The notes under the pieces: generated by a model | The model's input: only the letters and a program-made list of their open reading frames with translations | Databases searched by the model: none | What the model was told of the DNA's origin: nothing | In this document: positions 1-64,000 of the stretch, in pieces | Layout: each line of letters opens with the position of its first letter | How positions within the stretch are numbered: position 1 is the stretch's first letter | Origin: a virus | Lineage: Duplodnaviria; Heunggongvirae; Uroviricota; Caudoviricetes | Virus record (IMG/VR): IMGVR_UViG_3300000228_000007 | Direction: 5' to 3' (one strand) | Length of the DNA stretch: 64,000 nucleotides | Position numbers and translations under genes: made by a program

Positions 1-993
1 CCAATAACTACGAGTGCAGTAGCAGATCAAAAAATGATAGCTCCTCCTTACTATGGTGATTCAAATATAAAATATAACTATAATAAGACTGATGTAAAAA
101 ATCTATTAAATAAAACATCATGATTATATGAAATTAAGTGTAACGGGGATGCTTTATTAAATAAAATATGATTTAAAGAATTAGTAGGTAAAAAAGTTTC
201 AAATATAACATTTGAACTAAATGGATTAGATGTTAATGCTGATATAAAGAATTGTAATTTAAGTGGTTATAAATCATCTGAGCCGTCAAATACTGATATG
301 ATTACTGAAGAAGATGCTAAAAAAATAGCAAAAAGCTTTGTTAAAAATAAGTTATCAATGTTACAACTTTCATTAGGTGAACCTATAATTATAAATAAAT
401 CAAATTACAACTCTCCAATGTATAAAATCATGGGAAAACGATATTCAAATATGACTATGGAAAACGTTGTTGATGAACCAGAAATTATATCTGATGAAAA
501 CTCTGATATTGAGATTTGAAATGAATATTCTAACGTAGAATTCGTTTTTCCAATATTGATAAATAAAAATAAAGTATATGACCAATATGGTAATATTGTA
601 GGTCTTACATTATCTGTATCATGAAAGAAAGAAGTTACAAATTTTGATACTTCTATGGTATCAGTAAAACTATTAAGTAGAAAAGCTAAAAAATTAACTG
701 AAACTCAATTATATTCATTAATTGATAACTGATGAAATTCTCCATATTACAATTATATCTATAATGAAAATGGAAATGATAATACTTTATATAAAAAAAA
801 TATAAATTTAAATTCTGTAGAAAAAGTATACGTTATGTTTACTTATGACTATAAAGGAAAATCTATTACATATATTAGTAATTGAATACAGTTAAATAGT
901 GATGAAAAACTCCCTTACAATAATTCAAAAACTTATTCTCAAGTAATTTCAGACTATGTAATTTGAAATACTCAAAACACTGTTAGATACTAA
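1..993 (+). CDS. hypothetical protein, 5'-truncated by window edge (TGA=Gly reading)
   Basis: Frame 1 is open from nt 1 to TAA at 991-993 when TGA is read as sense, with several in-frame TGA. No recognisable motif. Confidence 0.45.
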
Positions 994-1260
994 TAAACTA
1001 ATTCAAAAAAATTATGGAGATTTAGAAGAATTGAGATTTAATGTAAAAAAATGTGTGATGGAAATCTTGATTTGTATTTTATTATTTTAATAATTACTTG
1101 TAATTTTGTTTAATTGATAAACATAATAGTAAGGAAAAACTATATTAGTTTAATTATAAAAAATAGCAATTATTAAAGATTTTGTTTTTTTAATTGATTT
1201 TTTAATATTAAAGATTAATATATATAGTAATTTCATTACTTATTAATTAAAATTATAGAT

Positions 1261-1794
1261 ATGAACTCATTAAACGAAGTAAAATTTATTTGAAACATTA
1301 TAAAAGAAAAAAAAAGTAAAACTGAAATATCTTTAGAAGAATTTAGACCTGCAATAATTCCAGAAAAAGATAATTGAAATTTAGTTTTAATTAATAAATG
1401 ATTTAATGATGCTGTTGAATTATCATATTATATTTCAACAAGAACTCGAGATTGAATTATTTTAGAATTAAAAAAAATAGCAGAAAATCTAATTATTCCT
1501 CCAAATTGAAAAACTAAAATAGTAATATCAAATTGATGATATCATTCAATTATATATAAATATAAAAATTCAATTTCAAGAATATGGTATTTTTGATGAT
1601 TTAATCGGTATGATTGAAATAACTTCTTAGCAATATGAGAAGATCAAGGTAATTATAAATCATCTTTGAAAAAAGAAACTTTTCAGAAATCGAATGATTT
1701 ATTATCTGTAAAAAAACAAATAATTAATAATATTCATTTTAATGATTATTTTGAAGATTTTATAAAATATCCGTGATATAATATAAATTACTAA
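1261..1794 (+). CDS. hypothetical protein (~177 aa)
   Basis: ATG at 1261, open to TAA 1792-1794 with in-frame TGA codons. No recognised domain. Confidence 0.45.
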
Positions 1795-2010
1795 TTGTAA
1801 GTTCTTTTTTAATATAAATTATTATTTGTTTAGACTGAATATACTGAAAAAATTGCTGAAATTGTTTTAGAAAACGCTTAATAAAAATTAAACCTGAAAT
1901 AATAAATACGCTTTGTAAAACAATAAAATTGTTATTAACAAGCGTTTTTTAATCTTTAATTATTAATTTTATATATGATAATAAAAAAAACTATAAAATT
2001 CATAATAATT

Positions 2011-3330
2011 ATGATACTATTAATTTTTTCTTTTTCTACTTTTGCTACTTGAAGTATTGAAAATAATACTTGAAGTATTGAAAATAATACTTGAAGTATT
2101 TTTGATATAAATACTCAATTAACATCAACTTGAAAAAGTGATATGAATATTAAGGAATGACTTGAAGAACTAAATAAAAAAAAGAACGAGTTAATAAATG
2201 ATTTAGCCTGAAAAGATGATATTTTTAAAAAAATAGAAAATCTTGAAAATGAAAAAAAGAAAGCAGAATTAAGTATTGATATGTTGGAAAAAATGAACTC
2301 GGAATATCAGTTACAATTAGAAAAAATTAAATTAGAACTAAAAAACATATATAATGATAAAAAAACATTATTAAATAAAATTAGCGAATATAAAGACGCT
2401 ATTTCATTAAATAATCAAGAATTAACAAGGTTAAAAGGGGAAAAAATAAATAATGCTATGATTCTTGAAAATCTTTCAAAAATGAAACTTTCTTTAATTG
2501 ATAAAGAAAATGAAATATTTTTTTGAAAACTAAAAAATATATGAATTATTTTTTGAATTTTGATTTTTATTTTTATAGTTACTGAAATAATATATAATAC
2601 TACACAAAAAGAACTGGATTATTTAAATAATTATTCAAAAAAAATAGCAAGATTAAATATTATAAATGTAATAACGATATTACTATTAATAATTTTATTT
2701 ATATTTTCAGCCTTATACTTGAAACCAGAATTAGCAGTATGATTTTTATTTTTTTGATCAGCATTAATTTTGATATTCAAAGATATAATACTTTCATTCT
2801 TTGCATCAATAATTATATTATTAAATTATGATATAGGGGACGAAATTTGAATAGAGGAACTATGAATTAATATAAAATGAAATTTAGTTAAATTAACACC
2901 TTTGTATATGGTAATGAAAGAATTATGATCTTGAAATTTATGATTTTCTTGAAGAATAATAAAAATACCAAACAAAGCTGTATTTGAAAAATTATTAATC
3001 AAAGAAACTTCAAACTATTCAAAATATTTAAGAGATTCTATCAAAATAATACTTTCTACTAGTAGTTCTTTTGAAAAAACAGAAAACAGAGTAAATTTGA
3101 AAAAACAGATGGATAAGATTAAAGAAATTGAAATATTACTAGAAGAAAGGTTAATAAAAATTCCTTTACAAGAGTTGGGAATCTTTAGTGACTTTAAGGA
3201 TTTGAAATATAAAAAACATTTTTATACAGATAATTCTGGATGTTCCTATGTTGATATTTCTTGGATTTCAAATAAAGAAGAAAGTAATATAATAAAAGAA
3301 AAAATTTTAAATATTTTATTTAATGAATAA
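2011..3330 (+). CDS. MscS-family mechanosensitive channel with N-terminal signal/coiled-coil extension
   Basis: Continuous frame-1 ORF joining track ORFs 2281-2526, 2560-2742 and 3097-3330 through TGA codons. The C-terminal region ...NYDIGDEIGIEELGINIKGNLVKLTPLYMVMKELGSGNLGFSGRIIKIPNKAVFEK... matches the MscS signature (GDxI...G..G.V..I....T.....dG..v.IPN). Hydrophobic TM helices precede it. Confidence 0.65.
2047..2105 (+). repeat. 21-bp imperfect tandem repeat (acttgaagtattgaaaataat x ~2.7) inside the MscS-like gene, encoding TGSIENN repeats
   Basis: Direct visual repeat acttgaagtattgaaaataat acttgaagtattgaaaataat acttgaagtattt. Confidence 0.7.
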
Positions 3331-3400
3331 ATTTATTTGAAATAAATCACTTATGTTATTATTAATATTATTATAATTTAATTTTTAATATAAACTTATT

Positions 3401-4231
3401 ATGATATTTAAAAATCCATCTGAATTATTAAATAAAATAAATTCCTTTGAAATAAACACATCAATATTTGATTTAGCTATTATGGAGTGATATAATTTTG
3501 ACGATATGTATAATAATACAGAATTCATAATATTAGATACTGAAACAACTGGTCTTGTTTGAGAAATTATAGATTTGGGTGCTGTAACTGTAAAGTGAAA
3601 TAAAATCAGAATGAAGAATTGAAAATTTGAAAGTTTTGATTCTGCTATAAAACATATACATGATGTTGATTTTTTTGGTTACTTAATTTTTCCTAAACCT
3701 ATTATTAAAAATGATGGTTCAAAAAAATATGTAATTCCAGAACTTATAACTGAATTGACTCATATTGATTTAGATTTGTTATATAACAATCTTAATAGTT
3801 CTATGCCAAATAAATCTTCTTATGACTTTGTTGGTTGTTTTGATGATTTTATAGATTATGTTGGATGTAGACCTATGGTTGCTCATAATTTTAAATTTGA
3901 TATATGAAGAATAAAAGATGCTTTATGAAACATATATTTAAGAGAAACTTATGAAAGAATAGACCATGAAAAATTAAATAACTTTTTATCATTAGCAACT
4001 ATTGATACATTAAAAGATGCAAAAAAAATATTAAAAGTAAATGATGTTAAAAATCATAAAAATTCCATATTAGCTGGTAAATATTGAGTAGAAGCAAATA
4101 ATTCAATGCTTCATAGAGCTTATTACGATACATTTTTTACTTGATCTGTTTTCTTTTGATTACTACATGACGCTAAAAATGTATTTAATGAACTTGATAG
4201 CATAGTAACTAATATAAATACAAAGATTTAA
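3401..4231 (+). CDS. DnaQ-like DEDDh 3'-5' exonuclease (DNA polymerase III epsilon-like)
   Basis: Exo I motif FIILDTETTGL, Exo II AHNFKFD, Exo III HRAYYD, in canonical order. ORF is open with TGA as sense. Confidence 0.75.
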
Positions 4232-4250
4232 TATTTAATTTAATAAAATT

Positions 4251-5303
4251 ATGAAAGATTTACATATACTTGGAAATAGTATTGCTATAATAGGACGTAA
4301 AAGGATATGAAAAAATTTCTTTGCTTGACGCTTAGCTAAAGTATTATACGAAAACTGAATAGAAGAATTAACTGAAATAAGCATTGCATATTCATTAAAA
4401 AATTATTCTCATAAACCACAAGATTTTGAAAATGATAATTTTGATTATAATTACTTAATGATAGATTATGTTAATTTTATAAAAGAAATTATTTATAGAA
4501 ATTGAAGTATTCAATTATCGGATTTATACATGTTTTCGAATCAACTTTGAATGAATATTTGTAAAATGGTAGAGTCACAAATATCATATTATGGTTATGA
4601 ATTATTAACAGATTCGGAAAAGATGGAATTGATTGAATATTTTAAAACTTTAGAAGGGTATAGAACAAGACTATCTTTACAAACCTTTTGAGATAATATA
4701 AAATTAAAAACAAATGATCCGTTTATATTAACAACAATGTTATTAGATTGAATAAAGCTAAATAAATATGCTCCAATTGTAGGATATATAAATACTGATA
4801 CCCGTTTTATATCAGAATTAATAGATTTTATAATTGAATGATTTTATATTATATTGCTTGAAAATATTGATCTGAATAGAGAAGCACCCTGGTGAGAACA
4901 TGTTTCAGAAATAGAACTATGATTTTCAGAACTTAAAGTTTGACAAATTATAGATATTAAAGGTCCAGAAAATGGTGAAATAATAGATGGTATTAAAAGA
5001 ATACCTATATCTGAATTTGATAATAAAATACAAAAAATAATACCTCATTTATTATCTTTTAGATGATATTCAAAAGAAGATATTGATGAAATCAAAAAAA
5101 TTAAAGAGTTCTTAAAAAATTGATGATATAATTTTTTTGATTTACAAAAACAATTAATGAAAGCTTTTGTTTCTTATAAAAACGTAGATTCTTCTGAATA
5201 TGAAAAAAATCTTGAGAATTTAATAGATATATATAATTATTATAGTATAGCGAGATATGATGTTTTAAGTAAAATAAACAACATATTGGTAAAATATTAC
5301 TAA
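4251..5303 (+). CDS. hypothetical protein (~350 aa)
   Basis: ATG 4251 to TAA 5301-5303, with many in-frame TGA. No recognised motif. Confidence 0.45.
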
Positions 5304-5316
5304 TAATTTATTATAT

Positions 5317-5958
5317 ATGAAAAAAGACTTTATAGTTTTTGAATGAATTGATTGAAGCTGAAAAGATACACAAATGATGTTGTTTATTGAAAAGCTTAAA
5401 AAATTTAATAAGTATGAACAAATATTAATCACAAGAGATCCATCAAATACTACTAAATCATGAAATCAAATAGCTCAGTCACTGTTAAATGGTTGATTTA
5501 AATCACCAAATGAAACACTTGAATTATATGTTAGTGATAGAATTGAGCGTTCGTCAATATATGAAAATATAATAAAATATGCTACTATAGTAGCATCAAG
5601 ATATGATTTATCAACATATGCATATCAATGAATACAATGATTCTCTTATGATGAAGTATTTGATTTTCATCAAAAAAAAGCAATAGACTTAGAATGATTT
5701 TTATTTGAACCAAATATCACTTTTCTTTTTGATATATCTCCCGAATTAGTTATGGAAAGAATATCTTTAAGATGAGAAAAAAAAGAAGCTTTTGAAACAT
5801 TAGAGCAGTTAAGTAAGGCAAGAGATAAATATTTAGATGCTATAAAATATTTAAGTGAAAAAACTTGAAGAAAGACTATAATAATAGATGCTTCAAAATC
5901 AATAGAAGAAGTTTCTAATAGTGTATGGGATGAATTTTTAAAGATAAAGTTAAAATAA
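5317..5958 (+). CDS. tmk: thymidylate kinase
   Basis: N-terminus MKKDFIVFEGIDGSGKDTQ is the classic Tmk P-loop. All three P-loop glycines are TGA codons (5344-46, 5353-55, 5359-61). LID/DRx-like region follows. A hairpin follows the stop. Confidence 0.85.
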
Positions 5959-6065
5959 AGACTCTTGAAAAGGAGTCTTTATTATAGTAACGTAAAAATA
6001 AAACTTGATTTTACATACAAATTTTTTATTTAATAATTAAAAAATTATTTATTAAATACTAATTT

Positions 6066-6677
6066 ATGGCAGTTAGAATTATTTCATTTTTATTATGAAT
6101 AATAGTCGGAATAAGTTTTTTCATTTATGATGAGATTGTTAAGAAAAAAATGTTTATAAATGAAACAAATATTATAAATGAAAATGTTATTCAAAATCTT
6201 GAAAAAAAGAAACAAGAAAATTACACAAAACAAATAGAAGTAGAAAAGGCTTTTTTATTAAAGAGTTTATGAAATCAAACGAAACCTGTGGATAAAAAAC
6301 TTATTATATATGATAATATGTTAAGTTTTGAAAACTTATATAAATCAGTATTGTCAAATACATGATTTTTTGAAAAAAGTAAGCGTTCTGATTTTATAAT
6401 CAGTATTGAATATATAAATTTGGAAAAATTAAAAAAAGAATTATTAAAAAGTAAAATAATTTTTGGTTGAAATAATACTGATATTGTATTATGAATACCA
6501 AAGAGTATATCATGTGATATGTTTAAAATAAAATCTCCATGTTATCATTATGAAAGTAATGGTAATTCAGATATAGTATTTAATAATAATGAAGTATTTA
6601 TTATTAGAGGAAATAAGGAATATTCACAAGAAGAAGCTTTGAAAATAATAGATTGAACGAAGCCGTTAGATTTATAA
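6066..6677 (+). CDS. hypothetical membrane-anchored protein
   Basis: N-terminal hydrophobic helix (ISFLLGIIVGISFFIY). Open to TAA 6675-6677. Confidence 0.45.
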
Positions 6678-6703
6678 AAAAATATTATTTAAAAATTTTA
6701 TTT

Positions 6704-7030
6704 ATGAAACAAAGTGATTGAACTATAGAAAATAAATACATAAAAAAAATACAATACTCATTATTTTATAATTATTTTACAGTAATTATAATGGCATGAT
6801 GAAGTTTAGGATTGTCTTTCTTTTTTGATATGAATATACAAATAATGCTATTTGGTATTGCACCAATAATTTTATTTATACTTATATTTATCAAAAGAAA
6901 TTCCAATATAATAACATCGGTATGAATATATAAATATTCTGAAATATTTATGGAAATATTAAAAAGTGTCCTTATTAAAAAAAAAGATATTAACCAATTA
7001 AAAGTTTTATGGAAACAAAAGACACGTTAA
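6704..7030 (+). CDS. small hypothetical membrane protein (~108 aa)
   Basis: Two predicted TM helices. ATG 6704 to TAA 7028-7030. Confidence 0.4.
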
Positions 7031-7065
7031 AAATTTGAAAGGTTTTAACTTTCTTCGTTATTATA

Positions 7066-8283
7066 ATGTTCCTAAATTATATATTTGGGAGTTTATTTGA
7101 TCTTAAGATTATTTGATATTTTAATTCCGAAATTAAATCGTTTATTACAGACTCAGAAGTCTTAAAATTATTTTCTTTGTTGTTCTATCTATTGTATGTA
7201 ATGATATATGCAATATTTGTTACATGAATATTATATAGAATTTTTTCAGTTTGAAAATGGTTTGTATTAATACATTTAAATTCATTATTAATATTGCTTT
7301 TAGTATCAAGTTTTTTATGGATAAATTGACTGTCATTAACTTATCCCTGAAATTACTTAAAAATAATGCCATTTATCAGTATAGGTAGTTTATTATTTTT
7401 TTGAATAATAAACTGAAAACTTTCATTATTTGTTGATAATAATATTAACGATACATGATTAATAAATTCTATAAAATGAGATATCAAATATTCAAAATGA
7501 GAAGCTAAATGATTTTTTCAAAGTATAAAAGATGTTTTACAAGATAAATCAAATACGGTTGATATCAGATATAAAGATGAAAATGAAAACAATAATGTAG
7601 ATATTATGACACAACCTAATGTTTTCCAATCAAGGTTTAATAATATGGATATGTTTAGTAATGACGATAAAAAAGGTATAATAGATAATGATTATATAGA
7701 ACTTCTTTGAGATTGAGAAACCAAAGATAATATAAAATTAAAAGAGATAGATAATTTTGATATTAAACCAAAAGATATAAAAGGTCTTCTTAAAGAAAAT
7801 AGAGAAAGAATAATTAATCCAAGTTCTAACGGTGTGTATAAAGATATTGTTGAAAATCCATTTGAAAATATTAATGATTTGAATGATATTAATAATTTTT
7901 GAATTGATATTAAAGAAACTGAAAGTCCTGATATTGATACTGATTATATAGATATAAATGAAATAGAGGAAGATGATTATATAGAGGATAATTTCAATGA
8001 TGAGTATGGTAATCAATTTTCAAACACAATAAATACTGTTAATAGAGGTTTCCAGCAAGAAGAAATTTGAGAAAATGTGTTAATAAATGATGGTTGAGAT
8101 AAAAATGAAACTTGAAAATTATCTACAATGGAGATATTACAATCATTAGGATGATCTATTGAAACTATAAAGAAAAATGATGAAAATACACTGCAAAATA
8201 TAGACCAAGAAAAATATTATGTAACTTGATTTATTACAAATAGTGAACAAGCCGTATTAACTGACTTAATAAAGAAATTATAA
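7066..8283 (+). CDS. hypothetical polytopic membrane protein with acidic D/E/N-rich C-terminal region
   Basis: Continuous ORF with TGA sense. Multiple hydrophobic helices are followed by a low-complexity acidic tail. The opposite-strand track ORF 7738-8016 is judged spurious. Confidence 0.45.
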
Positions 8284-8299
8284 ATTAAAACTTTAAAAT

Positions 8300-9391
8300 A
8301 TGAAGTTGAAAATTAAAACTTTAAAATATTATATAGCTATTCGATTAATAATGGTATTAAATATATCATTGTTTTTAAGTGTTTTTGCTAATACATATTT
8401 ACCTAATCTTGACGAATATAGAGGTGTTAAAGAGTATATTATTGAGAAACCATATAAAGAGTATAAAAGTAATGTTATTCAAAATACTATCGAGAGTGAT
8501 TTTAGTCAATGAACAGAAGTACTATCTTGACAAGTTCAAGTTAAAACAGTTTTTGATTTTTATGCTGATAAAAGAGCTGAAAGAATAGAAAGTATAAAGA
8601 ATACTTTAATAGAGAGTATTAAAAATAAAGATCCTATAAAGACTTGATATGATCCTATTGATACAATGATTACAAAACTTGAATCTCCTTGAAAATATTT
8701 TGTAATCAAAACCGAGGGTGATGTTATACCTATAAATGAAGACTTAGTTTTATACCTATTTGATTATAAAATAGTTTGAAAAGATGAATTTATAGAAAAG
8801 GTAAAATCACAAATATTAAACTTAAATGCTACTGCAAAAAAAGAGAAAATGTCATTAGATGAAACAAACGAAGACTTAAAAAATATTATTAAAACACTTG
8901 ATAATTATAAAATAAAATATAAAAGAATTTCAAAATCAATAGATTGATCTTTTTATATATGAAAATGAAATTGATTAAAAGTTGAGGGGAAGGAACAATT
9001 TTTTATAAATAAAATATTTACTACACCTGAATTAAAAGAACAGATTGATAAAAATAATAATAAAATAGTGTATTTTTGGACATTTGTATCAAATGATGAA
9101 TTAAAAACTAAGTATTACAGTGAAAATAATGGTATTTGATATGATGTTTTCGTAAAAATACTTTGAGATCCTATTTTTGCCTGAAATATAAAAAATGAAC
9201 AAAAAATATACCAATCATCACTATATTCATCAAAAAAAGATATTTTCATTTATAATATTGAAAAAAATAAATACGAATATTTTATTATAATAATACTATT
9301 TGTATTTTGAAATATATTAGGAACTTATTTAACATTTAACTTTGTTAATAACTTTAAAAATAACTTTAAAAAAACTCCTGAAGAATTGTAA
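8300..9391 (+). CDS. hypothetical secreted / C-terminally anchored protein (~364 aa)
   Basis: Signal-peptide-like N-terminus (IAIRLIMVLNISLFLSVFA) and a C-terminal TM helix. Track ORF 8300-8512 is extended through TGA. Confidence 0.45.
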
Positions 9392-9417
9392 AATTAACTA
9401 TATAACTTTATAATATT

Positions 9418-9849
9418 ATGATAGAAATGTTTAAATCTTGAGATTATGGTTCAATATTACTACAAGTAATAGATTTTTTTACGAAGTTTATTGCATATAC
9501 ATATGACTATTTGTATATAATCTTTTTGAAATATGCTATATTTATAGTAGAACATTACATAATATTCTTTTCATTAAGTATTCCATTAAGTTTATTTTTT
9601 TATTATATAAATAATAAAATGACTTTTCGAGAACGTTCATTTTTTTGATATTTTTTTACTTTTTTATTTAATCCTATTACTCTAATATTATATTTTATAA
9701 TATTTTTAAATATTTTTTTTGAAAAATTTATTTATTATAAGTTATTTGGAGTTAATTATTTGCTTGATTTACCAAGAAAAAAACGTGATTATGTTTTGGA
9801 AACAAAATATAGAAAAAATTTACAATCAAGAGACATAACCTTAAATTAA
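9418..9849 (+). CDS. small hypothetical membrane protein
   Basis: ATG 9418 to TAA 9847-9849, verified codon by codon. Very hydrophobic. Confidence 0.4.
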
Positions 9850-9867
9850 CAATTAATATAATAAAAT

Positions 9868-12270
9868 ATGCCAAGTCAAAAAGTAAAAACATTCTTTGAG
9901 GAAAATAATATAGTAAAATGAGTATGAAAAGAGAATCAATATTCATTATCAGTTATTTGTAATAATCCTAACCTTTGATGAAAAGGTGTCTTTTATATTG
10001 AAGATGTTGGTTGAATATGACAAAATAAAATGCATAAATATCTTATCAATCAAGATGTAAAAATGACAGCCAAAATCTTTTTTAAAACAAATAAGGTTGA
10101 TTTTTCAAAATTTGACTGATATATGTGAATTGACATTGAAACATGAGAACCTTTTGCTGTAAATTTTATAAAACAATTACATACATTAATTGGTTGAGCT
10201 ACTGGTTCAGGAAAATCAGTTACTTTATATTTCATATTATATCAATTATTTTCAAATCCATATACTGAACTATATATTCTTGATAAAAATGATTTTTCTT
10301 TTCTTGCTTGAACTAAAAAAGTTATTTATCGTGGTTCAGCATTAGAAGTAAACGGAAAAGCATTTTTTTGATTTATACGTTATTTTTGGCTTGAACAAGA
10401 TAGAAGAAATAAGATTTTTAGAAGATACTGAGCTCGTGATTGGGCTGAATATTCAGCTAATGTAATGTGACAAGTTGAATGAGCACCAATTTTAAATTAT
10501 ATATATATCATAATGGACGAGTATCAAACATTGAGAAAAATGGTTTCTGATACTATTGGAGAAGATAAATTTGATAACGAAATGAAAAAATTACTGGATA
10601 CCGTTCGTGCGGCATGAATGTGTTTTTTCTTTGGTTCTCAAGATTATCAAAAGAAACAAATTTGAGATATGAGAGATTCTATTAGAAATAGTTTTTTTGG
10701 TAAAATGTGATATTGTGATGTATTAAATGGAAAAGAATTAAACAATATTAAGTTAAATATAGAATGAACATATTTATTTTATCATTCTTTAACAAAAAAA
10801 TTTTTAAAGATACCTTTTGTTGAAGATACAACTAATACATTAGTTGCTATGTCAAACGATCCTGCATTTAGAATTAAGGATAATGTAAATTACCTTACGA
10901 TACATGAAATGCTAAATGACCTCCTTGATGAAGCTGATTCTGATATATTTTATGATATTGAAGGGCTTGTCTCATATTTACAATTAAAACCAATGTATAT
11001 TGAAAAATTAAAAAAAACATCTGATTACCTTTCTTTTATGGTATTAATATACATATTATGACGTTGAATTCAATGATGAACTATGAATAGAACTTTTAAT
11101 ATATTTTCACAAATTAACTTTGAAAAAGAAATAGATCAACAACTTTTCGTAGCAATTGATTTTTTCAAAAAAGAAGATAAATTCTTAAAACTATTAACTG
11201 AAACTTTTGAAGCATCATGAGACGAAGAAGAGTTTATTGAAAAATTATCAGATGTATTAAATAATTATTTGAAGCATATTCTTTGAGATACTAGAATTTC
11301 TTTTACAAAATGAGATAATACACTACTTGTAAAGAAAGAATTAACACCAGAACAATCTTTATTGAAAGAAAAAGCTATATTGGAAGTTTCCTACTCTTGA
11401 GAGATAAAACCACAATCAGTAAACTCTATGTATTTTATTGATAAAAACGATAATTTTAGAAAATCATCATCTGCTGATAATTATGAGGATAAATTAAAAA
11501 ACCTTATAGTTCAAAGAATGCAAAGCCGTGAAATTAACCAATATTCGGAAAAAGTGATTCTTGATATTGGTTTTGAAGTTGAACTTTCGGAAAAGAAAGA
11601 TGGTAATTTATCTTGAAAATGAAGACTTGACTTAGATAATTTAATGAAAGCTACTATTGATAGTATAAGTAAGACTATAATAAAAGATGATAACTTAGTA
11701 TATGCTATTAAAGCAAAAATAACATACAAACCAAAATCTGATTCTATATTAACTAAAAATAATAAAGTCATAATAAAAGTATATCCATACGATAATGAAG
11801 TATTAAGTATATTTGAAAATTCTTATTCTTGAGAAAACTTTGTAAAAAGAGACGATTTTAATTTTATATTGCCTTTAGATAGTAATATTACCATACCATC
11901 ATTTAATTCAATGTATAATATTTTAGGGGGTAAAAAAGTAGCTTCTCCGAATGCTACTACTTATAAAAGAATGGTTAAAGATGCTTTTATTAAAGATAAT
12001 GGATTTTCTGAGCCTACAAAATCAAGTATGGCATTACTATGAACTATAGGAGTTTATAATGATAAAGAAAGAGATCTTGATAATATGTTAAAAGCAACAA
12101 TAGATTCATTTACATGAACCGTATATATTGATGATAAACAAATTTTAGAATTTTTTATAAAAAAGAAACATATTAATGGTAATGCTGGAACATTAGAACT
12201 AAGTTTCTTTGAAATAAACAATGATACTAAACATTTAGTTAAAAGAAAAGAATCTAATAATGAAAATTAA
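9868..12270 (+). CDS. FtsK/SpoIIIE-HerA-type P-loop ATPase fused to two tandem RusA-like Holliday-junction resolvase domains (~800 aa)
   Basis: Walker A LIGGATGSGKSVTLYFILYQL and Walker B YIIMDEYQTL resemble FtsK-like DNA translocases. The C-terminal third carries two copies of the RusA signature: GRLDLDNLMKATIDSI...DDNLV and RDLDNMLKATIDSF...DDKQI (DxDNxxKxxxD...DD). The frame is continuous through track ORFs 10849-11061, 11428-11616 and 11644-11832. Confidence 0.65.
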
Positions 12271-12305
12271 ATGTATCAGAAAATAATTAATAAATAATAA
12301 ATAAT

Positions 12306-13067
12306 ATGTTTAAAGTTATATGAAATAAAATTATTTCTTCCGACTGGCATTTGTTTCATAAAAATATTTTACTATATGAATTTGAATATAGAAAGAAATA
12401 TTTGAAATGAACGATTTTAGAAAATATAAATTCTGTAGAAGAATTAGAGTTAGAATATAAAAAATATGCTGAATTAGAAAAAAACGGTTGAAATTATGAA
12501 ATAGAAAAAGCAATAGATAAAGCAACTGAAAATTTTTTATTGGATGTTATTGACGCTTTACTATCTATTGATTTATCAAAAATAGATGAATATTATAATT
12601 TAGGTGATTTTTTATTTAATCCTAATGAATTAAGATTGCAAAAAATAAAGTCTAAACCTTATAATATGCTAATTAATAACATAAATGAAATCTTAGATTT
12701 TTATCATATAAAAAAGTTTTTTTGCATTTGAAATCATGACCTACCAAAAAAAGTAAATGAAAAAAATAAAGAATTAATAAAAGAATCTGATATTTATAAA
12801 TATTTAAATTCAATATTTGATGATATTTTTGATTATAAAATAGTTTGAACTGAAATATTCTCACATATGCCTCTTTGAGTACAATATTCAAAATATACAT
12901 CTTGAAGTTATCATATGGAAATTGATAAATACCTTATTGATATAATTAAACACTCTAATCAATGAGAAGTTATAACATGTTATCATGGTCACACTCACTC
13001 AAGTGATCCTAATATAATACTCGATGGAATTAAATATATTAATTGTAGTGTTGAAAAAAACTTATAA
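12306..13067 (+). CDS. metallophosphoesterase (calcineurin-like phosphoesterase, YfcE/MJ0936-like)
   Basis: N-terminal IISSDWHLFH (DxH motif) and C-terminal GHTHS motif. Confidence 0.6.
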
Positions 13068-13137
13068 TTTTTTTTGATTAATTTTAAATTAATTCAATAG
13101 TAATAGTTACTCACTTTAATTATTAATACCACATTTA

Positions 13138-13392
13138 ATGAAGAAAATAGCACTTCGTGATTGGCATAATGCCATAGTTAAAATATATGAAGTTGATGAT
13201 AATTATGATTTGTCAATTCTTGAAAAAATTAATGATAGTATTCACTCAATAGAGGAAATATCAGATTTAGAAATTCAAGAACTCTATGAAGAACTTGATT
13301 TTTCAGAGTTATCTTGTACTGATGAAAATATTAATTTTATTATAAGAAGTAAATTAGAGTGATTATATGATTGATATTTTTGATTTTAATTA
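13138..13392 (+). CDS. small acidic hypothetical protein
   Basis: Track ORF 13138-13362 extended through TGA to TAA 13390-13392. Confidence 0.35.
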
Positions 13393-13410
13393 TTATATAA
13401 ATATAATATT

Positions 13411-13608
13411 ATGGATGAAATATTTAACATAAAATGAGAAAGAAGAGAGCAGAAAAGAAAAACTCAAAATCAGAAATGGGTAATTCATAAAACCCTTTGA
13501 GTAGTAAGAAACAGGATTGGTAAAAAGAAAATGGACTTGCTTTATTGAAAAGCTGATAAATATTGAAAAAGAACAAAACCAAAAAGTAATAAAGACAAAC
13601 AAGAATAA
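13411..13608 (+). CDS. small basic (K/R-rich) hypothetical protein
   Basis: ATG 13411 to TAA 13606-13608, 65 codons, highly basic. Confidence 0.3.
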
Positions 13609-13626
13609 TTTTTAAATTGATTTTTT

Positions 13627-13678
13627 ATAAAATCCGTATATATAATTTATATTAACTTATAATTAAATACGGATTTTA
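13627..13678. promoter_or_regulatory. perfect 13-bp inverted repeat ataaaatccgtat / atacggattttat; the right arm abuts the ATG of the SPFH gene
   Basis: Exact reverse complement read directly. Right arm 13666-13678, start codon 13678-13680. Confidence 0.45.
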
Positions 13679-14631
13679 TGGATTCAAAAGATAAAAAAGT
13701 TGAAAAAACTGAACAAAGTGAATTAAAAGAAAATAAATCAGAGGCAATTGCTTTGGAAAAAGATTTTTGAAAATATATGAAGTATTTTTCAATTTTAATA
13801 CTTATTACGCTTTTTGGGTATTTATTGTATCCATTTTTTAACGTACCAGTTTGAAAAATTGGTATTATAGAAAATTTTTTTACAAAAGAGATAAAAATAG
13901 TTAATACTTGATTTCATTTAATAAATCCATTAAGTTCAAAAACTTTATTTAATGGTTGATATGAAGTATTAAGTTTTAATTGATCTATTCCTGAAAAAAG
14001 TAATAACTGAATATATGATAATATAAAAGTTTGAACTGATTATACAAAATTACCATTAGCACAGGCTATAACAAAGGATTGAAATAATCTTTCTATAAAT
14101 ATGGATGTTACTTTTAAGTTAAAATCTAATAATGAATTATTAAAGAATATTTACTCAAAATCAAAAGATAAATACCTTGATATATTTATAATGCCATTGA
14201 TTTCAAAAGCAATGGGTGATGTATTTGGTCGAAAAGATTTTTATTCGGTAGTAAGTTCGCAAGAATCACTTTCTGAAGATATTAAAAAAGCAATTTCAAA
14301 AGAATTTGAAGGTAATGGTTTTGAATTAATAACATATTCTTTTAAGAAGATAGCATATTCAAAAGAACTTGAAAAAAGGGTTGAAGAAATATTTGATTCA
14401 CAAAAAGATAAAAGATTAGCTGAGATGAAAAAAGAAACAACAGAAGCTTTACTTAAAGTCCAAAAAATGGATAGTGATTCAAAACTATCATTATTAAAAG
14501 AGTTGAAAAACTCATGATTAAACGTAGATGATTTTGTCAAAATTAAAACAGTAGAAACTTTTAAAGATAAGTGGAATTGAAATTTTATACCAAAAACATT
14601 GGAAACTATCTTTACGGATAGTAAAAAATAA
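13678..14631 (+). CDS. SPFH/band-7 (HflK/C, stomatin-like) membrane protein
   Basis: N-terminal TM helix followed by a band-7-like core and a coiled-coil C-terminus (EKRVEEIFDSQKDKRLAEMKKETTEALLKVQKM). Track ORF 14101-14517 lies in the same frame. Confidence 0.6.
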
Positions 14632-14726
14632 CAATATATAGTTTTCTTTTTTGAAAAAAAGATATAAAAGATTATATTAAGGATTAATTAAGTAATAAAA
14701 TTTTAAACTTTAATCATATTATAAAT

Positions 14727-17700
14727 ATGTTGAAAAAGATAATATTATCATTCATGACAATCCTTTTGGTAACACAAGGTATTTTTGGTATTGCTAAAGC
14801 AGATGAAATAGATGAATTAAAACAAGAATGGAGAAATATATGAAATCAAATATCAACTATACAAGTTAAGTTAGATAATGATTGATCTTTGTATATGCTT
14901 CCTACATATGCTAATATAAAAAATTTATGAGGATTATTACCAGGTTGATGTATTGATGCGGATCTTTTATCAAGTTCTATTGAAGATAAAACAAATGGAG
15001 CTTATCGTATTAACTGTACCAATGAAATAACATTTAAAAATCTACTAAAATTATTACAAGTAACAACCACTCATTCAATTTATGGTAAGGAATTATCTGA
15101 TTTATATATTCCTAAATACTTTATTCTTGAACAAGAAATAAACGTTAAATCAACAAAGGTTTCTATAGATTCTCTATGAAGAATTTGGTATAATAATCCT
15201 GAAAAACAATCTATCATAAAAATTTTTGATCCAGATTTTTGAAATGATTCAGATTGAAATGAATGAACTTATGAAAAAACATTATATAAATATGATTCTT
15301 TTACTCCAAATACTTGAATTGAAGTATTTTGATTAGATTGAGATAGATTATCACCAGAAACGTTAAGAATGTGAACTTATTCAATAGAGCATTATATGAC
15401 ATCTGATGAAAGAGATAAAGCTTATGATTCAACACCATTATTTTGAAGTTCTACAAATACCTTAAAATACACATTAAATTATTTTAATGATTTAATGGAA
15501 GAAAAAGCATTTCGTGAAATTTGTAATAAAAATACATTAACAAATTTATATAAAAATGATGATTTAGCAAATACTATATCTATTAGTTTTCGTAATTTTT
15601 TAGGAGAATTAGATGATAGAGTTTCTATGATTAATAGTTGAGATTGCGGTGGAATAACATGATTAAGAACAACAAATTGAAGTGCAAATTCAGCATATAT
15701 AAAAGATAATTGATCTATAAAAATAAATGTCAGTGGAACAACGCCAGTATTGGATATACTAAGATCAACAACTAATGATTGGAATTCTACAAATAAAGCC
15801 GGATGAAAAGTATGGTTGGCTAATATTGATAAAAATCAATCAGATGGTGATTGGATTAATATTAATGTTCCTAATGTTTGAGTTATATGAAATAAAAGAA
15901 ATTATAGTTCTACTGATAATTCTTTTATTAAAGAATGGTTAAGTGGTAAAACGGTAAAATTATATTATTTAGTTAAAATGACTTCCTATTTTCCATGAAA
16001 ACCTGATTTATATAATAAATATACGTCTTGATTAGATCCCATGAATAATGATTGGTATGATTATAATAATCACTCATGAAATTTACCAAAAAACTATTTA
16101 TATGCATGACACGTTTCAAAAGTTTCAGGAGGTCGTGATTGAGTTTGAGATGCTAACTATTTCGTAATGTTATGATCTAAAAGTCTAGGTAATCCAGAAG
16201 CATCAACAATATATGCATTATCAGCACCTTGATATTCTCAAAAATGAAGTAATATTAGAGATCGATTAACAGATGATAATACTGCTGCTAAAACGCGTGC
16301 TCAGAATTTACATTTAAATATATCTCAATGATATATGGAAACTGAAAGATCTAATAAATCAAATAAATGACCTGACATTACGTTATTGAGTCCAGTTCGT
16401 AATATACCAGATCCAAAAGGTAATACTGTTCATCATTTATTTAGAAATTATGATGCAGATATGGAACTTAATCCAACGTCTAATACTAATAATTATGAAC
16501 AAAATTTAAATTATGTATTAGCTTATGTTTCAAATACTTCAACATTAGCATTTGCAAGAAATTCATTCTCTGCAGACTGATTATTAAATTGAGTGTCTAT
16601 TGCTTCAAAATTTTGGTATAATACATCACAGGATAATGAATTAATTCAAAGAAGTTGAAGCGATGTCTGTTCACCAGATATTAATAATGGAACTTTCTGG
16701 GGTTGATTATATTCATTATATGATTCTTTTAGTGCAAGTTCATGTCCTGATATTATTCAAAAACAAACAATAAGTTCAAATTATAATTGATCAAATTTTT
16801 ATCAACAATTTGAAGCTTGATTAACAAAAGAGTTATGATGATCTCAAACATCAGAGGGTTTATTGCTACAAACAATATTAAATGCTTGAGATGTAGAAGT
16901 TTATAATCAAATTTACACTAATACAAACTATGTTGTTTGATTACCCAACAAGGACCCTATAAAATGTAAAATAGATTTATATAAAATCCCTGTAAAAAGC
17001 AACTTTTGATATGATAATATTTTTACAAGTAAAAAAGATTTATCTACTGATTTGGTTTATTCTACTCCATCAAATATATTTACCAGTAGCCCTGCATCAT
17101 ATGTAGACACTACTATATTAAATTCATTAATGTGAAAAACTTATAATAAACCTGCTGAAACTGCATATAATAATTCTCAATACAAAGGTTCTTCTTGAAA
17201 TGAGCAGGAGTGGCTTTATGGTGAAAAATGAATTGTCACATATAAATGTATGAAAAACAATCAAGATGATGATAATATTGCAGTAACTGTTGTTACATCA
17301 GATAAAAAATACATAAAAACTTGAACAAAGTTTATAGAACAAGCAAATACAAATAAATTATCAACACCACTATTTACATTTAATACAGGGTCTTACTTAG
17401 GTTATAAAAGTAGTGTAATAGAAAGTGATTCAACTGTTTCATCATGAATTCCTTTTGATAATACAAATTGTTCAGCGTGATTTAATAATAATTATATAAT
17501 AAATAACACAATATGATGATTTAATTATACAAAATTAAATGATGCTACATCATGAATTCCCGCTTGAAACACAAGAATTCTTTGAACTTGTCAGGTTGGT
17601 AGATTAACAAAAAATCAATGATTATTTAGATGAGGTATTGAGGTGCAAACAGCAGCGCAAACAACTTTTTGAGCTGTAAAAACTTATGGTAAAATTGACG

Positions 17701-20700
17701 TAATTATTTATGATAAAAATCGTCCATGACAAATTATTGATCAAAAAAGTTATTATATAACTACAACAAAAAAAGATTCAATGGTTATAAGTGCTGATGG
17801 AAAAAATGCTAAATGGACTGACACTACAGCTCGTGGTTCAATAAACCATACTGATGGTATTACTTTCACTATGCAAAATAATTCAACATCTACTATAAAT
17901 TCTACCGACACAACAACATGACTTAATTTAATCATATTTCCTATACAAGCAGCAAAAAAAGCTACGTCAGGAACAATTAATAATTGAGCTTGAATTATAG
18001 GTGCATTAGCATCTTGTACGGCTAATAATGTTGATTGTTGAAATTTAAATGGTTATACAAATACAACTAACTGAATAAAAACTTATTCACAAGATGGTAC
18101 TGCTTATTTAGATTGAGTTTTAGGTGCATGAAATACCGCTTCTCCAAAACTTTCTATTGCTATAAAATCACGAAATTGAAATATTATAAATAATACAATA
18201 GTTTATAAAACAACAAGACATGCTACATCTATTGCCTATGCAATATGAATATCTTGAACACCAGCAACCGAAAAATTTTTAAGAATAATTTTACCTGCTA
18301 ATTATTCAAAATTATGACCTGGTGAAAAAATTGAAGTAACATTAAAAGCTAATACAAATGCTTTTACTGCTATAAATTGGATGAGACCAGAGCAATCACA
18401 AGAAGTAAACCAAGCAACTGCATTTACAGTAATTTGATTAGATGGTTCTACTTTTTTACCTTGAATTAGTTATGCTAATTATAAACCAATAATTATGAAA
18501 ACCATAGCAAATGCTGCTAATCCAGCCGTTTGTAATATGGAATTTCCAACTGTTTGTAGTTGAACAAAATGTATTTGGTCGAGTTGAGATGGTAGAAAAC
18601 TTTACTTATCTGAAGAAGGTATTAGAGCCATTACTGGTGTTCCAACTGCAAAGTGTTGAGATAATATAGGTTGAATAGTTCGTGAATGTATTATTAAAAC
18701 AACACCTAATATATATGCTTGAAATGTAGCCGAAACTACGCCTTATACAGTGCCTTCAAGTGTTTCTTCACCTCAAAAATGAGCATTATATAACTTTTTG
18801 GTTTGATTTGAGTATAAAATGAGGAATTATATAGCGCCAACCTGATATCAATTTGATGCAACAAGATTGTCACCAAAAGCATTCGAAGCAATATATCCAT
18901 TAAAATGAACACCTAGAGTTGTATTTAATGATATAAGTTCTATTGAAAAGAGAAAAGTCATAAAATTTACACAAAACAGAAATAAAGCAATATGACTATC
19001 TCAAGCATCTACATCATCATCTTTAAGTCACACTAATTTTGGTTGAACACCAACATTAACTGCTAAGTCAGTAGCATGATTAACTTCTTGAACTCAAACT
19101 GCCGTAAATAGTATATTTAAGTATCCGAACTTCTGTAACGGTTCAACTGCAAATTGTGATACGACTGCTACTCCATTATGAAATATAAATAATAGTATTT
19201 ATTATTGAGTAAAATGAGTATCTAATGGTAATTCACAAGCAACGGCTTTTATTGAATTTTCATGAGATTCATCTAATTTAATAAACGGATTAGATTTTAG
19301 AAATACTACATGTAAAGTTTGAACAGTAGATTTCGTTACGGCAGATCCACCACCATCACATGGTTATTGTAATGTTTTAAGTCAAGAAGTTCCTAACGGA
19401 TCTAATAATATAAACGTATGTGACCCTAATGCTTCATGAATAGCTACAAACAACTCAATATCACTTGAAGAAGATTTTATACCTTGAAATTATGTTAAGT
19501 ATATACTTCAATGCTGAAATGATGGTTGACAAGATTTTGAATGAGATTTAGAATTTAATATCTCAAATTTTTCAAACTATGCATTAAACGCTTCGTATTT
19601 AATAAGTAATGGTTGAAGTCCATCTATATCAACAACATCAAATTCAGTTAAATTAGAAGGTGTTACTATCCCTTGAAATTCAACATCAAATGTCGAATTA
19701 ACTGTAAACCTAAAAACAAGAACTCCAAGTTGTCCTGATAATTTGCCTGATATGACAACAAATGCAAAACTAACATCTGCAACTTTTCAAAGTGATTTAC
19801 CTTCAACAACAAACTCATTATCATTTAGGGAATGTAAAGTTCCAACATTAAACCTTAACTGAGTTAGAGTTACTGACTGAAATGTTAATAATGATATAAT
19901 TCAAGACAGTTATACTAGTGCTTATCCATTTGAGTTTTCTCAATGTGGAAATCAATTAAGATACGAACTAGAGTGAAACTATGAATGTTATGAACCAAAC
20001 TCTGCTAAAATAAGTGTAACATATGATGTATGAAATAAAACTGATGGAATATGATTATGAAGAGATCCTGTATCAAGTATTTTTGCTTGAAATTTATATA
20101 CAGTTGCTCCAAATATAATATGAACCACATGAGTTAATTGGAATATGTGATGATATAATCATGTGTGAAGCCCATCAGGTTCTTTTTGACCGAGTGTATC
20201 AATTAATCCAACAGCATGATGAGATTTTAGAATGACAAATTCTTCATTTACGGTTTCAAATGTTGGTTCTCCTAATACGAAGATTAAATCACCTACTGGA
20301 GCATTTACTAAAATAAATTCAACACAATGGTTATCTTCACCTATGAATATGCAAATTGGTTTAGACCCAGTAGTTTCAGGTCAAAAAATTTATGATAATT
20401 GAATATATCAAGATACAGACTTTAATACTGTAAAATTACATAAAGAAGAAATTGATGGAACATCAAAAAAAGTTATAAAAACTTGAACTGGAAATTATGA
20501 ACCTATTATATTTGAGGCAAAAGTTGATAACCCTATAAAAAACCAATCAACATATTGAATGAGCCAATTAATGTTTGATATGTCATTAAATCCAAATACA
20601 GCTTCTTACTTTGATAAGGTTGATACAAATATTCCTACTTCTTGAAGCAATATATATGTAAAATATTGAGAACCATTATGGCAAAATCAAATTTTAGCGC

Positions 20701-23700
20701 CGGGGAATTCAATAAGTTATAAATGATGATTTAATGTAATACCTAATTTAAAAACACCTAATTTAACTCCTGCAAACACTTTATATCAAGCAAACTGAAC
20801 TCCTATGTTAAAATTTGCCAATGATCAAGGTGTGGCGTGTAATTTTAATCAATGATTTACGAATTGGACAAGTGAAATAATGAAAAATCCTATAACTATA
20901 TCAAGTATAACATTTGCCGATGAAGCACCTAATTCTATAACACCTGCTACAGATGAAATATCAGGAACTCCATTTGAACAACACTTACCTTGAGATACTA
21001 TATTATTAAACATATTGTTTAATAACAATAACTCTACAAGAAACTTTAATGATACTTATGTAAAATTTACATTTGATAATACATGAAGTTGAAAAATTGA
21101 TGTTCCTGCTATGAACTTTGATTTCACAAAAATATTTACAGTTCAATGAGTAGAATCTTGAGGGTGGATTACATTAAATGATAATTCTGCAAAATGTAAA
21201 GTTACGGCTACAACATTAATGTGTCAATTGATAGATAAAATAAATTATCAATCTACAAAAACATTAAAAATACCTTTACTTATAAATATAGAAAGTAATT
21301 TCTATCAACAATTAAAAACACAACCAAATACTAAAAATTGGAAATATTGGTATCCTACTGTGATTTCAAAAATTGAATATGGAACTCCTGATTTGAACTT
21401 AATAAATAATGTTGTTTATTATACTTCTTGAGAAAATGAATTACCTTCTGGTTGAATAAGAGATGATATTGAAACAGATGACTTCAATAATCCAATAAAC
21501 AAAACTCTTCCTGCTGAACCATTAGATTGAAAATATTCTTTCTATGTAGGTATGCCATATGCATCTATTGTAACAAGCTATTATAACGCTTCCGTTTGAA
21601 ATATATCACCTTGAGATATCTTGGTTTATAAAACTAAGATATCTAATATAGGTAAAGCATCTTTAAAAAATCCATATATTTTACAAAATCTATTTCCATT
21701 AGGATTAAAGGATAATTGGGTCGATGTTGAAGTTAATAAAGTAAGATTTACACCAAGATTAAATAAAACAAATATTTGACCTGAGGTAACAATAGACTTT
21801 AAAGCATTGAATACTGATGCTAACGCTACTAATGATGTTGATGTAAAAAATATTTGAATAATAGCGTTTAAAGAATGATTAGATGTCGATAAGTTTGATG
21901 TTTCTGTTTGAAATAGAATTGATACAAAGGCTGATAAAGAATTTGTTTTAATAGACGGTTCAAATACATTAACTGACGGTTGAGATATTGAACTTACTAC
22001 TGAAATGAAAATAGTAAAATTAAAAAATGGGAAAAGACCACAAATTGATTGTACTTCTCCTACCTCATGTTTGAGAGCAAATAAAAATCCTAAATCAGAA
22101 GAAGTGAGATGAGCAATAGATTTACCATTTGTATGAACATCAGTAGATGAAAATGATACTAAAACATATAGTGTTCATTTTCCTATATTAAAATCACAAT
22201 TATTTGCTAAATCATGAAATGATTATAGATATACTGACTGAGCAAATGCTGAAATTAAAGGTATGTTAAATAATGATAATACTACGGTAACATATAGACT
22301 TGATAACTTTATATCTCAAGAGTATACAAATCACAATACTGAAAAAATAGGTAAAGCCAGAAATGTTAAATCATACGTAAGACTTCCTATGTGAGTAAAA
22401 TATGTTCCAGGTAGTGTTAAAAGAATTGATAATATAGTTGACGGTGTTAATGATCCCTTATATAATACGATAACTCCTTTAGTAACAGATCCAATAATAA
22501 CAGAATACTCTGATTATGGACTTATTAATTGGACTTCTACAAATACATTTGATAATACGTTTTTAACAAACACTGATTGGAACAAAGTTCCTGGTTCAAA
22601 TGATAATCAATTTCAATATATGAAATGAACGCCATTTAAGTTTAATTACTTTAATAGAAATTATAACTATTATAGAATTACTGATGATGGTGCATTAACA
22701 TTGGGATATGTTGTAGATCCAATAAATCCTACAAATTTGAATGAATCACAATTCTATACAGATAAAAGAAATTGAACAATGCATACTACGTGACCAGTTA
22801 GTATTACTTTTGATAGAATTAAACAATGATTAATAATACCAAACGGATTACAATATACTAACGAAAAATGAGAATATAAATTGTCAGATGGTATAAATCC
22901 TATTACTGTATGAAAAAATTCTACTATTACTTTAAATGGTAGTAATACGGTATCGTTTACACAAGGTCTTGAAGGTGTAACTTACATTTGAAGTAATGTT
23001 GATATATTTAAATCAAATATTGATTATAATACCATTGCTACACAATGGAAAAATTATGCTATAATATCACCTGCTTTCATAAAACTTGATTTAACTAAAA
23101 AATCAGAACATGGTGTTTATGAAAAAGTAGTTAGAGATTGAGCTTGAAAAGTTACGGAAATATGGTATCAATGGTTTGGTTATGTTGAATGAACTAATAA
23201 AGAGGTTAAGTTTGGTATAGTATTATATAACTGAACTAAATATAATAATATTAAATTTATTTATGGTGATATAGATAATACCTTAACTATACCTATAATA
23301 TCTTGATTATCTTCATGAAGATGAAATGTTTCTTGAACATATTCTTTTAGTTCTTATAATGGATTACAATTAAGAAATCTTTCAAATAAGGATGATATTG
23401 AATTTGATGCATCACCAGTAAATGTGTATCAAGAATTAGTATTTGATGTATGATATCCTGCAGATTGAGCAGATGCTGTGAGTGATCCAGTAGTAATGTA
23501 TCAAGAAAAGAATTCATTAGGGGCTTATGTAAAATGACCTGGTAAAGACCAAACTTCATACATATTCCAATTCAATGTAAGAATTACTACAACAGATTTA
23601 GTATGTTGAAGCGAATACTCAACATCAGATGGTTGAAATACTCTTTCTTGGGGTAAAATATCTTCTTCAAGAAGTGATAAGGATGATATAGACCAATTCT

Positions 23701-26015
23701 GTTTTTCTTCATTAAAACCTTCTATAAAAATACTGGATAATGGTTCTTATTCAAGATGAGGTTATAAAACATCATCAAATAACTGTACGGTTAATCACTT
23801 ATCTCTTATGTGATTTAATGCAAGAGCAATCTGATGGAATAAATCATTGACATCAGCATGATGTTGGCTAACTTATAATATTCAAAATGTTCAAAAAGAC
23901 CTTTCAATAAATACAATATCTCCTTATGACTTATTGGCAAAATTCAAAGAAAAAACTGATATTAGACCAGTAGATACTTCACTAACATTGAATGATAAAA
24001 AAATAACATTTACATTATCAAAAGATATAAAAGTTAAAACTTCAATGTGAACATATATAGATATAAATACTTATATTCCATGATTTCAAAATCTTGGTTT
24101 CAAAATCTTAGCAAAAAATGTATTCTTTATATATGGTAATGATTCTACTAATTGATACTTATTAAGAAGTTCAAATGAATGAGATTCTTATGATATAATA
24201 TATAAATCAGTATGAAAGAAAATAGTAAAATCATATATATCAGATATATTAAATATTATATTCTTCAATGATTGAAAATTTGTAAGAGATACAAATGGTG
24301 GTTCTTGACCTTGGTCTTCAATGATGACATTGGTTGATTACAATTGAATAAATGATATATGATTTTTAAGTAGTATGAATTGATTTGTGTTATGAAACAA
24401 TTGAATTATGTGGAAAACTCAAGATGGGGGTCAATCATTTGAAAAAATTAACTTAAAAGTTACTAATAATCTTTGAATAGGGGAAAGTATTACAAGTATT
24501 GATACGTATGGATGAAAAGATATATGGTTATCTACCTCGCTTTGAAATGTATTATATAGTTCAAATGCATGAACTCTATTTACAAAGAAAACTTCATGAG
24601 CTAGTGTTGATACTAAAATATTCTGATATGAAGATTGAGCTCAAACAGCTGTTAATGTTAGTGTAAATAATGTAGTATGAAATACTATGCAAGGCGTAGA
24701 TACTATTGATAATGGGATGTCTATTAAATTTGACAACCTTAACTTTATGCTTACCGGAAAATGATACAAATGAGTATCAACGATCATCCCCGCAAATGGT
24801 GAAATGTTGCATTATACAACGACTAATATAATTGACTTTACTCCCTATATTACAAATAACTATGTTAATGCCGATTTATATTTAGATGTTTATGTTTCAA
24901 ATATAGAAAAGACAGGAGATTTATGAGATATCGTATTTAAAGATAATGGTCAGACAACAACTTTGTGAATAAGTGATGTTAAACAGTTCAATATTGATGG
25001 TTCAAATACTTTGAAAACTTGATGGAATACCATTAAAGTTCCTGTAAGAAATTTAAATACTCCTTGAAAATGGGATCAAAGTTGAAATAACTGGGCTAAT
25101 ATAAGTCGTATTGAAATATGGAATATTCCTTCCGCAAATAAAAATATGCAAGGTTCATACTTTGTAGTAAGTAATCTACGCTTAGCACCTATTACAAATC
25201 TTTCGAATATACAAACTGTATATTTATTTCCAGATTGAAATATGTCAAAAGTAGTTCAAGATGAAATTATAAGCTTTAATGGTGTTGCTAATACAAGTAA
25301 TAGATTTTCATTATCTGCATTCAAAAAATCAGATAATACATTAGACTGATACTTAACATTAGACTTATATGTTTCTGATACATCTGCTGAATTTCCAAGA
25401 GCATTAAAGTTATGAAATTCTAATAATAATGCTATTATATGGAATAATCTTGCTACGTTTGTAAAATGATGAACAGTTAAATCTTGATGGAATACTTTAA
25501 TATTACCATTTAAAGAAACCTGAAATTCAAATATTACTTATACTAATAAGTATGATATAAATTGGTGAAGTATTGATTTATTTAAGATATTCATGTATAA
25601 TACGACTCATACAAAATATTCATTATTCGCTATTGATAATATAATATATTCATCAACTGCAAATACTTCGTTTAATTTTATAAGATTCTTTAATACAAAA
25701 GAATGAGTTGCTTATGACCAAAATAAAACATATATAACATCTGATAATATTACTTGGTGAAATAATGAAGTTCATACAGAACCATGATTATCATTCATTA
25801 ATATAGTTAGATTGAAATGACGTGAAGTTTATGGAGTTGCAAATTCGTCAAATGGTTGGATATCATATTACTCATTAGACAAATGAAAAAACTCAAAAAA
25901 ATATTCTTCTGCTTCTTGAATTAACTTTAACTCTTTTGATGCTTTTGACTATGATTATTGATTTTCAATATCAAGTAATAATAAACTTTATAGAATGGAT
26001 TTAGTCCCAAATTAG
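14727..26015 (+). CDS. giant secreted surface protein (~3,760 aa), N/S/T/G-rich with repeated C-terminal modules
   Basis: A single frame-3 ORF from ATG 14727 to TAG 26013-26015 when TGA is sense; track fragments 16386-16580 and 21219-21431 share the frame. Signal peptide MLKKIILSFMTILLVTQGIFGIAKA. No TAA/TAG was seen on manual read-through. C-terminal modules repeat the motif G(W)NT(I/L)..P... Confidence 0.7.
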
Positions 26016-26076
26016 AGATAATAAAAAGTCACTAATTTAAGCCAAAAAAATTAAAATTTTAGCTCTATAAAGCTAA

Positions 26077-26106
26077 AAAAGACAGATGTAAAAACCTGTC
26101 TTTTTT
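26077..26106. terminator. rho-independent-type hairpin (gacag...ctgtc) with flanking A/T runs, bidirectional
   Basis: aaaagacagatgtaaaaacctgtctttttt lies between the giant gene (+) and a convergent small gene (-). Confidence 0.5.
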
Positions 26107-26117
26107 ATAAAAAAGTT

Positions 26118-26146
26118 TTGACTTTGATAAAAATTTTTATATACTA
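26118..26146 (+). promoter_or_regulatory. sigma70-like promoter candidate TTGACT-16nt-TATACT
   Basis: ttgactttgataaaaatttttatatact. TTGACT boxes recur at 26625, 33901 and 59647/59676. Confidence 0.3.
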
Positions 26147-26216
26147 ACTTTATCAAATCAAGAGATAAATTTTATTAAAAATCTTAAAAATTGGATACGA
26201 AAAAAAAGAAAAAGAA

Positions 26217-26516
26217 TTAAGCGAAAAATAAAACAAGTAAATAAATTAAAATCATAACTTCAGAAAAATTAATCAAAAAATTTTTTGAAGAACGTAAAAT
26301 ACTTACACTTAATAAGACACTTAAAATTACAGAAGCAAAAAGTATTAAACCAATTCCAAAAAAAGCAAAAACGATTTTTACAAAAAACGGAATAAGTAAA
26401 GATAATAAAAACATTAAGGCTGTTTTATTAACTTTAATATCACCAGCTCCAGTATGACTTATATTGGAGTTTTTTACGTTTTCATATGTATAATTTTTTG
26501 AATGAAATGCTGACAT
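26217..26516 (-). CDS. small hypothetical membrane protein (~99 aa)
   Basis: Track ORF, two hydrophobic helices, genuine TAA stop. Own TTGACT/TATATA-like promoter upstream on the minus strand (~26560-26590). Confidence 0.5.
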   Translation of the reverse strand: MSAFHSKNYTYENVKNSNISHTGAGDIKVNKTALMFLLSLLIPFFVKIVFAFFGIGLILFASVILSVLLSVSILRSSKNFLINFSEVMILIYLLVLFFA

Positions 26517-26698
26517 ATTTTTTAATATTATTAATATAATTAAGAGCGCACCATTAGTAATCGTAGATAATATATACGAGTTAACACAAAAGTCAAGAGT
26601 TTTTTTAACTTTTTTACAAAAAGATTTGACTTTTAGTAAAAACGGTGCTTATCTCTTAATTTTTATATTAGGTAGTTTTTAATAATTAAAATAATGAA

Positions 26699-26728
26699 AA
26701 ACTGGAGTAATTACTCCAGTTTTTTTTA
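26699..26728. terminator. perfect palindromic hairpin aactggagtaattactccagtt + T8, bidirectional terminator
   Basis: Read directly. Lies just downstream of the minus-strand phosphatase gene. Confidence 0.6.
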
Positions 26729-26758
26729 TGAGATAAGTTTATTATAATCAGAAACTTC

Positions 26759-27799
26759 TGAAACTTTTCATTCATTAAATGTATCAATTCTTACATATCA
26801 TATATTTCAAAAATCATAAGATCTATCACACCTTATAACAACATCGTATAATTCTTTAACACTTGGCTTTTCGTGATTATAGTAACTATCTGCTTGGTTT
26901 CACCAATGTCAAACAAGCATTCTTATTATACCTTGAGATTTTAAGTATTTTTTTAATGTATTTATATAAATAGTGCTATCTCATTCTTTACCCCAATAAT
27001 ATTTACTGTTATTATACCACGTTGGAATAAAATGAGTTATATTTCACTTCATACTTGCTGATTTAGCTTTATTAATGATTTTTCATTCATTTTCCATTTT
27101 TTCATATATAACTTCTGCCATCCAATTATCTATTACTGAAAGTCTATATAAAACTTTTTCATCAAGTCTCTTAAATCATGCATTTATTTTTTTATATAAT
27201 CGATTCAATCTTCATAATTATCACCTTCAATCCACTCATATTTTTCCCCTACAATAGGAACCGTCTGATAAAATAGGTAATCATCGATGCACTATTAAAT
27301 GTTTGTCTTGAATGTTTAATATATTTCATTTTTCAAACAAAAAATCAGCAATAAAATCAGCATAGTCTTCCCATTTTTCAAAAGTGTCTTCATATCAATA
27401 CTCATGAGTAAAATCAGCATTTTTATAATTAGCTTTTATCGATTCAAGAGTTCTATCCCACCATTATAAAATAATTGGTCATAAAAAATTCACTGTAATA
27501 TTTCACGAGATCTTTCATCTTTTATATTCTCTATTGATAATTTTTTTATTTTACTATTTGAATTTTTTATGCATTCACCATCAAAGTATGAAAAATAAAT
27601 CATGATTACCTAAAGTAATAGTAATTTTATCATTTTTTGCCATTTCTAAGACAGTTTGAAATACTTCATGGATGTTTAGTCATCTATCAAAAATATCTCA
27701 CGCTAAAACAAATTTTTCATCATTTCAGTATTTTTCTTCAAGCATTTTCACCATAGGTTTGAAATTTGGGCTTGAGTGTATATCTGCTATCACTATCAT
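26759..27799 (-). CDS. PPP-family metallophosphatase (Ser/Thr phosphatase or ApaH-like)
   Basis: MIVIADIHSS (GDxHG-like), LAGDIFDRG (GDxxDRG) and LGNHD (GNHE) motifs in order. Stop TAG confirmed at 26759-26761. Confidence 0.6.
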
Positions 27800-27849
27800 A
27801 TATAGTAAAAAATCAAAATAAAAAGAATAGGTTTATATTTTCCTTATTA

Positions 27850-29769
27850 TTAGTAATAATTTCAAACATTATGTATATATTTTTCAGGTATTTCATTAAG
27901 AAATCTTGAAGGTTGTTGGTATTGATAGTTTCAAAAAATCATTCTTTCACCAACATAACTTAAAAATAAGTTTTCTTTTGCTCTTGTCATAGCAACATAC
28001 ATTAATCTACGTTCTTCCTCTAATCAAGTTAATGTTTCAATTGAATTTTTACTTGGTAAAATACCATCCTCAACAGCAACTACTGCTACGTTTTCAAATT
28101 CAAGTCATTTTGATTTATGAATAGTCATAAGACTTACAAATTCAGCATTATCATCTTTATGTTCATTAGCATCTTGCATAAGAGCTATTTTTTCAACGAA
28201 TTCTATAATTCCTTCATAACCAGGAAATCATTCATAAGACATTCACATCGATACAAGTTCTCCTAAGTTTTGTTTTTTATCATCAAATTCTTCTCAATTA
28301 TAGTTTTTCTCAAGATATTCAAGATATCCTATTTCTTTTATAACCATAGAAATTAAATCACCTACAGACACTGAATCAGATGCTTCTTTCAAATTTTTCA
28401 TAATATTTATAAATTCTTCAAATCAAATTTTTGCTTTACCTTTTAATGAATTTGATACTATTGATGGTTCTTCAATAACTTTGTGAAAATTTCCAGAGTA
28501 TTGTTGTTTTACTATATCTAATATATCAGCTACTCCTTTTGCTCATAATCAACGAGTAGGAGTATTAATAACTCTTTTGAATGAGTTTGAATCTTTTTTA
28601 TTTACTATCAAGTTAATGTATCACATAATATCTTTAATTTCCATTCTTTCTACGAATACCAATCAACCAAAAACCCTATAAGGTATTTTACTATTAATAA
28701 GTGATTGCTCTATTATTCTTGAAATATAATTATTTCTATATAAAATAGCCCATTTTTTAGGCATTCAAGTTTTTAGAATTTCTTTGGCTATATTATCGGC
28801 TTCTTGCAATGAATTATTTAGATTGAATACTTTTATTGGAGTTCAAATATCTCACATTGAAAACAATTTTTTATCAAGTCTAATAGTATTGTTTTTAATA
28901 ACTTCATTAGCTGAATTTACAATAGTTTGAGTTGAACGATAGTTTTGTTCAAGATTTATTACAACAGCTTCTGGATAATCTTTGGTAAAGTTCAATATAT
29001 TTTTCATATCAGCATTTCTAAATGAGTAGATAGACTGATAATCATCTCATATAACACATAAATTTCTCGTATGTGCTGATAATAGTTTCATAATATTATA
29101 TTGTATCATATTAGTATCTTGATACTCATCAACGAAAAAATACTTAAATTGTTTATTAAACCTACTCATTACTTCTGGGATTTTTAGTATTTCAAGAAAG
29201 TTGATTAACAAATCATTAAAATCCATAGCATTGTCATTAAAGATTCTTTTTTGGTATTCTTGATAAAACTCAAATATAATTCTATCTAAGTCCTTTTTTA
29301 TATTTTTTTCTATTAATTCTAAAGAAAATCAAAAGGTTTTAAATTTATCAATTTTATCCTTAAAAAGAGATACATCTAAATCTAACTCTGCGAGTTCCAT
29401 TTCTTTGAATATAGTTTTCATAAGTTTTGTAACATCTCAATCGTCATAAATTGAAAAGGCTTTATCATATCATAATAAATTTCAATAAGTACGAAGGTAT
29501 CTTGCCGCTAAACTATGGAAAGTTCATAAAATAGGCATTCAGGAAATTCATTCAGTTTGTATTCTTGTTGCAATTCTATCTTTCATTCATTTTGCTGCTT
29601 TATTAGTAAATGTTACAGCAAAAATTTCTTCGGGACGGGCTTCTCCATCCAAAATTAATTTTATAATTCTTTCAATTATAGTATGTGTTTTGCCAGACCC
29701 AGCACCAGCATTTATAAGTAATGGTCATTTTATATGATCAACTGCTTGTTGTTGTTGAACGTTTAACAT
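27850..29769 (-). CDS. UvrD/PcrA/Rep-family superfamily-1 DNA helicase
   Basis: Motif [15 protein letters not shown] with the G before PLL as TGA. Motif [18 protein letters not shown] with G as TGA. Further FTNKAA, TFHS and the C-terminal helicase motif V/VI region VAMTRAK. Confidence 0.85.
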
Positions 29770-29977
29770 TTTTAATATAATTATTGTTATAAATAATAAT
29801 ATTATATATTATTATTTTTATTTTTAAAATCAATAGAAAATTATATATAATTATAACAATAAATCTCCTTTTATTAAGCATTCACCTATTTTGATTAGTT
29901 CTTCAAATATTCTTTTTCTTCATTTTTCATTTTTATATCACTCATTTTTCGATATATTATTTGAATTATATATTTTA

Positions 29978-30667
29978 TTAAATTAAAAATAACTTTTCTA
30001 TGGCTTGTTTTTCTCCAGTATTTTTTGTTAAACTACTATTTACTGATTTTTCCCAAACGCAAGTAAAATCTTCTGGTGCATTATATTCACTAACAAATAT
30101 TTTATGTCATTTCTTTTTCATATTTCTACACCATTGCCAAAATTCATCATGATTAAAATTTCAATTCAAATATTTCGTAGTTCATTTATACGGTGGATCG
30201 CAATAGATAATACTTTCTTTTGGTATTTTTAATTTTTTATAATCTATATTGTAAAACTTAATTCATTGTAATGATGGTTTTTGTTTATCTATATTTTTTA
30301 TAGCCTCTTTTGCATAATCCCTTTTTCAAATAGTATCTTTTCTATATTATCAAAAAAACTTTGCTCAATATGATAATTGAAATCAAGTAAATCAAACTAA
30401 CCAATTTGAATATTCACTTTTATTATCTTTAATTTTTATATATTTATCATGATTAACATATGGTGTTTTTTTATTCTTAAGCATCCATTTGAGTAGTGAT
30501 ATTAAATATTTATTACTATCATTTCCTATTCTATTTCAAGTTACTTTATCTATAACATTTGCTCATCAAACAAATGATTCAACATACCATTGTCAAATTA
30601 TTCTATCTTTAAGTATGATTGGTAATATTTCATTTGCAAATTTTCATTTGCTTCACATATATTTCAT
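29978..30667 (-). pseudogene. Dam/D12-family N6-adenine DNA methyltransferase interrupted by an in-frame TAA (30347-30349)
   Basis: N-terminal half MKYMGSKGKFANEILPII...FVGGANVI...NDSNKYLISLL and C-terminal half ...IIYCDPPYKG...IFVSEYNAPEDF are in the same frame, separated by one TAA. That TAA aligns with the Arg of the conserved FNVPFGRYK block. No ATG follows the TAA. Confidence 0.55.
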
Positions 30668-30809
30668 GTTTATAACATATTAATCATATAATTAGATTAT
30701 AATTAAGTATTATATTAAAAAACTAAAGAAAAAATAATCAAAAATACTCTTGAATTTAAATAAAAAATGTTATATATTAAATATAAGTATTATATAACAA
30801 AGATGCTTT

Positions 30810-32882
30810 ATGAAATTACTTATATTTGAAGGATCTTGAAAAGAGGCTACGTTAAAACAACTTATGAACTCCTGAAAAGTACCTAAATGTGATTTTGCTT
30901 ATACATTAGGTCATATTTATGAGTTGAAATGAAAAAAAGATTGAAAAAAAGAATCAATAGCTGTAAGTATGGAAAATCTACGTCCAACATATTGAGTTAT
31001 GTCAGATAAAAAAGAATTAGTATCAAAACTTCGTTCAAAAATTGAAAAAGCAGATGAAGTAATAGTTTTTACTGATAATGACTTTGAAGGAGAGGTTATA
31101 GCATACAGTTTGTATAAAGAATTCAAAGAGTACGCACATAAAATGAAGCGTGGTTACTATACGGAAATCTCTGAAAAATGAATTAATCAATGATTAGAAA
31201 ATGCAACAGCTGATTTCAATTTTTCACTTGCTGATGCTTGAATGGCTCGTGCTGTTCTTGATAGAATTATTGGATGGACATATTCTCCAATAGTTTATCT
31301 TCAATGAAATGGAATAACAAATGTATCAGCAGGACGTTGCCAAAGTCCAACATTAAGATTTTTAGCAGAAAGAGAACGTGAAATTATAAACTTCTCCACA
31401 AGAAATTATTATACAGTTAACGCTAAACATGATAGTTTTACATCTCATCATGTAAAAAATAAAACACTTGATGAAAATGAAAATTTAGTATTTTCAGAGG
31501 AAAATGCTGAAATATTAAAAAATAAATTATCTACGGTTTCAGAGTGAAAAATAGAGTCTTATGAAGAAAGTTCATTTCAAACAAATCCAAAAGAGCCATT
31601 TAATGGAACTACATTTCAAGAGGCATGCTCAAATGTATTATGACTTGGTGTAGATGAAATTACAGAAATTTGACAATCTTTATATGAGAAATGATTACTA
31701 ACTTATATTCGTACAGACGCTATCGTATTAGAGTCTGAAAAAAATGAAGAAATAAGAAATTTAATTAAGAATAAACTCGGTTGAGACTTTTTACCGAGAG
31801 ATGTTGTAAAGTATAAAAATCCAGACTCTGCACAAGAATGACATTGTTGAATATCTCCAGTTGATGTAAACTTATTGCCGAAAAATACACCAGATACATT
31901 AACCCCAAATGAAAAATTAGTATATGAATTAGTTTGGAGAAGAACAATAGCTTCACAAATGCCACCTGCTATTTACGATAAGCAAAGTATAATTATAAAT
32001 ATTGTTGATGAGTTATTTTCATATTCAAATGCTAAAAATTCATCATTATGATTTTTGAAAGTATGGAATTATAATGTAGAGGAAGAAGATTCTGAAAGTG
32101 ATTGAGATTCTAAATGGATTGATAATATTAGTGAAAGCTCTATTATTAATGTAAAGTGAATAAATACTACGGCACATAAGACTAAGCCAAAATCAAGGTA
32201 TAAATTAGCATCTTGTATAAAACAAATGGATAAAATACGTGCTGGTCGTCCTGCTACCTTCAAAAATATATTAAAATCATTAGAAAAAAGAGAATATATT
32301 ATAACTAAAGGAAAACAACAAGTAATAACAGTTACTGAAAAATGACTTCAAGCCGTTGATATAATTATGTGATTTGCCTGAAATGATATAATGGATTATA
32401 AGTTTACTGAAAAAATGGAAAATGATAGAGATGCTTTATCAAAATGAAAATTAACATATGATAATTTCGTTAAATCTTTCTATGCAAATATTAAATATAC
32501 AATGGATAAATATAAAATATACATTGATGATAACTGATTTGTAAGATCTTGAAATAGTAATCAAAATTGACAAGCACCAGTAGTAAAAACTGGGCATGAA
32601 TGCCCTTTATGTAAAAGTGAATTAATAAAAAAACAAACATCAAAATGAGAGATAATAAGTTGTTCAGCTTCAAAATATGAATGATGAAAGAATTCAGGAT
32701 GTAAGTATTTTAATTTTATTTGAGATGCTGAAAGAACTTGAGAAGAATGTCCTTTATGTAAAGGAGAACTTATTATAATTACAACTAAAACAGGCTTAAA
32801 ATTGAAAAAATGTGAATATTCAACTTATGATTCTGTAGAAAAAAAGAATATAGGTTGTTGGTTTAAGGCTATAAAAGTGTAA
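30810..32882 (+). CDS. topA: DNA topoisomerase I (type IA) with C-terminal zinc ribbons
   Basis: Toprim VIVFTDNDFEGEVIAYSLY. Active-site block LYEKGLLTYIRTDA with the conserved Gly as TGA (31692-31694). DRIIGWTYSP...SAGRCQSPTL. Two CPLCK...C..GC modules at the C-terminus. Confidence 0.85.
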
Positions 32883-32891
32883 ATTATAAAT

Positions 32892-32922
32892 AAAAAGAGT
32901 GTGAATTTATTACACTCTTTTT
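32892..32922 (+). terminator. hairpin agagtgt...acactct + T-run after topA
   Basis: aaaaagagtgtgaatttattacactcttttt. Confidence 0.5.
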
Positions 32923-33110
32923 AATATTTTTCAAGAACTTTTTTTTTGAAAGACAAAGATTTTTCAGGGTTGTATATAATAATTTTATTATATATTTTAT
33001 TAAATATTTCATCATTCATTTCAATATGCATGGAATAACTTCATGCTTTTATATTTTTTTTGTAATATCAAACTGTTAAAGAAATTCATAATACGCTAAA
33101 TGTTTTATTT

Positions 33111-33670
33111 TTTATAACTCTATGTTGAAATAAAAATTGATATACATATCAAAATTCTAAACTTAGAAATAAATGATTTAATTTAATATCGTTTAATTTA
33201 TTTTTTATATCTTTACTTATTCATAAATTATTTTGAAATAAAAAGTTTTTATATAAATTAACAAACATAATCTTATAAGAATAAATTAAATAACTCATCC
33301 TATAATCTATATCTTTATTTTTCATTTCTATAACATTACAGTGTTCATTATCTATATCTAATATAATATTATCAATATCGTTCTCCAAGACCCATAAAAA
33401 ATATGATTTTATATAATTCTTTATATCATTAAATTCTATTGTTGTAAATTTTTTTGTTGAAATATATTTGTCATTAAAAATAAATTTTATTTCATTACTT
33501 GATAATTCATCGAACACACTTAAATTTATCTTATCATTATCAAAATATTCATTTAGTAGAATTTTACTTTGATTTATAAAGTAATATAATACTGAAAATA
33601 AAGATCTTTCTTCTGCATTCTCGTTGATAATTAATGTTCAAAGCAATATATATCTATTATTATTCTGCAT
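33111..33670 (-). CDS. hypothetical protein (~186 aa)
   Basis: ATG at 33670. Track ORF 33221-33517 extended in both directions through TGA to TAG 33111-33113. Confidence 0.4.
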
Positions 33671-33679
33671 ATTTATAAT

Positions 33680-33713
33680 AAAAAACTAATATACTTGATT
33701 ATATTAGTTTTTT
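33680..33713. terminator. 10-bp perfect stem aactaatata/tatattagtt flanked by A5 and T6
   Basis: aaaaaactaatatacttgattatattagtttttt. Confidence 0.4.
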
Positions 33714-34083
33714 ATTAATTTTCAATTTTTACATTAATATTAATTAGAAATTTTTATTTTAATGCTTAAAATTTATCATAAAAATGTTATTAATTTATTA
33801 AAATAAACTTTATTTTCATACTTTTTTAATATAAAAATCCAGTCTTTATTCTTTTTATCAAAAGCATTTTCCATAAAAATTTGAAAATTTATATGTTTTT
33901 TTGACTTGAAATTTTAGAACCTTTACTCTATATATTTTACACAAAGGTTCATTTATTGGACGTTTTTTGTTTCATGTCTTATGGTGGTAAAGACATTGAT
34001 TCGTTAAGTATATTTTTATAGGAAGCTGTTTTATATAAATGGAGCAATATATTAATATTCTTTTTAATACCTAACTATTTTAC

Positions 34084-34923
34084 ATGTATAGATACAAAAT
34101 CGTTTCACTGATCGTTCTATTTTGAACTTTTGGGTTTTTGGATGAAACATTTGCTATAAATAGCGTAGCAAATCAGTCAAACTTAAATCAAGAAACGGTT
34201 GTTCAAAGTAGGACAATACTTGAAAAAGATAATGCTTTAAATTTATTTATAGAAGAAAATGAAAAGCAGATTAACTATAATAATAAAATCGAAGTAATAT
34301 TAGAACTTGAAAACGAAATAAAAAAAGAAATATCAAAAAATGTTAACGAAATAACATATGAAGAAAAAATAGATCTTATAATTAAAGGTTTATTTACTAT
34401 TTGAATGAAAGACTATAAAAATATTTATGTTTCTGAAAATCAAATATTCAAAAAAGTAGCACTCTCATCAATTCAAGAAAATAATATAGATATAAATTCA
34501 AAAATTCAGTCAGAACTTATGGTCGAACCAATTGAAGAACCTGATATGGAAAATAATGATGAAGAACCTGAATATGGAGAAAAATACCCAAATATCTTTG
34601 CTCCGTGATATTGTACTTATTATGTTGCTAATAATAAAAGTGTTTCATGGAAATGACATGCCAAAGATTGGTATTCAAACGCTCAAAAAACTTGAGAAAG
34701 TGTTTGAAAAGAACCGCAAATTTGATCTATTGTAGTTTTTTCTTGAAAATGATATAATAGAAAATACTGACACGTAGCAATAGTTAAATCAATTAATAAT
34801 GATAATAATACGTTCACCGTATCAGAAATGAACGCAAAAAAGAGATGGATTATTTCGGATAGAAAGGTTAAGAACAATGATTATAGAATTATATGATTTA
34901 TATATGCAAAAGATATAAAATAA
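34084..34923 (+). CDS. secreted CHAP-domain peptidoglycan hydrolase (amidase/endopeptidase)
   Basis: In-frame ATG 34084 gives the signal peptide MYRYKIVSLIVLFGTFGFL; track ORFs 34138-34404 and 34405-34608 share the frame. C-terminal GYCTYYVANN...W...GKEPQIGSIVVF...GHVAIV matches the CHAP Cys/His signature with G = TGA. Confidence 0.65.
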
Positions 34924-34932
34924 TAAAAAAAA

Positions 34933-35970
34933 ATGAACTATATATGATCTAAAAAAAAATTATTAGAATTCTTAAATGAATCAATAAACCAAATAACTTG
35001 AAATAAATTTACAAGCATAGCAGATTTATTTGCTTGAACATGAATTGTAGGAAGGTTTTATAAGGGAAAAGGTAAAAAAGTTATTTCAAATGATTTACAA
35101 TATTATTCATACGTATTGAATAAATGATATATTGGAGTTAAAAGCATTTATAACTTACAGTTTGAAAAACTTTGATGATTTGATAAAGTATTTGAATCAT
35201 TAAATGATTTACCAGGAAATAAAGGCTTCATGTATAATAACTATTCACCTTGAGTCGGAGAGATAACGCATTGAAGAATGTATTTTACAAATGAAAATGC
35301 AAAAAAATGCGATGCTATAAGAAGCAAGATTGAAGAATATAAAAATAATTCTTTAATCTCTGAAGACGAATATTTCTTTTTATTAGCTTCTTTAATAGAG
35401 AGTATTGATAAAGTGTCAAATACTGCAGCTATCTATTGAGCTTACTTAAAACAATTCAAAAAATCAGCATTAAAAACTTTTATATTAGAGCCATTAATAT
35501 TTGATGAATGAAAATATGATAATGTAATATATAATAAAAACGTTAATGATTTAATTAGTGAATTAAGCCATGTAGACGTTGTTTATTTAGATCCACCATA
35601 CAATGAGCGCCAATATGCTTGAAACTATCATATACTTGAAACAATCGCTAAATATGACACACCTGAGATTACATGAAAGACATGAATGCGTAAAGAATCA
35701 AATAAATCAAAATATTGTTCAAAATCAATAGTAAAAAAAGAGTTTGAAAATTTAATAATGAATATTAATTCTGATTATATTTTTGTATCTTATAACAATG
35801 AATGATTGTTATCTATTGAAGACATGGAAGAAATATTATCAAAAAGAGGAGAATACGGTCTCTTTAAAAAAGAATATCAAAGATTTAAGTCTGATAAAGA
35901 TGTTAATAGAACTTTTTCTGATAATAAGACTTATGAATATCTCCATTACGTAAAATGTAAAAAAGACTAA
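34933..35970 (+). CDS. Dam/D12-family N6-adenine DNA methyltransferase (intact)
   Basis: MNYIGSKKKLL (YxGxK), DLFAGTG (motif I), VYLDPPYN (motif IV), and a following ...FVSYNNEG block. Confidence 0.75.
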
Positions 35971-36181
35971 CTTTTAAAGGTTAATCTTTTATTATTTTGT
36001 ACTTTATCAAGTCAATCAATTAATGTTAATTTTGTAAATCATAGGGAAGCACTTGATTTCTTGTTCAAATATTTCAGATAAATTTTCAGACATAGTTTTT
36101 TTATTTGATTATTGATTAAAGATAAATATATTGTATATGGAAATAAATTATACAATAGAAAATTATTATTAATAATATACT

Positions 36182-37030
36182 ATGATAAAATTATCATCAA
36201 AACAGGAAGAAGCTATCTTTAATATGGAAAACTTCATATGAATTTCATGAAGTCATAGAATTGAATTTGAAACATATGCTGACTTGAATGAATATTTTCA
36301 AGACTTACAAAAAGAATGTAAAAAAGCAGCGAATTTTAAGAAGGCATTAGTATCAGGGAAAATTGCTGAATGAATCGCAAGAAAAAAAGAAAAAATGATA
36401 GAAAAATTAATAGATAAAAAAGAATTAAAGGATTATGCTTTATTTTATTACTATAAGTATTTTCCATCAAGAAAGAAACTATATAATAAACTTTGCGAGA
36501 AAAATAAAAATCTTGAAACTGTAAATTTGGTAATGGAGGCTGTGGAATCATTAATAACTCCAATTGAGACATCAATGGTAGAAAATAAAATTAGTAATTT
36601 TATTCAATCATGAAAAAACTTCGCCTATATAAGAAACAAAATGAGAGAAAAACTTTTTGAAAGGGATATGGTTGAAAATATTCTTTGTAAATATGAAAAT
36701 ATGAGTATTTTAAAACCCGAAAAGGTAAAAAAGAAAATTATGTCTTTATTACAGAAATGAAAGTCATTATCTATAATTAAACGCTCTATTGTTGAGAATA
36801 ATAATGATGAAGCTGTTTTTGAAGAAGCTTTAATAGAGTTATGATTAAATTGAGATTATAAAACCGAAGATCCAGATTTAATTTCTGTTAGAAAATTGGT
36901 TAAAAAATATAAAATTGATTGATTGGAAGATAAAAAAATTGTTTCACGTATATTAATGAAATGATTTAAGTATGATATATTAAAAAAGGTATTATTAGAA
37001 GAAAAAAATATTGAATACGAAGTTAATTAA
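36182..37030 (+). CDS. helical-repeat protein, RecX-like (tentative)
   Basis: Three repeats resembling RecX helical modules (e.g. ALFYYYKYFPSRKKLYNKLCEKNKNLETVNLVMEAVESL). Assignment is weak. Confidence 0.3.
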
Positions 37031-37809
37031 AAAAGAATCTAAATTAATAGGTTCTTTTATTTTCATTTTTTATAGCTAACTTTATTGAAATAAATCATAT
37101 AACTAATACTATAACAAGCCATATATACATCCATATAAAAGCCGGTATAAGTCAAGAAAAGTTACTTAAATCTGATGATGGTCAAACATTAAAATCCATA
37201 ATTATATATACTAAACTATTAATTCCTAAAAATAATGTAATATCTCTCATTATATTTGGTAAAAATTTTATACATACAAAAATTCATAATGCTAATAATA
37301 ATTGTATTATTGTAGAATACACTGAAGCAAACCAAAAAATTGAACTAAAAATAAGTAATCATAAAATTATATACAATAAATATTTTGAATAATTTTTTGA
37401 TAAACTTCAAAAATATATTAAGAGTCATCAAAAAATAGCCGATCAAATGTATCATCACATTATTACAAAAGATCTAATACCATTATATGTAGTGGCTAAT
37501 CAACTCCCATCGGGATTGATTTTTAAAGATTCGACTCATCATCATGTTATTAAAGCAAAAAAGGAGTGTCAAAATTCATGTAAAAATGTAACAAATAACG
37601 TTATTGGATAAACTATATAATATCAATAAGGTATATAGTTTTTTATAAAAAAGTATATTATAGAAAATATAAATATTTTTATTAAAAATTTCATTAATGT
37701 ATTAGTATTTATTAAATATAAAAGTCATATATATGATATGACTTTTATAGTTTTAATCAAGTAATTTTCTTAATTAGACAAGCTTTCTAATTGTTTAATT
37801 GCTAATTTC

Positions 37810-38076
37810 TTATCTTTTAAATAAAAATTTGTTGTTAAAATTTCTTGTAGTAATTCTAAATGTTTTAATATCTGTAACACAATCTCCAATTTCTACTATT
37901 TGTGTATCTATATTTACAACATAATTGTAAGTTACATATGTTATTTTTTCAAAATTTAATGGAGTTGTTCTGTATTTGACTACAATATCTTTTATTCATT
38001 CAAGTGAATATACATTTAATAGTTCTTTTAAAAAGCTTATAAGATTAGGATTTTTAAAATAAGCTTGAACTGTCAT
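37810..38076 (-). CDS. small hypothetical protein (~89 aa)
   Basis: ATG at 38076, TAA at 37810-37812, read from the reverse complement. Confidence 0.35.
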
Positions 38077-38179
38077 AAATTGTATAATTTTTTTAAAAAA
38101 AATCAAAATTTTATTTGTTTTTTTATAAAAAAGAGTATATGGTAATATACTATATAATATAATTTAATTATTAAAAATT

Positions 38180-38722
38180 ATGGATACTATTAATTATAGA
38201 GGTGATATCCCTCAAATAGAGCTTAAAAATACTATTAAAAAAACATTATTTGATAAAGTACTTCTTTTAACAGGTTCTGCTAAAAGAAATTTTTCACTTG
38301 CAATTGATAAAATCAAAAGTGATTATGATATTAATTTTAATACTAAAAATAGCAATACTGTAAGATGAAATGGCAAATCTATATGAGTAATAAGACCTTC
38401 TTTTTGAAACAATAATAATCAATACTCAAATTCATGAACAGATATTAGAAATAAAAATATTTCACAAAATGAAAGACCTTTATTTTGAAATAGACAGGAG
38501 ATATTTTGAAATTTTAAAAATGATAATGATATAAAAAATCCTATTTCAATGTCAAATAATAGACCAGATTTTTGAGATAATCAATGATATAATTCTAACC
38601 ATGAAATTAAAACTGAGCATTCTGAAAGATTAAAGAGAAAAAATATGGTAAAATCTTGAATATTATATAGTTTAGGTATATGATTAATTTGATATAGATT
38701 ATATAAATTTATAAAAAGATAA
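38180..38722 (+). CDS. hypothetical low-complexity protein with C-terminal TM helix
   Basis: Track ORF 38180-38368 extended through 11 TGA codons; the Gly reading gives FGNNNN / LFGNRQEIFGNF repeats. Confidence 0.4.
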
Positions 38723-38973
38723 TCACGGTTTATTTCAATAGATAATTTCTATCATTTAACCTATTAGTCATGTATAAACTATATTTATTTTTCAGTTCAA
38801 TTAGGAATACTATTTTTCAATTCTAAAAATCTTCATTCTCCTAATTGCTCTATTATTTCATATTACCATTCTACTGGCTCTCTGCAATAATTATTAATTA
38901 ATAATAAATGTAAACTAATTATATCAAATAGGTTCTTTATTTTTTTGATTTTTATAATATAATTATTATTTTT

Positions 38974-39234
38974 ATGGAAAAAACATATAGCATATATGTT
39001 TGAAATAATGGGAAAAGATTATATTCTTTTTATCCTTATGATAACTGAAATGTAGAGAATTTCTTTAATATATCTTCTGATAGTTGAATTGTTTTTAACT
39101 CTATTGAAGATGCTATTAATTCAATTTCTATTTGGCAGAAAACAGTAAATGAAAGAACTTGATTGTCTGAGGAACTAAAAACAAAAGTTATAAAAAGACT
39201 CGAATGATATAAAAGTAAAATATTTATTAATTAA
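38974..39234 (+). CDS. small hypothetical protein
   Basis: ATG 38974 to TAA 39232-39234. Confidence 0.35.
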
Positions 39235-39479
39235 TAATTCTTAATATGTCTAATATGGAAAATACATATATTGATAATTCAAAAAAAATCTTTCATAAAA
39301 AATGAATTATATGAACTTGACTTAATATAGTCTCAAAAAAATTGATAAAAATAGAAAATGTCAACGTATATAAAATTATATAGATTATACTTCTGGTGGT
39401 TGTTGATTTGAAGAAATATATATATTATCCAGCTACAAGAAGAATAGCTTTATTCTACTTTTAGAAAAATAAGTAGATA

Positions 39480-39516
39480 AAAAGAGTATTTAACATTAAT
39501 ATTAAATACTCTTTTT
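39480..39516. terminator. hairpin agagtatttaa/ttaaatactct with flanking A/T runs
   Basis: aaaagagtatttaacattaatattaaatactcttttt. Confidence 0.5.
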
Positions 39517-39530
39517 ATTTGTTACATAAT

Positions 39531-40069
39531 TACTTTATAAAGTATAAAATATAGTCTGAATCTGTGTAATTTTTCAAAAATCAATTCAATTTTTTACATT
39601 TTTCAAATCAATCAATTCAATATGTATATAAATTGTTATCATTCATAATTTCTTTATCAAAGATATATGATCCATAGGGAAGTAATAATGATAATTTATT
39701 AAATTCAATATATCATCAAAATTGACTTACTGTAAAATCATATATTTTACCATTACTTTCACACCAGTAATGTCAACTATTTCACAAAAAATCACATGAG
39801 CCATCATCAAGTCATTCTCTTAAACTTCAACTTTTAATTACTATATCAAAATTATTTCAAAAGTATATTTTACATAATTTATAAAATATATAACTTGCTG
39901 ATATACAATCTTGATAATTAATATTATCATCCACCATATCCCATAAACAACTTCAACCAATGTAATTTGCAAATGATTGAGCGACTGTTTCTATATGCAT
40001 TTTCTTATAGGTTACTAATAAAATTAAATTATATTCTTTACAATAATTTCCATTCTTTCAAAAATCCAA
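39531..40069 (-). CDS. transglutaminase-like cysteine peptidase (tentative), probable TTG start
   Basis: Minus-strand ORF immediately downstream of the RM-like gene. It carries G-N-Y-C-K-E-Y and a later GHYWCESNGKIYDFT resembling the transglutaminase-core Cys ... HxWxE...D signature. The first ATG is internal (40000); the frame opens at a TTG. Confidence 0.3.
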
Positions 40070-40157
40070 TTAACTATATCTACGATTTCTTCATAATAGT
40101 TACCTTATGCTGAAAAATAAATATCATCATAGTGAACGTAATTATATTGATTTGTTT

Positions 40158-42471
40158 TTACTTATTTGTAAGATTATAATTATTAAGATCATCGATAATT
40201 TGATTTATGTATTGTTCAATATAAATCCAATCTGGAACTATATTATTTTCTAAGTCTTTTGTTACAGGTAAATATATTTCTAACTTATTCAATTCATTAT
40301 CATTTATACCTTTATCGTGATTAAACTCTTCTTTAAATTTTTTCATCATTGTAATAATGAATAATCAATGATTTTTATTAAATTTATTATAATTACTTTT
40401 TAATACAATGATTGATGATGTTTTATAAAATTCTTCTTCTTGATAAAAAGCTAATCAAGCAGCGCCATCCCCATTTTTAACTAACGTTAACCTGTTTCAC
40501 TTAAATGGTTGTTTAATACTTTTTATCTTTTTCATTGAAACGGCATTATTATATTTTGCCGCAATCACTAAATTAGTGTTTCATAATTCACTTGATTGAG
40601 ATGATTCAATACCTCAAATTTTATCAATACTAAACATATCCATAATTTTAAATTTATTCCAAAGTACATTAGATTCCTTGTTTGGATATACACAAATGTT
40701 ACTTTCACCTTCTAAAAATTTTAATACTTTATAAGAATTAGATATAATTTCTGAACCATCTTTTTTATAAACTATATTTGAAAGTGGATTTTTAAATAAA
40801 AAATATTCAATTACCGATGCCCTAAATAGTTTTTCATTGAATAAATATTCATTTAATGGTAAATGATATTTGATATCATCAGTAGGTTTAATCCACTGTA
40901 TAGAATCGTCTCCACTTTGTTTATATATAATATCAACCCATTTATTTTCCAATGATTGCCACTTATTATTTATATCTAACCTTCCTTTGTTTTTTACAGA
41001 TACTAAACCATCATCTTTAATCCAACACGTAAAAATATCACTATTATTTTGTGGAACGTGTGCTTTAAAAATAAAAATAGAAGTATTAACATTAGCCATT
41101 CATGAAAAAACATCAGGAAGTTTTATTATTTTTTGGAGTGAATGTTGATTAAATACTTTTTTAATCCAATTAATACCTATCCCGATTGATAATTTTGTAT
41201 CAGGTAAAATAAATGCACAAATAGCACCATTTTCTACATTATCTAATACATTTTTTACTATTTCTAAACATCCATAAGCATTTTCATATGGGGGATTCAT
41301 TAATACTTTTGTAATATTATTTAATTTAATCCAATTTCCAACACTTTCGGTTCTACTATCATCTTGAATTATATTAGTCTTTCAATCTTTATGAATAAGC
41401 ATATTTGCACAAGCTAATGCATATAATTCCTTCGAAAATTCAACACCAAATAATCTTTTTTCTTTAATTATTTCAACAGACTTATTATTGTTTGGTCATC
41501 CAACTTCATTAATCATATAAGACATTGCTTTTACTAAAAAAGCACCACTTCAACAACTAGCATCTAAGACATTATCCGTATAGTTAGTGCCTGTAATTCT
41601 ATAAATTAATGATGTTATATGATCTGGCGTAAATACTTGTCCTTGCTCAGATTTACCTTTATACCTTGTAAACTCATTAAAAAATATAGCCATTACATCT
41701 TCACCATTCCAGTAAGGACTATTTAAATTTTCAGATATATTATTAATACATTTTATAAAATCATTTATAGCATTTTGATTTTCAGTAGAATTACATTGAA
41801 TAATTTGGAACTGATCGGCAACCAAATCTAATTTAATATTTTGTTTTTTAACATCTTGGTAAGATTTTTTTATTGTTGATAAAATTGACGAGTGCAAAGT
41901 TGACCAATCCATATTTATTGACAAACAATTTTTATTATATCTTTGTGCTACTAATGCACAAGCTGTAAAAATCATTCTATGATATAAATTATTAATACCA
42001 AAATTTTTATGAAGATTATGGTTTATACTTTCTGTTAAAGAATATATTTGTTTTTTATTTATAATATTATTGTTATATAACGATATATAGTATTCTTTTG
42101 TAAATAATTGATTTTTTAAATTAACTAATATTTTATTTTTATAAACTATCACATCTATACCATTATACAAAATTCCAATTACTTTATCATATTTTGTAAG
42201 CGAAATATCTATATTTTTAAATAATTCTTGTTTGCAAGTATTTTTATTTATATCAATATCTGAATTTTTAGTTTCTAAAATTATAGCAACATCATCAAAA
42301 TTATTTGGTAAATACCACCCATCTGGTTTGTCAGCAATTCATTTAAACCCCAATTGATTAAATGTTGTTAATTGACCTACATCACATTGGCTATCTTTAT
42401 CTTGATAAAAATTTAATAAAATCCTTGCTTCATCGCGAACCTTGTCTTCTGTTTTTTTCATAATTATATAT
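40158..42471 (-). CDS. single-polypeptide RM-like enzyme: N-terminal PD-(D/E)xK-like motif, HsdM-like gamma-class N6-adenine methyltransferase, C-terminal HsdS-like TRD (Type IIG / Type I M-S fusion-like)
   Basis: One continuous minus-strand ORF of ~770 aa that joins track ORFs 41550-42170, 41100-41300, 40614-41099 and 40158-40349 through TGA codons. MTase core: GQVFTPDHITSLI (motif X), VLDASCGSGAFL (motif I, the G after C is TGA), NPPYEN (motif IV). C-terminal end ...LPVTKDLENNIVPDWIYIEQYINQIIDDL resembles an HsdS conserved helix. N-terminus has DKPDGWY ... ILETKN (candidate PD...ExK). Confidence 0.7.
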
Positions 42472-42506
42472 ATATAATAATATATATTATTATCATATAT
42501 TTTTAG

Positions 42507-42542
42507 AAAAAATCAATTTTTTTTAAAAAAAATTGATTTTTT
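42507..42542. promoter_or_regulatory. 36-bp perfect palindrome aaaaaatcaatttttttt|aaaaaaaattgatttttt in a divergent intergenic region
   Basis: Read directly. It sits between the minus-strand RM-like gene start (42471) and the plus-strand gene start (42596), next to an (AT)n tract. Confidence 0.45.
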
Positions 42543-42595
42543 CTATATTTAGAATATTATTCTCTTAATTTTTATTAAATAAATCAAATTAACAT

Positions 42596-43336
42596 ATGGC
42601 TAATATCGGGAGAATACATTTTCAGTTAAAAGAAAGTAGTGATGAGTCTCTTACAAAGGAAAAATTAAAACTAATAAATGAAATTATAACTAAAAATTCA
42701 AAAAAAGTAGGGTCCAGTACATCTTGAGTGATATATATTACATCTCATTTTTTAGAGGAAAGTGAAATTATGCTAACTAAAGAACAAGAAGAGTCTGACA
42801 AATACACATGGGCATGGATTGATACAAATGAACTATCAGAAGATTGATTAACTTTAGATATTGAATGTTCTACAAAATGGACTATACCATTTTTTGTTCC
42901 AGGACTTATTTCCGAAAAATTTGGGATTAAAATAAAATGTGGTTATTATATGGAGTTTGATTGATACTGAGATGTTGTGTTTAAAAATGGTAAAGCTATT
43001 TCTGAGCATTATTATTCTATGAAATATGAGTATGAAAAAAGTTTAGTAAAGAATTTTTATCCAATAATAAAAAATTGAAACGTTCTTTTTAAGAAAAGAA
43101 AGAAAAGATTAATGAAAAAGATATTAAAATCAATATATGATAAAAATAATATAGAATCATATATAACACCAAAATTAATTTCTGATTATTGATATTCTGA
43201 AATACAAGTGTCAAAAATGTCGTTTTCAAAAAGAGAAAAGTTATTCAATTCGTTACAAAAACTAAAAAATAGTGATAAAAACAATAAAAGAATAAATAAT
43301 ATAGATGAAATTACCATTGAAGATATCCCATCTTAA
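42596..43336 (+). CDS. hypothetical protein (~246 aa)
   Basis: ATG 42596 to TAA 43334-43336. No recognised motif. Confidence 0.45.
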
Positions 43337-43351
43337 AATTTAAGAATACCT

Positions 43352-43882
43352 ATGACTAAAATAATTAACTTAATTTCTTGACCATGAGTTTGAAAATCAG
43401 TTATTGCTGCTGAAATATTTGTTCAAATGAAAATTTTATGATATAATGTTGAATATGTTCAAGAGTATGCAAAAAGCTTAATATGGACTAAAGATTTTGA
43501 AACTTTAAATAATCAGTATTTTGTATCTCATCAACAATATAAACTATTTAAGTCAATGATTGGGAAAGTTGATTATATTATAACCGATGGCTCTCTTGTT
43601 CATGGTTTGTATTATAATCAAATAAATACCGATAATACATCAAATATTGAAAAAACTGATAAAAAAATTAAAGAATATATTTCGGAATTTAAAAATATAA
43701 ATATATTTTTAGATAGAAATCCTGAAATAAAATATGAAGTGGCGTGAAGGCTCCAAAATTTTGAAGAAGCAAAAAGCGCAGATATTGAAATTAAAAATAT
43801 TCTTAAAAGTAATAATTATCCTTTTTTTGATATTATATCATCATTAAAAAACGTAGATAAAATATTAAAAGATATACTGTAA
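43352..43882 (+). CDS. P-loop NTPase (nucleoside/nucleotide-kinase-like or AAA_28-like)
   Basis: N-terminal Walker A LISGPGVGKSVIA and a later hydrophobic-D block DYIITDGSLVH. Track ORF 43556-43747 lies in the same frame. Confidence 0.5.
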
Positions 43883-44068
43883 TTTTGATTAAAAACAAAA
43901 TTATAATTACACATATTTATGTAATATTTAACTATAAGAGTCTGATATAAACATTGACCATTATGTTGAGATGGAACAATGTATGACTTCAAAATTAATG
44001 AAAATAATGAATTAATCTTTGACAAAATATCTGGTAACTGGATGTCTTAATACTTATTTATAAATTGT

Positions 44069-44839
44069 ATGGAAAAAATGCTTATTTGAAGTTGTCTACT
44101 TAAAGAACTATTCCCAGAAGAAAATATTAATATTCATGATATTGATTATGCTATAAGCGAATGAAATTTTTTCGTTGAAAAAGATACTATTACAGGTAAA
44201 AAAATAGAATACCATCCAATACCATGTTTATTTAAGGAAGAATATTCAAATTGTAATAAATTAGATGTTTTATATACATTAAAACTATCACATTCAATAA
44301 GAGATATTAAGTATGATAAAACAATATTAGATATTGACTTTATGATATGAAAGGGAGCTAAAAAAATACCAAATTTATTAAAAGATCTTTTAGATTATTG
44401 GGATGTTATACATTGAAAAAGAAAAACTGCATATTTTATGAAGGAGAATGAAAACTTTTTTGAAGATAAAGTAAAAAGATTAATGCCACATGATGATTTA
44501 CATTATTTAATGAAACTTAATGATGTTGAAATGTATAAAATAGCAAAGAAAAATGATAGTTTAGCTATCATAAATATGGAAATGTTTTTTAATTTAACAA
44601 AAGAACAACAACTTGATATGATTAAAGAGGAGGTTGGTGTTATAGCATTAGAAAGGTATATGTTTTCTTGAATTACAAAAAATATAGAAAGTGCCATTCC
44701 AAAAGCAATGAAAGATCTTATAATAAGAATGTTTTGACCTATAACAGCAATGTTTGTTGTAGAAAACTATCGTGAAATCAGAAAATCAAAAAAAATGAGA
44801 GAAAAAATGAAAGAAATATTTGAAAAATATGCTAATTAA
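44069..44839 (+). CDS. minimal nucleotidyltransferase-fold protein (Pol-beta-like) with C-terminal helical domain
   Basis: LIGSCLLKELFPEENINIHDIDYAI fits the hG[GS]x9-13Dh[DE]h NTase signature. Track ORF 44438-44671 lies in the same frame. Confidence 0.45.
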
Positions 44840-44884
44840 CATTATATAGTATTTACTTTATTATTATAATTAACTAAAATTATT

Positions 44885-45556
44885 ATGGATTATTTAAAAA
44901 TTGTAGAAGCCGTTATTAAAAAACTTAATGACTTTGAAGAAGCTACTTATTGAGAAAATTTACCTTCTGAAAATTATTCAGATATAGAAGGCTTAAAAAA
45001 TGTAGAAAGTCTTGGTGATTATACTGCTCATGGTGGAGGTTTGCACGATGGGGATGATTATGAGGTGGTATTTAAGATAGTTACTACTGACTGAAAAGAA
45101 TTTTTCGTAGCAAAAAATATGACATATTCTTCATGGGATACAGGTTACTCAAATATTGACTTTAGAGCAGTTTCTGAAAAGAAAGACACAAAAACTTTCT
45201 TCGTAGAAGAAGAAAGACCAAATAAAAGAACTGAATCCCAGTTAGCAACTATTTCAGGAGTTATAGCCATACTTAATGCTAATAGTAAATCTGATTATGA
45301 CTTTGACATTGAAAAAGTAAAATCAATAACTGGTGTAAATAGTTTTGAATATAAGTGCGATTATGCTGATGATGGTTGAGAAGTTGGTGATGGCTCTTCA
45401 TACGAAGTTGTATATTCATTAAACCTTTCGGATATTGAAAACGAAATTTTCATTGGGAAAAATATGACATACTCCTCTTGGGATTCTGCATATTCAAATA
45501 CTGAATTTAGAGAATTAGTTAAAAAAGAAGAAACTTATACTTATTACGCAATATAA
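44885..45556 (+). CDS. hypothetical protein with internal domain duplication (KNMTYSSWD(T/S)(G/A)YSN..FR occurs twice)
   Basis: Two ~100-aa halves, each ending in the near-identical peptide, read directly from the translation. Confidence 0.45.
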
Positions 45557-45566
45557 GTATATAAAT

Positions 45567-45600
45567 AATAAAAAGAGTAGATTTATTAAAATCTACTCTT
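45567..45600. terminator. hairpin agagtagat/atctactct with A/T runs, convergent terminator
   Basis: aaaagagtagatttattaaaatctactcttttt. Confidence 0.55.
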
Positions 45601-45700
45601 TTTATATGGTTATTTCATACCAATCAACCAATTTTCTAATGTCATTTTAGAAAACCCTATGAATCAACTACTTCAAGAGACCAGTATTTTCATAGAATTT

Positions 45701-46778
45701 TTATTTTTAATTAATAATTTGTAATTACTAGATGTTCTACATCTTTATTCTTTTCATTTCTCCTACGCACTTCATATGCATATTTTTTATCAAAGAATTT
45801 TATATTAATTCATTCTTTATTGTATAATTCAAATATAAAATCTGTATTTTTTATTACAACCATCCATTTACAATTTATTTTTATAAGACAATCTCTTAAT
45901 CTTACCTGATCGTTTTTATTAAATTCATTGTTATCATATTTTGAAAATTCCGTATCATAAGGAGGATCTAAAAATATAAAGTCATTTTCAGTAAATGATT
46001 TATCATATTTTGAAATAAAATCATAAAAATCAAGATTGTTTATATTAGTATTATTGAATAATTCAATAGTATCCTTTTTTGTTATTTCATTTATTTTTGA
46101 AAGTATATTCTTTCAATTATAAGAAGTTCAACCATAAGGTATATTAAATTCTCCTTTTGAATTATATCTAAACATTGATGCATAACAAAACTCTCTAACG
46201 AAAAACCAATATGCTGAATATTCAATATTAGAAATTCATTTTTTATATACTTTATTGATAATACCTCTAAAATACATATAAATACCTCATTTTACAGCAG
46301 TTTCTATATGATCGTCTAATTCTTTATTATTAAATACTTTTCATTCCTTCACAAATATAGCCAAAAGCCTCTTTTTTTTCGATTTAACAGATTTTATAAT
46401 CTCTTTGTACAGTTCGTCAGTAAAAACATTTGAAGTATTACTAAGCTCAATATTTTGACTTGTATTATCATATGAAAAAAAATCTAATAACTCTTTTTTA
46501 TTACTAATAATAAAATCATTACTTGCATCCCATTCTTTATTTACAATATTTAGGTAATTGATAAACTTAACATCTTTTACAGATGTGTAAAAGTTAATAA
46601 GATCAACACTTCTGTCATTTATATAATATGATTTTCATAATTGTTTATTTTGTAATTGAAAAAATACTCAACCACCTCAAAAAAATGGTTCAAAATATCT
46701 ATCAAACTTTGGTAAAAACGCTTCAAAAAATTTGAATTCATCAAATTTTCATCAAGTCCATTTAAGTAGTGGTCTCAT
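45701..46778 (-). CDS. Dam/D12-family N6-adenine DNA methyltransferase (third copy, intact)
   Basis: MRPLLKWTGGKFDEF (FLKWAGGK-like), EPFFGGGGVFF (motif I), FNIPYGG, FLDPPYD (motif IV). Confidence 0.75.
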
Positions 46779-46898
46779 TGTATTTTTAATTAGTAATTAT
46801 TATTAATTTAATAGTATAAAGCATTATAGGGGTTTTTCAAGTTTTTTTTATTAATTATGAGTATATATAACTTCTTTATAAAAATCAAAAAATAACTT

Positions 46899-46935
46899 GC
46901 AAAATGTTTACAAATCACTTATATTAAACCTTAAT
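46899..46935 (+). promoter_or_regulatory. promoter candidate TTGCAA-17nt-TATATT
   Basis: ttgcaaaatgtttacaaatcacttatatt. Confidence 0.25.
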
Positions 46936-47087
46936 ATAATGTAAAAAATAAAAAATGAATAATTTACCTACTGAATTAAAAGAAATGCTTAATTACTATA
47001 CTTCAAAACTTCAAAGTTAATTTGTAAATCAATAAATATACAGTTTATATAAATATTATTTTTGAAATAAAATAGCATGAATAGTTA

Positions 47088-47342
47088 TGTTAATAGATAT
47101 GCTTGATAAAAGCGAACTTTTTAAGAAAGATTCTTTGTTTTTTGCATACGAAGTTGGCTGAATTAACTGAATAGCAACTGAAGTAAAAAGACTTATAGAC
47201 ATGTTTTTAATAAGACAATCAAATGCAAAACTTCAAGAATTTGCAAAAACAGAGTGGCATACAAATAGTAATTCTGATTTTTTAGAGGGTAATTATTTGA
47301 TTAAAAAATATTTCTTAGTATATAGTAATATACTAATTTAAT
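47088..47342 (+). CDS. small hypothetical protein (~84 aa)
   Basis: ATG to TAA with in-frame TGA codons. Confidence 0.3.
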
Positions 47343-47355
47343 TTTAATAAAAAAT

Positions 47356-47604
47356 ATGGAAAATAAAGAAAGCATTGCTTATGTTATAATTGATAGTGAA
47401 TGAATATTCTGAATATATACTTCACAAATAGGTGTGTTAAGATGACAAAGAGATTTTTTATCTATGTATGGAGATAAAGAAAAAATACTTTTACAATGAG
47501 ATTACACATACATTCAATGATTAAATAAAAATGACTCACAACTTATAAATAATTATGATGAGGTAAAACTTTCAGAAGTTACAGAACCAAGTTTGATTTA
47601 TTAA
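47356..47604 (+). CDS. small hypothetical protein (~82 aa)
   Basis: ATG 47356 to TAA. Confidence 0.3.
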
Positions 47605-47669
47605 AAAATATTTGCTTTTTCTATTTTTTTTAGATATAATATATTTATATATCATATAAATATAAAAAT

Positions 47670-48098
47670 ATGTCTCTATTAGATATTTTTTGAAAATTAT
47701 TTTGAAATGATTACAGTAATTTGAATTATAATTACTACATGGAAATTCTCCCTGATTTAACGGAGGATGAAATAAAGAAACTTACAAACTGAATTGTTAT
47801 TAAAAAACAATTAAGGGTTGATTGAAAAAGTGTATATTATAGAATTGCCTTGCCTAGGACCCAACAAAATAATTGAAACATATCAACATTTATAACTATA
47901 ACTTGTGGTGATAAAAGAATGTCTTACCATTGAATTTTTCATCAAAATAATGGAGATACAAAAAATTATTGAGTTCGGAAATATGAGTATTTAGGTAAAA
48001 ATGATTTGTGATATGATGATTTTAAGTCTTGTTGAGAAGAATGTTTTAAAGGCCATTGATGATTATATGGTGGTAATATAAAAGCAAGCCATAAATAA
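47670..48098 (+). CDS. small hypothetical protein (~142 aa), Gly/Tyr-rich
   Basis: ATG 47670 to TAA 48096-48098, verified by codon walk. Confidence 0.35.
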
Positions 48099-48100
48099 TA

Positions 48101-48367
48101 TTGTATTTATTAAAAATAATATATATGAGAAATACACTTGTAATTACGAATGAAATTGAATTATTGGAAAATATAAAATCTATTAATTCAACAAATTCTT
48201 ACTATATAGAAACAAGAATTAAAAAATTTATAGAAATTTATAATAAACCATTATCATTTGATATAGTAATGTCTATTTATGATTATTTAGATTATAAAAT
48301 GGATGAATTAAACGCAACGTTAAAATGTAAATCTTTACATAATAATCTTACTCAATATTTAGATTAA
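48101..48367 (+). CDS. small hypothetical protein (track ORF)
   Basis: Standard-code ORF with no TGA needed. Confidence 0.35.
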   Translation: MYLLKIIYMRNTLVITNEIELLENIKSINSTNSYYIETRIKKFIEIYNKPLSFDIVMSIYDYLDYKMDELNATLKCKSLHNNLTQYLD

Positions 48368-48703
48368 CCAATATACATATATAAAAATTTTAGAAAACAT
48401 AGACAAAAAACCTAAATAATAAGATTAAATTGACTTAATTTCAGGGATTAGAAAATGTTGATGATGACTATCAATATTCAGAATTTCATTGTTATTTTTG
48501 CTGAAATAGTGAAGATAAAAGGTTTATAAAAAGAGTTTGGTTATGAGACCACAATGAAATATCCTTGTATCTGCGAACATTGTTTGGATAAATTTACAAA
48601 AGTATTAAAATTAGTATAGAATTATTCTTTTAAATCTTTTTTTTTGATAAAATCAAATATATCATTATAATAATGTTATTAATAATATTTAATACATAAG
48701 TAT

Positions 48704-49456
48704 ATGAAAACTAAATTTGGAGATAGAATGAAACGATATGAAAGTGAGCTTAATTATACTGTTGATACAACTAAATATACAGTTTTAAGACTCGACTGAC
48801 ATTGATTTTCAAAATTTACTAAAAAATTTGAAAAACCATTTGATATGAGAATTTATAATATCATGAACAAAGTAGTAGAAGATTTATTTTATGAATTTAA
48901 TCCGATAACATGATTTACTCAATCTGATGAAATAACGCTAATATTCAAACCTTCAGAAAATTTTATATATAATGGTAGAATAAATAAGTTGCTTTCTTTA
49001 ACATCGGCTTTTGCAACTGCTCGTTTCAATTTTTATTTATCTCAAGAATTAATAGGTTCTAATGATGAAATTCTTATTAATAAAATTTGATTAGCATTTT
49101 TTGATTGTAGAATTATGTCTATGCCTAATGAAACAGAAGCATTTAATATGTTGTTATGGAGAATGAAAGATTGTGCTACAAATAGTAGAAATACTTATTC
49201 ACAAGAATATATATCTTATAAAGAACTACAAGGTGTTGCAAGTTATGATGCTATAAAAATATGCAATGAAAAAACTTGAAACGATTGGAATAATTTAATA
49301 GAAGGTCTTAAATATTGAACATTATTTAAAAAAGCAGACTTTATAAATAATGAAGGCTTTTTAAGAACAATCGTTAAGCAGTTTCATATTGATATGTCTT
49401 TTAGTGAAGAAATGGTAAATTTTATGCTTTTAGACAAGATACCCTTAAATAATTAA
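48704..49456 (+). CDS. Thg1-like protein (tRNA-His guanylyltransferase family; 3'-5' nucleotidyltransferase)
   Basis: YTVLRLDGHGFSKFTKKFEKPFDMRIYNIMNKVVEDLFYEFNPITGFTQSDEITLIF matches the Thg1 N-terminal signature (RxDG..FhkF....KPnD ... SDE), with G of RLDG and HG as TGA. Start and stop verified. Confidence 0.7.
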
Positions 49457-49494
49457 TATAACATTTATTTTTACTTTTTAACAAAATTTGTTTA

Positions 49495-49829
49495 TGAAAA
49501 AAATATCTACAAATACAATCGTAAGATTGGCACAAAAACTATATAAAAAATGAAATGACTTTGAACAAAAGTATTGATATATCCCAGATTCTATGTCAGA
49601 GACTTTATATTGAGTTAAGTGAGATATGATATTTAGAACATGGGAAGATACATTAAAAATTTATGAAACAGATTCTGTGTGAAATGATTCTCATATATTT
49701 GATATTGTATTTTCAGCAACACAACCAAATTTATATATTTATGAATTTGAAGAAGATTATGTTCAAAGAAATATATTGTTATATGATATAAATATTAATA
49801 AACTTATAGAAGAATTACAAACAATTTAA
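49495..49829 (+). CDS. small hypothetical protein
   Basis: ATG to TAA with TGA sense. Coordinates approximate. Confidence 0.3.
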
Positions 49830-50515
49830 ATTTTAATTAATTATATGACAACAACTGAACATTTTGAATTACAAAACTTTGGTGGCGTTGATAATACCTA
49901 ATTTTAATTTTTAATTATAAACTTATGAATATAGATTTTGATAGCGTAAATATAACTATTAATGATTTGAAAACAGTAATAGTAGCATTAGAAAATGGAT
50001 GATATAATCCCAATCAACCAATTGATGATTATGAAATAGAATACCAATTAAGTGAAATCATTAATAAAAAAGAACAATTATAATTAATTGTTCTTTTTTG
50101 ATAAGAAATCATATTCTTTTTTTAACATTGAAAATATTTTTAATCCATATTCACTTGTATTGCTTTCATACTTTTCAAACTTTTCAAATTCTTTCAAAAT
50201 TACTTACGGCATTCTCCATATATAAATTTTTAGTAAAATTGATGCTTTTAATAACGATTATTCATTCAAAGAACTAAAAAACTCTTGCATATTAAATATT
50301 AAAATTCTTGTTTACTTTTTAATAATAATTAACTCTCAATAGATGAAATTAAATACTTTTTTAATAGTTTTGAAAATTAATAACAAATCCAAGATCTTTT
50401 ATATAGCTTAAATTATACCATCTTCATTTTACTGGTTGAGAATACGTTCAACCAAAAATACTAATACTAGATCTAATTTTTATATTATAAAAATTACTTT
50501 CTATTATTAATAGTA

Positions 50516-50870
50516 TTAATCTTTTAATGATTTAATTTCTTTATTTTTTTCTAATATTTTTTCACACAGCTCATCAAATTTTGTTTTATTATCACTTGCA
50601 GCTATGAATTCATTATTTAAAATACTTGAGAAAACATATTTATCAGCAAGCTTAAGCAGATATTCAAAATTTTGTTTTATTAAGTGTTTATCTTTATTAA
50701 TCTCAGCAGTTCATTGCATAAAAACGTCTATAAGATTATCTATTCGACTCTCTGTTTCAACAAGTCTATAATCAACCATTTCTTGTTCGAATATTTCTGA
50801 ATAAATAGGTATTCCATCAATAATAGTTTGATAATAAGAAGTAATGTAAGCTGTATGTGTTGTTGCCATA
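50516..50870 (-). CDS. small hypothetical protein (~117 aa)
   Basis: ATG at 50870 (atggcaacaacacat...) to TAA 50516-50518. Confidence 0.4.
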
Positions 50871-51104
50871 TTATTTTATAATTATTAAATAGTAGAAGTA
50901 GATTAACAAATCTATTTTATAGAATAAATATATAAAAAATCAAAAAATATATATAAATTTTGTTTTTTTTATATATTTATTGTATTAAATTATTTAATAC
51001 TTAAAAGTATGAATAAAACTACGTTGTATATTACTCTGAATTTAAGCTATTATTAGTGGATTAACTCCACACTTTACTTTAATTTTAATTGACTAATAAT
51101 ATTT

Positions 51105-51414
51105 TATGAGCAACAATAATAATTATGAAACGTATTATACCATTTTGGTTAATAATAAAATAATACAAAGAATAAAAAGTAATACACTAGGATTATGATT
51201 TATGTCTGATGATAATTTTGTAATTTTGTTTTTAGATAATGATGGAGAAAAACAATTTATGTATATAGATAATTATAGTGCGAATATTGTTTGATATATT
51301 CCAGAACTAGATCTAACTTTATTTTGAGAGCATTTGGAATGAACATCTTATTTAAGGTGAAATCCATTTAATATTCAAATAAATGAAGATTTCAAATTTG
51401 CATATAATATATAA
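51105..51414 (+). CDS. small hypothetical protein
   Basis: ATG 51105 to TAA. Confidence 0.3.
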
Positions 51415-52095
51415 ATTATTATATAGGTTTTACTTAATATCAGCTATGGATGTTATCTATAATTGGATTTTCTAAAGGTGTTGGATAATGTGTTGAAATT
51501 TGTTCAATTTAAGTTTTAAATGATTTTTATAGCTATAAAACCTACAAGTGCATTAAATTCATTTTTGGAATATAAAATTACAAAAGTATTACATAAATTA
51601 ATGAACTTATAAAAAAATGCTTGATTTATAGTCATGAGTAATAAACTAATAATTTAATAATAAATACAATAATTATGCCAGACTTAACGATAGCTAAATT
51701 TGATGATAAAAATTATGGATGTATAGTTTGATACGTAGGAACTGATGAACTTTGTCCAGAAATAAAATCTAATACTATTACTGTTCATGTAGAAGAAGTT
51801 GTTATAAAAACATTACATTGAAGTAGAGATAAAATAAATAATATTTTGAAACTAATATTTGAAGAATATAGATAGTTTTTATCTTAATTTATAATAAAAA
51901 TGTCAAACAATATAAAATTTGTACATGTTGTAAAATAAACTCAAGATTCTGAGTGTTATTATTATGAAAACCTAATAAGTGTTTTCAAAAATAAAGAAGA
52001 CGCTGAAAAAGAAGTAGAAAAATTAAGTGAAGAATTTTCAGAACCAACACACCTCTACGAATATAAATCTTTTAATTTATAATAACTATAAAACA

Positions 52096-52247
52096 ATGCT
52101 TGAAAATACTGAAAATATATGAAATTGAACTTATTGTTCAAAATGTAAAAAAGAAATGGATATTATAGTCGAAAAGAAAATTATTAACTACACTATTCAA
52201 AAATATGGGACAGTTATATGCTACTCTTGCCAACAATATTTATAATA
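52096..52247 (+). CDS. small zinc-ribbon-like protein (CSKC...CYSC)
   Basis: 50-codon ORF with two CxxC pairs. Confidence 0.3.
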
Positions 52248-52255
52248 AATAATAT

Positions 52256-52561
52256 ATGAAACTAAACTATCCACTTATATCGTTTGAAAAAAATGATATG
52301 ATTTTAGACTTCATTAAATGACTTTTTAATAATAATTTTTTATTATCAAACAATTCTGATTGAGATATTGTAGTAAATATTACTTTTGAAAACTTTAATA
52401 AAGCAATGACTATTTCAAATTATGAATTTAGTGATTTTGAAGCCTCTATATTTTTAGATTTTGAATACATAGTAAAACTTATAGAAAAATCTAATGTTGA
52501 AATAGATAATATTAATATAACATTGACAAAAGATATAGAATCGTTACCTTATTATTATTAA
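52256..52561 (+). CDS. small hypothetical protein
   Basis: ATG 52256 to TAA 52559-52561. Confidence 0.35.
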
Positions 52562-52909
52562 CTTACTTACAATAAACACATATGGCTATATTGTGAAAAT
52601 CAGAATAATCTTGTTTTAATTGTTGAAACCCTAAGTGTGATAAAACTATAGAATCTTGTTTAAAGGCTATAAATGAATGTGAATTAAGCGTACATAGGAT
52701 TATAGATAATTGAGAAGAATCCCACATCAATTTACAAATGAAGGGGTAGAGGAGTGGATTAATAAATATGCCGAAAAGTTTAGATTGTTATGGTATACAA
52801 GTACTGACTACTATTACTTAAAGACAAATCTATATGTATAAATATTTGATTTTAAAATAATATTTTATATACTATATACAAGTAAATTAAAATTAATTAA
52901 ATATAAATC

Positions 52910-54526
52910 GTGAAACAAATAACCATAAAGCAATCGTTTGAAGATATTATTATTAATAATAATCTATACATAGATAAAACTAATTCTATTTATAAGTTGA
53001 TTAATTCTAACGATTCTGTCTTTTTGAAAAAACCGAGAAGATTTTGAAAATCTATGCTAATATCAACTTTATATTCACTATTTTCTTGACGTGAAGATCT
53101 TTTTGATTGACTTTATATAAAAGAGCAAACGAATTATGATTTTGCAGAATTCCCTATTATTTATATAACATTTGCTAACTTTAAGGCATCTGAATATAAT
53201 GATAAACTTGAGTATTATTTTAATGAAAATATATATATATCATATGAATGAACTTTATATAATAGACATGATTTTAATATTGAAACAAATACATTGGGCG
53301 AACTTATAAAAAAAATTTATAATAAATTCTGAAAACAAGTTGTATTATTAGTTGATGAATATGATAAAATAGCAACAGAAAACTTTAATAATAGTAAGTT
53401 AAATGACTATATTGATATACTGGATTGATTTTACTCTTGAATTAAAGAAGCCTCTTTACAAAGATACTTAAAGTTTACATTAATCTCTTGATTGACTAAA
53501 ATCCTTTCAAATCATTTACTATCAACACTCAATCATTTAAATGATATTTCAAACGATTATAGTTTTTATTCTATTTGTGGATATACAAAAGAAGAAATTA
53601 TAAATAATTTTGATCAATCAGAAAATGACTATTTACCGTTATTAGCTTTAAAAAATAACAATACTATTGAAAAAGAACTACAAAATATTAAAAACTTTTA
53701 CAACGGATATAACTTTTGAAATGAAAATGATTTGATTTATAATCCATATTCTATAAATTTATTATTTGATAAACAAACATATGACTATTATTGGTCAGAT
53801 ACATGAAGATCCTCTTTAATTGTAAACTATTTATCAAATGTTTCAAAAGATGATTATAATGAAATTATAGAAAAAATTAAGAAATGAAAATTAACAAATA
53901 TTTGAAGTCATGATATTTTAGAATTAAAAAATAGTACTGATAGTACATCTATTTGAACGTTGTTATATATAACTTGATATTTAACTTATAAACAAGGTAA
54001 ATACGTTCTACCGAATAAAGAAACAAGAATTTCTGTAATACAAGATTTTATAAACATAGTTTATTGATATAATTCAAAAAAATCAAAAATATTAAACTAT
54101 GATGGTCGTAATATTATTGAATGATTATTAGAAAATGATAAATATTTACTTTCTGAATGATTAGAATGATTAAAATATTTATTAGTAAAAACAGTTTATC
54201 AATGGCAATTTTGAAATCCTGAAGGTGTTTTAAAAATCAGATTACAAGATATGTTTGAGCTTGGTTTGAATTATAACTTTCAAGAATTACGTATTGAAGA
54301 ATCTACTAATGATGGTGATGCAGATATGATTATAATAGATAAATATAGAAATACTGCTGTTATTATAGAAGCTAAATGATCTGAAAAATTAGAAAAAGCA
54401 ACACATCAAGCCATAGAACAATATATGCCATTTTATAAAGCAGATGGTTATAATGTAATAATTTTTTGAATTAGATGGAATAAAGATAAACAAGAGCTTA
54501 CTTATACTGAACCACTATTTTATTAA
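52910..54526 (+). CDS. predicted AAA-ATPase (PF09820-like) fused to C-terminal PD-(D/E)xK nuclease (PDDEXK_9-like); probable GTG start
   Basis: N-terminus VKQITIKQSFEDIIINNNLYIDKTNSIYKLIN...VFLKKPRRFGKSMLISTLYSLF matches the family consensus (F..i....YVDKT..I..L......FLsRPRRFGKSL). C-terminus NDGDADMIIIDKYRNTAVIIEAKG carries D...D...E.K. The frame opens directly after a TAA; the first in-frame start is GTG. Confidence 0.65.
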
Positions 54527-54970
54527 TATGAATATTAAGAAAATACTTCTAATAGAAGATGAACCAATTATACATAAGTACTTTATAGATATTTTTTGAA
54601 TTGAAAATATTATAATTAAACTTTATGGTATCGATAATATTAATGAAATATTATCTTGTAAATATGTATTTATTGATAGAGATACTCCTTTTATGAATAA
54701 TTGAAACTATCATGAAAACTTCTTATTAAATTTTGAAAAAATTATTGAAAGTAATCTTTTTTATGAAGAATTATTATGGAAAATATTTTTTATTTCTGGA
54801 GAAAGATTAAATAACGAGTTTATAATAAATAAAATCATTCTTCTTTTAGAAAAATATAAAATTATACAGTCCAGGGAAATGAGAATTTATTATGAAGAAA
54901 TATTAAAAAATAATATTTATTGAAAATCAAATAAAGATATCTATGATAAAATAAAAAGATGACTAACATA
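54527..54970 (+). CDS. hypothetical protein (~147 aa)
   Basis: ATG 54527 to TAA. Confidence 0.4.
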
Positions 54971-54988
54971 ATATTAGTCGTCTTTTTT
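54954..54988. terminator. hairpin gatgactaa/ttagtcgtc (one G-U) with A5/T6 flanks, convergent terminator shared with rsr
   Basis: aaaagatgactaacataatattagtcgtctttttt. Confidence 0.45.
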
Positions 54989-54995
54989 CATAATT

Positions 54996-56523
54996 ATCTT
55001 TTTAAGTATTTTGAACCGAAGTTTTCAATTTCTCTTACAATATTATTATCCTTATATGAATCTAAAGCATCAATGTATTGGAATATTTTGTCTGACCAAC
55101 CTTGAACAAGGTAAACATTATTCATGTTTGAAACCTTTGTACCATATCATCCAACATCAAAAATGAAACATTTTATATTAGGATTAACTTGGTTCATGTA
55201 ATTTTTAAGTTCTTTTTCAACATTAGCAACATCACAAGAAGAGTTATACATTTGACTATCAGAAAAGAACATTATTGTGTCTACGAATAGATTTCTTTTT
55301 GTAAGTTCTTGAATTGCCAAGTATCCGTTAGTTGAATAACCAACTTCACCATCTCGATAAGAATCAAATATATCAAAAGCACCAGTAGGATTTTTTAATT
55401 TAACTGAATCACCGAAAACACCTGCAACACTGTATGGAGAAACTGTTGCCGCAATACCAGTATATAACAGTCCTATATCTATCATTTTTACTGTAGATTT
55501 TGGGTGTATATTATCGGTCATAGAACCTGAAACATCTGCAAATACAGCAATTCTATTGCTTAATTTAGTGTTTTTTACAGAATATAAAACAGCCGTAGAC
55601 AATGCTTTTTTAATTACATTAGAATATAAGTTATTTGGTAAATTCTTATATGCAGAATAAAAACGGAAAGGTAATTGTTTTGAATTTTCAACAGCATTTT
55701 CATTAGAAATGTAATTTGCTATCATAGAAACAAGGTTATCAGCGTCATCTCTATTTACTGAAGCAAATTTATCTGCAACTTCAAGAATATTTCTTAGATT
55801 TCTAATTGTGGCCATATAACCAAGTTTTTTGTTTAAAACAAGATCATACCATACATAAAACACATCAGTAAGGTATGTTTCTGTATTTTTTGGAATAGAT
55901 GAAATAATCCTTTCCCAAGTATAAGGTTTTTCTACTGTGCCATCTAATACTTTTTTTGCAAGAACTGAATTTGGATGTATGATACGAACAACATCTTTTA
56001 GATTAATAGCATAGTTTCTATCATATTTTCCAATTTGATACTCATCAAAATTATTAAATGCCTTAGCAAGACCTTTAATTAATGAGTGCGATAAAGCACC
56101 ACTTTTTGCTCTTTTGTTTACTTTACCTTCTGGTAATAGGTATCCTAATATTTCAACAATATCATCAATTCTTTCAACAGAATCAGCAATTAAATCGCTA
56201 AAATAAGCATTTTCACCATTAAAGTATTGTGAAAGTTCACCAATAATCACATGGCTCATTGTACGCATATTATAAACTTGTCTAACGTAAAATGCTAATC
56301 CAAGTACGAAAGAAGGATTTTTATAAGCTAATTGGCTTATTAAATTTTTAATTTTAACAAGTCTATCATCTTCTTTTTCATAAAAAGAGTCAGTTAAAAA
56401 GTTGGAAACAACCGCTCCAAGAAGTTCAAGTTCCAAAGATAAAGAATAAGCCCTTTCTCCTTCATGATTTACTGTAACGTTATTTACAGTATTCATTACA
56501 TTTTTTGATCCGAATTTTGGCAT
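54996..56523 (-). CDS. rsr: Ro60/Rsr ortholog (TROVE domain + vWA/MIDAS)
   Basis: Track ORF 55147-56523 extends through TGA to TAA at 54996-54998 (~509 aa). vWA MIDAS ADVSGSM is present. Overall length and architecture match Ro60. Confidence 0.75.
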
Positions 56524-56574
56524 AGTATATAATTATTATTTAATAAAAAAGAGTTAAAACTATTGATATAGTTA

Positions 56575-56703
56575 TTAACCCTTGGAGTTCAAATATATTA
56601 TCGTACTCTCATATAAAACAATGATCAAAAATCATTATTTCCTACGAAAGCAAGATACATTTTAATTAAAACTCAAGGGAGTGTGTTAGAGACAGATTTT
56701 TTT
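56575..56703. ncRNA. candidate structured ncRNA adjacent to rsr (possible Y-RNA-like)
   Basis: Long-range stem cccttggagtt (56579-56589) pairs with aactcaaggg (56670-56679) with one bulged C. Internal hairpin atgatcaaaaatcat (56621-56635). Followed by a T-run at 56697-56703. No ORF. Confidence 0.3.
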
Positions 56704-57093
56704 GTTTGTTATACAACCAAAGTTATATAACCATATTTTTTTGCTATAATTAATATAGCAAAAGGTTTTGTGAAAAGTATTTTTCAACTCTTCTAAAAAA
56801 ATCTAAATAGATTAGATTAATCAGTAATTTTATACGATGTATCTGATCTCTCTGTCACCTCGAATTGTGAATATTGTTTTTTTACTGGGATTCTTATGGG
56901 ACAAATTTTTTTTATACATAAATTGTGCGATGAATTTGCGACCCCTGTCACCAGATATTTATATATTATGATATAATTAAAAAAATCAAATCTTTTTTAT
57001 AAAATCATAATAATAAGTTTTTTTTACTTTATTTAAAAATATAATAACTTAAATTAATCGTTAATATTATATACCATACGATATATAATATTA

Positions 57094-58728
57094 TTAAAAG
57101 TTGTTTTTTATAAATTCATCAGGGTTTTCATTTAATACAAAATCTATTGTAATTACATTATTCAAGAACTCTTCATCAAGTAAATTATCTCATAAAGATT
57201 TTAATAGTTCATTAAACTTTAATTTTATATCCATACCATAATGGTTTCTATTAATTCTTTCTGCTATTTCTTGATGAGTAATGGTTATATATTTAGCAAC
57301 CTTTGATATATCAAGTTCTTGAACTAATTTTTCTTGATTTTTTATCATATCTCTTAATTTTTTCAAAAAATCTTTTCTTAATCTATTGTATTCTTGAACA
57401 TCACGTCCTGTCATATCAAATGCTTGTTCTTTTGTTAATTCTGGGTATCCTAAATCTTCAAAATTTGAAAAATCTTTAATTTTATAAAAATCAATATCTC
57501 CCTTTTTTAATTCCATAGAACAATTTCTTTTTAAAGAATCGTAAAAATTAGGAATTGAAATATATAAATCTTTAATTTTTTCAAAAAGTTCTTTTCTTGT
57601 TTTTATATCAAAAGAAAGTTCATTTTTAATATATGATGGTATTAATACCTCCAATAATATTTCCTTTTTATTATCATCTATATAATTATCAATATTTCCT
57701 TTCAAGTTTTCATTTCAAATGAGAAATTCATCAATATCTTTATATTTTCAAAGATTGAATACATAAACCATTTTTCATCTTGCATAAAACTTTTTAGCAA
57801 TTTCATACATGGCTCTTGTTCATGCTCAATCATTATCAAGTAATAATGTTACTTCATCAATTCTATTTATAAAAGAATTAATTTGGCTGTCAGATAAAGA
57901 AATTCACAATAATGCTAATGATTTTGTACCTCCATAATTATATAGCTGTATCGTATCAATATTTCATTCACAGATAAAAACATCTCTCGTTAAAAAATCT
58001 ACTTTATCAATATTTAATAGATTATGAGATTTTTCATAAATAAAGTTATTTGTTGAATGTATATATTTTGGTTCTTGATCTGAACGTATTCTTCCTCATG
58101 AAAATGCAACGGTTTTTCAAAACATTGTTTTTACAGGAAACATAATTCTATCAACGAATAAAAAAGAGCCTTTATCATTAAATAAACTAATGTCTTGTAT
58201 TTTTATAATTGAATATTTTTCATCTTTAAGTATACTACTTACATACATTTCAAGATCTCTTCACTTTGAAAATCATATATCAAATCTTTCAATAGTATCT
58301 TGAGAAAGACATCTTTGTTCTTTCAAGTATTTAACTTGAACTAAACTTTTTACTAATGCTGATTGACAAAATTTAATTACTAAATCGTGAATTTCATAAA
58401 TCAATGCTTGTTTTTTAGCGGCTTCTTTATCAAATTCATTTTGACTTAAATCAATATTAAGTCAAAAAATGCTATTAAACTCATTTAATGTTTCAAAAAA
58501 ATTATAACCTTTATATTCTTTAACGAATCTGAATATATCACCTCCTTTTCAAGAAGAAAAGTCTTTCCAAATTCATTTTTCATCACTTGCTACAAGAGAG
58601 GGAGTTCTTTCTTTCTTGAATGGAGATAAATACTTCTGAGTACCACTTAAAGAACTATCACCTTTTAAGTAATAGCCTAATACTTTATTTATGCTTAATT
58701 GTTGCTTTATATCCTCTATATTAATCAT
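57094..58728 (-). CDS. dnaG: DNA primase DnaG with degenerate (Cys-less) N-terminal zinc-binding region
   Basis: RNA-polymerase domain motifs RIMFP, AFSGGRIRSDQEPKYIHS. Toprim VFICEGNIDTIQLYNYG and LLLDNDGAGTRA. The N-terminus LSPFKKERTPSL...WKDFSSGKGGDIF aligns with the CPFHxExTPSF...CFGCGxGG zinc finger but has lost all Cys/His. Track ORF 57190-57705 is the C-terminal part. Confidence 0.8.
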
Positions 58729-59117
58729 GTGTGAATCGCTATAATGTATAATATTATTTTAATACTATTATAATAATTTATTACCTTTAATCAAATCTTT
58801 TTTGAAAAAACTAAAAGATACAATAATTACAAATCAACTATTTACCGTTAATATTAATAATTAATAACTTAAAAATAAGGTTTATAATTTTTTACCCTTC
58901 ATAGAGAGAATACATACTATATATGATGGCAATTTTAAAGAAAATAAAGATTTATTAATCAAGGATTTAAACAAAGCAGCCGAGAATCAATTTAAGGTAA
59001 AAGTAAACTTGAAAAATATATAAATAGTAAGAAAGAAAAATTCTGTAAATAACGATAATAAAAAATATTTACAAAAAATAATGTTAAGGTTAATTTATTC
59101 TTAAATTGAAAAAATAT

Positions 59118-59624
59118 ATGGAATTCATAGGTATAACATGACATAGGGAAAAATTCTTCAATAATAAAGAACAAGATCTTTATAAAAAAAAGATTTTTGA
59201 ATTGTTGTCAAAAATAAAGAAATCCTGAAAGGAAATTACTTTCAACTTAGGAGGTGCTAATGGTGTTGATAACTGGTTTTGATTAACATGTATTCAATTA
59301 GAAATACCTGTTCATTTATATCTACCATATTGAAATGAAGAATTACTTAATAAAAACCTATCCTATTTTAATTTTATTAATATAATATCAGAACAAGTTA
59401 AAATATGGACTGAAAATCAAAAAAAAGAGTTGTTTGAAATTTATAAAAATGATAATGTAAAAGTATCTTCATTTTGAAAATGATATCATGGACGTGATAG
59501 AGAAATTATAGATAATACAACAACGTATATATACACCATTTTTAATGGTGATTACGCAACATGAACTGGTTATACTGTAAAGTATGCAACGAAACAAAAT
59601 AAAAGCATTATAAACTTAAAATAA
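59118..59624 (+). CDS. YpsA-like SLOG-family protein (DUF1273-like)
   Basis: MEFIGITGHREKFF...LGGANGVDNWFGLTCIQLEIPVHLYLPY resembles the B. subtilis YpsA/YoqJ architecture. Start and stop verified codon by codon. Confidence 0.45.
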
Positions 59625-59632
59625 TGCTTTTG
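59601..59632. terminator. hairpin aaagcatta/taatgcttt overlapping the ypsA-like stop
   Basis: aaaagcattataaacttaaaataatgcttttg. Confidence 0.4.
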
Positions 59633-60081
59633 TTAAAAATAATTATTGACTCACAATCATAAGAAGAAAATAACATTGACTTTTTTATTTTATCAATATC
59701 TCTTGATACATATAATCAATTTATAGTTAATAATAGTCAATCATAATCTTGTGATATTTTTTCGTAATCTATTAATTTCATTGTCAATGTTGGAATTAAC
59801 ACAAGATCGTATCAATATGTTTTTATACAATTAAAAACATCAATCTCATTATCTATAATTAATATTTTAGAAGTTTCTTTTATTGAGAATAAAAATTGTT
59901 TTATTTCATTTTCTGAATGATTTCAGTATCATGTATCTTTGCAAAAATCAATCCATCAGTATTCTGAATTTATAGGGCTTCACCACAATCATCATAAAGG
60001 TTTAGGGTGACAACGATTTTTTATATCATGAAAAAGATCACTATTAAAATAGTTATATTTTCAATAGTGAATAAACTTCAT
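59610..60081 (-). CDS. hypothetical protein (~156 aa), visible only under the TGA=Gly reading
   Basis: Minus-strand ORF MKFIHYGKYNYFNSDLFHDIKNRCHPKPLGGLWGSPINSEYGWIDFCKDTGYGN... with 12+ in-frame TGA. Missed by the standard-code ORF track. Confidence 0.3.
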
Positions 60082-60094
60082 ATTTATATCTATA

Positions 60095-60304
60095 TTAGTT
60101 AAAGTATTTTTCATATATTTTAGGTATTATATTTTGTTTGATAAAATCAAGGCATTGAGACTCTGTTTCCATTCATGCATAAGATATATATTTCAATATT
60201 AGCAAAAGATGTTTCATAAAATGAATCATATATCCCCCAGTATTCTCTACATTTTTATTATTTACTGTTAATATAAATGATCATTTTATCAAATATGCAT
60301 TCAT
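60095..60304 (-). CDS. small hypothetical protein (~69 aa)
   Basis: Minus-strand ORF MNAYLIKGSFILTVNNKNVENTGGYMIHFMKHLL.... Confidence 0.25.
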
Positions 60305-60486
60305 TAAATTTCATAAATATATATTATATACTGATACTAATTTTTTAGTTTCTTTATCTTCAATAAATATTAAATATGAATATCAATATAATCTTTTACT
60401 ATAAAATCACAAATATCTTCTTTTTCAGATATTCAAAATAATATATCTTCAAATGGTTCTAAGTTTTCTATACTATGTTATATTAT

Positions 60487-60761
60487 TAGTTAATAAAAAA
60501 TGCTACTAAATTATCCTCTTCATTATAATAGAGACAATCATACTTATTTAAATTAAGAAAAACATATTTATCTTTTAGTTCATCAACCGTACATTGAACC
60601 ATTCTGTTTGAAATATCATTATCAACATTTATTATACTTAACGGGTCTTCAAATAACATATAATAATCCAATAAAGCATCAAATATCTCATCTGATAATT
60701 GATTTTTAAATGGTGAAGCCTCAATTAACCTAACAAGATTAGATTCTTTTCTATTTTCCAT
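60487..60761 (-). CDS. small acidic hypothetical protein (track ORF)
   Basis: Standard-code ORF with a true TAA stop. Confidence 0.4.
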
Positions 60762-60891
60762 ATATTAAAATGTTGTTATAAAATATTATTACAAACATAT
60801 ATTACTTATAACTTATAAATTATCAAATATATTGATTTTTTTATTTAAAAAAAATATAATCGATCTATAATTTAACCATAACTTATAAATA

Positions 60892-61410
60892 ATGTCATTA
60901 AATATAATATATGCTATACTAATAGTTTTATTCGGACTAATTTCATTTATTTGAATAAACAATATTCTTAATAAGTTCATAAAAACAAAATATTGAAAGA
61001 ATGATATTTTACACAGAATTATAATTTTTGCTAAAGTTCTTAATTTTGTAATATTATCATTTATATGTTTATTACTTATACTTAATTTATTTTGAGTAAC
61101 AATAACTAAAATATTAACATGAGTTTGAGTTTGAGGTATTATATTTACAATAGTAGGTAAAGATTTTCTTACAAACATAATAACAAGTATTATATTTTTA
61201 ATGAATTGAGTTATTGAAATTGGTGAAAAAATTAAGGTTGGTATGATAGAAGGTGAAATTGTGGAAATTACTATAAACTACGTAAAATTGAAAGATAAAA
61301 ATTGAAATTATATAAATTTTCCTAATAAGAAATTGGCATGAGAACCCGTAGAACATATTACTCACTTTTCTGAAGAAAAAATTCAAAAAGTAGAAGTTGT
61401 TAGTAAATAA
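60892..61410 (+). CDS. small MscS-like mechanosensitive channel (~172 aa)
   Basis: Three hydrophobic helices, then IGEKIKVGMIEGEIVEITINYVKLKDKNGNYINFPNKKL matching the MscS beta-domain signature (GD.I..G...G.V..I....T......dG..v.iPN). The opposite-strand track ORF 60813-61178 is judged spurious. Confidence 0.6.
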
Positions 61411-61835
61411 CTAATAAACATATATAAAAAAGACATAAATTATTACTTTTTTTGATTAACATTTAAATGTTATACTGATTATAGTTTATGAATTCTTATT
61501 ATTTAATAGGAATTATAAAAATATAAATTTACATATTTATTATTAATATAAAAGAAAATAACTATTTCTCCTGCAAACTTATTTTGAGAATATTGTTGGT
61601 CTTATGATAATAACGATGATTATGTATGTAGTTTTACACCTCCAAAATTTACAATAGCAGATGTACAAAATTTTATACGTGAGCAAAATGAGATTTATCA
61701 TGATATACTATTTCTATAAAAGATTTTTGATTATATAATTTTGAATGTTATTTGGGAAACTATAAAAACAAAATACCTGATATACAAATTGATAACTTTT
61801 TTGACTTTTCAGTGCTTGGTAAAATTAAATTGTTA

Positions 61836-62546
61836 ATGACATTATATCTTTCAGATGGAAATTATGATAATTTTGAGAGTTTATCAAATATTAATATATG
61901 AAAAATTCATTTTATTACAGAAGATATTATATGAATATATAATATAAATGTTAATAGTGATATAAACTTGTATACTAATGAGTTTATGGCTGAAATTATT
62001 ACATTAAATATGACCGGAGAGTGAAAAATTATATTTAATTGAAATATTAAAAAAATGGAGTTTTGAATATCTAACTCACAATATTATAGTAATATATCAA
62101 GATCTGAAGATAGATATGAAGAAGAAATAAAATTATGAATTCAATCTATAATGAATACATTATCTTATTTTTATGCAGATGAAGACTCGACAGTTGATAC
62201 ATTAAAAATAGATATAAAAAATGAGGTATATCCATTTATAAATGAAAGTTTTAAGCATTTAATAATAAATGCAAAAGAAACATATATAACAACCTATATT
62301 AATCAAAATGAGACGTTTGATATAACAATGGATAAGATCTCTGATATAAAATCTAACATAGTCCATATCAATCCATCAATTTCAATAACGAGTCCAGCGA
62401 TAGATATGTTTGAATTTTTACAATTTTTTAAAAATATAAAAGATAAAATAGTTGTTCTTAATTGGGATATAGTAATCAAACACTTTTTTATAATCGTTGA
62501 TATGATTCTTATAAGAAAAAAGACATTATTAATAACTATAAAATAG
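61836..62546 (+). CDS. hypothetical protein (~236 aa)
   Basis: Frame-3 ORF including track ORF 62151-62546, extended upstream through TGA codons to ATG 61836. Confidence 0.4.
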
Positions 62547-62668
62547 TTATAAAATTATTAATGATAAAACTATGAATAAAAATATTCAACGATTTAAATT
62601 AATAAAAAATTTGTAAAAACGTAATAAAAATATAATATATTATAGTTTTATTTTTTAATATATTACTT

Positions 62669-63433
62669 ATGGAAAATTCAAAAACATTACATAACAGCAT
62701 ATATGCTATTATGCCTTACTTTGAAGATGATTTTATCGTTTTTGAGGGTGGAAATAAAAGAAATTACATTATTAGATTTTGGCAAATTGGAGAATTTGCT
62801 AAATATAAAAATATTTTGGAAAATAATCCTTTTTTAAAAGGTTATTTGAAATTATTAAATTCTACAGCTAAAAGAGAATATTCATTTCCATTAAATGAAA
62901 ATGGAGAAGTTGATTTTACACAAATTGATAGTTTAGATTTAGATAAATATCAAGTTAATATTGGTAAAGAAAAAGACTCACATTTATATTTTGAATTTCG
63001 TGGAAATTGAGAACTTCCATTGGGATATGCTTTAAATATAGTAAAACAAATTGTTGATAAAGAATCTTTTGATGTAAAATTTGAAAAATATAATTGAGAA
63101 TTTGATGAAATTGAAGAGAAACTACTACCATTATTGACAAATTCAAATTTTTATCTTTCTGTAAGTATTGAAACAGAAGTTTCTATGGATTATGTTATTT
63201 ACATACCATTGATAACTACAACAGAAATACCTAAGGAACTTTTTTCAAACATAAAATACCATTATTATAATGAAGATGAATTCCGTGTTAAATTAACAGA
63301 TTCAGATATGGATTTAGATATTACCAAAGAGCATATGTTTCTTGAATTAACATCAAGATATGACGAAAATGGTAATTACAGAAATGTTGATAGTGTAGAT
63401 GATGTTTTGAAGTTAGTTTTTCAATTAATATAG
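62669..63433 (+). CDS. hypothetical protein (~254 aa)
   Basis: Track ORFs 62669-63010 and 63134-63433 are in the same frame and joined through TGA. Confidence 0.45.
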
Positions 63434-63954
63434 ATATTTATGAAAGAACAAGTGTGATGAAATAAGTGTCCTGATTGCTGATTTAACACTTATTTCAAAG
63501 ATTTGGGTGATAACGAAAATTATACTTTTTGATATTGGTGTTGAAATAGATTTATTTATCATTTTTGGTTGTAAAATAATATTTGACAATATCTTTAATT
63601 TGTGATATGCGTTTTTATTTATTTTCAATACTTTTTTATGAAAAAATTGTTCTAATTACATTGTTTTGTTATTAATACCAACTCCTATTACAGAATCTTT
63701 TTGATATTCACGAAACCGGAGGTAACGAGATATAAAAACTATAATAATAAAATATGATAGATTATGGCGTAATTCTTATTTTTGACAAATTGAACAAAAA
63801 GATTATCCTGCGTGTGTAAATAGATGGACTTATTTAACAAATATTGAAAGGTATAAACTTTTAAGATATATCAATAACAAAAAATAAAGAGTTTTTTATT
63901 TTACATATATAAGTTATATTATAACTTATATTTGTAAAATTTAATAATTAATTT

Positions 63955-64000
63955 TATGGAAATAACAATTACTGATTGACATTCTGAACCTACTGAAAAA
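63955..64000 (+). CDS. hypothetical protein, 3'-truncated by window edge
   Basis: ATG 63955 (MEITITDGHSEPTEK...) runs off the window. Confidence 0.25.

Follow-up and report, generated by a model that had tools for sequence, protein, structure and literature searches.

Coding structure of the window

Which amino acid is specified by the numerous in-frame TGA codons of this 64-kb stretch of DNA (referred to as the window), and what kind of replicon carries them? The window is very AT-rich, with a G+C content of 23%. Calling its genes again under different translation tables, as an earlier note on this DNA had proposed, revealed that the share of the window occupied by stop-to-stop ORFs of 100 codons or more rises from 15.2% with table 11 to 86.1% with TGA as a sense codon, and that the longest ORF increases from 462 to 3776 codons. 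Such a density by itself does not discriminate between tables 4 and 25. Of the 60 predicted genes, 56 contained at least one in-frame TGA; the note had stated that standard-code ORFs fragment or miss nearly every gene. The frames holding TGA were never interrupted by TAA or TAG, and the genes ended with TAA in 57 cases and with TAG in three.

Codon counts in the window resulted in 691 in-frame TGA, 426 GGN, and 119 TGG codons. TGA thus accounts for 3.85% of the 17,958 codons of the predicted genes, which is lower than the c. 5% given in the note; a share of 5.4% is confined to the giant gene described below. With TGA and GGN both counted as Gly, the Gly content is a normal 6.2%, and Trp from TGG amounts to 0.66%, whereas TGA taken as Trp would imply 4.5% Trp and 2.4% Gly overall. 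The codons CGA (n = 12) and CGG (n = 3) are very rare, and Arg is mostly encoded by AGA. With regard to motifs, ORF coverage, and the number of affected genes, the pattern of in-frame TGA is far beyond chance.

Table 1. Annotated features of the window with size, TGA content, location, and basis of the assignment
Feature	Size (aa)	TGA codons	Position	Strand	Basis
Thymidylate kinase (Tmk)			5317..5958	+	FEXIDXSXK P-loop; PF02223
FtsK/SpoIIIE-like ATPase fused to two RusA resolvase domains	800	32	9868..12270	+	Pfam
Giant secreted protein with signal peptide and BNR-like repeats	3762	205	14727..26015	+	weak PSII_BNR match
UvrD/PcrA-like SF1 helicase	639	25	27850..29769	-	Pfam; PDB and orthologue alignments
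Type IA DNA topoisomerase (TopA)	690	31	30810..32882	+	Topoisom_bac Pfam; E. coli Top1 alignment
CHAP-domain peptidoglycan hydrolase			34084..34923	+	PF05257, 59.8 bits
D12-class (Dam-like) N6-adenine DNA methyltransferase		15	34933..35970	+	PF02086
Fused N6_Mtase and Methylase_S protein	767		40158..42461	-	Pfam domains; AdoMet motif I
Thg1-like protein			48704..49456	+	PF04446, 116.3 bits
TROVE/Ro60-like protein		1 (among 27 Gly codons)	54994..56523	-	PF05731
DnaG-type primase	544	15	57094..58728	-	Pfam; 79-sequence panel

TGA in conserved motifs

All motifs for which the note had listed in-frame TGA were recovered with TGA in place. In Tmk, all three glycines of the P-loop FEGIDGSGK are TGA (5344-46, 5353-55, and 5359-61), PDB Tmk alignments display G at these columns, and the glycine-type codons of the gene comprise ten TGA and one GGN. 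TGA was also found in UvrD motif I (29725-27) and motif III (VIXDDYQSIY, 29047-49), in TopA at 31692-94 within YEKGLLTYIRTD (read LYEKXLLTYIRTD) beside the active-site Tyr, and in the CHAP motif GYCTYY (read XYCTYY, 34606-08), where it adjoins the catalytic Cys. In the Thg1-like motif RLDGHGF (read RLDXHXF), TGA lies at 48797-99 and 48803-05, and these columns are G or A in PDB entries 4kgk and 3wbz. The AdoMet motif I DASCGSGAFL (read DASCXSGAFL) likewise carries TGA (41550-52), but the gene named HsdM in the note encodes an N6_Mtase fused with a type I specificity domain. TGA is scarce in this fusion gene (10 of 37 Gly codons; binomial p = 2e-5 vs. the window average) and even more so in the TROVE/Ro60-like gene (p = 2e-10), which was probably acquired recently from a donor with the standard code; its lone TGA aligns to Gly in the alignment with PDB 9l5y. 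A PDB sequence search with the D12-class methyltransferase resulted in no match. The assemblies of relatives break within the gene for the giant secreted protein. Membrane proteins encoded in the window include an M50B peptidase, an MscS-like channel, and an SPFH protein.

Identity of the amino acid encoded by TGA

Three independent tests placed Gly above Trp. For eight proteins of the window, Pfam scores with TGA translated as Gly exceeded those with Trp in every family, e.g., Topoisom_bac (305.8 vs. 268.0 bits), Toprim_2 (49.9 vs. 25.0), Thymidylate_kin (111.1 vs. 76.0), and MethyltransfD12 (141.3 vs. 109.3). In a scan in which each of the 20 amino acids was put at the 42 TGA sites of a 924-aa composite, with bits summed over UvrD-helicase, MethyltransfD12, Thymidylate_kin, and Toprim_2, Gly came out on top by 68 bits (G 569.8, S 501.6, A 499.0, C 488.1), and Trp was among the lowest (about 456).

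The column tabulation against orthologues, also suggested in the note, gave the same picture. Among 75 UvrD/PcrA orthologues from named standard-code bacteria, the 25 TGA columns of UvrD contained 49.9% Gly and 0.18% Trp (1647 cells), close to the 45.8% Gly of its 15 GGN columns; 11 of the 25 were at least 89% Gly, and BLOSUM62 sums amounted to +3740 for G, +368 for A, and -3917 for W. Of 23 aligned TGA columns each, nine were Gly in PcrA (PDB 1pjr) and 13 in D. radiodurans UvrD (PDB 4c2u), with no Trp in either. Against 79 standard-code DnaG sequences, TGA columns revealed 49.7% Gly and 0% Trp, GGN columns 50.4% Gly, and four TGA columns are invariant Gly. Not every TGA stands on an invariant glycine: Gly fills roughly half of the cells aligned with TGA, the same fraction as with the GGN codons of the window. 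In TopA, the residues of E. coli Top1 opposite TGA are G, A, E, Q, and K but never W. Two positions of the window do not fit Gly: the TGA of UvrD residue 61 (29587-29589) coincides with a Glu that is invariant in 75/75 orthologues and found in 114/116 homologues, and one Thg1-like TGA aligns to Trp in 4kgk. TGG aligns to W, Y, or F columns (TopA, UvrD, and DnaG alignments); it encodes the Trp of IIGWTYSP in TopA, in agreement with the note, and in the TopA segments ELVWRR and KVWNY it stands opposite W of the E. coli enzyme. These comparisons support the use of translation table 25, and not of table 4, as had been proposed. UGA is glycine throughout the window, in every functional class of gene, and with 62% it is the majority glycine codon; UAA and UAG are the sole stops, and UGG alone encodes Trp.

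Alternative readings of the code

Translation table 4, in which UGA is Trp, is used by Mycoplasmatales (Mycoplasma/Spiroplasma type), Entomoplasmatales, and several insect endosymbionts. It is implicit in JGI-derived database entries, which show Trp at every TGA; the UvrD copy P0001, for instance, has W at all 25 positions. The pipeline behind these entries evidently applied table 4 because its coding-density signature is identical to that of table 25, and both the sense reading of UGA in a low-GC reduced genome and the Thg1-like column with W in 4kgk agree with it. However, W in the W-inflated homologues also stands opposite GGN glycines of the window (23.6% of cells) and is therefore an annotation artefact, TGG is retained as a separate, rare Trp codon, and both the 20-residue scan and the resulting Trp and Gly contents speak against table 4. 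The column tabulation with about 50% Gly and at most 0.2% Trp refutes this reading, which we regard as practically excluded.

An Absconditabacteria variant in which CGA/CGG is Trp in addition to UGA as Gly has been described (Shulgina and Eddy 2021). The near absence of CGA and CGG and the dominance of AGA in the window resemble the reassigned clades (PMC8629427). Nevertheless, both alignable CGA codons are Arg (Thg1-like R11 in 4kgk and TROVE R390 in 9l5y), none falls on a Trp column, and the closest named homologues belong to Gracilibacteria rather than Absconditabacteria. Without any positive sign of reassignment, we consider this variant unlikely. Reading the TGA codons as selenocysteine sites, pseudogene lesions, or assembly errors has their bare presence in frame in its favor and nothing more; it is refuted by the 691 sites across 56 of 60 genes, by the score of Cys below that of Gly, by the lack of TAA or TAG in the same frames, and by four independent assemblies that agree.

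Decoding system and relatives

Table 25, the code of SR1/Absconditabacteria and Gracilibacteria, was described by Campbell et al. (2013) and Rinke et al. (2013) and validated at scale by Codetta (PMC8629427, in which both papers are cited). The window shares with it UGA as a heavily used Gly codon, UAA/UAG stops, UGG as Trp, a G+C content that is very low (published range 21-53%), Gracilibacteria as best named homologues (UvrD, Candidatus Gracilibacteria, 44-47% identity), and a sulfidic, anoxic habitat. It differs in that UGA outnumbers all other Gly codons together (making up as much as 85% of them in a relative), that the GTDB species representatives include no close relative of its lineage, and that the defining machinery, tRNA-Gly(UCA) and the absence of RF2, was not observed. 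Neither the window with the 13.3 kb flanking it (L083 and L088; 77.3 kb in total) nor about 87 kb of relatives contained a tRNA gene of any type, and the available sequence shows no release-factor gene. Judging from the published work of Campbell et al. and Rinke et al. on code 25, a tRNA-Gly with a UCA anticodon and glycine identity elements would decode UGA, the loss of release factor 2 would leave it without a competitor, and strong A+T mutation pressure would then push GGN towards TGA.

The window sequence recurs in Frasassi sulfidic cave metagenomes, and the independent assemblies L083, L084, L085, and L088 are 99.94-100% identical; the source of the replicon is a sulfidic cave-stream biofilm (Frasassi, Fissure Spring FS06-10), and it belongs to an uncultured bacterium of this biofilm or to one of its mobile elements. 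With a length above 110 kb, the replicon extends beyond the window, and a search for its ends detected none. The same recoding was detected in relatives L001, L002, L089, L091, and L092, in which ORF coverage rises from 0.07-0.33 (table 11) to 0.84-0.98 (TGA as sense); the MutS Walker A motif reads GPNMG-TGA-KS. Across relatives, the TGA share of Gly codons rises as G+C drops (50% at 31.5% GC, 85% at 19%, and 67% at 16.6%). DnaG has only seven relatives with more than 38% identity. A DnaG relative with the same recoding, P0125, adjoins SecA, MutS, and Tmk on a cellular contig. Overall, the window almost certainly derives from an organism using NCBI translation table 25, or from a replicon living in one, and can be loosely affiliated with Gracilibacteria.

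Type of replicon

Phage-specific recoding in a standard-code host, with an own UGA suppressor tRNA timing late genes as in TAG- or TGA-recoded gut phages, would fit the resemblance of Tmk, RusA, primase, helicase, topoisomerase, methylases, CHAP lysin, and Thg1-like protein to replication and nucleotide-metabolism modules of large phages, the 77 kb free of ribosomal, tRNA, or metabolic genes, and the suppressor-tRNA-bearing recoded phages documented in the discussion of PMC10746230. However, DnaG, TopA, and UvrD are as dense in TGA as other genes, so that a standard-code host could not express them on phage entry and the decoding system must be constitutively present. No suppressor tRNA was detected in the 77 kb and no match to terminase, portal, or capsid was found, and P0125 lies beside cellular genes. 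This scenario is therefore very improbable.

That a Gracilibacteria-like code-25 host carries the window on an extrachromosomal element, such as a large phage or a plasmid, and not on its chromosome is quite conceivable, and we give it somewhat less than even weight. The 77.3 kb lack tRNA, rRNA, ribosomal-protein, aminoacyl-tRNA-synthetase, and metabolic genes; judging from precomputed Pfam lists of homologues, UvrD lacks the C-terminal Tudor domain and DnaG the DnaB-binding domain of their cellular counterparts; RusA, several methyltransferases, the CHAP lysin, TROVE, and Thg1-like genes are present; and the replicon is unrepresented among GTDB species genomes. Gracilibacteria and Absconditabacteria are known to have phages and prophages that use code 25 (Liu et al. 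2023, mBio, PMC10746230). These share with the window dense in-frame TGA, almost no genes under code 11, and a much higher coding density under code 25, and the gene set of the window would suit the replication module of a large phage. In contrast to them, the window and flanks revealed no portal, terminase, tail, or integrase gene, nor any other structural or packaging hallmark, no close relative was found in IMG/VR, and the membrane proteins are of typical cellular type. Giant secreted proteins that look like CPR surface proteins, the chromosomal SecA/MutS context of the related primase, and the size of the replicon without ends also speak against an extrachromosomal element. On balance, we slightly favor a chromosome, belonging to a divergent code-25 bacterium that is not binned, over a large phage or plasmid of such a bacterium.

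Altogether, the code itself is rare but already known and had been correctly identified in the earlier note, while the replicon represents a new, divergent case, and at least two of its proteins are mistranslated with tryptophan in public databases.

In-frame TGA codons and coding structure

TGA is confirmed as a sense codon that occurs at high density within conserved genes of the window. At a G+C content of 23%, stop-to-stop ORFs of at least 100 codons covered 15.2% of the window under table 11 and 86.1% with TGA as sense codon, and the longest ORF grew from 462 to 3776 codons, while making TAG or TAA a sense codon instead gave no long ORFs (maxima of 462 and 471 codons). Since about 7.7% of random codons are expected to be TAA or TAG at such a composition, chance cannot account for an ORF of 3776 codons. 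As the earlier note had claimed, standard-code calling fails here, with nearly all genes of the window missed or truncated under table 11. In a non-overlapping set of 60 ORFs comprising 17,958 codons, TGA was found in frame in 56 ORFs and accounted for 691 codons (3.85%, so that the share of about 5% in the earlier note was somewhat high), next to 119 TGG (0.66%) and 426 GGN codons (2.4%). The 60 genes end on TAA (57) or TAG (3); UAA and UAG are kept as stops.

The raw sequence at the start of the Tmk gene reads ATG AAA AAA GAC TTT ATA GTT TTT GAA TGA ATT GAT TGA AGC TGA AAA, corresponding to the peptide MKKDFIVFExIDxSxK. The remaining motifs for which in-frame TGA had been claimed were searched for in ORF translations in which X stood for TGA, and all of them were found at the positions reported.

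Coordinates of genes, motifs, and regions in the window and its flank (X or x, TGA; empty cells, no entry)
Feature	Position	Strand	Remarks
21-nt tandem repeat	2046–2100		perfect, 2.6 copies; heptad T-x-S-I-E-N-N, in-frame TGA in each unit
Tmk, start	5317–5361		TGA at 5344–46, 5353–55, and 5359–61
FtsK-like ATPase with two RusA domains	9868–12270	+	one ORF of 800 aa; FtsK/SpoIIIE-like P-loop ATPase at about 66–258, RusA Holliday-junction-resolvase domains in tandem at about 498–645 and 678–790
Giant secreted protein	14727–26015	+	3762 aa; signal peptide, BNR-like repeats
Second giant secreted protein	1–5751 of L088, a flank of the replicon		at least 1916 aa; immediately to the left of the window
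UvrD	27850–29769	−	639 aa; motif of 14 residues and VIXDDYQSIY
UvrD residue 61	29587–29589	−	motif Ia, TFTNKAAK-x-M
TopA	30810–32882	+	LYEKXLLTYIRTD, TGA at 31692–94; IIGWTYSP with TGG
CHAP protein	34084–34923		XYCTYY
N6 methylase (N6_Mtase-S fusion)	40158–42461	−	DASCXSGAFL
Low-TGA gene	44885–45556		
Thg1-like protein	48704–49456		RLDXHXF
Region of lowest coding density	49830–53050		about 3.2 kb
TROVE/Ro60 protein	54994–56523	−	
RNA-like region	56560–56960	−	between the TROVE and DnaG genes, upstream of TROVE
DnaG	57094–58728		
Low-TGA gene	62669–63433		

The 21-nt repeat lies close to the N-terminus of a membrane and coiled-coil protein. The region of lowest coding density in the window harbors just three short ORFs (101–117 aa) with TGA as sense codon, and no tRNA, Rfam match, or tandem repeat was found in it.

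Amino acid encoded by TGA

With TGA as glycine, the proteome displays an ordinary composition of 6.2% Gly (TGA plus GGN) and 0.66% Trp; with TGA as tryptophan, it would contain 4.5% Trp and 2.4% Gly. For a comparison at the level of domains, eight proteins were scanned against Pfam, each with TGA as Gly and then as Trp, and Gly scored higher in all families.

Paired Pfam scores (bits) of window proteins with TGA translated as Gly or as Trp
Family	Gly	Trp
Thymidylate_kin	111.1	76.0
UvrD-helicase	277.7	255.9
UvrD_C	229.0	204.9
Topoisom_bac	305.8	268.0
MethyltransfD12	141.3	109.3
DNAG_N	76.1	61.4
Toprim_2	49.9	25.0
AAA-ATPase_like	83.9	65.4
RusA	72.5	69.0
FtsK_SpoIIIE	29.6	match lost

All 20 residues were then compared on a composite of 924 aa (Tmk, Dam-like methylase, N-terminal domain of UvrD, and Toprim region of DnaG) with 42 TGA sites, scored as the summed bits of four core families. 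Glycine reached 569.8, 68 bits more than the second-best residue, followed by S (501.6), A (499.0), T (490.6), N (489.7), C (488.1), Q (486.3), R (486.0), E (485.8), K (483.3), H (481.9), D (479.0), P (474.7), M (468.5), and V (464.8). The value of 430.8 for W was obtained with Toprim_2 under the reporting limit and comes to a total of about 456 with the 25.0 bits of the paired scan; L, Y, I, and F gave 422–430 over three families, with Toprim_2 under the reporting limit too.

For column-wise analysis, a profile scan of GTDB species genomes yielded 80 UvrD/PcrA loci, of which 75 full-length orthologues, translated with table 11, were aligned. As genes interrupted by TGA are penalised in the tblastn ranking, all loci came from named bacteria with the standard code, which belong to many phyla. 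In the 25 TGA columns of UvrD (1647 cells), Gly made up 49.9% and Ala 13.2%, and in the 15 GGN columns of the window's protein Gly made up 45.8%. Eleven TGA columns were at least 89% Gly, three of them with invariant Gly (residues 241, 409, and 555), and the BLOSUM62 sums over the TGA columns were +3740 for G, +368 for A, +248 for S, and −3917 for W. Similarly, in an alignment with 79 standard-code DnaG proteins, Gly occupied 49.7% of the cells in TGA columns and 50.4% in GGN columns, and four TGA columns showed invariant Gly. Proteins of known structure and other references gave the same picture: the TGA columns of the Tmk P-loop are G in five PDB kinases, the aligned UvrD TGA columns are G in 9 of 23 cases in Geobacillus PcrA and 13 of 23 in D. 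radiodurans UvrD and W in none, and E. coli Top1 has G, A, E, Q, or K, and never W, opposite the TGA codons of TopA. Thg1-like proteins of known structure carry G or A at the TGA columns of RLDxHxF, and the single TGA of the TROVE protein aligned to G in 9l5y. With glycine filling about half of the TGA-column cells, as in the GGN columns, and scoring best of 20 residues in the Pfam scan, the assignment of TGA to glycine proposed in the earlier note is well supported by alignments and profiles and is correct.

At UvrD residue 61, TGA stands on a Glu that is invariant in 75/75 standard-code orthologues and that 114 of 116 database homologues, the closest relatives among them, likewise carry; since Glu scored 84 bits below Gly overall, we read this site as a lineage-specific change from E to G. 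One TGA column of the Thg1-like protein lies opposite W in the TLP of B. thuringiensis.

TGG appears to encode tryptophan separately from TGA, as had also been claimed, albeit in a small sample: TGG codons of TopA in ELVWRR and KVWNY stand opposite W of the E. coli protein and the one in IIGWTY opposite Y, and in UvrD and DnaG the single TGG column each is aromatic or hydrophobic, with TGG facing W, Y, or F in these three proteins. A reassignment of CGA/CGG to Trp has been reported for Absconditabacteria (PMC8629427). In the window, these codons (12 CGA and 3 CGG) are too rare for testing it, and just two CGA codons were alignable, both opposite Arg.

Genetic code and host

Under table 4, UGA would be read as Trp, and a predominance of TGA at Trp columns had been named in the earlier note as the observation that would speak against glycine. 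By alignment, Trp filled only 0.18% of the TGA-column cells in UvrD and 0% in DnaG, and it scored about 114 bits below Gly in the 20-residue scan, so that the pattern lacks the feature that defines table 4, i.e., UGA at Trp columns. It agrees with NCBI table 25 in each sequence-level feature tested here, i.e., dense UGA, glycine columns, UGG for Trp, and UAA/UAG as stops. UGA as glycine has reportedly been established as table 25 since 2013. For BD1-5, Hanke et al. 2014 reportedly used metaproteomics, in which peptides across TGA sites are matched to Gly and Trp translations. A recoded phage in a standard-code host would be expected to place the recoded codon in late genes, to keep early genes compatible with the host, and to carry a suppressor tRNA of its own. 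Here, the TGA share of Gly codons is 50–65% in DnaG, UvrD, and TopA, as elsewhere in the window; replication genes being as TGA-rich as others argues against such a phage, as does the lack of any tRNA gene in the window or flanks. Readings of TGA as selenocysteine or as the product of pseudogenes or sequencing errors were rejected on the basis of the TGA counts and the identity between assemblies.

In table 25, UGA is decoded by a tRNA-Gly(UCA), and RF2 is absent, according to Campbell 2013 and Rinke 2013 as reported in PMC8629427 and PMC10746230. By analogy with this literature, a tRNA-Gly(UCA) would decode UGA as glycine in the absence of RF2 in the host of the replicon as well, and A+T mutation pressure would then turn the G+C-rich GGN codons into TGA. 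A tRNA of this type would be recognized by the anticodon UCA together with the Gly identity elements G1:C72, C2:G71, G3:C70, and U73. ARAGORN detected no tRNA genes in the window, its 13.3 kb of flanks (L083 and L088), the further assemblies L084 and L085 of the same replicon, or about 87 kb of contigs of relatives (L001, L002, and L089–L092). No release-factor domain was revealed when nearly all proteins of the window with a length of at least 140 aa were scanned with Pfam, 64–77 kb of a larger genome being too short to show the absence of prfB.

UGA makes up 62% of all Gly codons in the window and is used as Gly in every gene class, including replication genes. Across related recoded contigs, its share tends to rise with falling G+C content, from 50% at 31.5% G+C (L001) over 62% at 23% (window) to 71% at 19.2% (L092), 85% at 19.0% (L089), and 67% at 16.6% (L091), a trend that fits a replacement of GGN by TGA under A+T pressure.

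Genes with low TGA usage and the Ro60 region

Compared with the window average of 62%, TGA was rare in the TROVE gene (1 of 27 Gly codons, p = 2e-10) and in the N6_Mtase-S fusion (10 of 37, p = 2e-5), and it accounted for 18–19% of the Gly codons in the two further low-TGA genes, with a normal total Gly content in all of them. These genes are probably recent imports from standard-code donors whose codon usage has yet to convert.

Upstream of TROVE lies a strongly structured RNA-like region with a folding energy of −96 kcal/mol (z = −7.2, equaled by 0/100 shuffles). In the predicted fold, a multibranch domain with four hairpins (about 175 nt) is accompanied by a stem (about 70 nt) and a further hairpin (about 100 nt). 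Bacterial Ro60 genes usually adjoin Y RNA genes, which makes this region a candidate Y-like RNA as judged from its modelled fold and position. Rfam gave no match at gathering score across the window and chance-level matches only around the TROVE gene, and other copies of the region are 99.9–100% identical and hence uninformative for covariation.

Extent, relatives, and gene content of the replicon

Contig TB_FS06_10DRAFT_1000015 (77,482 bp, JGI metagenome 3300000233) is 99.94% identical to positions 47093–64000 and added 4,728 nt past the right end of the window; by coordinates, it reaches about 39 kb past this end, as far as the 3' end of the 3762-aa gene. On the other side, TB_FS06_10DRAFT_1001740 (10,709 bp) is 100% identical over positions 1–2079 and extends 8,630 nt leftward, its left end falling inside the second giant gene. 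The reach of the 77.5-kb contig together with this separate left-end contig implies a replicon of more than about 110 kb, with assemblies breaking at giant genes. A reading of the 77.5-kb and 75.7-kb contigs as circularly permuted forms of one replicon (about 77 kb) was rejected, since the 10.7-kb left-end contig is separate in the same sample. Contigs of the replicon and of relatives (L001, L002, and L089 with giant genes) repeatedly end in or at giant genes, and these breaks suggest strain-level hypervariability or repeats in what are probably genes for surface proteins.

Via the database copy of DnaG (P0121), the replicon was also found in the Logan assemblies SRR1559230, SRR8200784, SRR1560064, and SRR8194889, where the two 8.7-kb contigs compared with the window match it at 99.94% (SRR8200784) and 100% (SRR1559230) identity. 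An exact 40-mer of the window, although contained in L083, had no match in collections of viral and metagenome contigs. Both SRR1559230 and the label FS06-10 stem from a study of sulfidic-stream biofilms from the Fissure Spring of the Frasassi cave (PMC4288042).

UvrD has three close relatives (57–96% identity), followed by Gracilibacteria PcrA at about 45%; among named homologues, the top ones belong to Candidatus Gracilibacteria at just 44–47%, and the window carries no marker genes for a placement within Gracilibacteria/Absconditabacteria (class JAEDAM01 of Patescibacteriota in GTDB). DnaG has seven relatives above 38% identity, followed by Firmicutes at about 30%. All relatives share the same recoding. 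No close relatives were found for UvrD in IMG/VR or for TopA in GTDB species representatives, and a tblastn search of DnaG against 50,697 phage records gave nothing beyond matches of 25–30% identity.

Based on conserved domains, genes were assigned to DNA replication, repair, and nucleotide metabolism (Tmk, a dNMP-kinase-like protein, DnaQ-like exonucleases, the FtsK-like ATPase with two RusA domains, a metallophosphoesterase, UvrD, TopA, and DnaG), DNA modification and nucleases (two Dam-like methylases, the N6_Mtase-S fusion, and an AAA-ATPase/PD-(D/E)XK protein), membrane and envelope (an SPFH protein, an M50B peptidase, an MscS-like channel, the CHAP hydrolase, and the giant secreted protein), and RNA-related functions (the Thg1-like and TROVE/Ro60 proteins). 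The 800-aa ORF combining an FtsK-like ATPase with two RusA domains has an unusual architecture. The Dam-like methylase gave no match in PDB by sequence.

Ribosomal, tRNA, aminoacyl-tRNA-synthetase, and metabolic genes are all missing from the gene content, and Pfam and PHROGs searches, which covered unannotated proteins, the giant protein, and the proteins of 13 kb of flanks, detected no terminase, portal, capsid, or tail genes. One recoded DnaG relative (P0125) adjoins SecA, MutS, and Tmk, a cellular context. According to precomputed Pfam annotation, UvrD is without the C-terminal Tudor domain (PF21196) that Gracilibacteria PcrA homologues (about 750 aa) possess, and DnaG is without the DnaB-binding domain (PF10410) of cellular homologues; their absence might point to a mobile element as the origin. 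Phages and prophages with code 25 were described from Gracilibacteria and Absconditabacteria in 2023 (PMC10746230). The replicon may be the chromosome of a divergent code-25 bacterium or a large phage or plasmid of one, and with either origin the translation system on which it relies reads UGA as Gly from the outset.

As a tentative and on balance somewhat doubtful composite, we picture a replicon exceeding 110 kb that derives from a deeply divergent, unbinned code-25 lineage of the Frasassi sulfidic cave biofilm, maybe a giant phage or plasmid with a host resembling Gracilibacteria, in which UGA has overtaken GGN as the main Gly codon, recent standard-code imports (Ro60/TROVE and the N6 methylase) are midway in codon conversion, and an undescribed Y-RNA-like RNA perhaps adjoins Ro60.

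Database errors and significance

According to the gTranslate preprint, it is recognised practice among common tools to give every UGA-recoded genome table 4 on the strength of its coding density; with a heuristic offering just this table, genes are called but Trp takes the place of Gly, which explains the Trp-translated database entries. The JGI copy of UvrD (P0001, from a 75,712-bp contig) is identical to the window protein except for W at 25/25 TGA positions, so its source pipeline translated with table 4, and the DnaG copy P0121 contains 2.9% W. Further entries (P0003, P0122–P0127) and many Gracilibacteria-like homologues in public collections are, like P0001 and P0121, table 4 translations, such mistranslated homologues showing up to 3–6% Trp and Gly under 1–2%. 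In 16 W-inflated database homologues, W occupied 23.6% of the cells opposite GGN glycines of the window, which is direct evidence of an annotation artefact. Such Trp-for-Gly errors corrupt P-loops and other Gly motifs, identity values, profile searches, and structure predictions.

The window shows nothing new on the code itself; a known genetic code is found in a replicon that is new, divergent, and poorly sampled, and the finding is of value for correct annotation. The window contributes a divergent code-25 lineage of sulfidic-cave origin and offers a clear view of A+T pressure and the takeover of GGN by TGA. Its low-TGA genes, probably acquired horizontally, serve as internal controls that could date gene imports.

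What the first reader, a model, noticed from the sequence alone, without database searches (positions are those of the whole stretch)
9868..12270. FtsK/HerA-like ATPase fused to two tandem RusA resolvase domains
One 800-aa ORF carries Walker A (GATGSGKSVT) and Walker B (IIMDEYQTL) of an FtsK/SpoIIIE-like translocase, then two consecutive copies of the RusA catalytic signature (DLDNLMKATIDSI...DDNLV and DLDNMLKATIDSF...DDKQI). RusA normally acts as a small homodimer, so a tandem fusion would form an intramolecular pseudo-dimer tethered to a DNA pump. I do not recognise this architecture. It suggests a mobile-element DNA processing or packaging enzyme.
Basis: partly seen in the sequence, partly recalled or inferred. 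Interest (0 to 1): 0.7.

Follow-up and report, generated by a model that had tools for sequence, protein, structure and literature searches.

The report
DNA pump fused to double RusA cutter
In an uncultured bacterium that reads TGA as glycine, one 800-residue protein joins an FtsK-type DNA-pumping motor to two linked copies of the RusA enzyme that cuts DNA crossovers, an apparently undescribed 'pump-and-cut' machine encoded beside five membrane proteins.

Summary
ORF 9868-12270 is continuous only if TGA is a sense codon. All 32 internal stops are TGA, and codon substitutions among orthologs show TGA=Gly (code 25). The gene is identical or differs by 1 nt in four independent assemblies, so it is not a frameshift artefact.

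Residues 1-~340 model confidently as an FtsK alpha-beta motor, with intact Walker A and B motifs and no membrane anchor. Residues ~503-641 and ~657-786 are two RusA domains, each with the full catalytic set. Together they model as one compact unit (pTM 0.81).

The family is tiny: 31 representatives among 1.84 billion proteins, none from NCBI. In its core, the motor and the tandem RusA are either fused (6 representatives) or encoded by adjacent genes (at least 3 lineages). In the best-sampled clade they stay linked to a block of five membrane-protein genes despite rearrangement.

I found no capsid, terminase, VirB4 or relaxase genes. Related contigs reach 310 kb and carry ordinary cellular genes. 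The architecture is therefore supported, but the "mobile-element packaging" reading is not.

Most likely this is a membrane-docked DNA translocase that carries its own single-chain junction resolvase. Its biological role is unresolved: segregation or repair, DNA transfer, or DNA import.

The parts
9868..12270 (+). Complete 800-aa ORF (code 25; 32 TGA=Gly codons; stop TAA): FtsK-type motor, helical domain, RusA copy 1, RusA copy 2
   Evidence: identical or 1 nt different in four assemblies; full-length orthologs at 72% and 62% identity
9868..10887 (+). FtsK-type alpha-beta ATPase motor (aa 1 to ~340), soluble, no predicted TM segment
   Evidence: AF2 model pLDDT 87.5, pTM 0.86; Foldseek top hits are the FtsK motor 2ius/6t8b (E 1e-12, ~400 columns), then TcpA 6o1w, then EccC/EssC; phmmer finds TcpA at 6e-5 and FtsK at 1e-3; no TM segment
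10192..10218 (+). Walker A / P-loop G-G-A-T-G-S-G-K-S (aa 109-117); Gly110 is encoded by TGA
   Evidence: sequence; K116 nearly invariant across 22 family members; TGA/GGN interchange at the P-loop glycines
10501..10521 (+). Walker B I-Y-I-I-M-D-E (aa 212-218); R223 downstream is a candidate arginine finger
   Evidence: D217, E218 and R223 nearly invariant in the family alignment; the arginine-finger assignment is inference
10888..11373 (+). Family-specific all-helical domain (aa ~341-502) linking the motor to RusA; no recognisable homolog and no FtsK gamma domain
   Evidence: AF2 secondary structure with pLDDT ~90; conserved in RusA-less and split members; no PDB sequence match; no Ftsk_gamma hit in Pfam
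11374..11790 (+). RusA copy 1 (aa ~503-641); catalytic DLDNLMKATID at 11629-11661 and DD at aa 607-608; has a ~12-aa insertion before the motif
   Evidence: Pfam and PHROG matches; catalytic residues invariant in 8 sequences; motif coordinates; R1 orthologs 50-54% identical
11836..12225 (+). RusA copy 2 (aa ~657-786); catalytic DLDNMLKATID at 12073-12105 and DD at aa 755-756
   Evidence: phmmer alignment to E. coli RusA 1q8r over residues 12-120; Foldseek TMt 0.71-0.80 to 1q8r/2h8c/2h8e; NCBIfam RusA match at aa 677-785; invariant catalytic residues
6066..6677 (+). Conserved partner 1: 203 aa, one N-terminal TM segment
   Evidence: orthologs in L001, L004, L021 and L023 in the same block order; TM prediction
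6653..7030 (+). Conserved partner 2: 125 aa, two TM segments; overlaps the previous gene by 25 nt
   Evidence: 48-50% identity to the L021 and L023 orthologs
7009..8283 (+). Conserved partner 3: 424 aa, four N-terminal TM segments and a long acidic tail; overlaps the previous gene by 22 nt
8300..9391 (+). Conserved partner 4: 363 aa, N-terminal signal/TM and C-terminal TM anchor; the best-conserved partner
   Evidence: 46% identity to L021 and L023; 10 clusters, all from raw metagenome assemblies and on the same contigs as the motor-RusA genes; no Pfam or PDB match
9418..9849 (+). Conserved partner 5: 143 aa, polytopic membrane protein; ends 18 nt before the fusion gene and may serve as its membrane anchor
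   Evidence: 35-37% identity to L021 and L023; TM prediction; the anchor role is inference

Best explanation
This is a genuine 800-aa protein of an uncultured bacterium, or possibly a large element, that uses genetic code 25.

Anatomy (shown). The protein has a soluble FtsK-type ATPase motor with intact Walker A and B motifs. This is followed by a family-specific helical domain and then two RusA domains in tandem. Each RusA domain keeps the full Asp/Asp/Lys/Asp catalytic set, and the pair is predicted to pack as one compact unit.

Mechanism (inferred). The two RusA domains replace the usual RusA homodimer with a single-chain pseudo-heterodimer, so every motor subunit carries a complete two-active-site junction resolvase. 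The motor assembles as a ring and pumps double-stranded DNA. It is docked at the membrane through the five co-encoded membrane proteins. When a Holliday junction or other branch point is reeled up to the ring, the tethered RusA pair makes paired nicks. That resolves or removes the branch so the DNA can be separated or passed on.

The logic resembles RuvAB-RuvC, or a packaging motor with a debranching nuclease, built from different parts on one polypeptide. The biological process served is not settled. My order of preference is chromosome segregation or repair at the membrane, then DNA transfer, then DNA import.
For: - The ORF is real and uses code 25 and is reproduced in four assemblies.
- Motor: Pfam FtsK_SpoIIIE is above its cutoff. 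The AF2 model has pLDDT 87.5, and its top Foldseek hits are FtsK motor domains (E 1e-12), followed by TcpA. K116, D217, E218 and R223 are conserved.
- RusA x2: Pfam gives 72.5 bits in two stretches. The fold matches 1q8r/2h8c with TMt up to 0.80. The equivalents of D70, D72, K76 and D91 are invariant in both copies across 8 sequences spanning 35-67% identity. The tandem models with pTM 0.81.
- The duplication is old and maintained: R1-R1 identity is 50-54%, R2-R2 is 43-47%, and R1-R2 is 27-39%.
- Fusion/fission evidence for a partnership: six 50%-identity representatives are fused. In L012 the two genes overlap by 31 nt. They are adjacent in L011/L021 and in L023.
- Membrane link: five TM-protein genes are packed against the fusion gene, with overlaps or gaps of 16-26 nt. 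They are conserved in the same order in L021 and L023 although the block lies on the other side of the motor/RusA genes.
- The 363-aa partner occurs on the same contigs as the motor-RusA genes.
Against: - No biochemical data exist. Ring assembly, translocation and junction cleavage are all inferred from homology.
- The AF2 models had to be built from database translations that carry Trp at the 32 TGA positions.
- I could not get the model coordinates, so the two-fold geometry of the RusA pair is supported only by pTM.
- The membrane partners have no recognisable homologs, so their role as a docking complex is a guess.
- The partner block is not found in the more distant loci L010, L012 and L014.
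- The peripheral family members P0014 and P0019 have no RusA in the sampled flanks.
- The replicon type is unresolved.
Confidence: 0.5

Rival explanations
1. Mobile-element enzyme. The protein is the DNA packaging or transfer motor of a large phage, plasmid or conjugative element of code-25 bacteria. RusA trims branched replication or recombination intermediates as DNA is pumped into a capsid or a recipient cell.
For: - The second-best structural and best sequence match is the pCW3 conjugation coupling protein TcpA.
- Distant tblastn hits are FtsK-like genes of large Bacillus phages and plasmids.
- The family is absent from 185,579 GTDB representative genomes for the close-relative peptide patterns and the exact RusA-2 motif searched, and from all NCBI/UniRef sources.
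- More than 70 kb of this replicon has no tRNA, rRNA or translation genes, but carries many methyltransferases, restriction-modification genes and small unknown ORFs.
- The L024 context consists of small unknown ORFs.
Against: - No capsid, portal, terminase, tail, VirB4 or relaxase match turned up in the window or related loci with Pfam or PHROGs.
- Two IMG/VR scans found nothing, and a third found only an unrelated high-GC phage RusA.
- Relatives lie on 170-310 kb contigs with ABC-transporter, DsbA, HAD, VanW, YdjM, PRPP-synthetase-like and PilB-type genes.
- The motor has no TM anchor of its own, unlike TcpA/VirD4.
Confidence: 0.2
2. DNA-import and salvage machine. The membrane complex and the FtsK-like pump reel in double-stranded DNA from a host or prey cell. 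RusA cuts branches that would jam the pump, and nearby exonuclease and nucleotide kinases turn the DNA into precursors.
For: - FtsK/SpoIIIE-type pumps are the class known to move dsDNA across membranes (established knowledge).
- The pump is linked to five membrane proteins.
- A DEDD/RNase_T exonuclease lies near the module in the window, L021 and L023.
- In the window group, a dNMP-kinase-like gene, thymidylate kinase and SSB lie just upstream.
- A giant secreted protein is adjacent in the window, L001 and L023.
- Code-25 Patescibacteria are host-dependent (PMC10746230, PMC11452946).
Against: - The case is purely contextual.
- The window's exonuclease is not detectably orthologous to those of L021 and L023 by BLASTP at E < 1e-4.
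- SSB, Tmk and a DnaQ-like exonuclease are equally ordinary replication genes.
- No known competence or secretin-like component was identified.
Confidence: 0.15
3. Anti-phage defence system of the ATPase-plus-nuclease type (as in HerA-SIR2 or HerA-DUF4297), with RusA as the effector.
For: - There are weak PADLOC matches to the FtsK/HerA-like ATPases mad8 (29.8 bits), SspH (22.4 bits) and HerA (16 bits).
- Methyltransferase or Fic genes lie near some family members, in L010 and L023.
Against: - The matches cover only the P-loop region, and no system-level match exists.
- HerA is a much poorer structural match than FtsK.
- The conserved neighbours are membrane proteins, not defence genes.
- RusA is structure-specific rather than a general effector nuclease.
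Confidence: 0.07
4. Artefact: a frameshift, a mis-assembly, or a run of pseudogene fragments read through by mistake.
For: Under the standard bacterial code the region contains 32 stops.
Against: - All internal stops are TGA, and the window as a whole behaves the same way.
- Codon substitution shows that TGA encodes Gly.
- The gene is identical in independent assemblies.
- The full architecture is conserved down to 31-41% identity in five further representatives.
Confidence: 0.01

Closest known systems
E. coli / lambdoid-prophage RusA Holliday junction resolvase (PF05866; PDB 1Q8R, 2H8C, 2H8E)
   Same: Same fold (TMt 0.71-0.80). The same catalytic Asp-x-Asp-Asn-x-x-Lys...Asp constellation is present in both copies. 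Presumably the chemistry is also the same: paired nicks across a four-way junction.
   Different: RusA is a free ~120-aa homodimer. Here two diverged copies (27-39% identical; copy 1 has a ~12-aa insertion) are joined in one chain and are fused to, or encoded next to, a motor. I found no tandem RusA in the PDB, in BFVD viral models (TMq no higher than 0.33) or in the literature searched.
FtsK / SpoIIIE dsDNA translocases (PDB 2IUS, 6T8B)
   Same: Best structural match over about 400 columns covering the alpha and beta motor domains. Walker A and B are conserved. Pfam FtsK_SpoIIIE is above its cutoff.
   Different: Only 13-17% identity. There is no N-terminal 4-TM anchor in the polypeptide and no gamma (KOPS/XerD) domain. 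A family-specific helical domain and a nuclease module take its place. FtsK activates the separate XerCD recombinase rather than carrying a nuclease.
TcpA-type type IV coupling proteins (pCW3; PDB 6O1W-6O1Z)
   Same: Best PDB match by sequence (E 6e-5) and second best by structure (E 5e-10). TcpA also has a single FtsK-like ATPase domain.
   Different: TcpA has N-terminal TM helices and works with a VirB4 ATPase, a relaxase and other T4SS parts. None of these is found here, and TcpA has no nuclease domain.
Motor-plus-nuclease DNA machines: RuvAB-RuvC resolvasome, HerA-NurA, phage T4 packaging motor with endonuclease VII, poxvirus A32 ATPase with A22 resolvase (from established knowledge)
   Same: The functional logic is the same: a ring ATPase that moves dsDNA is coupled to a structure-specific or end-processing nuclease.
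   Different: The protein families differ: RuvB is AAA+, RuvC/A22 are RNase H-fold, NurA and endo VII are unrelated to RusA. In those systems the components are separate polypeptides. Here an FtsK-type motor and RusA sit on one chain, and HerA itself is only a weak structural match (E ~1e-3).

Membership tests
RusA (PF05866) | Profile match above the curated threshold | tested here: met
   72.5 bits against a cutoff of 22.8, in two stretches; PHROG RusA-like families match aa 498-645 and 678-790; NCBIfam RusA matches aa 677-785
RusA (PF05866) | RusA alpha/beta fold | tested here: met
   Foldseek against 1q8r, 2h8c and 2h8e gives E 1e-7 to 4e-5 and TMt 0.71-0.80
RusA (PF05866) | Catalytic residues equivalent to E. 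coli D70, D72, K76 and D91 | tested here: met
   Present in both copies and invariant in 8 family sequences; residue mapping from the alignment to 1q8r
RusA (PF05866) | Small stand-alone protein acting as a homodimer | tested here: not met
   Two diverged copies sit in one chain and are fused or adjacent to a motor. They are predicted to form a compact unit (pTM 0.81). So this is a structural variant rather than a classical RusA.
RusA (PF05866) | Holliday junction cleavage activity | not testable with these tools
   Requires biochemistry
FtsK/SpoIIIE translocases | FtsK_SpoIIIE ATPase domain with Walker A and B | tested here: met
   29.6 bits against a cutoff of 24 when TGA=Gly; conserved K116, D217 and E218
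FtsK/SpoIIIE translocases | Alpha-beta motor fold | tested here: met
   Top Foldseek hits are 2ius, 6t8o and 6t8b, E 1e-12 to 1e-10, ~400 aligned columns, TMt 0.57-0.65
FtsK/SpoIIIE translocases | N-terminal polytopic membrane anchor | tested here: not met
   No hydrophobic segment in the 800-aa protein. A separate 143-aa polytopic membrane protein is encoded 18 nt upstream.
FtsK/SpoIIIE translocases | C-terminal gamma domain (KOPS reading, XerD activation) | tested here: not met
   No Ftsk_gamma match at E up to 1. The region after the motor is an all-helical domain with no PDB sequence match.
FtsK/SpoIIIE translocases | Hexameric ring that translocates dsDNA | not testable with these tools
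   Only monomer models were possible
TcpA/VirD4 type IV coupling proteins | Encoded with T4SS genes (VirB4 ATPase, relaxase, VirB6/VirB8-like proteins) and carrying N-terminal TM helices | tested here: not met
   No such Pfam or PHROG hit among about 50 window proteins; no TM segment in the protein. The feature list comes from PMC12102498.
HerA-NurA and HerA-type defence ATPases | HerA fold with an HAS-barrel, and a partner nuclease (NurA, SIR2 or DUF4297) | tested here: not met
   HerA structures match only at E ~1e-3 with rmsd 14-16 Å. PADLOC HerA models score 13-16 bits. No NurA, SIR2 or DUF4297 was found.
FtsK/HerA-type viral packaging ATPases (A32 / PRD1 P9 class) | Encoded in a virus genome with a capsid module | tested here: inconclusive
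   No structural-protein hit in the proteins scanned against PHROGs (the fusion, its neighbours and the primase), and none in IMG/VR. Divergent capsid proteins could escape sequence profiles, and only part of the replicon was seen.

The most novel reading that the evidence does not exclude
The operon encodes a previously unknown trans-membrane DNA-uptake machine of host-dependent code-25 Patescibacteria. An FtsK-like pump, docked on five novel membrane proteins, reels double-stranded DNA in from the host or prey cell. Its built-in single-chain RusA resolvase cuts forks and junctions that would stall the ring. Neighbouring exonuclease and nucleotide kinases then convert the DNA into nucleotides that these bacteria cannot make.
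Probability: 0.12. Interest if true: 0.85.

Novelty: new variant of a known kind. Interest (0 to 1): 0.62.

Why it matters
RusA is the textbook minimal Holliday junction resolvase: a small homodimer with no motor of its own that relies on separate branch-migration enzymes. This family shows two things I could not find described.

- A covalent, asymmetrically diverged tandem RusA. It is a natural single-chain resolvase whose two active sites can be mutated independently. That makes it a convenient system for studying how paired incisions are coordinated.
- Direct coupling of that tandem to an FtsK-type dsDNA pump, by fusion or by gene adjacency. This amounts to a one-polypeptide "resolvasome" built from parts different from RuvABC.

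The link to five unknown membrane proteins suggests a DNA-handling apparatus at the cell envelope of Gracilibacteria/Absconditabacteria-like organisms. How these organisms divide, exchange DNA and acquire nucleotides is largely unknown.

The case also shows how code-25 genes are missed. Under table 11 the gene vanishes, and under table 4 the motor domain falls below Pfam's threshold.

Tried and rejected
- **Table 11 reading.** It shatters the ORF. Rejected.
- **Code 4 (TGA=Trp).** It would give 34 Trp in 800 aa, drops FtsK_SpoIIIE to 11.3 bits, and is contradicted by the codon substitutions. Rejected.
- **GTDB representative genomes.** The peptide-pattern scan and the exact RusA-2 motif DNA pattern both found nothing. 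This excludes only close relatives and exact-motif carriers, not the wider family.
- **IMG/VR.** A peptide-pattern scan and a tandem-RusA pattern scan found nothing. The RusA-2 motif hit one 63%-GC phage with an ordinary single RusA, which is irrelevant.
- **JGI metagenome scan.** The tandem pattern found only two loci of the already known P0003 type.
- **PADLOC.** Only weak P-loop matches. Defence membership rejected.
- **PHROGs and Pfam on neighbours.** No structural or conjugation genes.
- **Identifying the five membrane partners.** Pfam, PHROGs, NCBIfam, per-member Pfam scans of the 10 sequences in the 363-aa family and a PDB profile search all gave nothing.
- **Middle helical domain against PDB sequences.** Nothing.
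- **Promoter scan.** At background level in this AT-rich DNA: 126 found against 120 expected.
- **Tool limits.** Iyer et al. 2004 (PMC521647) is not held.
- **Literature.** Searches for RusA with FtsK or fusion, with tandem or pseudo-dimer, and with CPR lineages found no description of this architecture.
Full report

Under the standard bacterial code, 9868-12270 is not an ORF; the longest pieces are about 70 aa. The frame starting at 9868 has 32 in-frame stops. All are TGA, and the frame ends at a TAA.

The window is 23% G+C. Stop-to-stop ORFs of at least 100 aa total 3,318 aa under table 11 and 22,973 aa if TGA is sense. The whole window is therefore recoded.

I decided between Trp (code 4) and Gly (code 25) from the sequences themselves. 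Among the window gene and two orthologs (72% and 62% identity), TGA codons align with TGA or with GGN glycine codons 8-18 times per pair and never with TGG. The two TGG codons align only with TGG. The invariant P-loop glycines alternate between TGA and GGN in different orthologs. Pfam's FtsK_SpoIIIE model passes its cutoff only with Gly: 29.6 bits against 11.3, with a cutoff of 24.

So the gene encodes a continuous 800-aa protein in code 25. It is identical or differs by 1 nt in four independent assemblies from different samples. All the quoted motifs are present.

**2. Anatomy**

*The motor.* Residues 1 to ~340 form an FtsK-type motor. An AlphaFold2 model of aa 1-488, built with 22 family sequences, has mean pLDDT 87.5 and pTM 0.86. 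Its best PDB matches are:

| Match | Foldseek E-value | Notes |
|---|---|---|
| E. coli and P. aeruginosa FtsK alpha-beta motor (2ius, 6t8b, 6t8o) | 1e-12 to 1e-10 | ~400 aligned columns |
| pCW3 coupling protein TcpA | 5e-10 | |
| Type VII EccC/EssC | ~1e-7 | |
| HerA | ~1e-3 | large rmsd |

(all). By sequence alone, TcpA (6e-5) and FtsK (1e-3) are the only PDB hits. Walker A K116, Walker B D217/E218 and R223 are nearly invariant in the family. The protein has no predicted TM segment and no FtsK gamma domain.

*The middle domain.* Residues ~341-502 are a confidently modelled all-helical domain with no detectable homolog.

*The two RusA domains.* They span residues ~503-641 and ~657-786. Support:
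- Pfam gives 72.5 bits in two stretches.
- PHROGs matches both copies.
- phmmer aligns copy 2 to E. coli RusA over residues 12-120.
- The model of aa 490-800 has pLDDT 79 and pTM 0.81, and matches RusA crystal structures with TMt up to 0.80.

In both copies the P-S-x-N-x-M-Y motif and the D-x-D-N-x-x-K...D catalytic constellation (E. coli D70, D72, K76, D91) are invariant across eight sequences spanning 35-67% identity. A pTM of 0.81 for a two-domain chain implies a defined packing of the two copies. I could not inspect the coordinates, so the RusA-like two-fold geometry remains an inference.

*Age of the duplication.* Copy-1 orthologs are 50-54% identical and copy-2 orthologs 43-47%. Copy 1 against copy 2 within one protein is only 27-39%. 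Copy 1 also has a ~12-aa insertion before the catalytic motif. The tandem is therefore an old, maintained, asymmetric pseudo-heterodimer.

**3. Relatives**

A word-indexed search of 5.8 billion proteins found only the gene itself and two orthologs with the same architecture. An exhaustive HMMER search of 1.84 billion cluster representatives with aa 1-507 found only 31 proteins at E < 1e-3.
- **Fused.** Five more representatives (30-41% identical, 934-1112 aa) carry two RusA stretches C-terminally.
- **Split.** In L012 a 611-aa motor gene overlaps a 276-aa tandem-RusA gene by 31 nt. In L011/L021 and in L023, a 518-631-aa motor gene is followed by a 272-366-aa tandem-RusA gene. The split seen in low-coverage L011 is confirmed by the 11x contig L021.
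- **No RusA nearby.** Two peripheral members at 27% identity or less (P0014, P0019) have no RusA in the sampled flanks.

Motor and tandem RusA thus behave as a Rosetta-stone pair.

I found no tandem RusA outside this family. BFVD viral models give only single-domain matches (TMq no higher than 0.33), and literature searches found nothing. No member of the family, nor of its best-conserved partner, comes from NCBI or UniRef; all come from raw JGI, ENA or Logan assemblies.

**4. Context**

In the window the fusion gene is the sixth gene of a tightly packed co-directional run from 6066 to 12270, with overlaps of 22-25 nt or gaps of 16-26 nt. A phosphoesterase gene follows 35 nt downstream. A terminator-like hairpin sits at 5954-5983, just upstream of the run.

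The five preceding genes all encode predicted membrane proteins of 203, 125, 424, 363 and 143 aa. The block is syntenic in the 72% and 62% orthologs. More tellingly, it is conserved in the same internal order in L021 and L023. There the motor and RusA genes are split, and the block lies on their other side, after a DsbA-like gene (L021 only) and an RNase_T exonuclease. Linkage that survives both rearrangement and gene fission points to a functional connection.

The partners have no recognisable homologs. The more distant loci L010, L012 and L014 share only the motor-RusA module with the window.

**5. What kind of replicon?**

*For a chromosome:* relatives lie on 170-kb and 310-kb contigs with ABC-transporter, DsbA, HAD, VanW and YdjM genes. 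Other loci carry PRPP-synthetase-like, thioredoxin, M23 peptidase and PilB-type genes. No phage structural, VirB4 or relaxase match turned up anywhere, and IMG/VR holds no relative.

*For a large mobile element:* the window plus 6.7 kb beyond it has no tRNA, rRNA or translation gene. Instead it carries TopA, UvrD, DnaG, SSB, Tmk and an exonuclease, three Dam-type methylases, a type I methylase/S fusion, an Eco57I-like gene, Thg1, a Ro60/TROVE protein and many small unknown ORFs. The exact RusA-2 motif is absent from all GTDB representatives.

I lean towards a chromosome of an unsampled lineage, at roughly 60:40, but this is unresolved. The replicon is at least about 103 kb, judged from the overlap with JGI contig TB_FS06_10DRAFT_1000015.

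**6. Mechanism**

*Shown:* an intact FtsK-type ATPase; two complete RusA active sites in one chain; fusion or adjacency of the two modules; and linkage to membrane proteins.

*Inferred:* the motor forms a ring that pumps dsDNA while docked at the membrane via the partner proteins. The tethered single-chain RusA dimer resolves or debranches junctions that arrive at the ring. This parallels RuvAB-RuvC, T4 packaging with endonuclease VII, and poxvirus A32/A22 (established knowledge), but uses different families on one polypeptide.

The process served could be clearing recombination intermediates during segregation or division, dsDNA transfer, or DNA import for nucleotide salvage. The last idea is suggested by the neighbouring exonuclease, dNMP-kinase-like gene, Tmk and SSB, and by the host-dependent lifestyle of code-25 Patescibacteria (PMC10746230, PMC11452946). 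A defence role is unlikely.

**7. Comparison and novelty**

Both domains belong to known superfamilies. Neither meets all features of the classical family. RusA is normally a free homodimer. FtsK has a 4-TM anchor and a gamma domain. TcpA has TM helices and T4SS partners. The single-chain tandem RusA, its coupling to an FtsK motor and the conserved membrane-protein block appear undescribed. I rate this a new variant of a known kind (motor-plus-nuclease DNA machines), with interest 0.62.

**Caveats**
- The restricted tools accepted only database translations with Trp at TGA positions, so the models and the exhaustive search are slightly handicapped.
- The family sample is small.
- No function has been tested.

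Noticed in passing
window 1-64000: The whole window uses genetic code 25 (TGA=Gly). ORFs of at least 100 aa sum to 3,318 aa under table 11 and 22,973 aa with TGA as sense. Public pipelines translated these genes with code 4 (Trp), which weakens domain detection.
   Followed up: yes
window 14727-26015 (+): Giant 3,762-aa ORF with an N-terminal signal-like segment and only a weak BNR/YCF48-like match. Orthologs occur in L001 (3,766 aa) and L023 (38% identity). A JGI assembly breaks at about window 25968, near the end of this gene.
   Followed up: partly
window 30347-30667 (-): A 106-aa fragment matches only the first 87 of 253 positions of the D12 adenine methyltransferase profile. It is probably a truncated remnant and lies next to topA (30810-32882).
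   Followed up: no
window 34933-35970 (+), 40158-42461 (-), 45711-46778 (-); L018 853-2127: Unusually dense DNA-modification content: two full Dam-type D12 methylases, a 767-aa N6-methylase fused to a type I specificity domain, and an Eco57I-like gene just beyond the window end.
   Followed up: no
window 54994-56523 (-) and 57094-58728 (-): A Ro60/TROVE-domain protein lies next to a DnaG-type primase. No Y RNA or any other Rfam family was detected in the window.
   Followed up: partly
window 48704-49456 (+): Thg1-like tRNA-His guanylyltransferase homolog, in a region of small unknown ORFs with no tRNA gene in the whole window.
   Followed up: no
window 5954-5983: A hairpin with an 11-bp stem overlaps the thymidylate kinase stop codon. 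It is the only terminator-like element upstream of the membrane-protein/fusion operon, and it reads as a terminator on both strands.
   Followed up: no
window 12306-13067 (+): A calcineurin-like phosphoesterase (Metallophos; phrog_547) starts 35 nt after the fusion gene. A gene of similar size (236 aa) sits in the same position in the 72% ortholog's locus but not in the 62% one; homology was not checked. It may be co-transcribed.
   Followed up: partly
L005 12113-14434; L017 12371-14659: In the 18%-GC P0003-type loci, a PilB/GspE-type (T2SSE) ATPase lies about 2.5 kb downstream of the fusion gene, where the window has the Band-7 and giant-protein genes.
   Followed up: no
L014 13199-14164; L010 6799-7725: In two distant family members, the gene immediately downstream of the fusion is a shared PRPP-synthetase-like protein (39% identity between the two loci). 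It is absent from the window's neighbourhood.
   Followed up: partly

Follow-up and report, generated by a model that had tools for sequence, protein, structure and literature searches.

In the MntA-HepT system, the nucleotidyltransferase (NTase) nucleotidylates a tyrosine of its partner protein. In the MenT/AbiEii (DUF1814) pairs, an NTase toxin acts with an AbiEi/MenA-type wHTH antitoxin encoded upstream, at chromosomal toxin-antitoxin loci. Large phages carry template-independent Pol-beta NTases of another kind, RlaP and the phage CCA-adding enzyme, which lie near RNA ligases, polynucleotide kinase (PNK) and tRNA genes (PMC7824862, section 3.4.9). There are also the families DUF7275 and DUF7277 of Pfam and PHROG 6944, which are uncharacterised placeholder entries, and no paper in the literature mentions either DUF7275 or DUF7277. 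Here we describe a member of the DUF7275/PHROG 6944 family, from a window of 64,000 nt of viral DNA (the whole stretch that was analysed), in which a block of four genes lies between a restriction-modification (RM) gene and a Dam-like methyltransferase gene. On balance we favour the view that this block, in a replicon using genetic code 25, is a mosaic of mobile accessory genes of virus type, and that only its last two genes, g3 and g4, form a conserved unit, a putative RNA-end NTase pair.

The use of genetic code 25, proposed in a first-pass annotation of the window, is borne out by TGA codons for glycine at conserved motif positions. ORFs cover 69 kb rather than 10 kb once TGA is not read as a stop, and TGA codons specify the glycines in the Walker A motif GPGVGKS of g2, those in DASCGSGAFL of the RM gene and EPFFGGGGVF of the Dam gene, and, in g3, the near-invariant glycine of the GS motif found throughout the family. 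With TGA taken as glycine, all of the sequence observations in that annotation hold. Its four co-directional plus-strand genes at 42596-45556 correspond to gene models for g1 (42596-43336), g2 (43352-43882), g3 (44069-44839) and g4 (44885-45556), all on the plus strand. Between g2 and g3, a non-coding gap of 186 nt (43883-44068, plus strand), absent from the first-pass annotation, can be read directly from the sequence. A weak hairpin, with an 11-nt inverted repeat at 43880-43903, lies just after the g2 stop codon, and promoter-like matches within the gap are no more frequent than chance. Given the gap and the weak hairpin, g3 and g4 may be transcribed separately from g1 and g2.

The block is set off from its neighbours by two strong inverted repeats, both of them seen earlier with slightly different limits. 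A perfect 38-nt palindrome (42506-42543, centre 42524/5; previously given as 36 bp at 42507-42542) separates the RM gene, which starts at 42461 on the minus strand, from g1, which starts at 42596 and runs the other way on the plus strand. The palindrome forms a 19-bp stem (z = -6.3), is unique in the window and the longest palindrome there, and is a candidate operator; an independent assembly contig, L068, begins within it at window position 42510. At the other end, the strong convergent terminator placed at 45567-45600 is a bidirectional intrinsic-terminator hairpin at 45568-45605, with a perfect 17-bp stem, a 4-nt loop and a U-tract on either strand (z = -6.3 and -8.2); it closes the g3-g4 unit on one side and, on the other, the Dam gene that converges on it. 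The flanking genes themselves are context, outside the g3/g4 module. The RM gene (40158-42461, minus strand, 767 aa) is a fused enzyme as first described, in which a gamma-class N6-adenine methyltransferase (NPPY; Pfam N6_Mtase, 3.2e-21) is joined to a type-I-like target-recognition domain (Methylase_S, 8.5e-8), and PADLOC matches it as REase_MTase_IIG at 1.1e-35; by eye, a PD...ExK-like motif, 'PDGWY...ILETK', would mark an N-terminal nuclease. The Dam-family gene, reported as intact at 45701-46778, is indeed an intact D12-class (Dam-like) N6-adenine DNA methyltransferase on the minus strand, convergent with g4, with coordinates 45711-46778 (Pfam MethyltransfD12, 6.7e-27; PADLOC MTase_II, 4.4e-50).

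The core enzyme of the module is the product of g3, a predicted minimal Pol-beta-type NTase of 256 aa, in which an N-terminal, DUF7277-like region with GS...DxD is followed by a family-specific helical domain (DUF7275). By its profile matches it is a clear member of the Pfam DUF7275/PHROG 6944 family: residues 67-243 match DUF7275 (PF23940) at 9.7e-32 (110.8 bits, cut-off 27), and residues 1-242 match phrog_6944, a profile of 257 positions, at 1.1e-34. DUF7277 (PF23942) is not reported for the window protein at E <= 1, though the region aligns well and has GS...DxD, and this profile is weak or sub-threshold in homologues too, for example in P0062 (3.8e-5; 24.7 bits, cut-off 27). Almost all of the family is viral; it numbers at least 1,794 clusters, and 1,030 of these match at E <= 1e-30.

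The Pol-beta-fold motif that the first-pass annotation read as GS...DID survives this wider comparison. G7-S8 and D24-x-D26 do not vary across 9 sequences and hardly vary across 148, GS...DxD is found in 44 of 46 distinct homologues, and both the hG[GS] loop and the [DE]h[DE]h metal-binding pair of the superfamily are present in g3, with a spacing from GS to DxD of 15 residues, slightly longer than the classical 9-13. The third carboxylate would be E46 ('IEYHP'), which falls on the modelled third strand and is acidic in most members, in a loosely aligned region. The C-terminal helical domain has its own motifs: invariant K/S/H, HDxLH and EE..VIALER. The structure model is that of P0062, a fusion homologue 35-40% identical to g3 rather than the window protein; the alpha/beta core fold of the family matches solved NTases, and the structural similarity is remote, with nothing found at E <= 1e-3 when the model was searched against the PDB with Foldseek, and nothing when a sequence profile was, MenT sequences giving no hit at E <= 10. 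Together, the motifs and the model suggest that g3 is an active-looking, putative minimal NTase of the Pol-beta superfamily. It is under purifying selection (dN/dS 0.19), as is g4 (0.23).

The 223-aa protein encoded by g4 consists of two tandem copies (roughly aa 1-112 and 113-223) of an alpha+beta module that bears the signature GG.G.G..Y.V(F)...Y.SS(W/Y)D and for which Pfam has no family. The two halves share 38% identity over 105 aa (BLASTP E = 2e-21), in agreement with the internal duplication of about 100 aa first remarked in this protein, and the duplication is retained in an 84%-identical relative from a different sample. Elsewhere, a family of +1 neighbours accompanies g3 homologues at 18 loci, and a profile made from only these neighbours gives two hits in g4, of 31 and 24 bits. 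The partner module adjoins 18 of 22 short-form g3 homologues and none of 22 long forms, its gene usually lies downstream of the g3-type gene, and 32 of the 150 best-ranking family members carry it as a C-terminal fusion to the enzyme. Fused and separate versions of enzyme and module are both found in BFVD, including TunaTartare gp210, and the same pair is encoded by KVP40.0036/0037 in Vibrio phage KVP40. Since the module is a single-gene neighbour or a C-terminal fusion elsewhere, it is very probably a physically associated subunit of the g3-type enzyme. Judged by this linkage in sequence and gene order, g3 and g4 are a real module and the sole conserved functional unit of the block.

The g3/g4 pair is a widespread but unstudied virus-type pair. 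Its distribution runs to 50 viral loci against 4 MAG loci, and to 190 and 524 cultured phage genomes in two counts; the family sits mainly in lytic and jumbo phages, KVP40 among them, extends to giant eukaryotic viruses, and is rare in cellular genomes. Because the pair is so overwhelmingly viral, a host defence system, the role for which the block had been put forward, is not its natural reading, and in PADLOC only the RM and Dam enzymes match, with nothing below E = 0.01 for g1 to g4.

The same distribution bears on whether g3 and g4 might form a toxin-antitoxin or abortive-infection pair like MenAT/AbiE, in which g3, a growth-arresting NTase toxin, would block tRNA acceptor ends and g4 would be the antitoxin that neutralises it, the two serving for defence or addiction next to the RM genes. 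This is distinctly unlikely. We found no match to AbiEii/DUF1814 (PF08843) at E <= 1 or to AbiE in PADLOC, and the C-terminal domain of g3 differs from that of MenT/AbiEii, its invariant HDxLH and EE..VIALER motifs being its own. No wHTH antitoxin of the AbiEi/MenA type is present, the gene upstream of g3 being instead g2 (AAA_28), across the 186-nt gap; the partner is an alpha+beta module, encoded mostly downstream, and its frequent fusion to the enzyme would be atypical of a toxin-antitoxin pair. Finally, the family is one of viruses, with its four cellular loci, and not of chromosomal toxin-antitoxin loci.

The other two genes of the block are neighbours of the pair. g1, a protein of 246 aa with a basic, Lys-rich C-terminal third, is an orphan with no evidence of linkage: its sole match is its own database copy, it has no relatives in phages, in metagenome DNA or beside g2 homologues, and its score against DUF1281_C is borderline (1e-4, 22.6 bits, cut-off 22.8). 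g2 (176 aa) has the kinase-like P-loop that had been noted, with the Walker A motif at residues 10-16, and matches AAA_28 at 9e-7 (29.7 bits against a gathering cut-off of 27), as do 4 of 4 family members; it also matches phrog_2107, 'thymidylate kinase', at 1.7e-13, and its family profile matches the deoxyguanosine kinase 2jaq over residues 5-116 (E = 5e-4). Relatives are present in 85 cultured phages, mostly jumbo. We considered g2 as a polynucleotide kinase and rejected this, since it resembles deoxynucleoside/nucleotide kinases instead, with no match to AAA_33, Zeta_toxin or PNK. On these profile matches, g2 is a putative, independent nucleoside/nucleotide-kinase-like gene.

The first-pass annotation had taken all four genes as one undescribed system, for defence or for end-healing and sealing, made up of a kinase, an NTase and accessory proteins. 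The layout favours this, as the genes are co-directional, tightly spaced and bounded by the palindrome and the strong terminator, and in one phage lineage (L005-L009) a P-loop kinase gene does stand just before the g3 homologue, in an operon of Rnl1, kinase, NTase and partner. However, the kinase there is of a different family, AAA_33 (PNK-like), from the AAA_28/dNK-like g2, and the g2 profile matches none of the AAA_33 neighbours of g3 homologues. Among independent loci, none of 80 of the g2 family carries g3 or g4, none of 64 g3 loci carries g2, g1 has no relatives with which to co-occur, and no four-gene synteny was found elsewhere. The block holds no ligase or sealing enzyme, the 186-nt gap divides it, and PADLOC is null for all four genes. 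The synteny tests bring the four-gene system close to refuted, and we regard it as highly improbable.

What g3 and g4 do is suggested by the neighbourhoods of their relatives. In L005 the operon order is Rnl1, PNK kinase, g3 and g4; in L004 the pair lies between six tRNAs and a cassette of RlaP, phosphoesterase, PNK, Rnl1 and Rnl2; an 'RNA ligase' is immediately upstream of the pair in TunaTartare, and five tRNAs lie 0.9 kb downstream in BrutonGaster. tRNA genes are found at 8 of 19 paired loci, against 5 of 36 control loci (p = 0.024) and 1 of 27 unpaired loci (p = 0.002), and tRNA or RNA-repair genes at 10 of 19 paired loci against 6 of 36 controls (p = 0.007), a modest enrichment from small samples, and one tilted towards the g3 loci, which supplied the seeds of the RNA-repair profiles. 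RNA ligase or end-healing kinase/phosphatase genes stand beside the pair in only 4 of the 19 paired loci, and the KVP40 pair sits among genes of dNTP metabolism (td, dut, MazG, DexA), not of RNA repair. Within the 64-kb window itself we found no RNA ligase or tRNA genes and no PNK or HAD-PNKP domains; a Thg1-like tRNA 5′-end repair gene lies 3 kb from the pair, and a Ro/TROVE gene 9 kb from it. Of the earlier suggestion that the block recalls RNA/DNA end healing, the RNA-repair part has some support, in the neighbourhoods of relatives, while g2 as the end-healing kinase has none, being dNK-like.

From this we would tentatively propose, at somewhat under an even chance, that g3 is an RNA or tRNA 3′-end NTase and g4 its recognition or regulatory subunit. 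The enzyme would use NTPs to add nucleotides to the 3′ ends of RNA, tRNA being the most plausible substrate, while the partner module would give substrate recognition and specificity, or regulation, and the pair would be part of an RNA-repair or translation-conflict toolkit of large phages. Alternatively, g3 might nucleotidylate something other than RNA: a small molecule or a nucleotide, whether as part of viral nucleotide metabolism or to destroy or mimic signalling nucleotides, or a hydroxyl of the partner's conserved Y-S-S-(Y/W) motif (NMPylation, as in MntA-HepT), and g2 might feed the same chemistry. We consider this rather unlikely: g2 and g3 are never linked elsewhere, tRNA and RNA-repair genes are commoner at the paired loci than at controls, neither sequence nor structure gives a significant match to any specific small-molecule NTase family, and NMPylation is drawn purely from the motif.

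Set against the known systems, g3 would be, like RlaP and the phage CCA-adding enzyme, a template-independent Pol-beta-superfamily NTase of large phages, with homologues of g3 in comparable positions in L004, L005 and TunaTartare. Unlike them, g3 matches neither RlaP (PF10127) nor PolyA_pol; it would need a dedicated partner module and is associated with a ligase in only a minority of loci. Nor is it a replacement for RlaP, because a true RlaP gene co-exists with it in L004. The window was also weighed as a phage RNA-repair cassette (Rnl, PNK and NTase) and rejected, having no ligase or PNK and an NTase that is not RlaP. With MntA-HepT the pair would share, by analogy, a minimal NTase that physically engages a small adjacent partner, the g4 module having an invariant Tyr/Ser-rich motif; unlike HepT, g4 has no HEPN domain or Rx4-6H motif, and neither component is matched in PADLOC or Pfam. 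g3 is more directly akin to the members of DUF7275, DUF7277 and PHROG 6944, such as KVP40.0037, gp8 of Gordonia phage BrutonGaster and the fused protein of Alteromonas phage PT11-V22, which share its motifs and its partner module; the window differs from these in that the partner module is present as two tandem copies in a single protein and the replicon uses code 25.

The entire window uses genetic code 25, in which TGA encodes glycine and not tryptophan. When the window, whose GC content is about 22% (range 20-30%), is read with translation table 11, it breaks into short open reading frames (ORFs) and the genes are fragmented, so table-11 calling was dropped and all window proteins described here are table-25 translations. 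ORFs of at least 100 codons cover 69 kb with TGA as sense, against 10 kb with TGA as stop. The assignment to glycine follows from the places where the codon falls, since TGA supplies conserved glycines in the Walker A motif of the P-loop protein g2 (GPGVGKS), in methyltransferase (MTase) motif I of the restriction-modification (RM) gene (DASCGSGAFL), in the EPFFGGGGVF motif of the Dam-family MTase, and in the GS motif of the nucleotidyltransferase (NTase) g3, whose glycine is invariant or near-invariant across the family. The public protein copies P0001, P0010 and P0157 were translated with TGA as tryptophan, so they are wrong at catalytic glycines such as that of the g3 GS motif. Table-25 translation had been advised by the first-pass annotation.

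The replicon itself may be part of a chromosome, a large element resembling a plasmid, or a phage, in a host of the code-25 Gracilibacteria/Absconditabacteria type. Its genes encode DnaG, a TopA-type topoisomerase, UvrD, Tmk and a DnaQ-like exonuclease, together with a CHAP hydrolase, an M50B peptidase, MscS and SPFH; no virion genes were found in the window with PHROGs, and no ribosomal genes. Scans of the 64 kb for tRNA genes and for Rfam families returned nothing. An unusual 800-aa fusion joins an FtsK/SpoIIIE-like P-loop ATPase to two domains of the Holliday-junction resolvase RusA (9868-12270, plus strand; Pfam RusA 1.3e-19, in two stretches). A giant secreted-type ORF of 3,762 aa (14727-26015, plus) begins with a signal-peptide-like sequence and has a GC content of 27-30%, above its surroundings, and a Metallophos gene at 27436-27799 appears split. 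Besides Dam there are two more D12-class (Dam-like) MTase genes, one of them truncated; at 29978-30667 on the minus strand, a 106-aa Dam-like N-terminus (MKYMGSK...FVGGANV) is followed, after a TAA/TAG stop, by a 123-codon in-frame ORF, and this may be a disrupted third gene of the class. The window is 99.5% identical to JGI contig TB_FS06_10DRAFT_1000015, but the two are not the same molecule: the window is a strain variant, and the JGI contig ends inside the giant gene. An AAA-ATPase_like protein (PF09820; 53054-54526, plus) has 490 aa here and 538 aa in the gene call of this sister contig, a difference that points to another start site or to an indel separating the two strains. A further 7 kb on the right flank carries an Eco57I-type gene and hypothetical genes.

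The block of interest lies between two MTase genes, and all the features that the first-pass annotation described in it are present. The minus-strand RM gene does encode a fused enzyme, with an N6-MTase and a type-I-like target recognition domain in one protein of 767 aa that hits the type IIG profiles of PADLOC at 1e-35. Between its start and the divergent start of g1 lies the expected palindrome, which is perfect over 38 nt (42506-42543; 19-bp stem, z = -6.3) and is both the longest in the window and unique there. An independent Logan assembly of SRR8203764 (L068), 99.9% identical to the window, starts inside this palindrome at window position 42510; the break may come from difficulty in assembling the hairpin, or else the strains may differ in the RM gene upstream. 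Four co-directional plus-strand genes follow over 42596-45556, as claimed: g1 (42596-43336), g2 (43352-43882), g3 (44069-44839) and g4 (44885-45556), all table-25 gene models, with a gap of 186 nt between g2 and g3 that had not been pointed out. The strong convergent terminator proposed beyond g4 is borne out by a hairpin at 45568-45605 with a 17-bp perfect stem and T-runs on both strands, a convincing candidate for a bidirectional terminator common to the g4 side and the convergent Dam gene (45711-46778), which is intact and matches Pfam D12 at 6.7e-27.

What did not survive is the proposal that the four genes form one undescribed defense or repair system, whose members should co-occur elsewhere. 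Among the loci that carry g3 homologues there were no relatives of g1 or g2, nor of g4 in a single-sequence search, and the g2 profile likewise found no match there; conversely, none of 80 g2-family loci (509 kb) contained a g3- or g4-type gene. Because this absence is reciprocal, the four-gene unit is limited to this lineage, only g3 and g4 stay together elsewhere, and the single-system reading is essentially refuted and in our view highly improbable. PADLOC, run on the table-25 translations in search of a defense component, matched none of g1-g4, and neither did NCBIfam. Tight co-directional spacing beside RM genes was thus no sign here of a four-gene defense system.

Of the two upstream genes, the first, g1, has a borderline DUF1281_C match slightly under the cut-off, and its only relative among 5.8 billion proteins is its own database copy; none was found in metagenome DNA or, by tblastn, in cultured phages. 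Two rhizobiophages encode proteins of about 250 aa upstream of their g2 homologues; these were considered as possible relatives and proved unrelated to g1, and no g1-like protein was found in that position. The kinase-like P-loop noted in g2 is real: besides its Walker A motif, the protein matches AAA_28 above the gathering score, as well as a PHROG annotated 'thymidylate kinase'. Its relatives occur in 85 cultured phages, mostly jumbo, and at least 390 metagenome loci. A single-sequence search of the PDB gave only noise, and with a four-sequence profile the best solved relative was deoxyguanosine kinase 2jaq (E = 5e-4), in a match spanning the P-loop through the substrate-binding region. By this resemblance g2 looks like a nucleoside/nucleotide kinase (dNK/NMP-kinase-like), and the idea of an end-healing polynucleotide kinase was dropped. 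The closest g2 relatives (L079, L081, L085 and L088; 53-61% identity) sit on very low-GC (19-27%) metagenome contigs that carry Cys-rich zinc-finger-like ORFs and may derive from large viruses of eukaryotes or from further recoded organisms.

It is the g3-g4 pair that recurs. Clustering of the neighbors of g3 homologues revealed a dominant companion, a protein of 96-142 aa encoded directly downstream, whose start codon often overlaps the stop codon of the enzyme. A profile built from these neighbors alone matches g4 twice, at residues 18-107 (31 bits) and 151-222 (24 bits), so g4 is the companion duplicated in tandem; the internal repeat of about 100 aa seen on first inspection is confirmed by the 38% identity of the two halves over 105 aa (E = 2e-21). 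Relatives of g4 are visible to the profile only, since neither Pfam nor tblastn against cultured phages gave a match. The companion adjoins 18 of 22 short-form g3 homologues (at most 300 aa) and none of 22 long forms, and among the top 150 family representatives, 32 carry it as a C-terminal fusion to the enzyme. In BFVD the fused form is found in Alteromonas phage PT11-V22 (TM 0.85), and free modules occur too, for example TunaTartare gp210. In a relative from a different sample, 84% identical, the g3-g4 junction and the duplication are both retained, and dN/dS is 0.19 over the C-terminus of g3 and 0.23 over g4. By these comparisons the partner domain appears to be obligate to g3, whether adjacent, fused or, as here, duplicated.

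The family of g3 is large. The protein matches DUF7275 at 1e-31 and, along its entire length, PHROG 6944 at 1e-34. An exhaustive profile search, with proteins clustered at 50% identity, gave at least 1,794 clusters, 1,030 of them with E <= 1e-30. Homologues were drawn from a protein index, this profile search, IMG/VR, GTDB genomes and cultured phages, and they occupied 50 IMG/VR loci against 4 GTDB loci, one of the latter on a contig that also counts among the viral ones. Depending on the search, 190 to 524 cultured phage genomes carry the family, among them KVP40, T4-like, Gordonia and Streptomyces phages. It is not confined to bacteriophages, since BFVD holds DUF7275-domain proteins of 508-571 aa from giant eukaryotic viruses (A0A3G5AE53 of Satyrvirus and A0A3G5AJ90 of Sylvanvirus). 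On three different viral contigs (L016, L018 and L025), ARAGORN calls a permuted tmRNA gene whose tag is of the ANDN...AA type; each lies some 1.7 kb downstream of a long-form, unpaired g3 homologue, in a matching position. Among the genes immediately preceding long-form homologues (L047, L057, L059 and others) are three small families, with 9, 8 and 5 loci, whose strongly acidic C-tails end in an aromatic residue (...EEETSSSW, ...ESSSY, ...KPSY) and are reminiscent of those of ssDNA-binding proteins.

The structure of g3 was approached by homology, through a model of the natural fusion P0062 (375 aa) built from 148 family sequences, with mean pLDDT 90.8 and pTM 0.89; the high pTM suggests that its two domains pack in a defined way. 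An AF2 model of g4 (copy P0010) reached a pLDDT of only 51.6, from an alignment in which MAFFT had placed g4 repeat 1 onto the NTase region of fusion proteins. For the P0062 model, Foldseek found nothing significant in the PDB, and g3 sequence profiles had no PDB matches; figures of 8.2 for MenT1, 8.0 for MenT4 and 6.9 for TglT/MenT3 accompany the structural analysis without a label. The model predicts that g3 belongs, as a distant relative, to the Pol-beta NTase fold class and lies outside every characterized family. This fold, together with GS and DxD residues in 44 of 46 homologues, upholds the initial call of an NTase from its motif. We consider it most likely, with strong support, that g3 is an active NTase and g4 its physically associated subunit. 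That the two might instead be a MenAT/AbiE-like toxin-antitoxin pair is quite unlikely, given how often enzyme and partner are fused, where the family occurs (mainly in viruses) and the lack of any family or PADLOC match.

In several independent lineages the pair sits among RNA-repair genes. At one locus (L005) an Rnl1-like ligase, an AAA_33 kinase, g3 and g4 share one operon; at another (L004) six tRNAs precede the pair, and RlaP, a phosphoesterase, a PNK kinase, a PNKP phosphatase, Rnl1 and an Rnl2-like ligase follow it. TunaTartare has an 'RNA ligase' directly upstream, and BrutonGaster five tRNAs 0.9 kb downstream; a counter-example is KVP40, where the pair lies among td, dut, MazG and DexA. 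Taking the g2 loci as background for viral accessory neighborhoods, tRNA genes occur at 8 of 19 paired g3 loci against 5 of 36 controls (p = 0.024) and 1 of 27 unpaired g3 loci (p = 0.002), and tRNA or RNA-repair genes at 10 of 19 against 6 of 36 (p = 0.007). Given the low numbers of loci, and profiles for the repair genes that had themselves been seeded from g3 loci, this tendency of the paired form is only suggestive. In the window, which has no RNA ligase or tRNA gene, the pair lies 3 kb from a gene for a Thg1-like tRNA 5'-end polymerase (48704-49456, plus) and 9 kb from a Ro60/TROVE gene (54994-56523, minus), both of which the literature reckons with the RNA-repair genes that large phages carry sporadically (PMC7824862, section 3.4.9). 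The cognate RNA of the TROVE protein, if there is one, was not recognized: the window yielded neither a Y-RNA nor a tRNA nor any further Rfam RNA.

With g3 as the catalytic subunit, the pair would add nucleotides to RNA 3' ends, likely those of tRNA, and this would serve a viral repertoire for translation conflict or RNA repair; we give this proposal somewhat less than an even chance. A different substrate, either a small molecule or the conserved Tyr/Ser motif of the partner itself, seems unlikely. The broadest form of the 3'-end proposal is tentative and less likely still: DUF7277-DUF7275 enzymes and their partner would make up a novel class of two-subunit RNA 3'-end NTases, widespread and encoded by viruses, with which phages repair, cap or re-tail tRNA acceptor ends against host tRNA-targeting toxins (MenT-like NTases, toxSAS pyrophosphorylation and CCA-end nucleases), the partner selecting the RNA, and the copy in this code-25 replicon, whose partner is duplicated, being domesticated or resident. 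If the pair does act on tRNA ends, it would be a new player in the phage-host conflict over the translation apparatus.

Taken together, a Pol-beta-type NTase, an obligate partner and a tendency toward tRNA and RNA-repair genes recast a widespread DUF family, carried by over 500 genomes of cultured phages, as a concrete and testable two-component enzyme. The g3 family was already known in Pfam and PHROGs as uncharacterized DUFs, and we found no paper that names DUF7275 or DUF7277. New are the predicted NTase fold, the apparently obligate and uncurated partner domain with its Rosetta-stone fusions, the split between short paired and long unpaired forms, the tRNA/RNA-repair tendency of the paired form, and the duplicated-partner variant in a code-25 replicon.

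What the first reader, a model, noticed from the sequence alone, without database searches (positions are those of the whole stretch)
40158..42471. Single-polypeptide RM-like enzyme: HsdM-type gamma-MTase core with C-terminal HsdS-like TRD and a possible N-terminal PD-(D/E)xK motif
A ~770-aa ORF carries motif X (GQVFTPDHITSLI), motif I (VLDASCGSGAFL) and motif IV (NPPY) in gamma-class order, followed by ~250 aa ending in an HsdS-like conserved helix. The N-terminal 80 aa contain DKPDGWY...ILETKN, which fits PD-x(n)-ExK. No separate hsdR or hsdS gene is adjacent. The architecture resembles Type IIG/IIL (MmeI-like) enzymes or an M-S fusion. A transglutaminase-like Cys peptidase gene lies immediately downstream on the same strand.
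Basis: partly seen in the sequence, partly recalled or inferred. Interest (0 to 1): 0.6.

Follow-up and report, generated by a model that had tools for sequence, protein, structure and literature searches.

The report
Single-chain Type IIB restriction-modification enzyme
This gene encodes an ordinary but intact one-protein restriction-modification enzyme (DNA cutter, DNA methylase and one DNA-reading domain in a single chain) of a known, widely mobile kind, in a bacterium that reads the stop codon TGA as glycine.

The parts
40158..42461 (-). Complete CDS, 767 aa plus TAA stop, read with genetic code 25 (10 in-frame TGA = Gly)
   Evidence: identical to JGI protein P0001 apart from W/G at the TGA codons
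42072..42461 (-). Residues 1-130: PD-(D/E)xK endonuclease domain (alpha-beta-beta-beta-alpha-beta-beta-beta)
42264..42332 (-). Catalytic motif DKPDGWY...x...ILETKN (P46, D47, E63, K65)
   Evidence: Invariant in 53 homologs; D47 lies just before strand 48-52, and E63/K65 at the end of strand 58-64; coordinates
41712..42071 (-). Residues 131-250: multi-helical connector, equivalent to the HsdM N-terminal helical region
40857..41711 (-). Residues 251-535: gamma-class N6-adenine DNA methyltransferase domain
41604..41642 (-). Methyltransferase motif X, GQVFTPDHITSLI (res 274-286)
   Evidence: invariant G274 Q275 T278 P279 H281
41535..41570 (-). Methyltransferase motif I (AdoMet binding), VLDASCGSGAFL (res 298-309); G304 is encoded by TGA
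   Evidence: 52 of 52 homologs have Gly at 304
41286..41297 (-). Methyltransferase motif IV (catalytic), NPPY (res 389-392)
   Evidence: N389 P390 P391 invariant
40662..40856 (-). Residues 536-600: linker containing the conserved amphipathic helix 543-557; corresponds to the C-terminal tail of the unfused RM subunits
   Evidence: Most of the 14 short forms (10 of 14) end at about target position 587-624; F546 33/39, Y553 33/39, F556 32/39; helix in the model
40161..40661 (-). Residues 601-767: one target-recognition domain plus C-terminal conserved helix (LP...PDW.Y.E.YI), i.e. half of an S subunit
   Evidence: Pfam Methylase_S 599-753 E=8.5e-8; aligns to both repeats of the separate 351-aa S subunit (E=1e-12 and 3e-15); hypervariable, 25-33% identity, yet the helix motif is conserved (L731 38/39, P732 39/39)

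Best explanation
The gene encodes a self-contained, ATP-independent restriction-modification enzyme of the BcgI-like Type IIB/IIG kind, in the HaeIV layout. The chain holds an N-terminal PD-(D/E)xK endonuclease, a helical connector, a Type I HsdM-like gamma-class N6-adenine methyltransferase, a tail helix, and one Type I-style target-recognition domain ending in a conserved helix. SHOWN: the three domains, their order, intact catalytic motifs, the absence of any helicase/HsdR or separate S gene, and that the C-terminus equals one repeat of the two-repeat S subunit that unfused relatives encode next door. INFERRED from what is known of BcgI, HaeIV and half-size Type I S subunits: two chains pair through the tail helix and the C-terminal helix, giving a four-helix bundle equivalent to (RM)2S. 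The two identical TRDs then read a symmetric bipartite site (half-site, about 5-6 unspecified bases, inverted half-site). With AdoMet the enzyme methylates one adenine in each half-site, preferring hemimethylated host DNA. [quoted passage not shown] It needs no partner methylase. Its role is defence of the host, or stabilisation of a mobile element.
For: Domain calls: Pfam N6_Mtase and Methylase_S. PADLOC's best hits are Type IIG REase_MTase models, 1e-35 and 1e-34. The MTase body is closest to HsdM, then to RM.BsaXI and MmeI. Nuclease fold. Invariant P46/D47/E63/K65, motif I and NPPY. Short-form relatives (570-624 aa) are followed directly by an S gene and no HsdR. Of 80 genome loci, 50 are RM + separate S, 25 are fused and 5 are unresolved. 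The target C-terminus aligns to both S repeats. A fused relative's TRD is 50% identical (2e-48) to TRD1 of a separate S subunit. The catalytic body is conserved (56-71%) while the TRD is hypervariable (25-33%). The helices flanking the TRD are conserved. Literature: HaeIV is written '2 R~gammaM~[GAY]', a homodimer on symmetric GAY N5 RTC cutting both sides (PMC3874165; PMC4081073); HaeIV is 953 aa with a single TRD, and BcgI-type RM subunits are Type I-like with a C-terminal tail (supplement of PMC11997821).
Against: No biochemistry exists for this protein or, as far as I could establish, for any close relative. Dimerisation, site symmetry, two-sided cleavage and the methylated base are all inferred. 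Sequence profiles do not detect the nuclease domain, so its assignment rests on predicted structure plus residue invariance. The full-length model was built from the code-4 translation (Trp at the TGA sites), and the domain model from a 70%-identical homolog.
Confidence: 0.7

Rival explanations
1. The same single-chain R-M-S enzyme works as a monomer like MmeI or BpuSI (Type IIG/IIL). Its one TRD reads a short continuous asymmetric sequence, it methylates one strand, and it cuts on one side only at a fixed distance.
For: It has a single TRD and a single nuclease per chain. The nuclease domain is as similar to monomeric BpuSI and DrdV as to HsdR. MmeI and DrdV appear among whole-chain structural matches. 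PADLOC files it under Type IIG.
Against: The TRD is the same unit that relatives use in pairs in a two-repeat S subunit or as half-size S genes. The helices flanking the hypervariable TRD are conserved, which suggests an assembly interface. No MmeI-specific Pfam domains match. The methyltransferase body is closest to Type I HsdM, which works as M2S.
Confidence: 0.2
2. It is in effect only a methyltransferase (an M~S 'Type 1 1/2'-like orphan or epigenetic regulator), and its N-terminal nuclease-fold domain is catalytically silent or serves in DNA binding or regulation.
For: Databases name family members only 'N-6 DNA methylase'. The window holds other solitary adenine methylases. BcgI itself is a strong maintenance methylase (PMC4081073).
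Against: P46, D47, E63 and K65 are invariant across 53 sequences from many phyla, and the nuclease domain is 56% conserved on average. That is hard to explain without catalytic selection. The family's spread on plasmids, a Tn7-like element and viral contigs fits a selfish or defensive R-M system.
Confidence: 0.07
3. It is the M-S part of a Type I system that recruits an HsdR translocase-nuclease encoded elsewhere.
For: The methyltransferase body and the TRD are Type I-like.
Against: No HsdR is adjacent here or in any relative's locus examined. The protein carries its own conserved nuclease domain, which Type I M subunits lack.
Confidence: 0.03

Closest known systems
HaeIV (Haemophilus aegyptius), single-chain Type IIB/IIG enzyme, written '2 R~gammaM~[GAY]'
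   Same: Same domain order and count: an N-terminal PD-(D/E)xK nuclease, a gamma N6-adenine methyltransferase and ONE C-terminal TRD in one polypeptide, with no partner methylase and no ATPase. HaeIV is dimeric, recognises symmetric GAY N5 RTC and cuts both sides (PMC3874165, PMC4081073, PMC3177199; single TRD and 953 aa in the supplement of PMC11997821).
   Different: The target is 186 aa shorter (767 vs 953). Direct sequence relatedness to HaeIV was not testable here. Specificity and cleavage geometry are unknown. The host uses genetic code 25.
BcgI-type Type IIB systems (BcgI, BaeI, SdeOSI, HpyUM032XIII, Hso63250II): RM subunit plus separate two-TRD S subunit, (RM)2S
   Same: The target's closest relatives have this two-gene layout: a 570-624 aa RM followed by a ~340-353 aa S, with no HsdR. 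They share the R-helical-M-tail organisation with a Type I-like methyltransferase (PMC11997821 Fig. 8 text).
   Different: In the target the S function is reduced to one TRD and fused to the RM chain. The RM part of this family is somewhat shorter than BcgI RM (637 aa). PADLOC Type IIG profiles align only from residue 138 onward, so the nuclease domain is divergent in sequence.
AloI / PpiI / TstI / CjeI single-chain Type IIB enzymes (R~M~TRD1-CR1-TRD2-CR2, about 1250 aa)
   Same: Nuclease, methylase and specificity sit in one chain, with Type I-like TRDs.
   Different: Those carry two TRDs, read asymmetric bipartite sites and have a 'knob' insertion (PMC11997821). The target has one TRD and is about 480 aa shorter.
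Half-size Type I S subunits and 'Type 1 1/2' methylases (M.AhdI, EcoDXXI-delta, EcoR124I-delta); EcoKI M-S fusion
   Same: A single TRD with flanking helices that dimerises to read a symmetric bipartite site. M~S fusions are functional (PMC3874165; PMC3510504).
   Different: Those lack a built-in nuclease domain.
BpuSI, DrdV and MmeI (monomeric Type IIG/IIL enzymes with solved structures)
   Different: They act on continuous asymmetric sites and cut one side. MmeI-specific Pfam domains do not match the target. The target's TRD belongs to the paired S-subunit type.

Membership tests
Type IIB/IIG BcgI-like R-M enzymes (HaeIV layout) | N-terminal PD-(D/E)xK endonuclease domain with intact catalytic residues | tested here: met
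Type IIB/IIG BcgI-like R-M enzymes (HaeIV layout) | Gamma-class N6-adenine methyltransferase (motif order X, I, IV = NPPY/F/W) downstream of the nuclease in the same chain | tested here: met
   Pfam N6_Mtase 3e-21; motifs at residues 274-286, 298-309 and 389-392; HsdM-like by sequence and fold.
Type IIB/IIG BcgI-like R-M enzymes (HaeIV layout) | No ATP-dependent translocase/helicase domain or HsdR partner | tested here: met
   No helicase domain in the protein. None adjacent in the window or in relatives' loci.
Type IIB/IIG BcgI-like R-M enzymes (HaeIV layout) | Specificity from Type I-style TRD(s) with conserved helices; in the HaeIV layout, a single TRD fused at the C-terminus | tested here: met
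   Methylase_S 599-753. Aligns to both repeats of a separate S subunit. One TRD only. Conserved flanking helices.
Type IIB/IIG BcgI-like R-M enzymes (HaeIV layout) | Detectable sequence homology to the type enzymes BcgI or HaeIV over the whole RM chain | tested here: inconclusive
   BcgI and HaeIV sequences were not retrievable. PADLOC REase_MTase_IIG profiles hit at 1e-35 and 1e-34 but cover only residues 138-512 and 253-495. RM.BsaXI is matched only in its methyltransferase part.
Type IIB/IIG BcgI-like R-M enzymes (HaeIV layout) | [quoted passage not shown] | not testable with these tools
   Needs biochemistry or a methylome. Inferred from the architecture and from HaeIV (PMC4081073).
Type I R-M system (HsdR/HsdM/HsdS) | Separate HsdR subunit with SF2 helicase motor; cleavage far from the site | tested here: not met
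   No HsdR in the window neighbourhood or in homolog loci. The nuclease is fused to M instead.
Type IIL MmeI family | MmeI-specific N-terminal, helical, TRD and C-terminal domains (Pfam MmeI_N, MmeI_hel, MmeI_TRD, MmeI_C) | tested here: not met
   None of these match the target at E<=1. Only a faint MmeI_Mtase hit is on record for some short relatives.
MADS methylation-associated defence system (MAD2 methyltransferase) | Score above the NCBIfam equivalog cutoff for NF047738 | tested here: not met
   43.4 bits against a cutoff of 720, covering only the generic methyltransferase region 255-375.
Transglutaminase-like cysteine peptidase (claimed for the downstream gene 39530-40000) | Match to a transglutaminase-core or related peptidase family | tested here: not met
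   No such hit in Pfam at E<=10, NCBIfam, PADLOC or PDB sequences. Its fold was not modelled.

The most novel reading that the evidence does not exclude
This protein and its more than 380 genome-borne relatives may form a compact BcgI-like subfamily with no biochemically characterised member. Its nuclease domain is invisible to current sequence profiles. It switches freely between three layouts (RM + two-TRD S, RM + half-size S, fused RM~TRD) while exchanging TRDs. If so, the 767-aa fused form would be among the smallest self-sufficient R-M-S enzymes, and a convenient scaffold for new or engineered Type IIB specificities.
Probability: 0.3. Interest if true: 0.35.

Novelty: new member of a known kind. 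Interest (0 to 1): 0.2.

Why it matters
It matters little for basic biology, because single-chain Type IIB/IIG enzymes with one TRD have been known since HaeIV (1999). It has three modest uses. First, annotation: the whole family is labelled only "N-6 DNA methylase" or "type I M protein" in public records, although it carries an invariant nuclease motif and should be treated as a restriction enzyme. Second, it is a worked example of how table-11 gene calling destroys genes in code-25 (TGA=Gly) bacteria. Third, the family's three interchangeable layouts, with shared TRDs, illustrate clearly how specificity modules are fused, split and swapped in R-M evolution. The compact fused form could also be a practical source of new Type IIB specificities.

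Tried and rejected
(1) Table 11 ORF listing gave only fragments. Code 4 (TGA=Trp) restored ORFs but put Trp at invariant Gly positions, so it was rejected in favour of code 25.

(2) Sequence profiles for the N-terminal domain found nothing: Pfam at E<=10, and a 19-sequence profile against PDB sequences gave only chance-level hits.

I used the code-4 database copy P0001 for the full chain and a truncated standard-code homolog for the domain.

(5) MADS/MAD2 membership was rejected on score.

(6) The promoter/terminator scan was uninformative in 22% GC DNA: 34 sites found against 36 expected, and no terminators. Whether the downstream gene is in the same operon is unresolved.

(7) The downstream "transglutaminase-like" gene has no supporting hit, and it is not conserved next to relatives.

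(8) I asked whether the window is a phage. PHROGs found only nucleotide-metabolism genes and no capsid, portal or terminase among 10 proteins, and the gene has no match in IMG/VR, so the contig does not appear to be there. This is left undecided.

(9) There is no tRNA (so no tRNA-Gly UCA) and no Rfam family in the window.

Full report
OBSERVATION. The tool's table-11 ORF list shows only fragments between 40158 and 42471. The window is 20-30% GC. Reading TGA as a sense codon raises the number of ORFs of at least 150 aa from 6 to 47, and gives one 794-codon stop-to-stop frame on the minus strand at 40158-42542. Read as Trp (code 4), the TGA codons fall on the invariant Gly of methyltransferase motif I and on the glycines of a P-loop in a neighbouring gene. 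In the 767-aa CDS (ATG 42461 to TAA 40158-40160) there are 10 in-frame TGAs. All 52 homologs have Gly at three of them (residues 304, 322, 360), Gly is the commonest residue at 9 of the 10 (Lys at 616), and Trp never appears. Across my gene calls for the window, TGA (670) outnumbers all GGN codons together (411), and no gene ends in TGA. The window therefore uses code 25, known from Absconditabacteria/SR1 and Gracilibacteria. The only coordinate correction is that the gene lies on the minus strand and starts at 42461, not 42471.

WHAT THE PROTEIN IS. Pfam finds N6_Mtase (E=3e-21) and Methylase_S (residues 599-753, E=8.5e-8), and nothing in residues 1-250. By sequence, the closest solved structures are Type I HsdM subunits (StySJI M, 2okc, E=5e-16 with a family profile), and RM.BsaXI is matched in its methyltransferase part. 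PADLOC ranks Type IIG REase_MTase profiles first (1e-35 and 1e-34), just ahead of Type I MTase (1e-32), but those alignments begin at residue 138 or later. The NCBIfam MAD2 hit is far below its cutoff (43 vs 720 bits).

An AlphaFold2 model of the full chain has mean pLDDT 82.9 and pTM 0.70. It was built from a 53-sequence alignment with the database's code-4 copy of this protein as first row. It shows five parts: a confident N-terminal alpha-beta-beta-beta-alpha-beta-beta-beta domain (1-~115), a helical region (136-246), the Rossmann-type methyltransferase (to ~535), a helix at 543-557, and a beta-rich domain ending in helix 745-761.

THE C-TERMINUS IS HALF AN S SUBUNIT. A database search returns more than 5000 related proteins in two size classes: about 746-795 aa covering the whole query, and about 570-624 aa covering the first ~72-75%. 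In every short-form locus inspected, the gene is followed at once by a Methylase_S gene and there is no HsdR. On a Lactobacillus iners plasmid it is followed by two half-size S genes. Residues 601-756 of the target align to both internal repeats of such a 351-aa S subunit (residues 22-169, E=1e-12; residues 195-344, E=3e-15). The target therefore carries exactly one TRD-plus-helix unit.

Among the 80 best loci from one genome per species, 50 are RM + separate S, with S either ~340-353 aa (two TRDs) or ~170-180 aa (one TRD). A further 25 are fused RM~TRD (746-795 aa), 2 are short forms with no S matched, and 3 are incomplete. The TRD of a fused relative (P0011) is 50% identical (E=2e-48) to TRD1 of a separate S subunit, so the same TRD types circulate between layouts. 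As expected for a specificity module, the region after residue 535 is hypervariable (25-33% mean pairwise identity) while the catalytic body is conserved (56-71%). Within the variable part, two helices are conserved: the pre-TRD helix (F546 33/39, Y553 33/39, F556 32/39) and the terminal I-x-L-P...P-D-W-x-Y-M-E-x-Y-I motif (L731 38/39, P732 39/39). I read these as the assembly interface.

HOW IT MOST LIKELY WORKS. The literature describes three primary forms of Type IIB enzymes: BcgI (2 RM + S), AloI (R~M~TRD~TRD) and HaeIV (PMC4081073). HaeIV is written '2 R~gammaM~[GAY]': a single chain with one specificity domain that is dimeric in solution, recognises the symmetric site GAY N5 RTC and cuts on both sides (PMC3874165 Table 4; PMC3177199). 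In the recent BsaXI paper's table, HaeIV is 953 aa with 'TRD1' only, and BcgI-type RM subunits are 'Type I-like' with a C-terminal tail that joins the S subunit's conserved helices (PMC11997821 and its supplement).

The target has this architecture, and its family has the BcgI-type two-gene form. I therefore infer that two chains pair through helices 543-557 and 745-761 to mimic (RM)2S. [quoted passage not shown] The domain facts are shown. The oligomeric state, site symmetry and cleavage pattern are inferred.

The main rival (about 0.2) is a monomeric BpuSI/MmeI-style enzyme that cuts on one side of a continuous site. A methylase-only reading (about 0.07) is disfavoured by the invariant nuclease motif. 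A Type I M-S part awaiting an HsdR (about 0.03) is disfavoured by the absence of HsdR at every locus examined.

CONTEXT. The window comes from a 77-kb JGI metagenome contig (3300000233, TB_FS06_10DRAFT_1000015). Neighbours include two full-length D12-class (Dam-like) adenine methylases and one truncated copy, a CHAP domain protein, an M50B peptidase, topoisomerase I, UvrD, DnaG primase, a TROVE/Ro-like protein, a Thg1-like protein, an FtsK-RusA fusion and a 3762-aa ORF. There are no tRNAs or Rfam families in 64 kb. PHROGs found no phage structural genes in the subset tested, and no match to the gene was found in IMG/VR, so I leave chromosome versus mobile element open.

The family itself is clearly mobile. 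It occurs in Alphaproteobacteria, Campylobacter, Bacteroidales, Clostridia, Spirochaetes, Bifidobacterium, Tannerella, Capnocytophaga, Melainabacteria and others. It is cargo of a Tn7-like element in Aliarcobacter butzleri, sits on a Lactobacillus plasmid, and is on 44 IMG/VR viral contigs.

The 156-aa gene downstream (39530-40000, same strand, 157-nt gap) has no transglutaminase or peptidase match in Pfam, NCBIfam, PADLOC or PDB sequences. It is not found next to relatives, so nothing links it to the enzyme.

VERDICT. This is an intact single-chain R~M~(one TRD) enzyme of the BcgI-like Type IIB/IIG kind, in the HaeIV layout. It is a new member of a known kind. It is of routine interest (0.2), apart from the annotation point that this large family is labelled only as a methylase.

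Noticed in passing
window 1-64000: The whole window uses genetic code 25 (TGA=Gly). TGA is the commonest glycine codon (670 in-frame against 411 GGN), stops are TAA (46) or TAG (3), and GC is about 22%. Table-11 tools see almost no genes, and the JGI record translated the genes with TGA=Trp (P0001 has W at every TGA).
   Followed up: yes
window 34933-35970 (+), 45711-46778 (-), 30347-30667 (-): There are three D12-class (Dam-like) N6-adenine DNA methyltransferase genes within 16 kb of each other: two full length (345 and 355 aa) and one truncated (106 aa). No recognisable partner endonuclease was identified. With the Type IIB enzyme, this makes the region rich in adenine methylases.
   Followed up: partly
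window 14727-26015 (+): A giant ORF of 3762 aa, with a signal-peptide-like N-terminus and rich in Asn/Thr/Ser/Gly, probably a surface protein. It was not analysed.
   Followed up: no
window 9868-12270 (+): An 800-aa protein combines an N-terminal FtsK/SpoIIIE-type P-loop ATPase region (E=6e-7) with two RusA Holliday-junction resolvase stretches (E=6e-20). This is an unusual fusion.
   Followed up: no
window 54994-56523 (-): A TROVE-domain (Ro60-like) protein of 509 aa. No Y RNA or any other Rfam family reaches the gathering score anywhere in the window, and there are no tRNA genes in 64 kb.
   Followed up: partly
window 48704-49456 (+): A Thg1-like (tRNA-His guanylyltransferase family) protein of 250 aa, according to the precomputed Pfam hit on the source contig.
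   Followed up: no
window 53054-54526 (+): A 490-aa protein with a predicted AAA-ATPase_like domain plus a C-terminal PDDEXK_9 nuclease domain. It may be another defence or mobile-element gene.
   Followed up: no
window 39530-40000 (-): The 156-aa Cys-rich ORF just downstream of the R-M gene has no family assignment (best hit Pfam YunG, E=0.037). Its fold was not modelled.
   Followed up: partly
L005 1-14325 (Aliarcobacter butzleri JAPZCO010000003.1): A fused 774-aa relative sits as cargo inside a Tn7-like element, between TnsA/TnsB/TniB/TniQ plus integrase fragments on one side and TnsE_C on the other.
   Followed up: no
L009 3992-6796 (Lactobacillus iners plasmid pC0011D1): A 596-aa relative annotated 'N-6 DNA methylase' is followed by two consecutive half-size 'restriction endonuclease subunit S' genes (173 and 152 aa). 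This is a fourth arrangement of the same modules. It could be a split S gene or a heterodimeric half-S pair.
   Followed up: no
L001 1-3125 (Alphaproteobacteria MAG scaffold): The short-form RM + S pair lies about 3 kb from a type II CRISPR-Cas locus (Cas9, Cas1, Cas2) and next to a macro/ADP-ribosylglycohydrolase gene, so it sits in a defence-island-like setting.
   Followed up: no

What the first reader, a model, noticed from the sequence alone, without database searches (positions are those of the whole stretch)
48704..49456. Thg1-like protein (TLP) embedded in a run of small plus-strand ORFs
The hallmark RLDG-HGF...KPFD...SDE N-terminal motifs of the Thg1 3'-5' nucleotidyltransferase family are present (250 aa). 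Bacterial TLPs are uncommon and act in tRNA 5'-end repair. The gene sits inside a ~5.5-kb block (47088-52561) of about ten co-oriented small genes of unknown function, a phage-early-region-like organisation. Together with Ro60/Y-RNA, the P-loop kinase plus NTase pair and two metallophosphoesterases, the window has a noticeable RNA end-processing and repair flavour.
Basis: partly seen in the sequence, partly recalled or inferred. Interest (0 to 1): 0.55.

Follow-up and report, generated by a model that had tools for sequence, protein, structure and literature searches.

The report
Thg1-like RNA repair enzyme, code-25 genome
The gene is a real and apparently intact Thg1-like 3'-5' RNA polymerase, probably a repairer of damaged tRNA 5' ends, that can be read only if TGA means glycine; it is a new member of a known family, and its nearest relatives are carried by viruses.

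Summary
Confirmed. ORF 48704-49456 (+) encodes a 250-aa Thg1-like protein (TLP), but only under genetic code 25. It holds six in-frame TGA codons, and each falls in an alignment column where Gly is the commonest residue (51/51 homologs at two of them). Window-wide, ORFs of 100 aa or more cover 7% of the sequence under table 11 and 86% with TGA as sense.

Pfam Thg1 scores 116 bits (cut-off 29) and phrog_4717 scores 181 bits. An AF2 model (pLDDT 94.5) matches only Thg1/TLP structures, best BtTLP. The residues E13, R29, D31, K44, S74, D75, E76, K95 and R136 are all present. The eukaryotic tRNAHis-specific HINNLYN motif is absent, so this is a TLP and not a Thg1 proper.

The nearest relatives are one sister code-25 lineage (54%) and then IMG/VR viral contigs (36-44%). 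No GTDB species genome exceeds 39%.

Eleven surrounding small ORFs look coding by codon usage, but they are orphans and are not conserved next to the sister TLP. Three other neighbours do recur near TLPs elsewhere: an AAA_28 kinase (13 loci), DUF7275 (2 loci) and Ro60 (1 locus).

Most likely role: templated repair of tRNA 5' ends, as an accessory, virus-derived gene in a Gracilibacteria-like organism. Whether the replicon is a cell or a huge phage is unresolved. This is a new member of a known kind, of moderate interest.

The parts
48704..49456 (+). TLP coding sequence, 250 aa under code 25. In-frame TGA (Gly) codons lie at 48797, 48803, 48911, 49088, 49277 and 49316. Catalytic D31, D75 and E76 are present.
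48644..48671 (+). Best sigma-70-like match of the region (TTGATA-16-TATAAT, 11/12), 33 nt upstream of the TLP start. It is a possible own promoter inside the 336-nt gap 48368-48703. This is a consensus match only.
   Evidence: The promoter-like count is not above shuffles. The gap has no special fold (z = 0). It carries 2 of the population variants.
47087..48367 (+). Four small orphan ORFs upstream of the TLP: 47087-47341, 47356-47604, 47670-48098 and 48125-48367.
   Evidence: Codon-usage scores 0.22-0.42 in frame and negative out of frame. No Pfam or PHROG hits; the 142-aa ORF 47670-48098 also has no NCBIfam or PADLOC hit. No homologs near other TLPs.
49494..52561 (.). Downstream small orphan ORFs: 49494-49829(+), 49925-50083(+), 50516-50869(-), 51106-51414(+), 51675-51875(+), 52096-52245(+, doubtful) and 52256-52561(+).
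43352..43882 (+). AAA_28-type P-loop kinase (176 aa). Homologs lie 0.9-6.1 kb from a TLP gene, on the same strand, in 13 other loci. Its fold is closest to thymidylate and deoxynucleoside kinases.
44069..44839 (+). DUF7275 protein (phrog_6944) adjacent to the kinase. Homologs lie near TLPs in two viral loci (L096, L134).
54994..56523 (-). Ro60/TROVE protein (phrog_850), 5.5 kb from the TLP. A Ro60-HNH-HNH-TLP co-oriented cluster occurs in a Woesebacteria MAG contig (L022).
56672..56864 (-). Candidate structured RNA beside Ro60 (193 nt): a closing stem formed by its 5' and 3' ends plus 4-5 internal hairpins. A second copy of the 5' motif GGUGACAG lies at 56885-56954(-).
   Evidence: z = -8.7 for the whole gap, -6.9 for the module. 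No Rfam match.

Best explanation

Shown here:
- It has the Thg1 catalytic domain and fold.
- It has the two-metal carboxylates D31 and D75 plus E76.
- It has the activation-step residues K44 and S74.
- It has the nucleotidyl-transfer/NTP-binding residues R29, K95 and R136, and also E13.
- It lacks the eukaryote-specific HINNLYN anticodon-recognition motif.

Inferred from characterised TLPs (BtTLP, archaeal TLPs): it forms a tetramer. It activates the 5'-monophosphate of a 5'-truncated tRNA with ATP or GTP. It then adds Watson-Crick-templated nucleotides in the 3'-5' direction, using the 3' strand of the acceptor stem as template, and so rebuilds the 5' end. This is tRNA 5'-end repair or quality control on many tRNAs, not tRNAHis-specific G-1 addition.

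The gene belongs to a virus-associated TLP clade. It is an accessory gene in a poorly sampled, Gracilibacteria-related code-25 lineage, which is most likely a cell and possibly a huge phage or other mobile element of such a cell. It sits in a variable stretch of orphan genes, within about 5.5 kb of other RNA- or nucleotide-handling genes (AAA_28 kinase, DUF7275, Ro60). Its likely use is to restore tRNAs damaged by nucleases in conflicts between cells, phages and toxins.
For: - Identity: Pfam PF04446 scores 116 bits against a cut-off of 29.2, and phrog_4717 'tRNA-His guanylyltransferase' scores 181 bits. The best PDB sequence match is BtTLP 4kgk at 5e-18, ahead of Candida Thg1 at 4e-13. The AF2 model has pLDDT 94.5. 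The 32 best Foldseek PDB hits are all Thg1/TLP, best 4kgm with TM 0.77/0.84.
- Residues: E13, R29, D31, S74, D75, E76, K95 and R136 are identical in 51/51 homologs and K44 in 48/51. Their roles are described in PMC3701042.
- TLP type: HINNLYN is replaced by CATNSRNT, with A158 at the position of the essential His.
- Code 25.
- Viral affinity: the best standard-code relative (44%) lies in a T4-like phage contig that also carries Rnl1 RNA ligase, an HD/AAA_33 kinase, RlaP and SmpB, with a (weak) NUDIX hit next to it. IMG/VR hits reach E = 1e-59, while GTDB genomes reach only 8e-36. In the NJ tree the gene nests among viral contigs. TLPs are found in 162 phage records.
- Context: the kinase recurs near TLPs in 13 loci, while 40 other window proteins recur in 0-1 locus. 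A Ro60-HNH-HNH-TLP cluster exists in L022. Thg1 and TROVE are listed together as jumbo-phage RNA-repair components (PMC7824862).
- Retention: the sister lineage keeps the gene at 54% identity.
Against: - No tRNA gene lies in the window or in the relatives' loci, so no substrate can be named.
- No activity can be measured here.
- The kinase that recurs near TLPs looks like a nucleotide kinase of the thymidylate/deoxynucleoside type, not a polynucleotide kinase. In the sister lineage it is not within 10 kb of the TLP. The 'module' may therefore be co-inheritance rather than a pathway.
- Population variants are concentrated in the TLP and are all non-synonymous. They include Y12H and M54I at conserved positions, which would also fit relaxed constraint.
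- The tree has no bootstrap support.
- The pattern-based scans of the public collections are not exhaustive, and the metagenome scan used patterns containing Gly, which cannot match TGA-coded copies.
Confidence: 0.7

Rival explanations
1. The window is part of a huge phage, or another mobile element, that uses code 25. In that case the TLP is a phage counter-defence enzyme that repairs tRNAs cut by host nucleases during infection. The enzyme chemistry is the same as in the best explanation, but the owner and purpose differ.
For: - TLP, Ro60, DUF7275, the kinase, a phosphoesterase, a DnaQ-like exonuclease, a dNMP kinase and an FtsK-RusA fusion all hit PHROG families.
- The TLP nests among viral contigs.
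- No tRNA gene and no rRNA or other Rfam family was found in 64 kb, and none of the roughly 30 proteins scanned against Pfam is a ribosomal protein.
- The sister lineage carries an intein-containing RNR, Ham1 and SLT.
- Code-25 phages are documented (PMC10746230).
- Jumbo phages carry Thg1 and TROVE.
Against: - No capsid, portal, terminase or tail family was found among the window proteins scanned.
- No close relative of the TLP or of PcrA is in IMG/VR.
- The window holds an M50B membrane peptidase, an MscS-type channel domain, an SPFH-like membrane-protein candidate (read from the sequence; its only profile hit is a PHROG 'lipoprotein' family) and a 3762-aa protein with what looks like a signal peptide.
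- Sister-lineage contigs of 147-189 kb carry ClpB, an SLH-domain surface protein, VKOR, two aminoacyl-tRNA synthetases, an AI-2E permease and an HMA/DsbD membrane protein.
- The closest named relatives of PcrA are from Candidatus Gracilibacteria.
Confidence: 0.2
2. The enzyme is the tRNAHis G-1-adding enzyme of this organism. It would be needed if the tRNAHis gene lacks an encoded G-1, or if RNase P removes it.
For: - Sources name the family 'tRNA-His guanylyltransferase'.
- Some TLPs, such as DdiTLP2, do perform G-1 addition (abstract of PMC12632743).
Against: - The HINNLYN motif, whose His stacks on anticodon base G36, is absent.
- The protein is closest to BtTLP, a broad-substrate repair enzyme.
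- In most Bacteria G-1 is genome-encoded (abstract of PMC3061083).
- The gene is accessory: the pattern scan found no close homolog in 185,579 GTDB species genomes.
Confidence: 0.08
3. The enzyme's substrate is not tRNA. It would act on the tRNA-like or stem-closed RNA(s) encoded next to Ro60, or on other small RNAs, as part of a Ro60 ribonucleoprotein repair or decay system.
For: - Ro60 lies 5.5 kb away, with a strongly structured 193-nt RNA candidate beside it.
- Ro60 and the TLP are co-oriented near neighbours in L022.
- PMC5041481 reports distinct biological functions for the four Dictyostelium 3'-5' RNA polymerases (title and abstract); that one of them, DdiTLP4, acts on a non-tRNA small RNA is recalled from memory and was not read here.
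Against: - There is only one independent Ro60-TLP neighbourhood among 249 loci.
- In the window the two genes are on opposite strands, separated by unrelated genes.
- Rfam finds no Y RNA.
- The sister-lineage TLP locus has no Ro60.
Confidence: 0.05
4. The gene is a dispensable horizontally acquired passenger that is losing function in this population.
For: - Six of the seven differences between strains across 14.6 kb fall in the TLP or its upstream gap.
- All five coding variants are non-synonymous, including Y12H and M54I at conserved positions.
- The flanks are orphan genes.
Against: - The window allele keeps every invariant residue and has no frameshift or premature TAA/TAG stop.
- The sister lineage retains an intact ortholog at 54% identity.
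- Five non-synonymous against zero synonymous changes is not significantly different from the neutral expectation (roughly 0.3 by my estimate).
- The clustered variants form one haplotype, which is consistent with a single recombination import.
Confidence: 0.05

Closest known systems
Bacillus thuringiensis TLP (BtTLP; PDB 4KGK/4KGM)
   Same: It is the best solved-structure match by sequence (5e-18, residues 4-223) and by fold (TM 0.77/0.84). The carboxylate triad is the same (BtTLP D30/D75/E76 = D31/D75/E76 here), as are E12/E13, R28/R29 and R131/R136. The motif is TLP-type (xKNS) and not HINNLYN. The length is similar (245 against 250 aa).
   Different: Foldseek identity is only about 23% (34% over the phmmer-aligned stretch by hand count). 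The gene is encoded with six UGA-Gly codons. It groups with viral TLPs and not with Firmicutes TLPs. The position of BtTLP M158 is T164 here.
Phage TLPs (phrog_4717), such as those of Lak megaphages, Erwinia and Yersinia jumbo phages, Bacillus phages, and the T4-like IMG/VR contig Ga0256748_1000038
   Same: This is the strongest profile match of all (181 bits). Identity is 31-44% over more than 90% of the length. These genes also sit in accessory regions beside RNA-repair genes: Rnl1, RlaP, kinases, NUDIX, and TROVE in some jumbo phages.
   Different: Those genomes use the standard code and carry virion genes. No virion gene was found in this window, and the sister lineage looks cellular.
Eukaryotic Thg1 (yeast, Candida, human THG1)
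   Same: The fold, the two-metal active site and the activation/transfer residues are the same.
   Different: This protein lacks the HINNLYN motif used for tRNAHis anticodon recognition. It scores lower against Thg1 (46-52 bits) than against BtTLP (68 bits). It is expected to be template-dependent and not tRNAHis-specific.
TLPs of giant viruses and amoebozoan or other protists (Tupanvirus, Mimivirus, Satyrvirus, Dictyostelium, Anaeramoeba)
   Same: These are the next-nearest named relatives (34-39% identity). The linked AAA_28 kinase also has NCLDV homologs at 53-57% identity (Yasminevirus, Kaumoebavirus, Indivirus).
   Different: The hosts are eukaryotic and the code is standard. The proteins are longer (279-305 aa).

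Membership tests
Thg1/TLP superfamily (3'-5' nucleotidyltransferases, Pfam PF04446) | Significant match to the Thg1 catalytic-domain profile above the curated cut-off | tested here: met
   116.3 bits against a cut-off of 29.2, residues 7-141 covering profile positions 2-130 of 130.
Thg1/TLP superfamily (3'-5' nucleotidyltransferases, Pfam PF04446) | Three conserved active-site carboxylates (hTHG1 D29/D76/E77; BtTLP D30/D75/E76) | tested here: met
   D31, D75 and E76, each identical in 51/51 homologs. Their roles are described in PMC3701042.
Thg1/TLP superfamily (3'-5' nucleotidyltransferases, Pfam PF04446) | Activation-step residues (ScThg1 K44, S75) and transfer-step residues (R27, K96, R133), plus E13 | tested here: met
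   K44 (48/51), S74, R29, K95, R136 and E13 (all 51/51).
Thg1/TLP superfamily (3'-5' nucleotidyltransferases, Pfam PF04446) | Polymerase-palm-like Thg1 fold over the whole chain | tested here: met
   The AF2 model has pLDDT 94.5. The model was built from the code-4 translation P0001, which differs at the six TGA sites and at M54I. The top 32 Foldseek PDB hits are all Thg1/TLP, and the next hits are adenylyl cyclases at E > 1e-3.
Thg1/TLP superfamily (3'-5' nucleotidyltransferases, Pfam PF04446) | Homotetramer and 3'-5' nucleotide addition activity | not testable with these tools
   This needs recombinant protein recoded from TGA to GGN.
TLP subgroup (bacterial/archaeal-type repair enzymes) | Absence of the eukaryote-specific HINNLYN motif, and closer to BtTLP than to Thg1 | tested here: met
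   The sequence reads WRMKDCATNSRNTY. A158 stands at the His position and T164 at the ScThg1 N161 position. Scores are 68.4 bits to BtTLP against 52.4 bits or less to Thg1.
TLP subgroup (bacterial/archaeal-type repair enzymes) | Template-dependent repair of 5'-truncated tRNAs of many kinds | not testable with these tools
   Inferred from BtTLP and archaeal TLPs (PMC3061083, PMC3701042, PMC4820378).
Eukaryote-type tRNAHis guanylyltransferase (Thg1 proper) | HINNLYN motif with the essential His that stacks on anticodon base G36 | tested here: not met
   The motif is absent.
Phage tRNA-His guanylyltransferase family (phrog_4717) | Full-length profile match | tested here: met
   E = 5.9e-53, 181 bits, residues 1-232 covering profile positions 1-229 of 250.
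Phage tRNA-His guanylyltransferase family (phrog_4717) | Located on a phage genome | tested here: inconclusive
   No virion genes were found in the window. The sister lineage has cell-like genes. Many neighbours do belong to PHROG families.
Genetic code 25 (SR1/Absconditabacteria-Gracilibacteria) | UGA is a sense codon and specifies Gly, not Trp | tested here: met
   The closest named relatives of PcrA are from Candidatus Gracilibacteria at 44-46% identity.
Genetic code 25 (SR1/Absconditabacteria-Gracilibacteria) | tRNA-Gly(UCA) present and release factor 2 absent | not testable with these tools
   There are no tRNA genes in the window, and the rest of the genome is not available.

The most novel reading that the evidence does not exclude
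The TLP, the AAA_28 kinase, DUF7275, Ro60 and a Ro60-adjacent structured RNA together form a virus-derived RNA-repair toolkit captured by a deep-branching, code-25 CPR lineage, or carried by its huge phage. Under this reading the TLP is a fast-evolving player in a tRNA-targeting arms race. That would explain why nearly all strain-level variation in 14.6 kb lies in this gene and why every coding change alters the protein.
Probability: 0.15. Interest if true: 0.55.

Novelty: new member of a known kind. Interest (0 to 1): 0.35.

Why it matters
[quoted passage not shown] It also shows that this copy belongs to the virus-associated branch of the family, not to a bacterial core lineage.

There is a practical lesson. 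Under the default bacterial code this gene, and 86% of the window, is invisible or is mistranslated with Trp. Public protein collections hold it as a code-4 translation with Trp at invariant Gly positions.

If the loose association with Ro60, the kinase and DUF7275 reflects a pathway, it would give a small, testable RNA-repair set in episymbiotic CPR bacteria or their phages. The enzyme itself is otherwise an ordinary TLP.

Tried and rejected
- Table-11 reading: rejected. It gives 54-aa fragments and 7% coding.
- Code 4 (TGA = Trp): rejected. No TGA position aligns with W, and two align with invariant G.
- tRNA genes in the window and in the relatives' loci: none, so the tRNAHis G-1 status could not be tested.
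- Rfam at gathering and E-value thresholds: nothing relevant.
- Known defence system membership: PADLOC hits only the type IIG R-M enzyme at 40158-42461.
- NCBIfam: no model matches the TLP or its neighbours.
- Small-ORF partners: they have no Pfam or PHROG hits, no homolog beside the sister TLP, and none in 249 TLP loci.
- Shared promoter or repeat motifs in the block: none beyond chance.
- Idea that the linked kinase is a 5'-OH polynucleotide kinase feeding the TLP: not supported. PHROGs calls it a thymidylate kinase, and the fold search returns thymidylate and deoxynucleoside kinases. It has no PDB sequence relatives.
- Finding the source contig by scans: the IMG/VR scans found no close relative. 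The metagenome scan used Gly-containing patterns that cannot match TGA-coded copies. The source-like contig was instead reached through the kinase.
- dN/dS on the small ORFs: impossible, because the other assemblies are identical there.

Full report
OBSERVATION

The frame 48704-49456 (+) runs from ATG to TAA and holds 250 sense codons. Under the standard bacterial code it is interrupted by six TGA codons (codons 32, 34, 70, 129, 192, 205), and the longest table-11 ORF inside it is 54 aa. The DNA reads RLD-TGA-H-TGA-F.

GENETIC CODE

The whole window has about 22% G+C. ORFs of 100 aa or more cover 7% of it under table 11 and 86% when TGA is treated as sense. All 42 larger genes contain TGA. TGA (650 codons) outnumbers GGN (397 codons), and the stops are 39 TAA and 3 TAG.

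In an alignment with 51 homologs, all six TGA positions of this gene fall in columns where Gly is the commonest residue, and two of them are Gly in 51/51. The two TGG codons align with Trp columns. The Dam-type methylase at 45711-46778(-) reads KWT-TGA-TGA-K, which is the KWxGGK motif. This is code 25, the code of Absconditabacteria and Gracilibacteria.

Public collections hold the same protein as a code-4 translation with Trp at those sites (P0001).

WHAT THE PROTEIN IS

- Read with Gly, the protein matches Pfam Thg1 (PF04446) at 116 bits against a cut-off of 29.2.
- It matches the phage family phrog_4717 'tRNA-His guanylyltransferase' at 181 bits over its full length.
- NCBIfam has no model for it.
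- The best solved relative by sequence is the Bacillus thuringiensis TLP (4kgk, 5e-18), ahead of Candida, yeast and human Thg1.
- An AlphaFold2 model has mean pLDDT 94.5.
- The 32 best Foldseek hits in the PDB are all Thg1/TLP chains, best BtTLP 4kgm at TM 0.77/0.84. The next hits, adenylyl cyclases, have E > 1e-3.

Functionally defined residues are all in place. These are the carboxylates D31, D75 and E76 (BtTLP D30/D75/E76, hTHG1 D29/D76/E77), the activation residues K44 and S74, the transfer residues R29, K95 and R136, and E13. Each is identical in 48-51 of 51 homologs.

The eukaryote-specific HINNLYN motif, whose His stacks on anticodon base G36 of tRNAHis (PMC6471195), is replaced by CATNSRNT. 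The protein is therefore a TLP and not a Thg1 proper.

WHOSE GENE IT IS

The PcrA helicase of the window (27850-29769, minus strand) has its best named relatives in Candidatus Gracilibacteria at 44-46% identity.

One sister lineage exists in the Logan assemblies SRR254905xx. Its identities to the window are TLP 54%, PcrA 69%, giant surface protein 72% and topoisomerase 58%. The order giant protein - PcrA - topoisomerase is conserved.

Near-identical copies of this region occur in four other assemblies, including JGI 3300000233 contig TB_FS06_10DRAFT_1000015 (77.5 kb, 99.55% identical).

Beyond these, the closest TLPs are viral. IMG/VR contigs reach 36-44% identity (E down to 1e-59). The best of 185,579 GTDB species genomes reaches 39% (E = 8e-36), and no Gracilibacteria or Absconditabacteria genome appears among the 80 best. 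In a neighbour-joining tree of 229 TLPs the window and its sister nest inside a viral clade. No GTDB genome appears in the enclosing clades up to 30 leaves (no bootstrap).

The best standard-code relative (P0004, 44%) lies in a T4-like phage contig with a terminase and a T4 neck protein. It sits among Rnl1 RNA ligase, an HD/AAA_33 kinase, RlaP and SmpB, with a (weak) NUDIX hit next to it. TLPs occur in 162 deposited phage genomes, mostly jumbo phages. Iyer et al. 2021 describe Thg1 and TROVE/Ro60 as sporadic parts of jumbo-phage RNA repair.

CELL OR PHAGE?

This is unresolved.

For a phage or other mobile element:
- Many window genes fall in PHROG families.
- No tRNA gene and no rRNA or other Rfam family was found in 64 kb, and none of the proteins scanned against Pfam is a ribosomal protein.
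- Code-25 phages are known (PMC10746230).

For a cell:
- No virion family was found.
- The lineage is absent from IMG/VR.
- The window encodes an M50B membrane peptidase, an MscS-type domain, an SPFH-like membrane-protein candidate (read from the sequence; its only profile hit is a PHROG 'lipoprotein' family) and a 3762-aa protein with what looks like a signal peptide.
- Sister-lineage contigs of 147-189 kb carry ClpB, an SLH-domain surface protein, VKOR, two aminoacyl-tRNA synthetases and an AI-2E permease.

I put the cellular reading at about 0.75-0.8.

NEIGHBOURHOOD

Eleven of the twelve small ORFs between 47087 and 52561 have in-frame codon-usage scores like real genes and negative or near-zero scores in the other five frames. 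One of them lies on the minus strand, and overlapping alternative ORFs score as non-coding. They have no Pfam or PHROG hits; the one also run against NCBIfam and PADLOC, the 142-aa ORF at 47670-48098, has none there either. They share no motif. They have no homolog beside the sister TLP and none in 249 TLP-containing loci. Similar runs of small ORFs flank unrelated genes in the sister genome. The 'phage-early-like' reading is therefore not established, and the block is better described as a variable orphan-gene region.

Three larger neighbours do recur near TLPs:
- The AAA_28 kinase (43352-43882) has homologs 0.9-6.1 kb from a TLP, on the same strand, in 13 loci, mostly the viral clade nearest to this TLP.
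- DUF7275 (44069-44839) recurs in two viral loci.
- Ro60 recurs in one locus, a Woesebacteria MAG contig with Ro60-HNH-HNH-TLP.

As a control, none of the other 40 window proteins tested, including Tmk, the methylases, DnaG and the topoisomerase, recurs in more than one locus.

The kinase is probably not a polynucleotide kinase. PHROGs names its family thymidylate kinase, and its confident model (pLDDT 96) matches thymidylate and deoxynucleoside kinases. In the sister lineage it is more than 10 kb from the TLP. The linkage may therefore be co-inheritance from a viral donor rather than a pathway.

POPULATION DETAIL

Between the window and the four other assemblies, seven differences lie in 39.3-53.9 kb. 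Six of them fall in 48542-49378, which is the TLP and its upstream gap. The coding ones are all non-synonymous: K4E, Y12H, A146T and K225N, plus M54I in another assembly. None is synonymous and none touches a catalytic residue. The cluster forms one haplotype. It fits a recombination import, relaxed constraint or diversifying selection, and the numbers are too small to choose between these.

MECHANISM

Shown: an intact TLP active site and fold.

Inferred from BtTLP and archaeal TLPs: the enzyme forms a tetramer, activates a 5'-monophosphate end with ATP or GTP, and then adds templated nucleotides in the 3'-5' direction to rebuild the acceptor-stem 5' strand of truncated tRNAs.

The rivals are tRNAHis G-1 addition, a phage counter-defence role, a non-tRNA Ro60-linked substrate, and a decaying passenger gene. 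Each is listed with its evidence in the rival explanations.

VERDICT

This is a new member of a known family. It is notable mainly for its code-25 encoding and its viral affinity, and its interest is moderate to low.

Noticed in passing
window 56524-57093 (- strand), especially 56672-56864 and 56885-56954: The 570-nt gap between Ro60 and DnaG folds far better than shuffles (z = -8.7). A 193-nt module (z = -6.9) has a closing stem made by its 5' and 3' ends plus 4-5 hairpins. A second copy of its 5' motif GGUGACAG lies just upstream. This may be a Y-RNA-like partner of Ro60, but Rfam finds nothing and the G+C content is not raised.
   Followed up: partly
window 48542-49378 compared with L250, L253, L254 and L255: Strain-level variation is concentrated in the TLP and its upstream gap: 6 of the 7 differences in 14.6 kb. 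The coding changes are K4E, Y12H, A146T and K225N, plus M54I in another assembly. All are non-synonymous and none is synonymous.
   Followed up: partly
window 37816-38910: This is a second hot spot of divergence against JGI contig TB_FS06_10DRAFT_1000015. It holds indels of about 30 nt and many substitutions upstream of and inside ORF 38180-38722 (10 non-synonymous, 4 synonymous). The ORF encodes a low-complexity protein with a C-terminal membrane anchor.
   Followed up: no
window 26726-27799 (- strand): Three consecutive ORF pieces (26726-27208, 27218-27340, 27554-27799) all match one 342-aa metallophosphoesterase of the sister lineage. The gene is probably a frameshifted pseudogene, or the split reflects an assembly error.
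   Followed up: partly
window 9868-12270 (+): An 800-aa protein fuses an FtsK/SpoIIIE-like ATPase to two RusA-like Holliday-junction resolvase domains (phrog_1358 plus phrog_140 and phrog_34). This is an unusual architecture.
   Followed up: no
window 14727-26015 (+), and L166 16336-21914: A 3762-aa protein with what looks like an N-terminal signal peptide is 72% identical to a 3766-aa protein of the sister lineage and is syntenic with PcrA and the topoisomerase. It is a likely cell-surface giant protein. The minus-strand ORFs inside it also 'match' the sister sequence, but only because the underlying DNA is conserved.
   Followed up: partly
L022 4368-8202 (Candidatus Woesebacteria GW2011_GWB1_39_12 contig LBWB01000030.1): A co-oriented, tightly packed cluster of Ro60 (TROVE + vWA), HNH, HNH and TLP. 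The two HNH endonucleases suggest a phage or mobile origin for this MAG contig.
   Followed up: partly
L087 7957-12376, L091 1220-4862, L093 8691-13517 (IMG/VR contigs): In the viral clade nearest to this TLP the gene order is conserved: a 417-aa protein with an HExxH motif and a vWA-like DxSGS motif (judged by eye, not run against Pfam), then in L087 only a 243-aa ORF with metallophosphoesterase-like motifs (also by eye), then the TLP, then a small AAA-like protein, then an ORF I read as MazG-like (by eye), and then the homolog of the window's AAA_28 kinase (tblastn). L095 instead has what looks by eye like an RNA-ligase-type protein just downstream of the TLP.
   Followed up: no
window 30347-30667 (- strand): A 106-aa ORF resembles only the N-terminus of a D12-class adenine methylase (MGSKGK...), so it is probably a gene remnant. 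Two full D12 methylases (34933-35970 and 45711-46778) and a type IIG R-M enzyme (40158-42461) are also present.
   Followed up: no
public protein collections (P0001, P0002, P0003, P0121, P0241): Proteins of this lineage are stored as code-4 translations, with Trp at every UGA site, for example RLDWHWF instead of RLDGHGF. This lowers apparent identity by about 3% and puts Trp into invariant Gly columns.
   Followed up: yes
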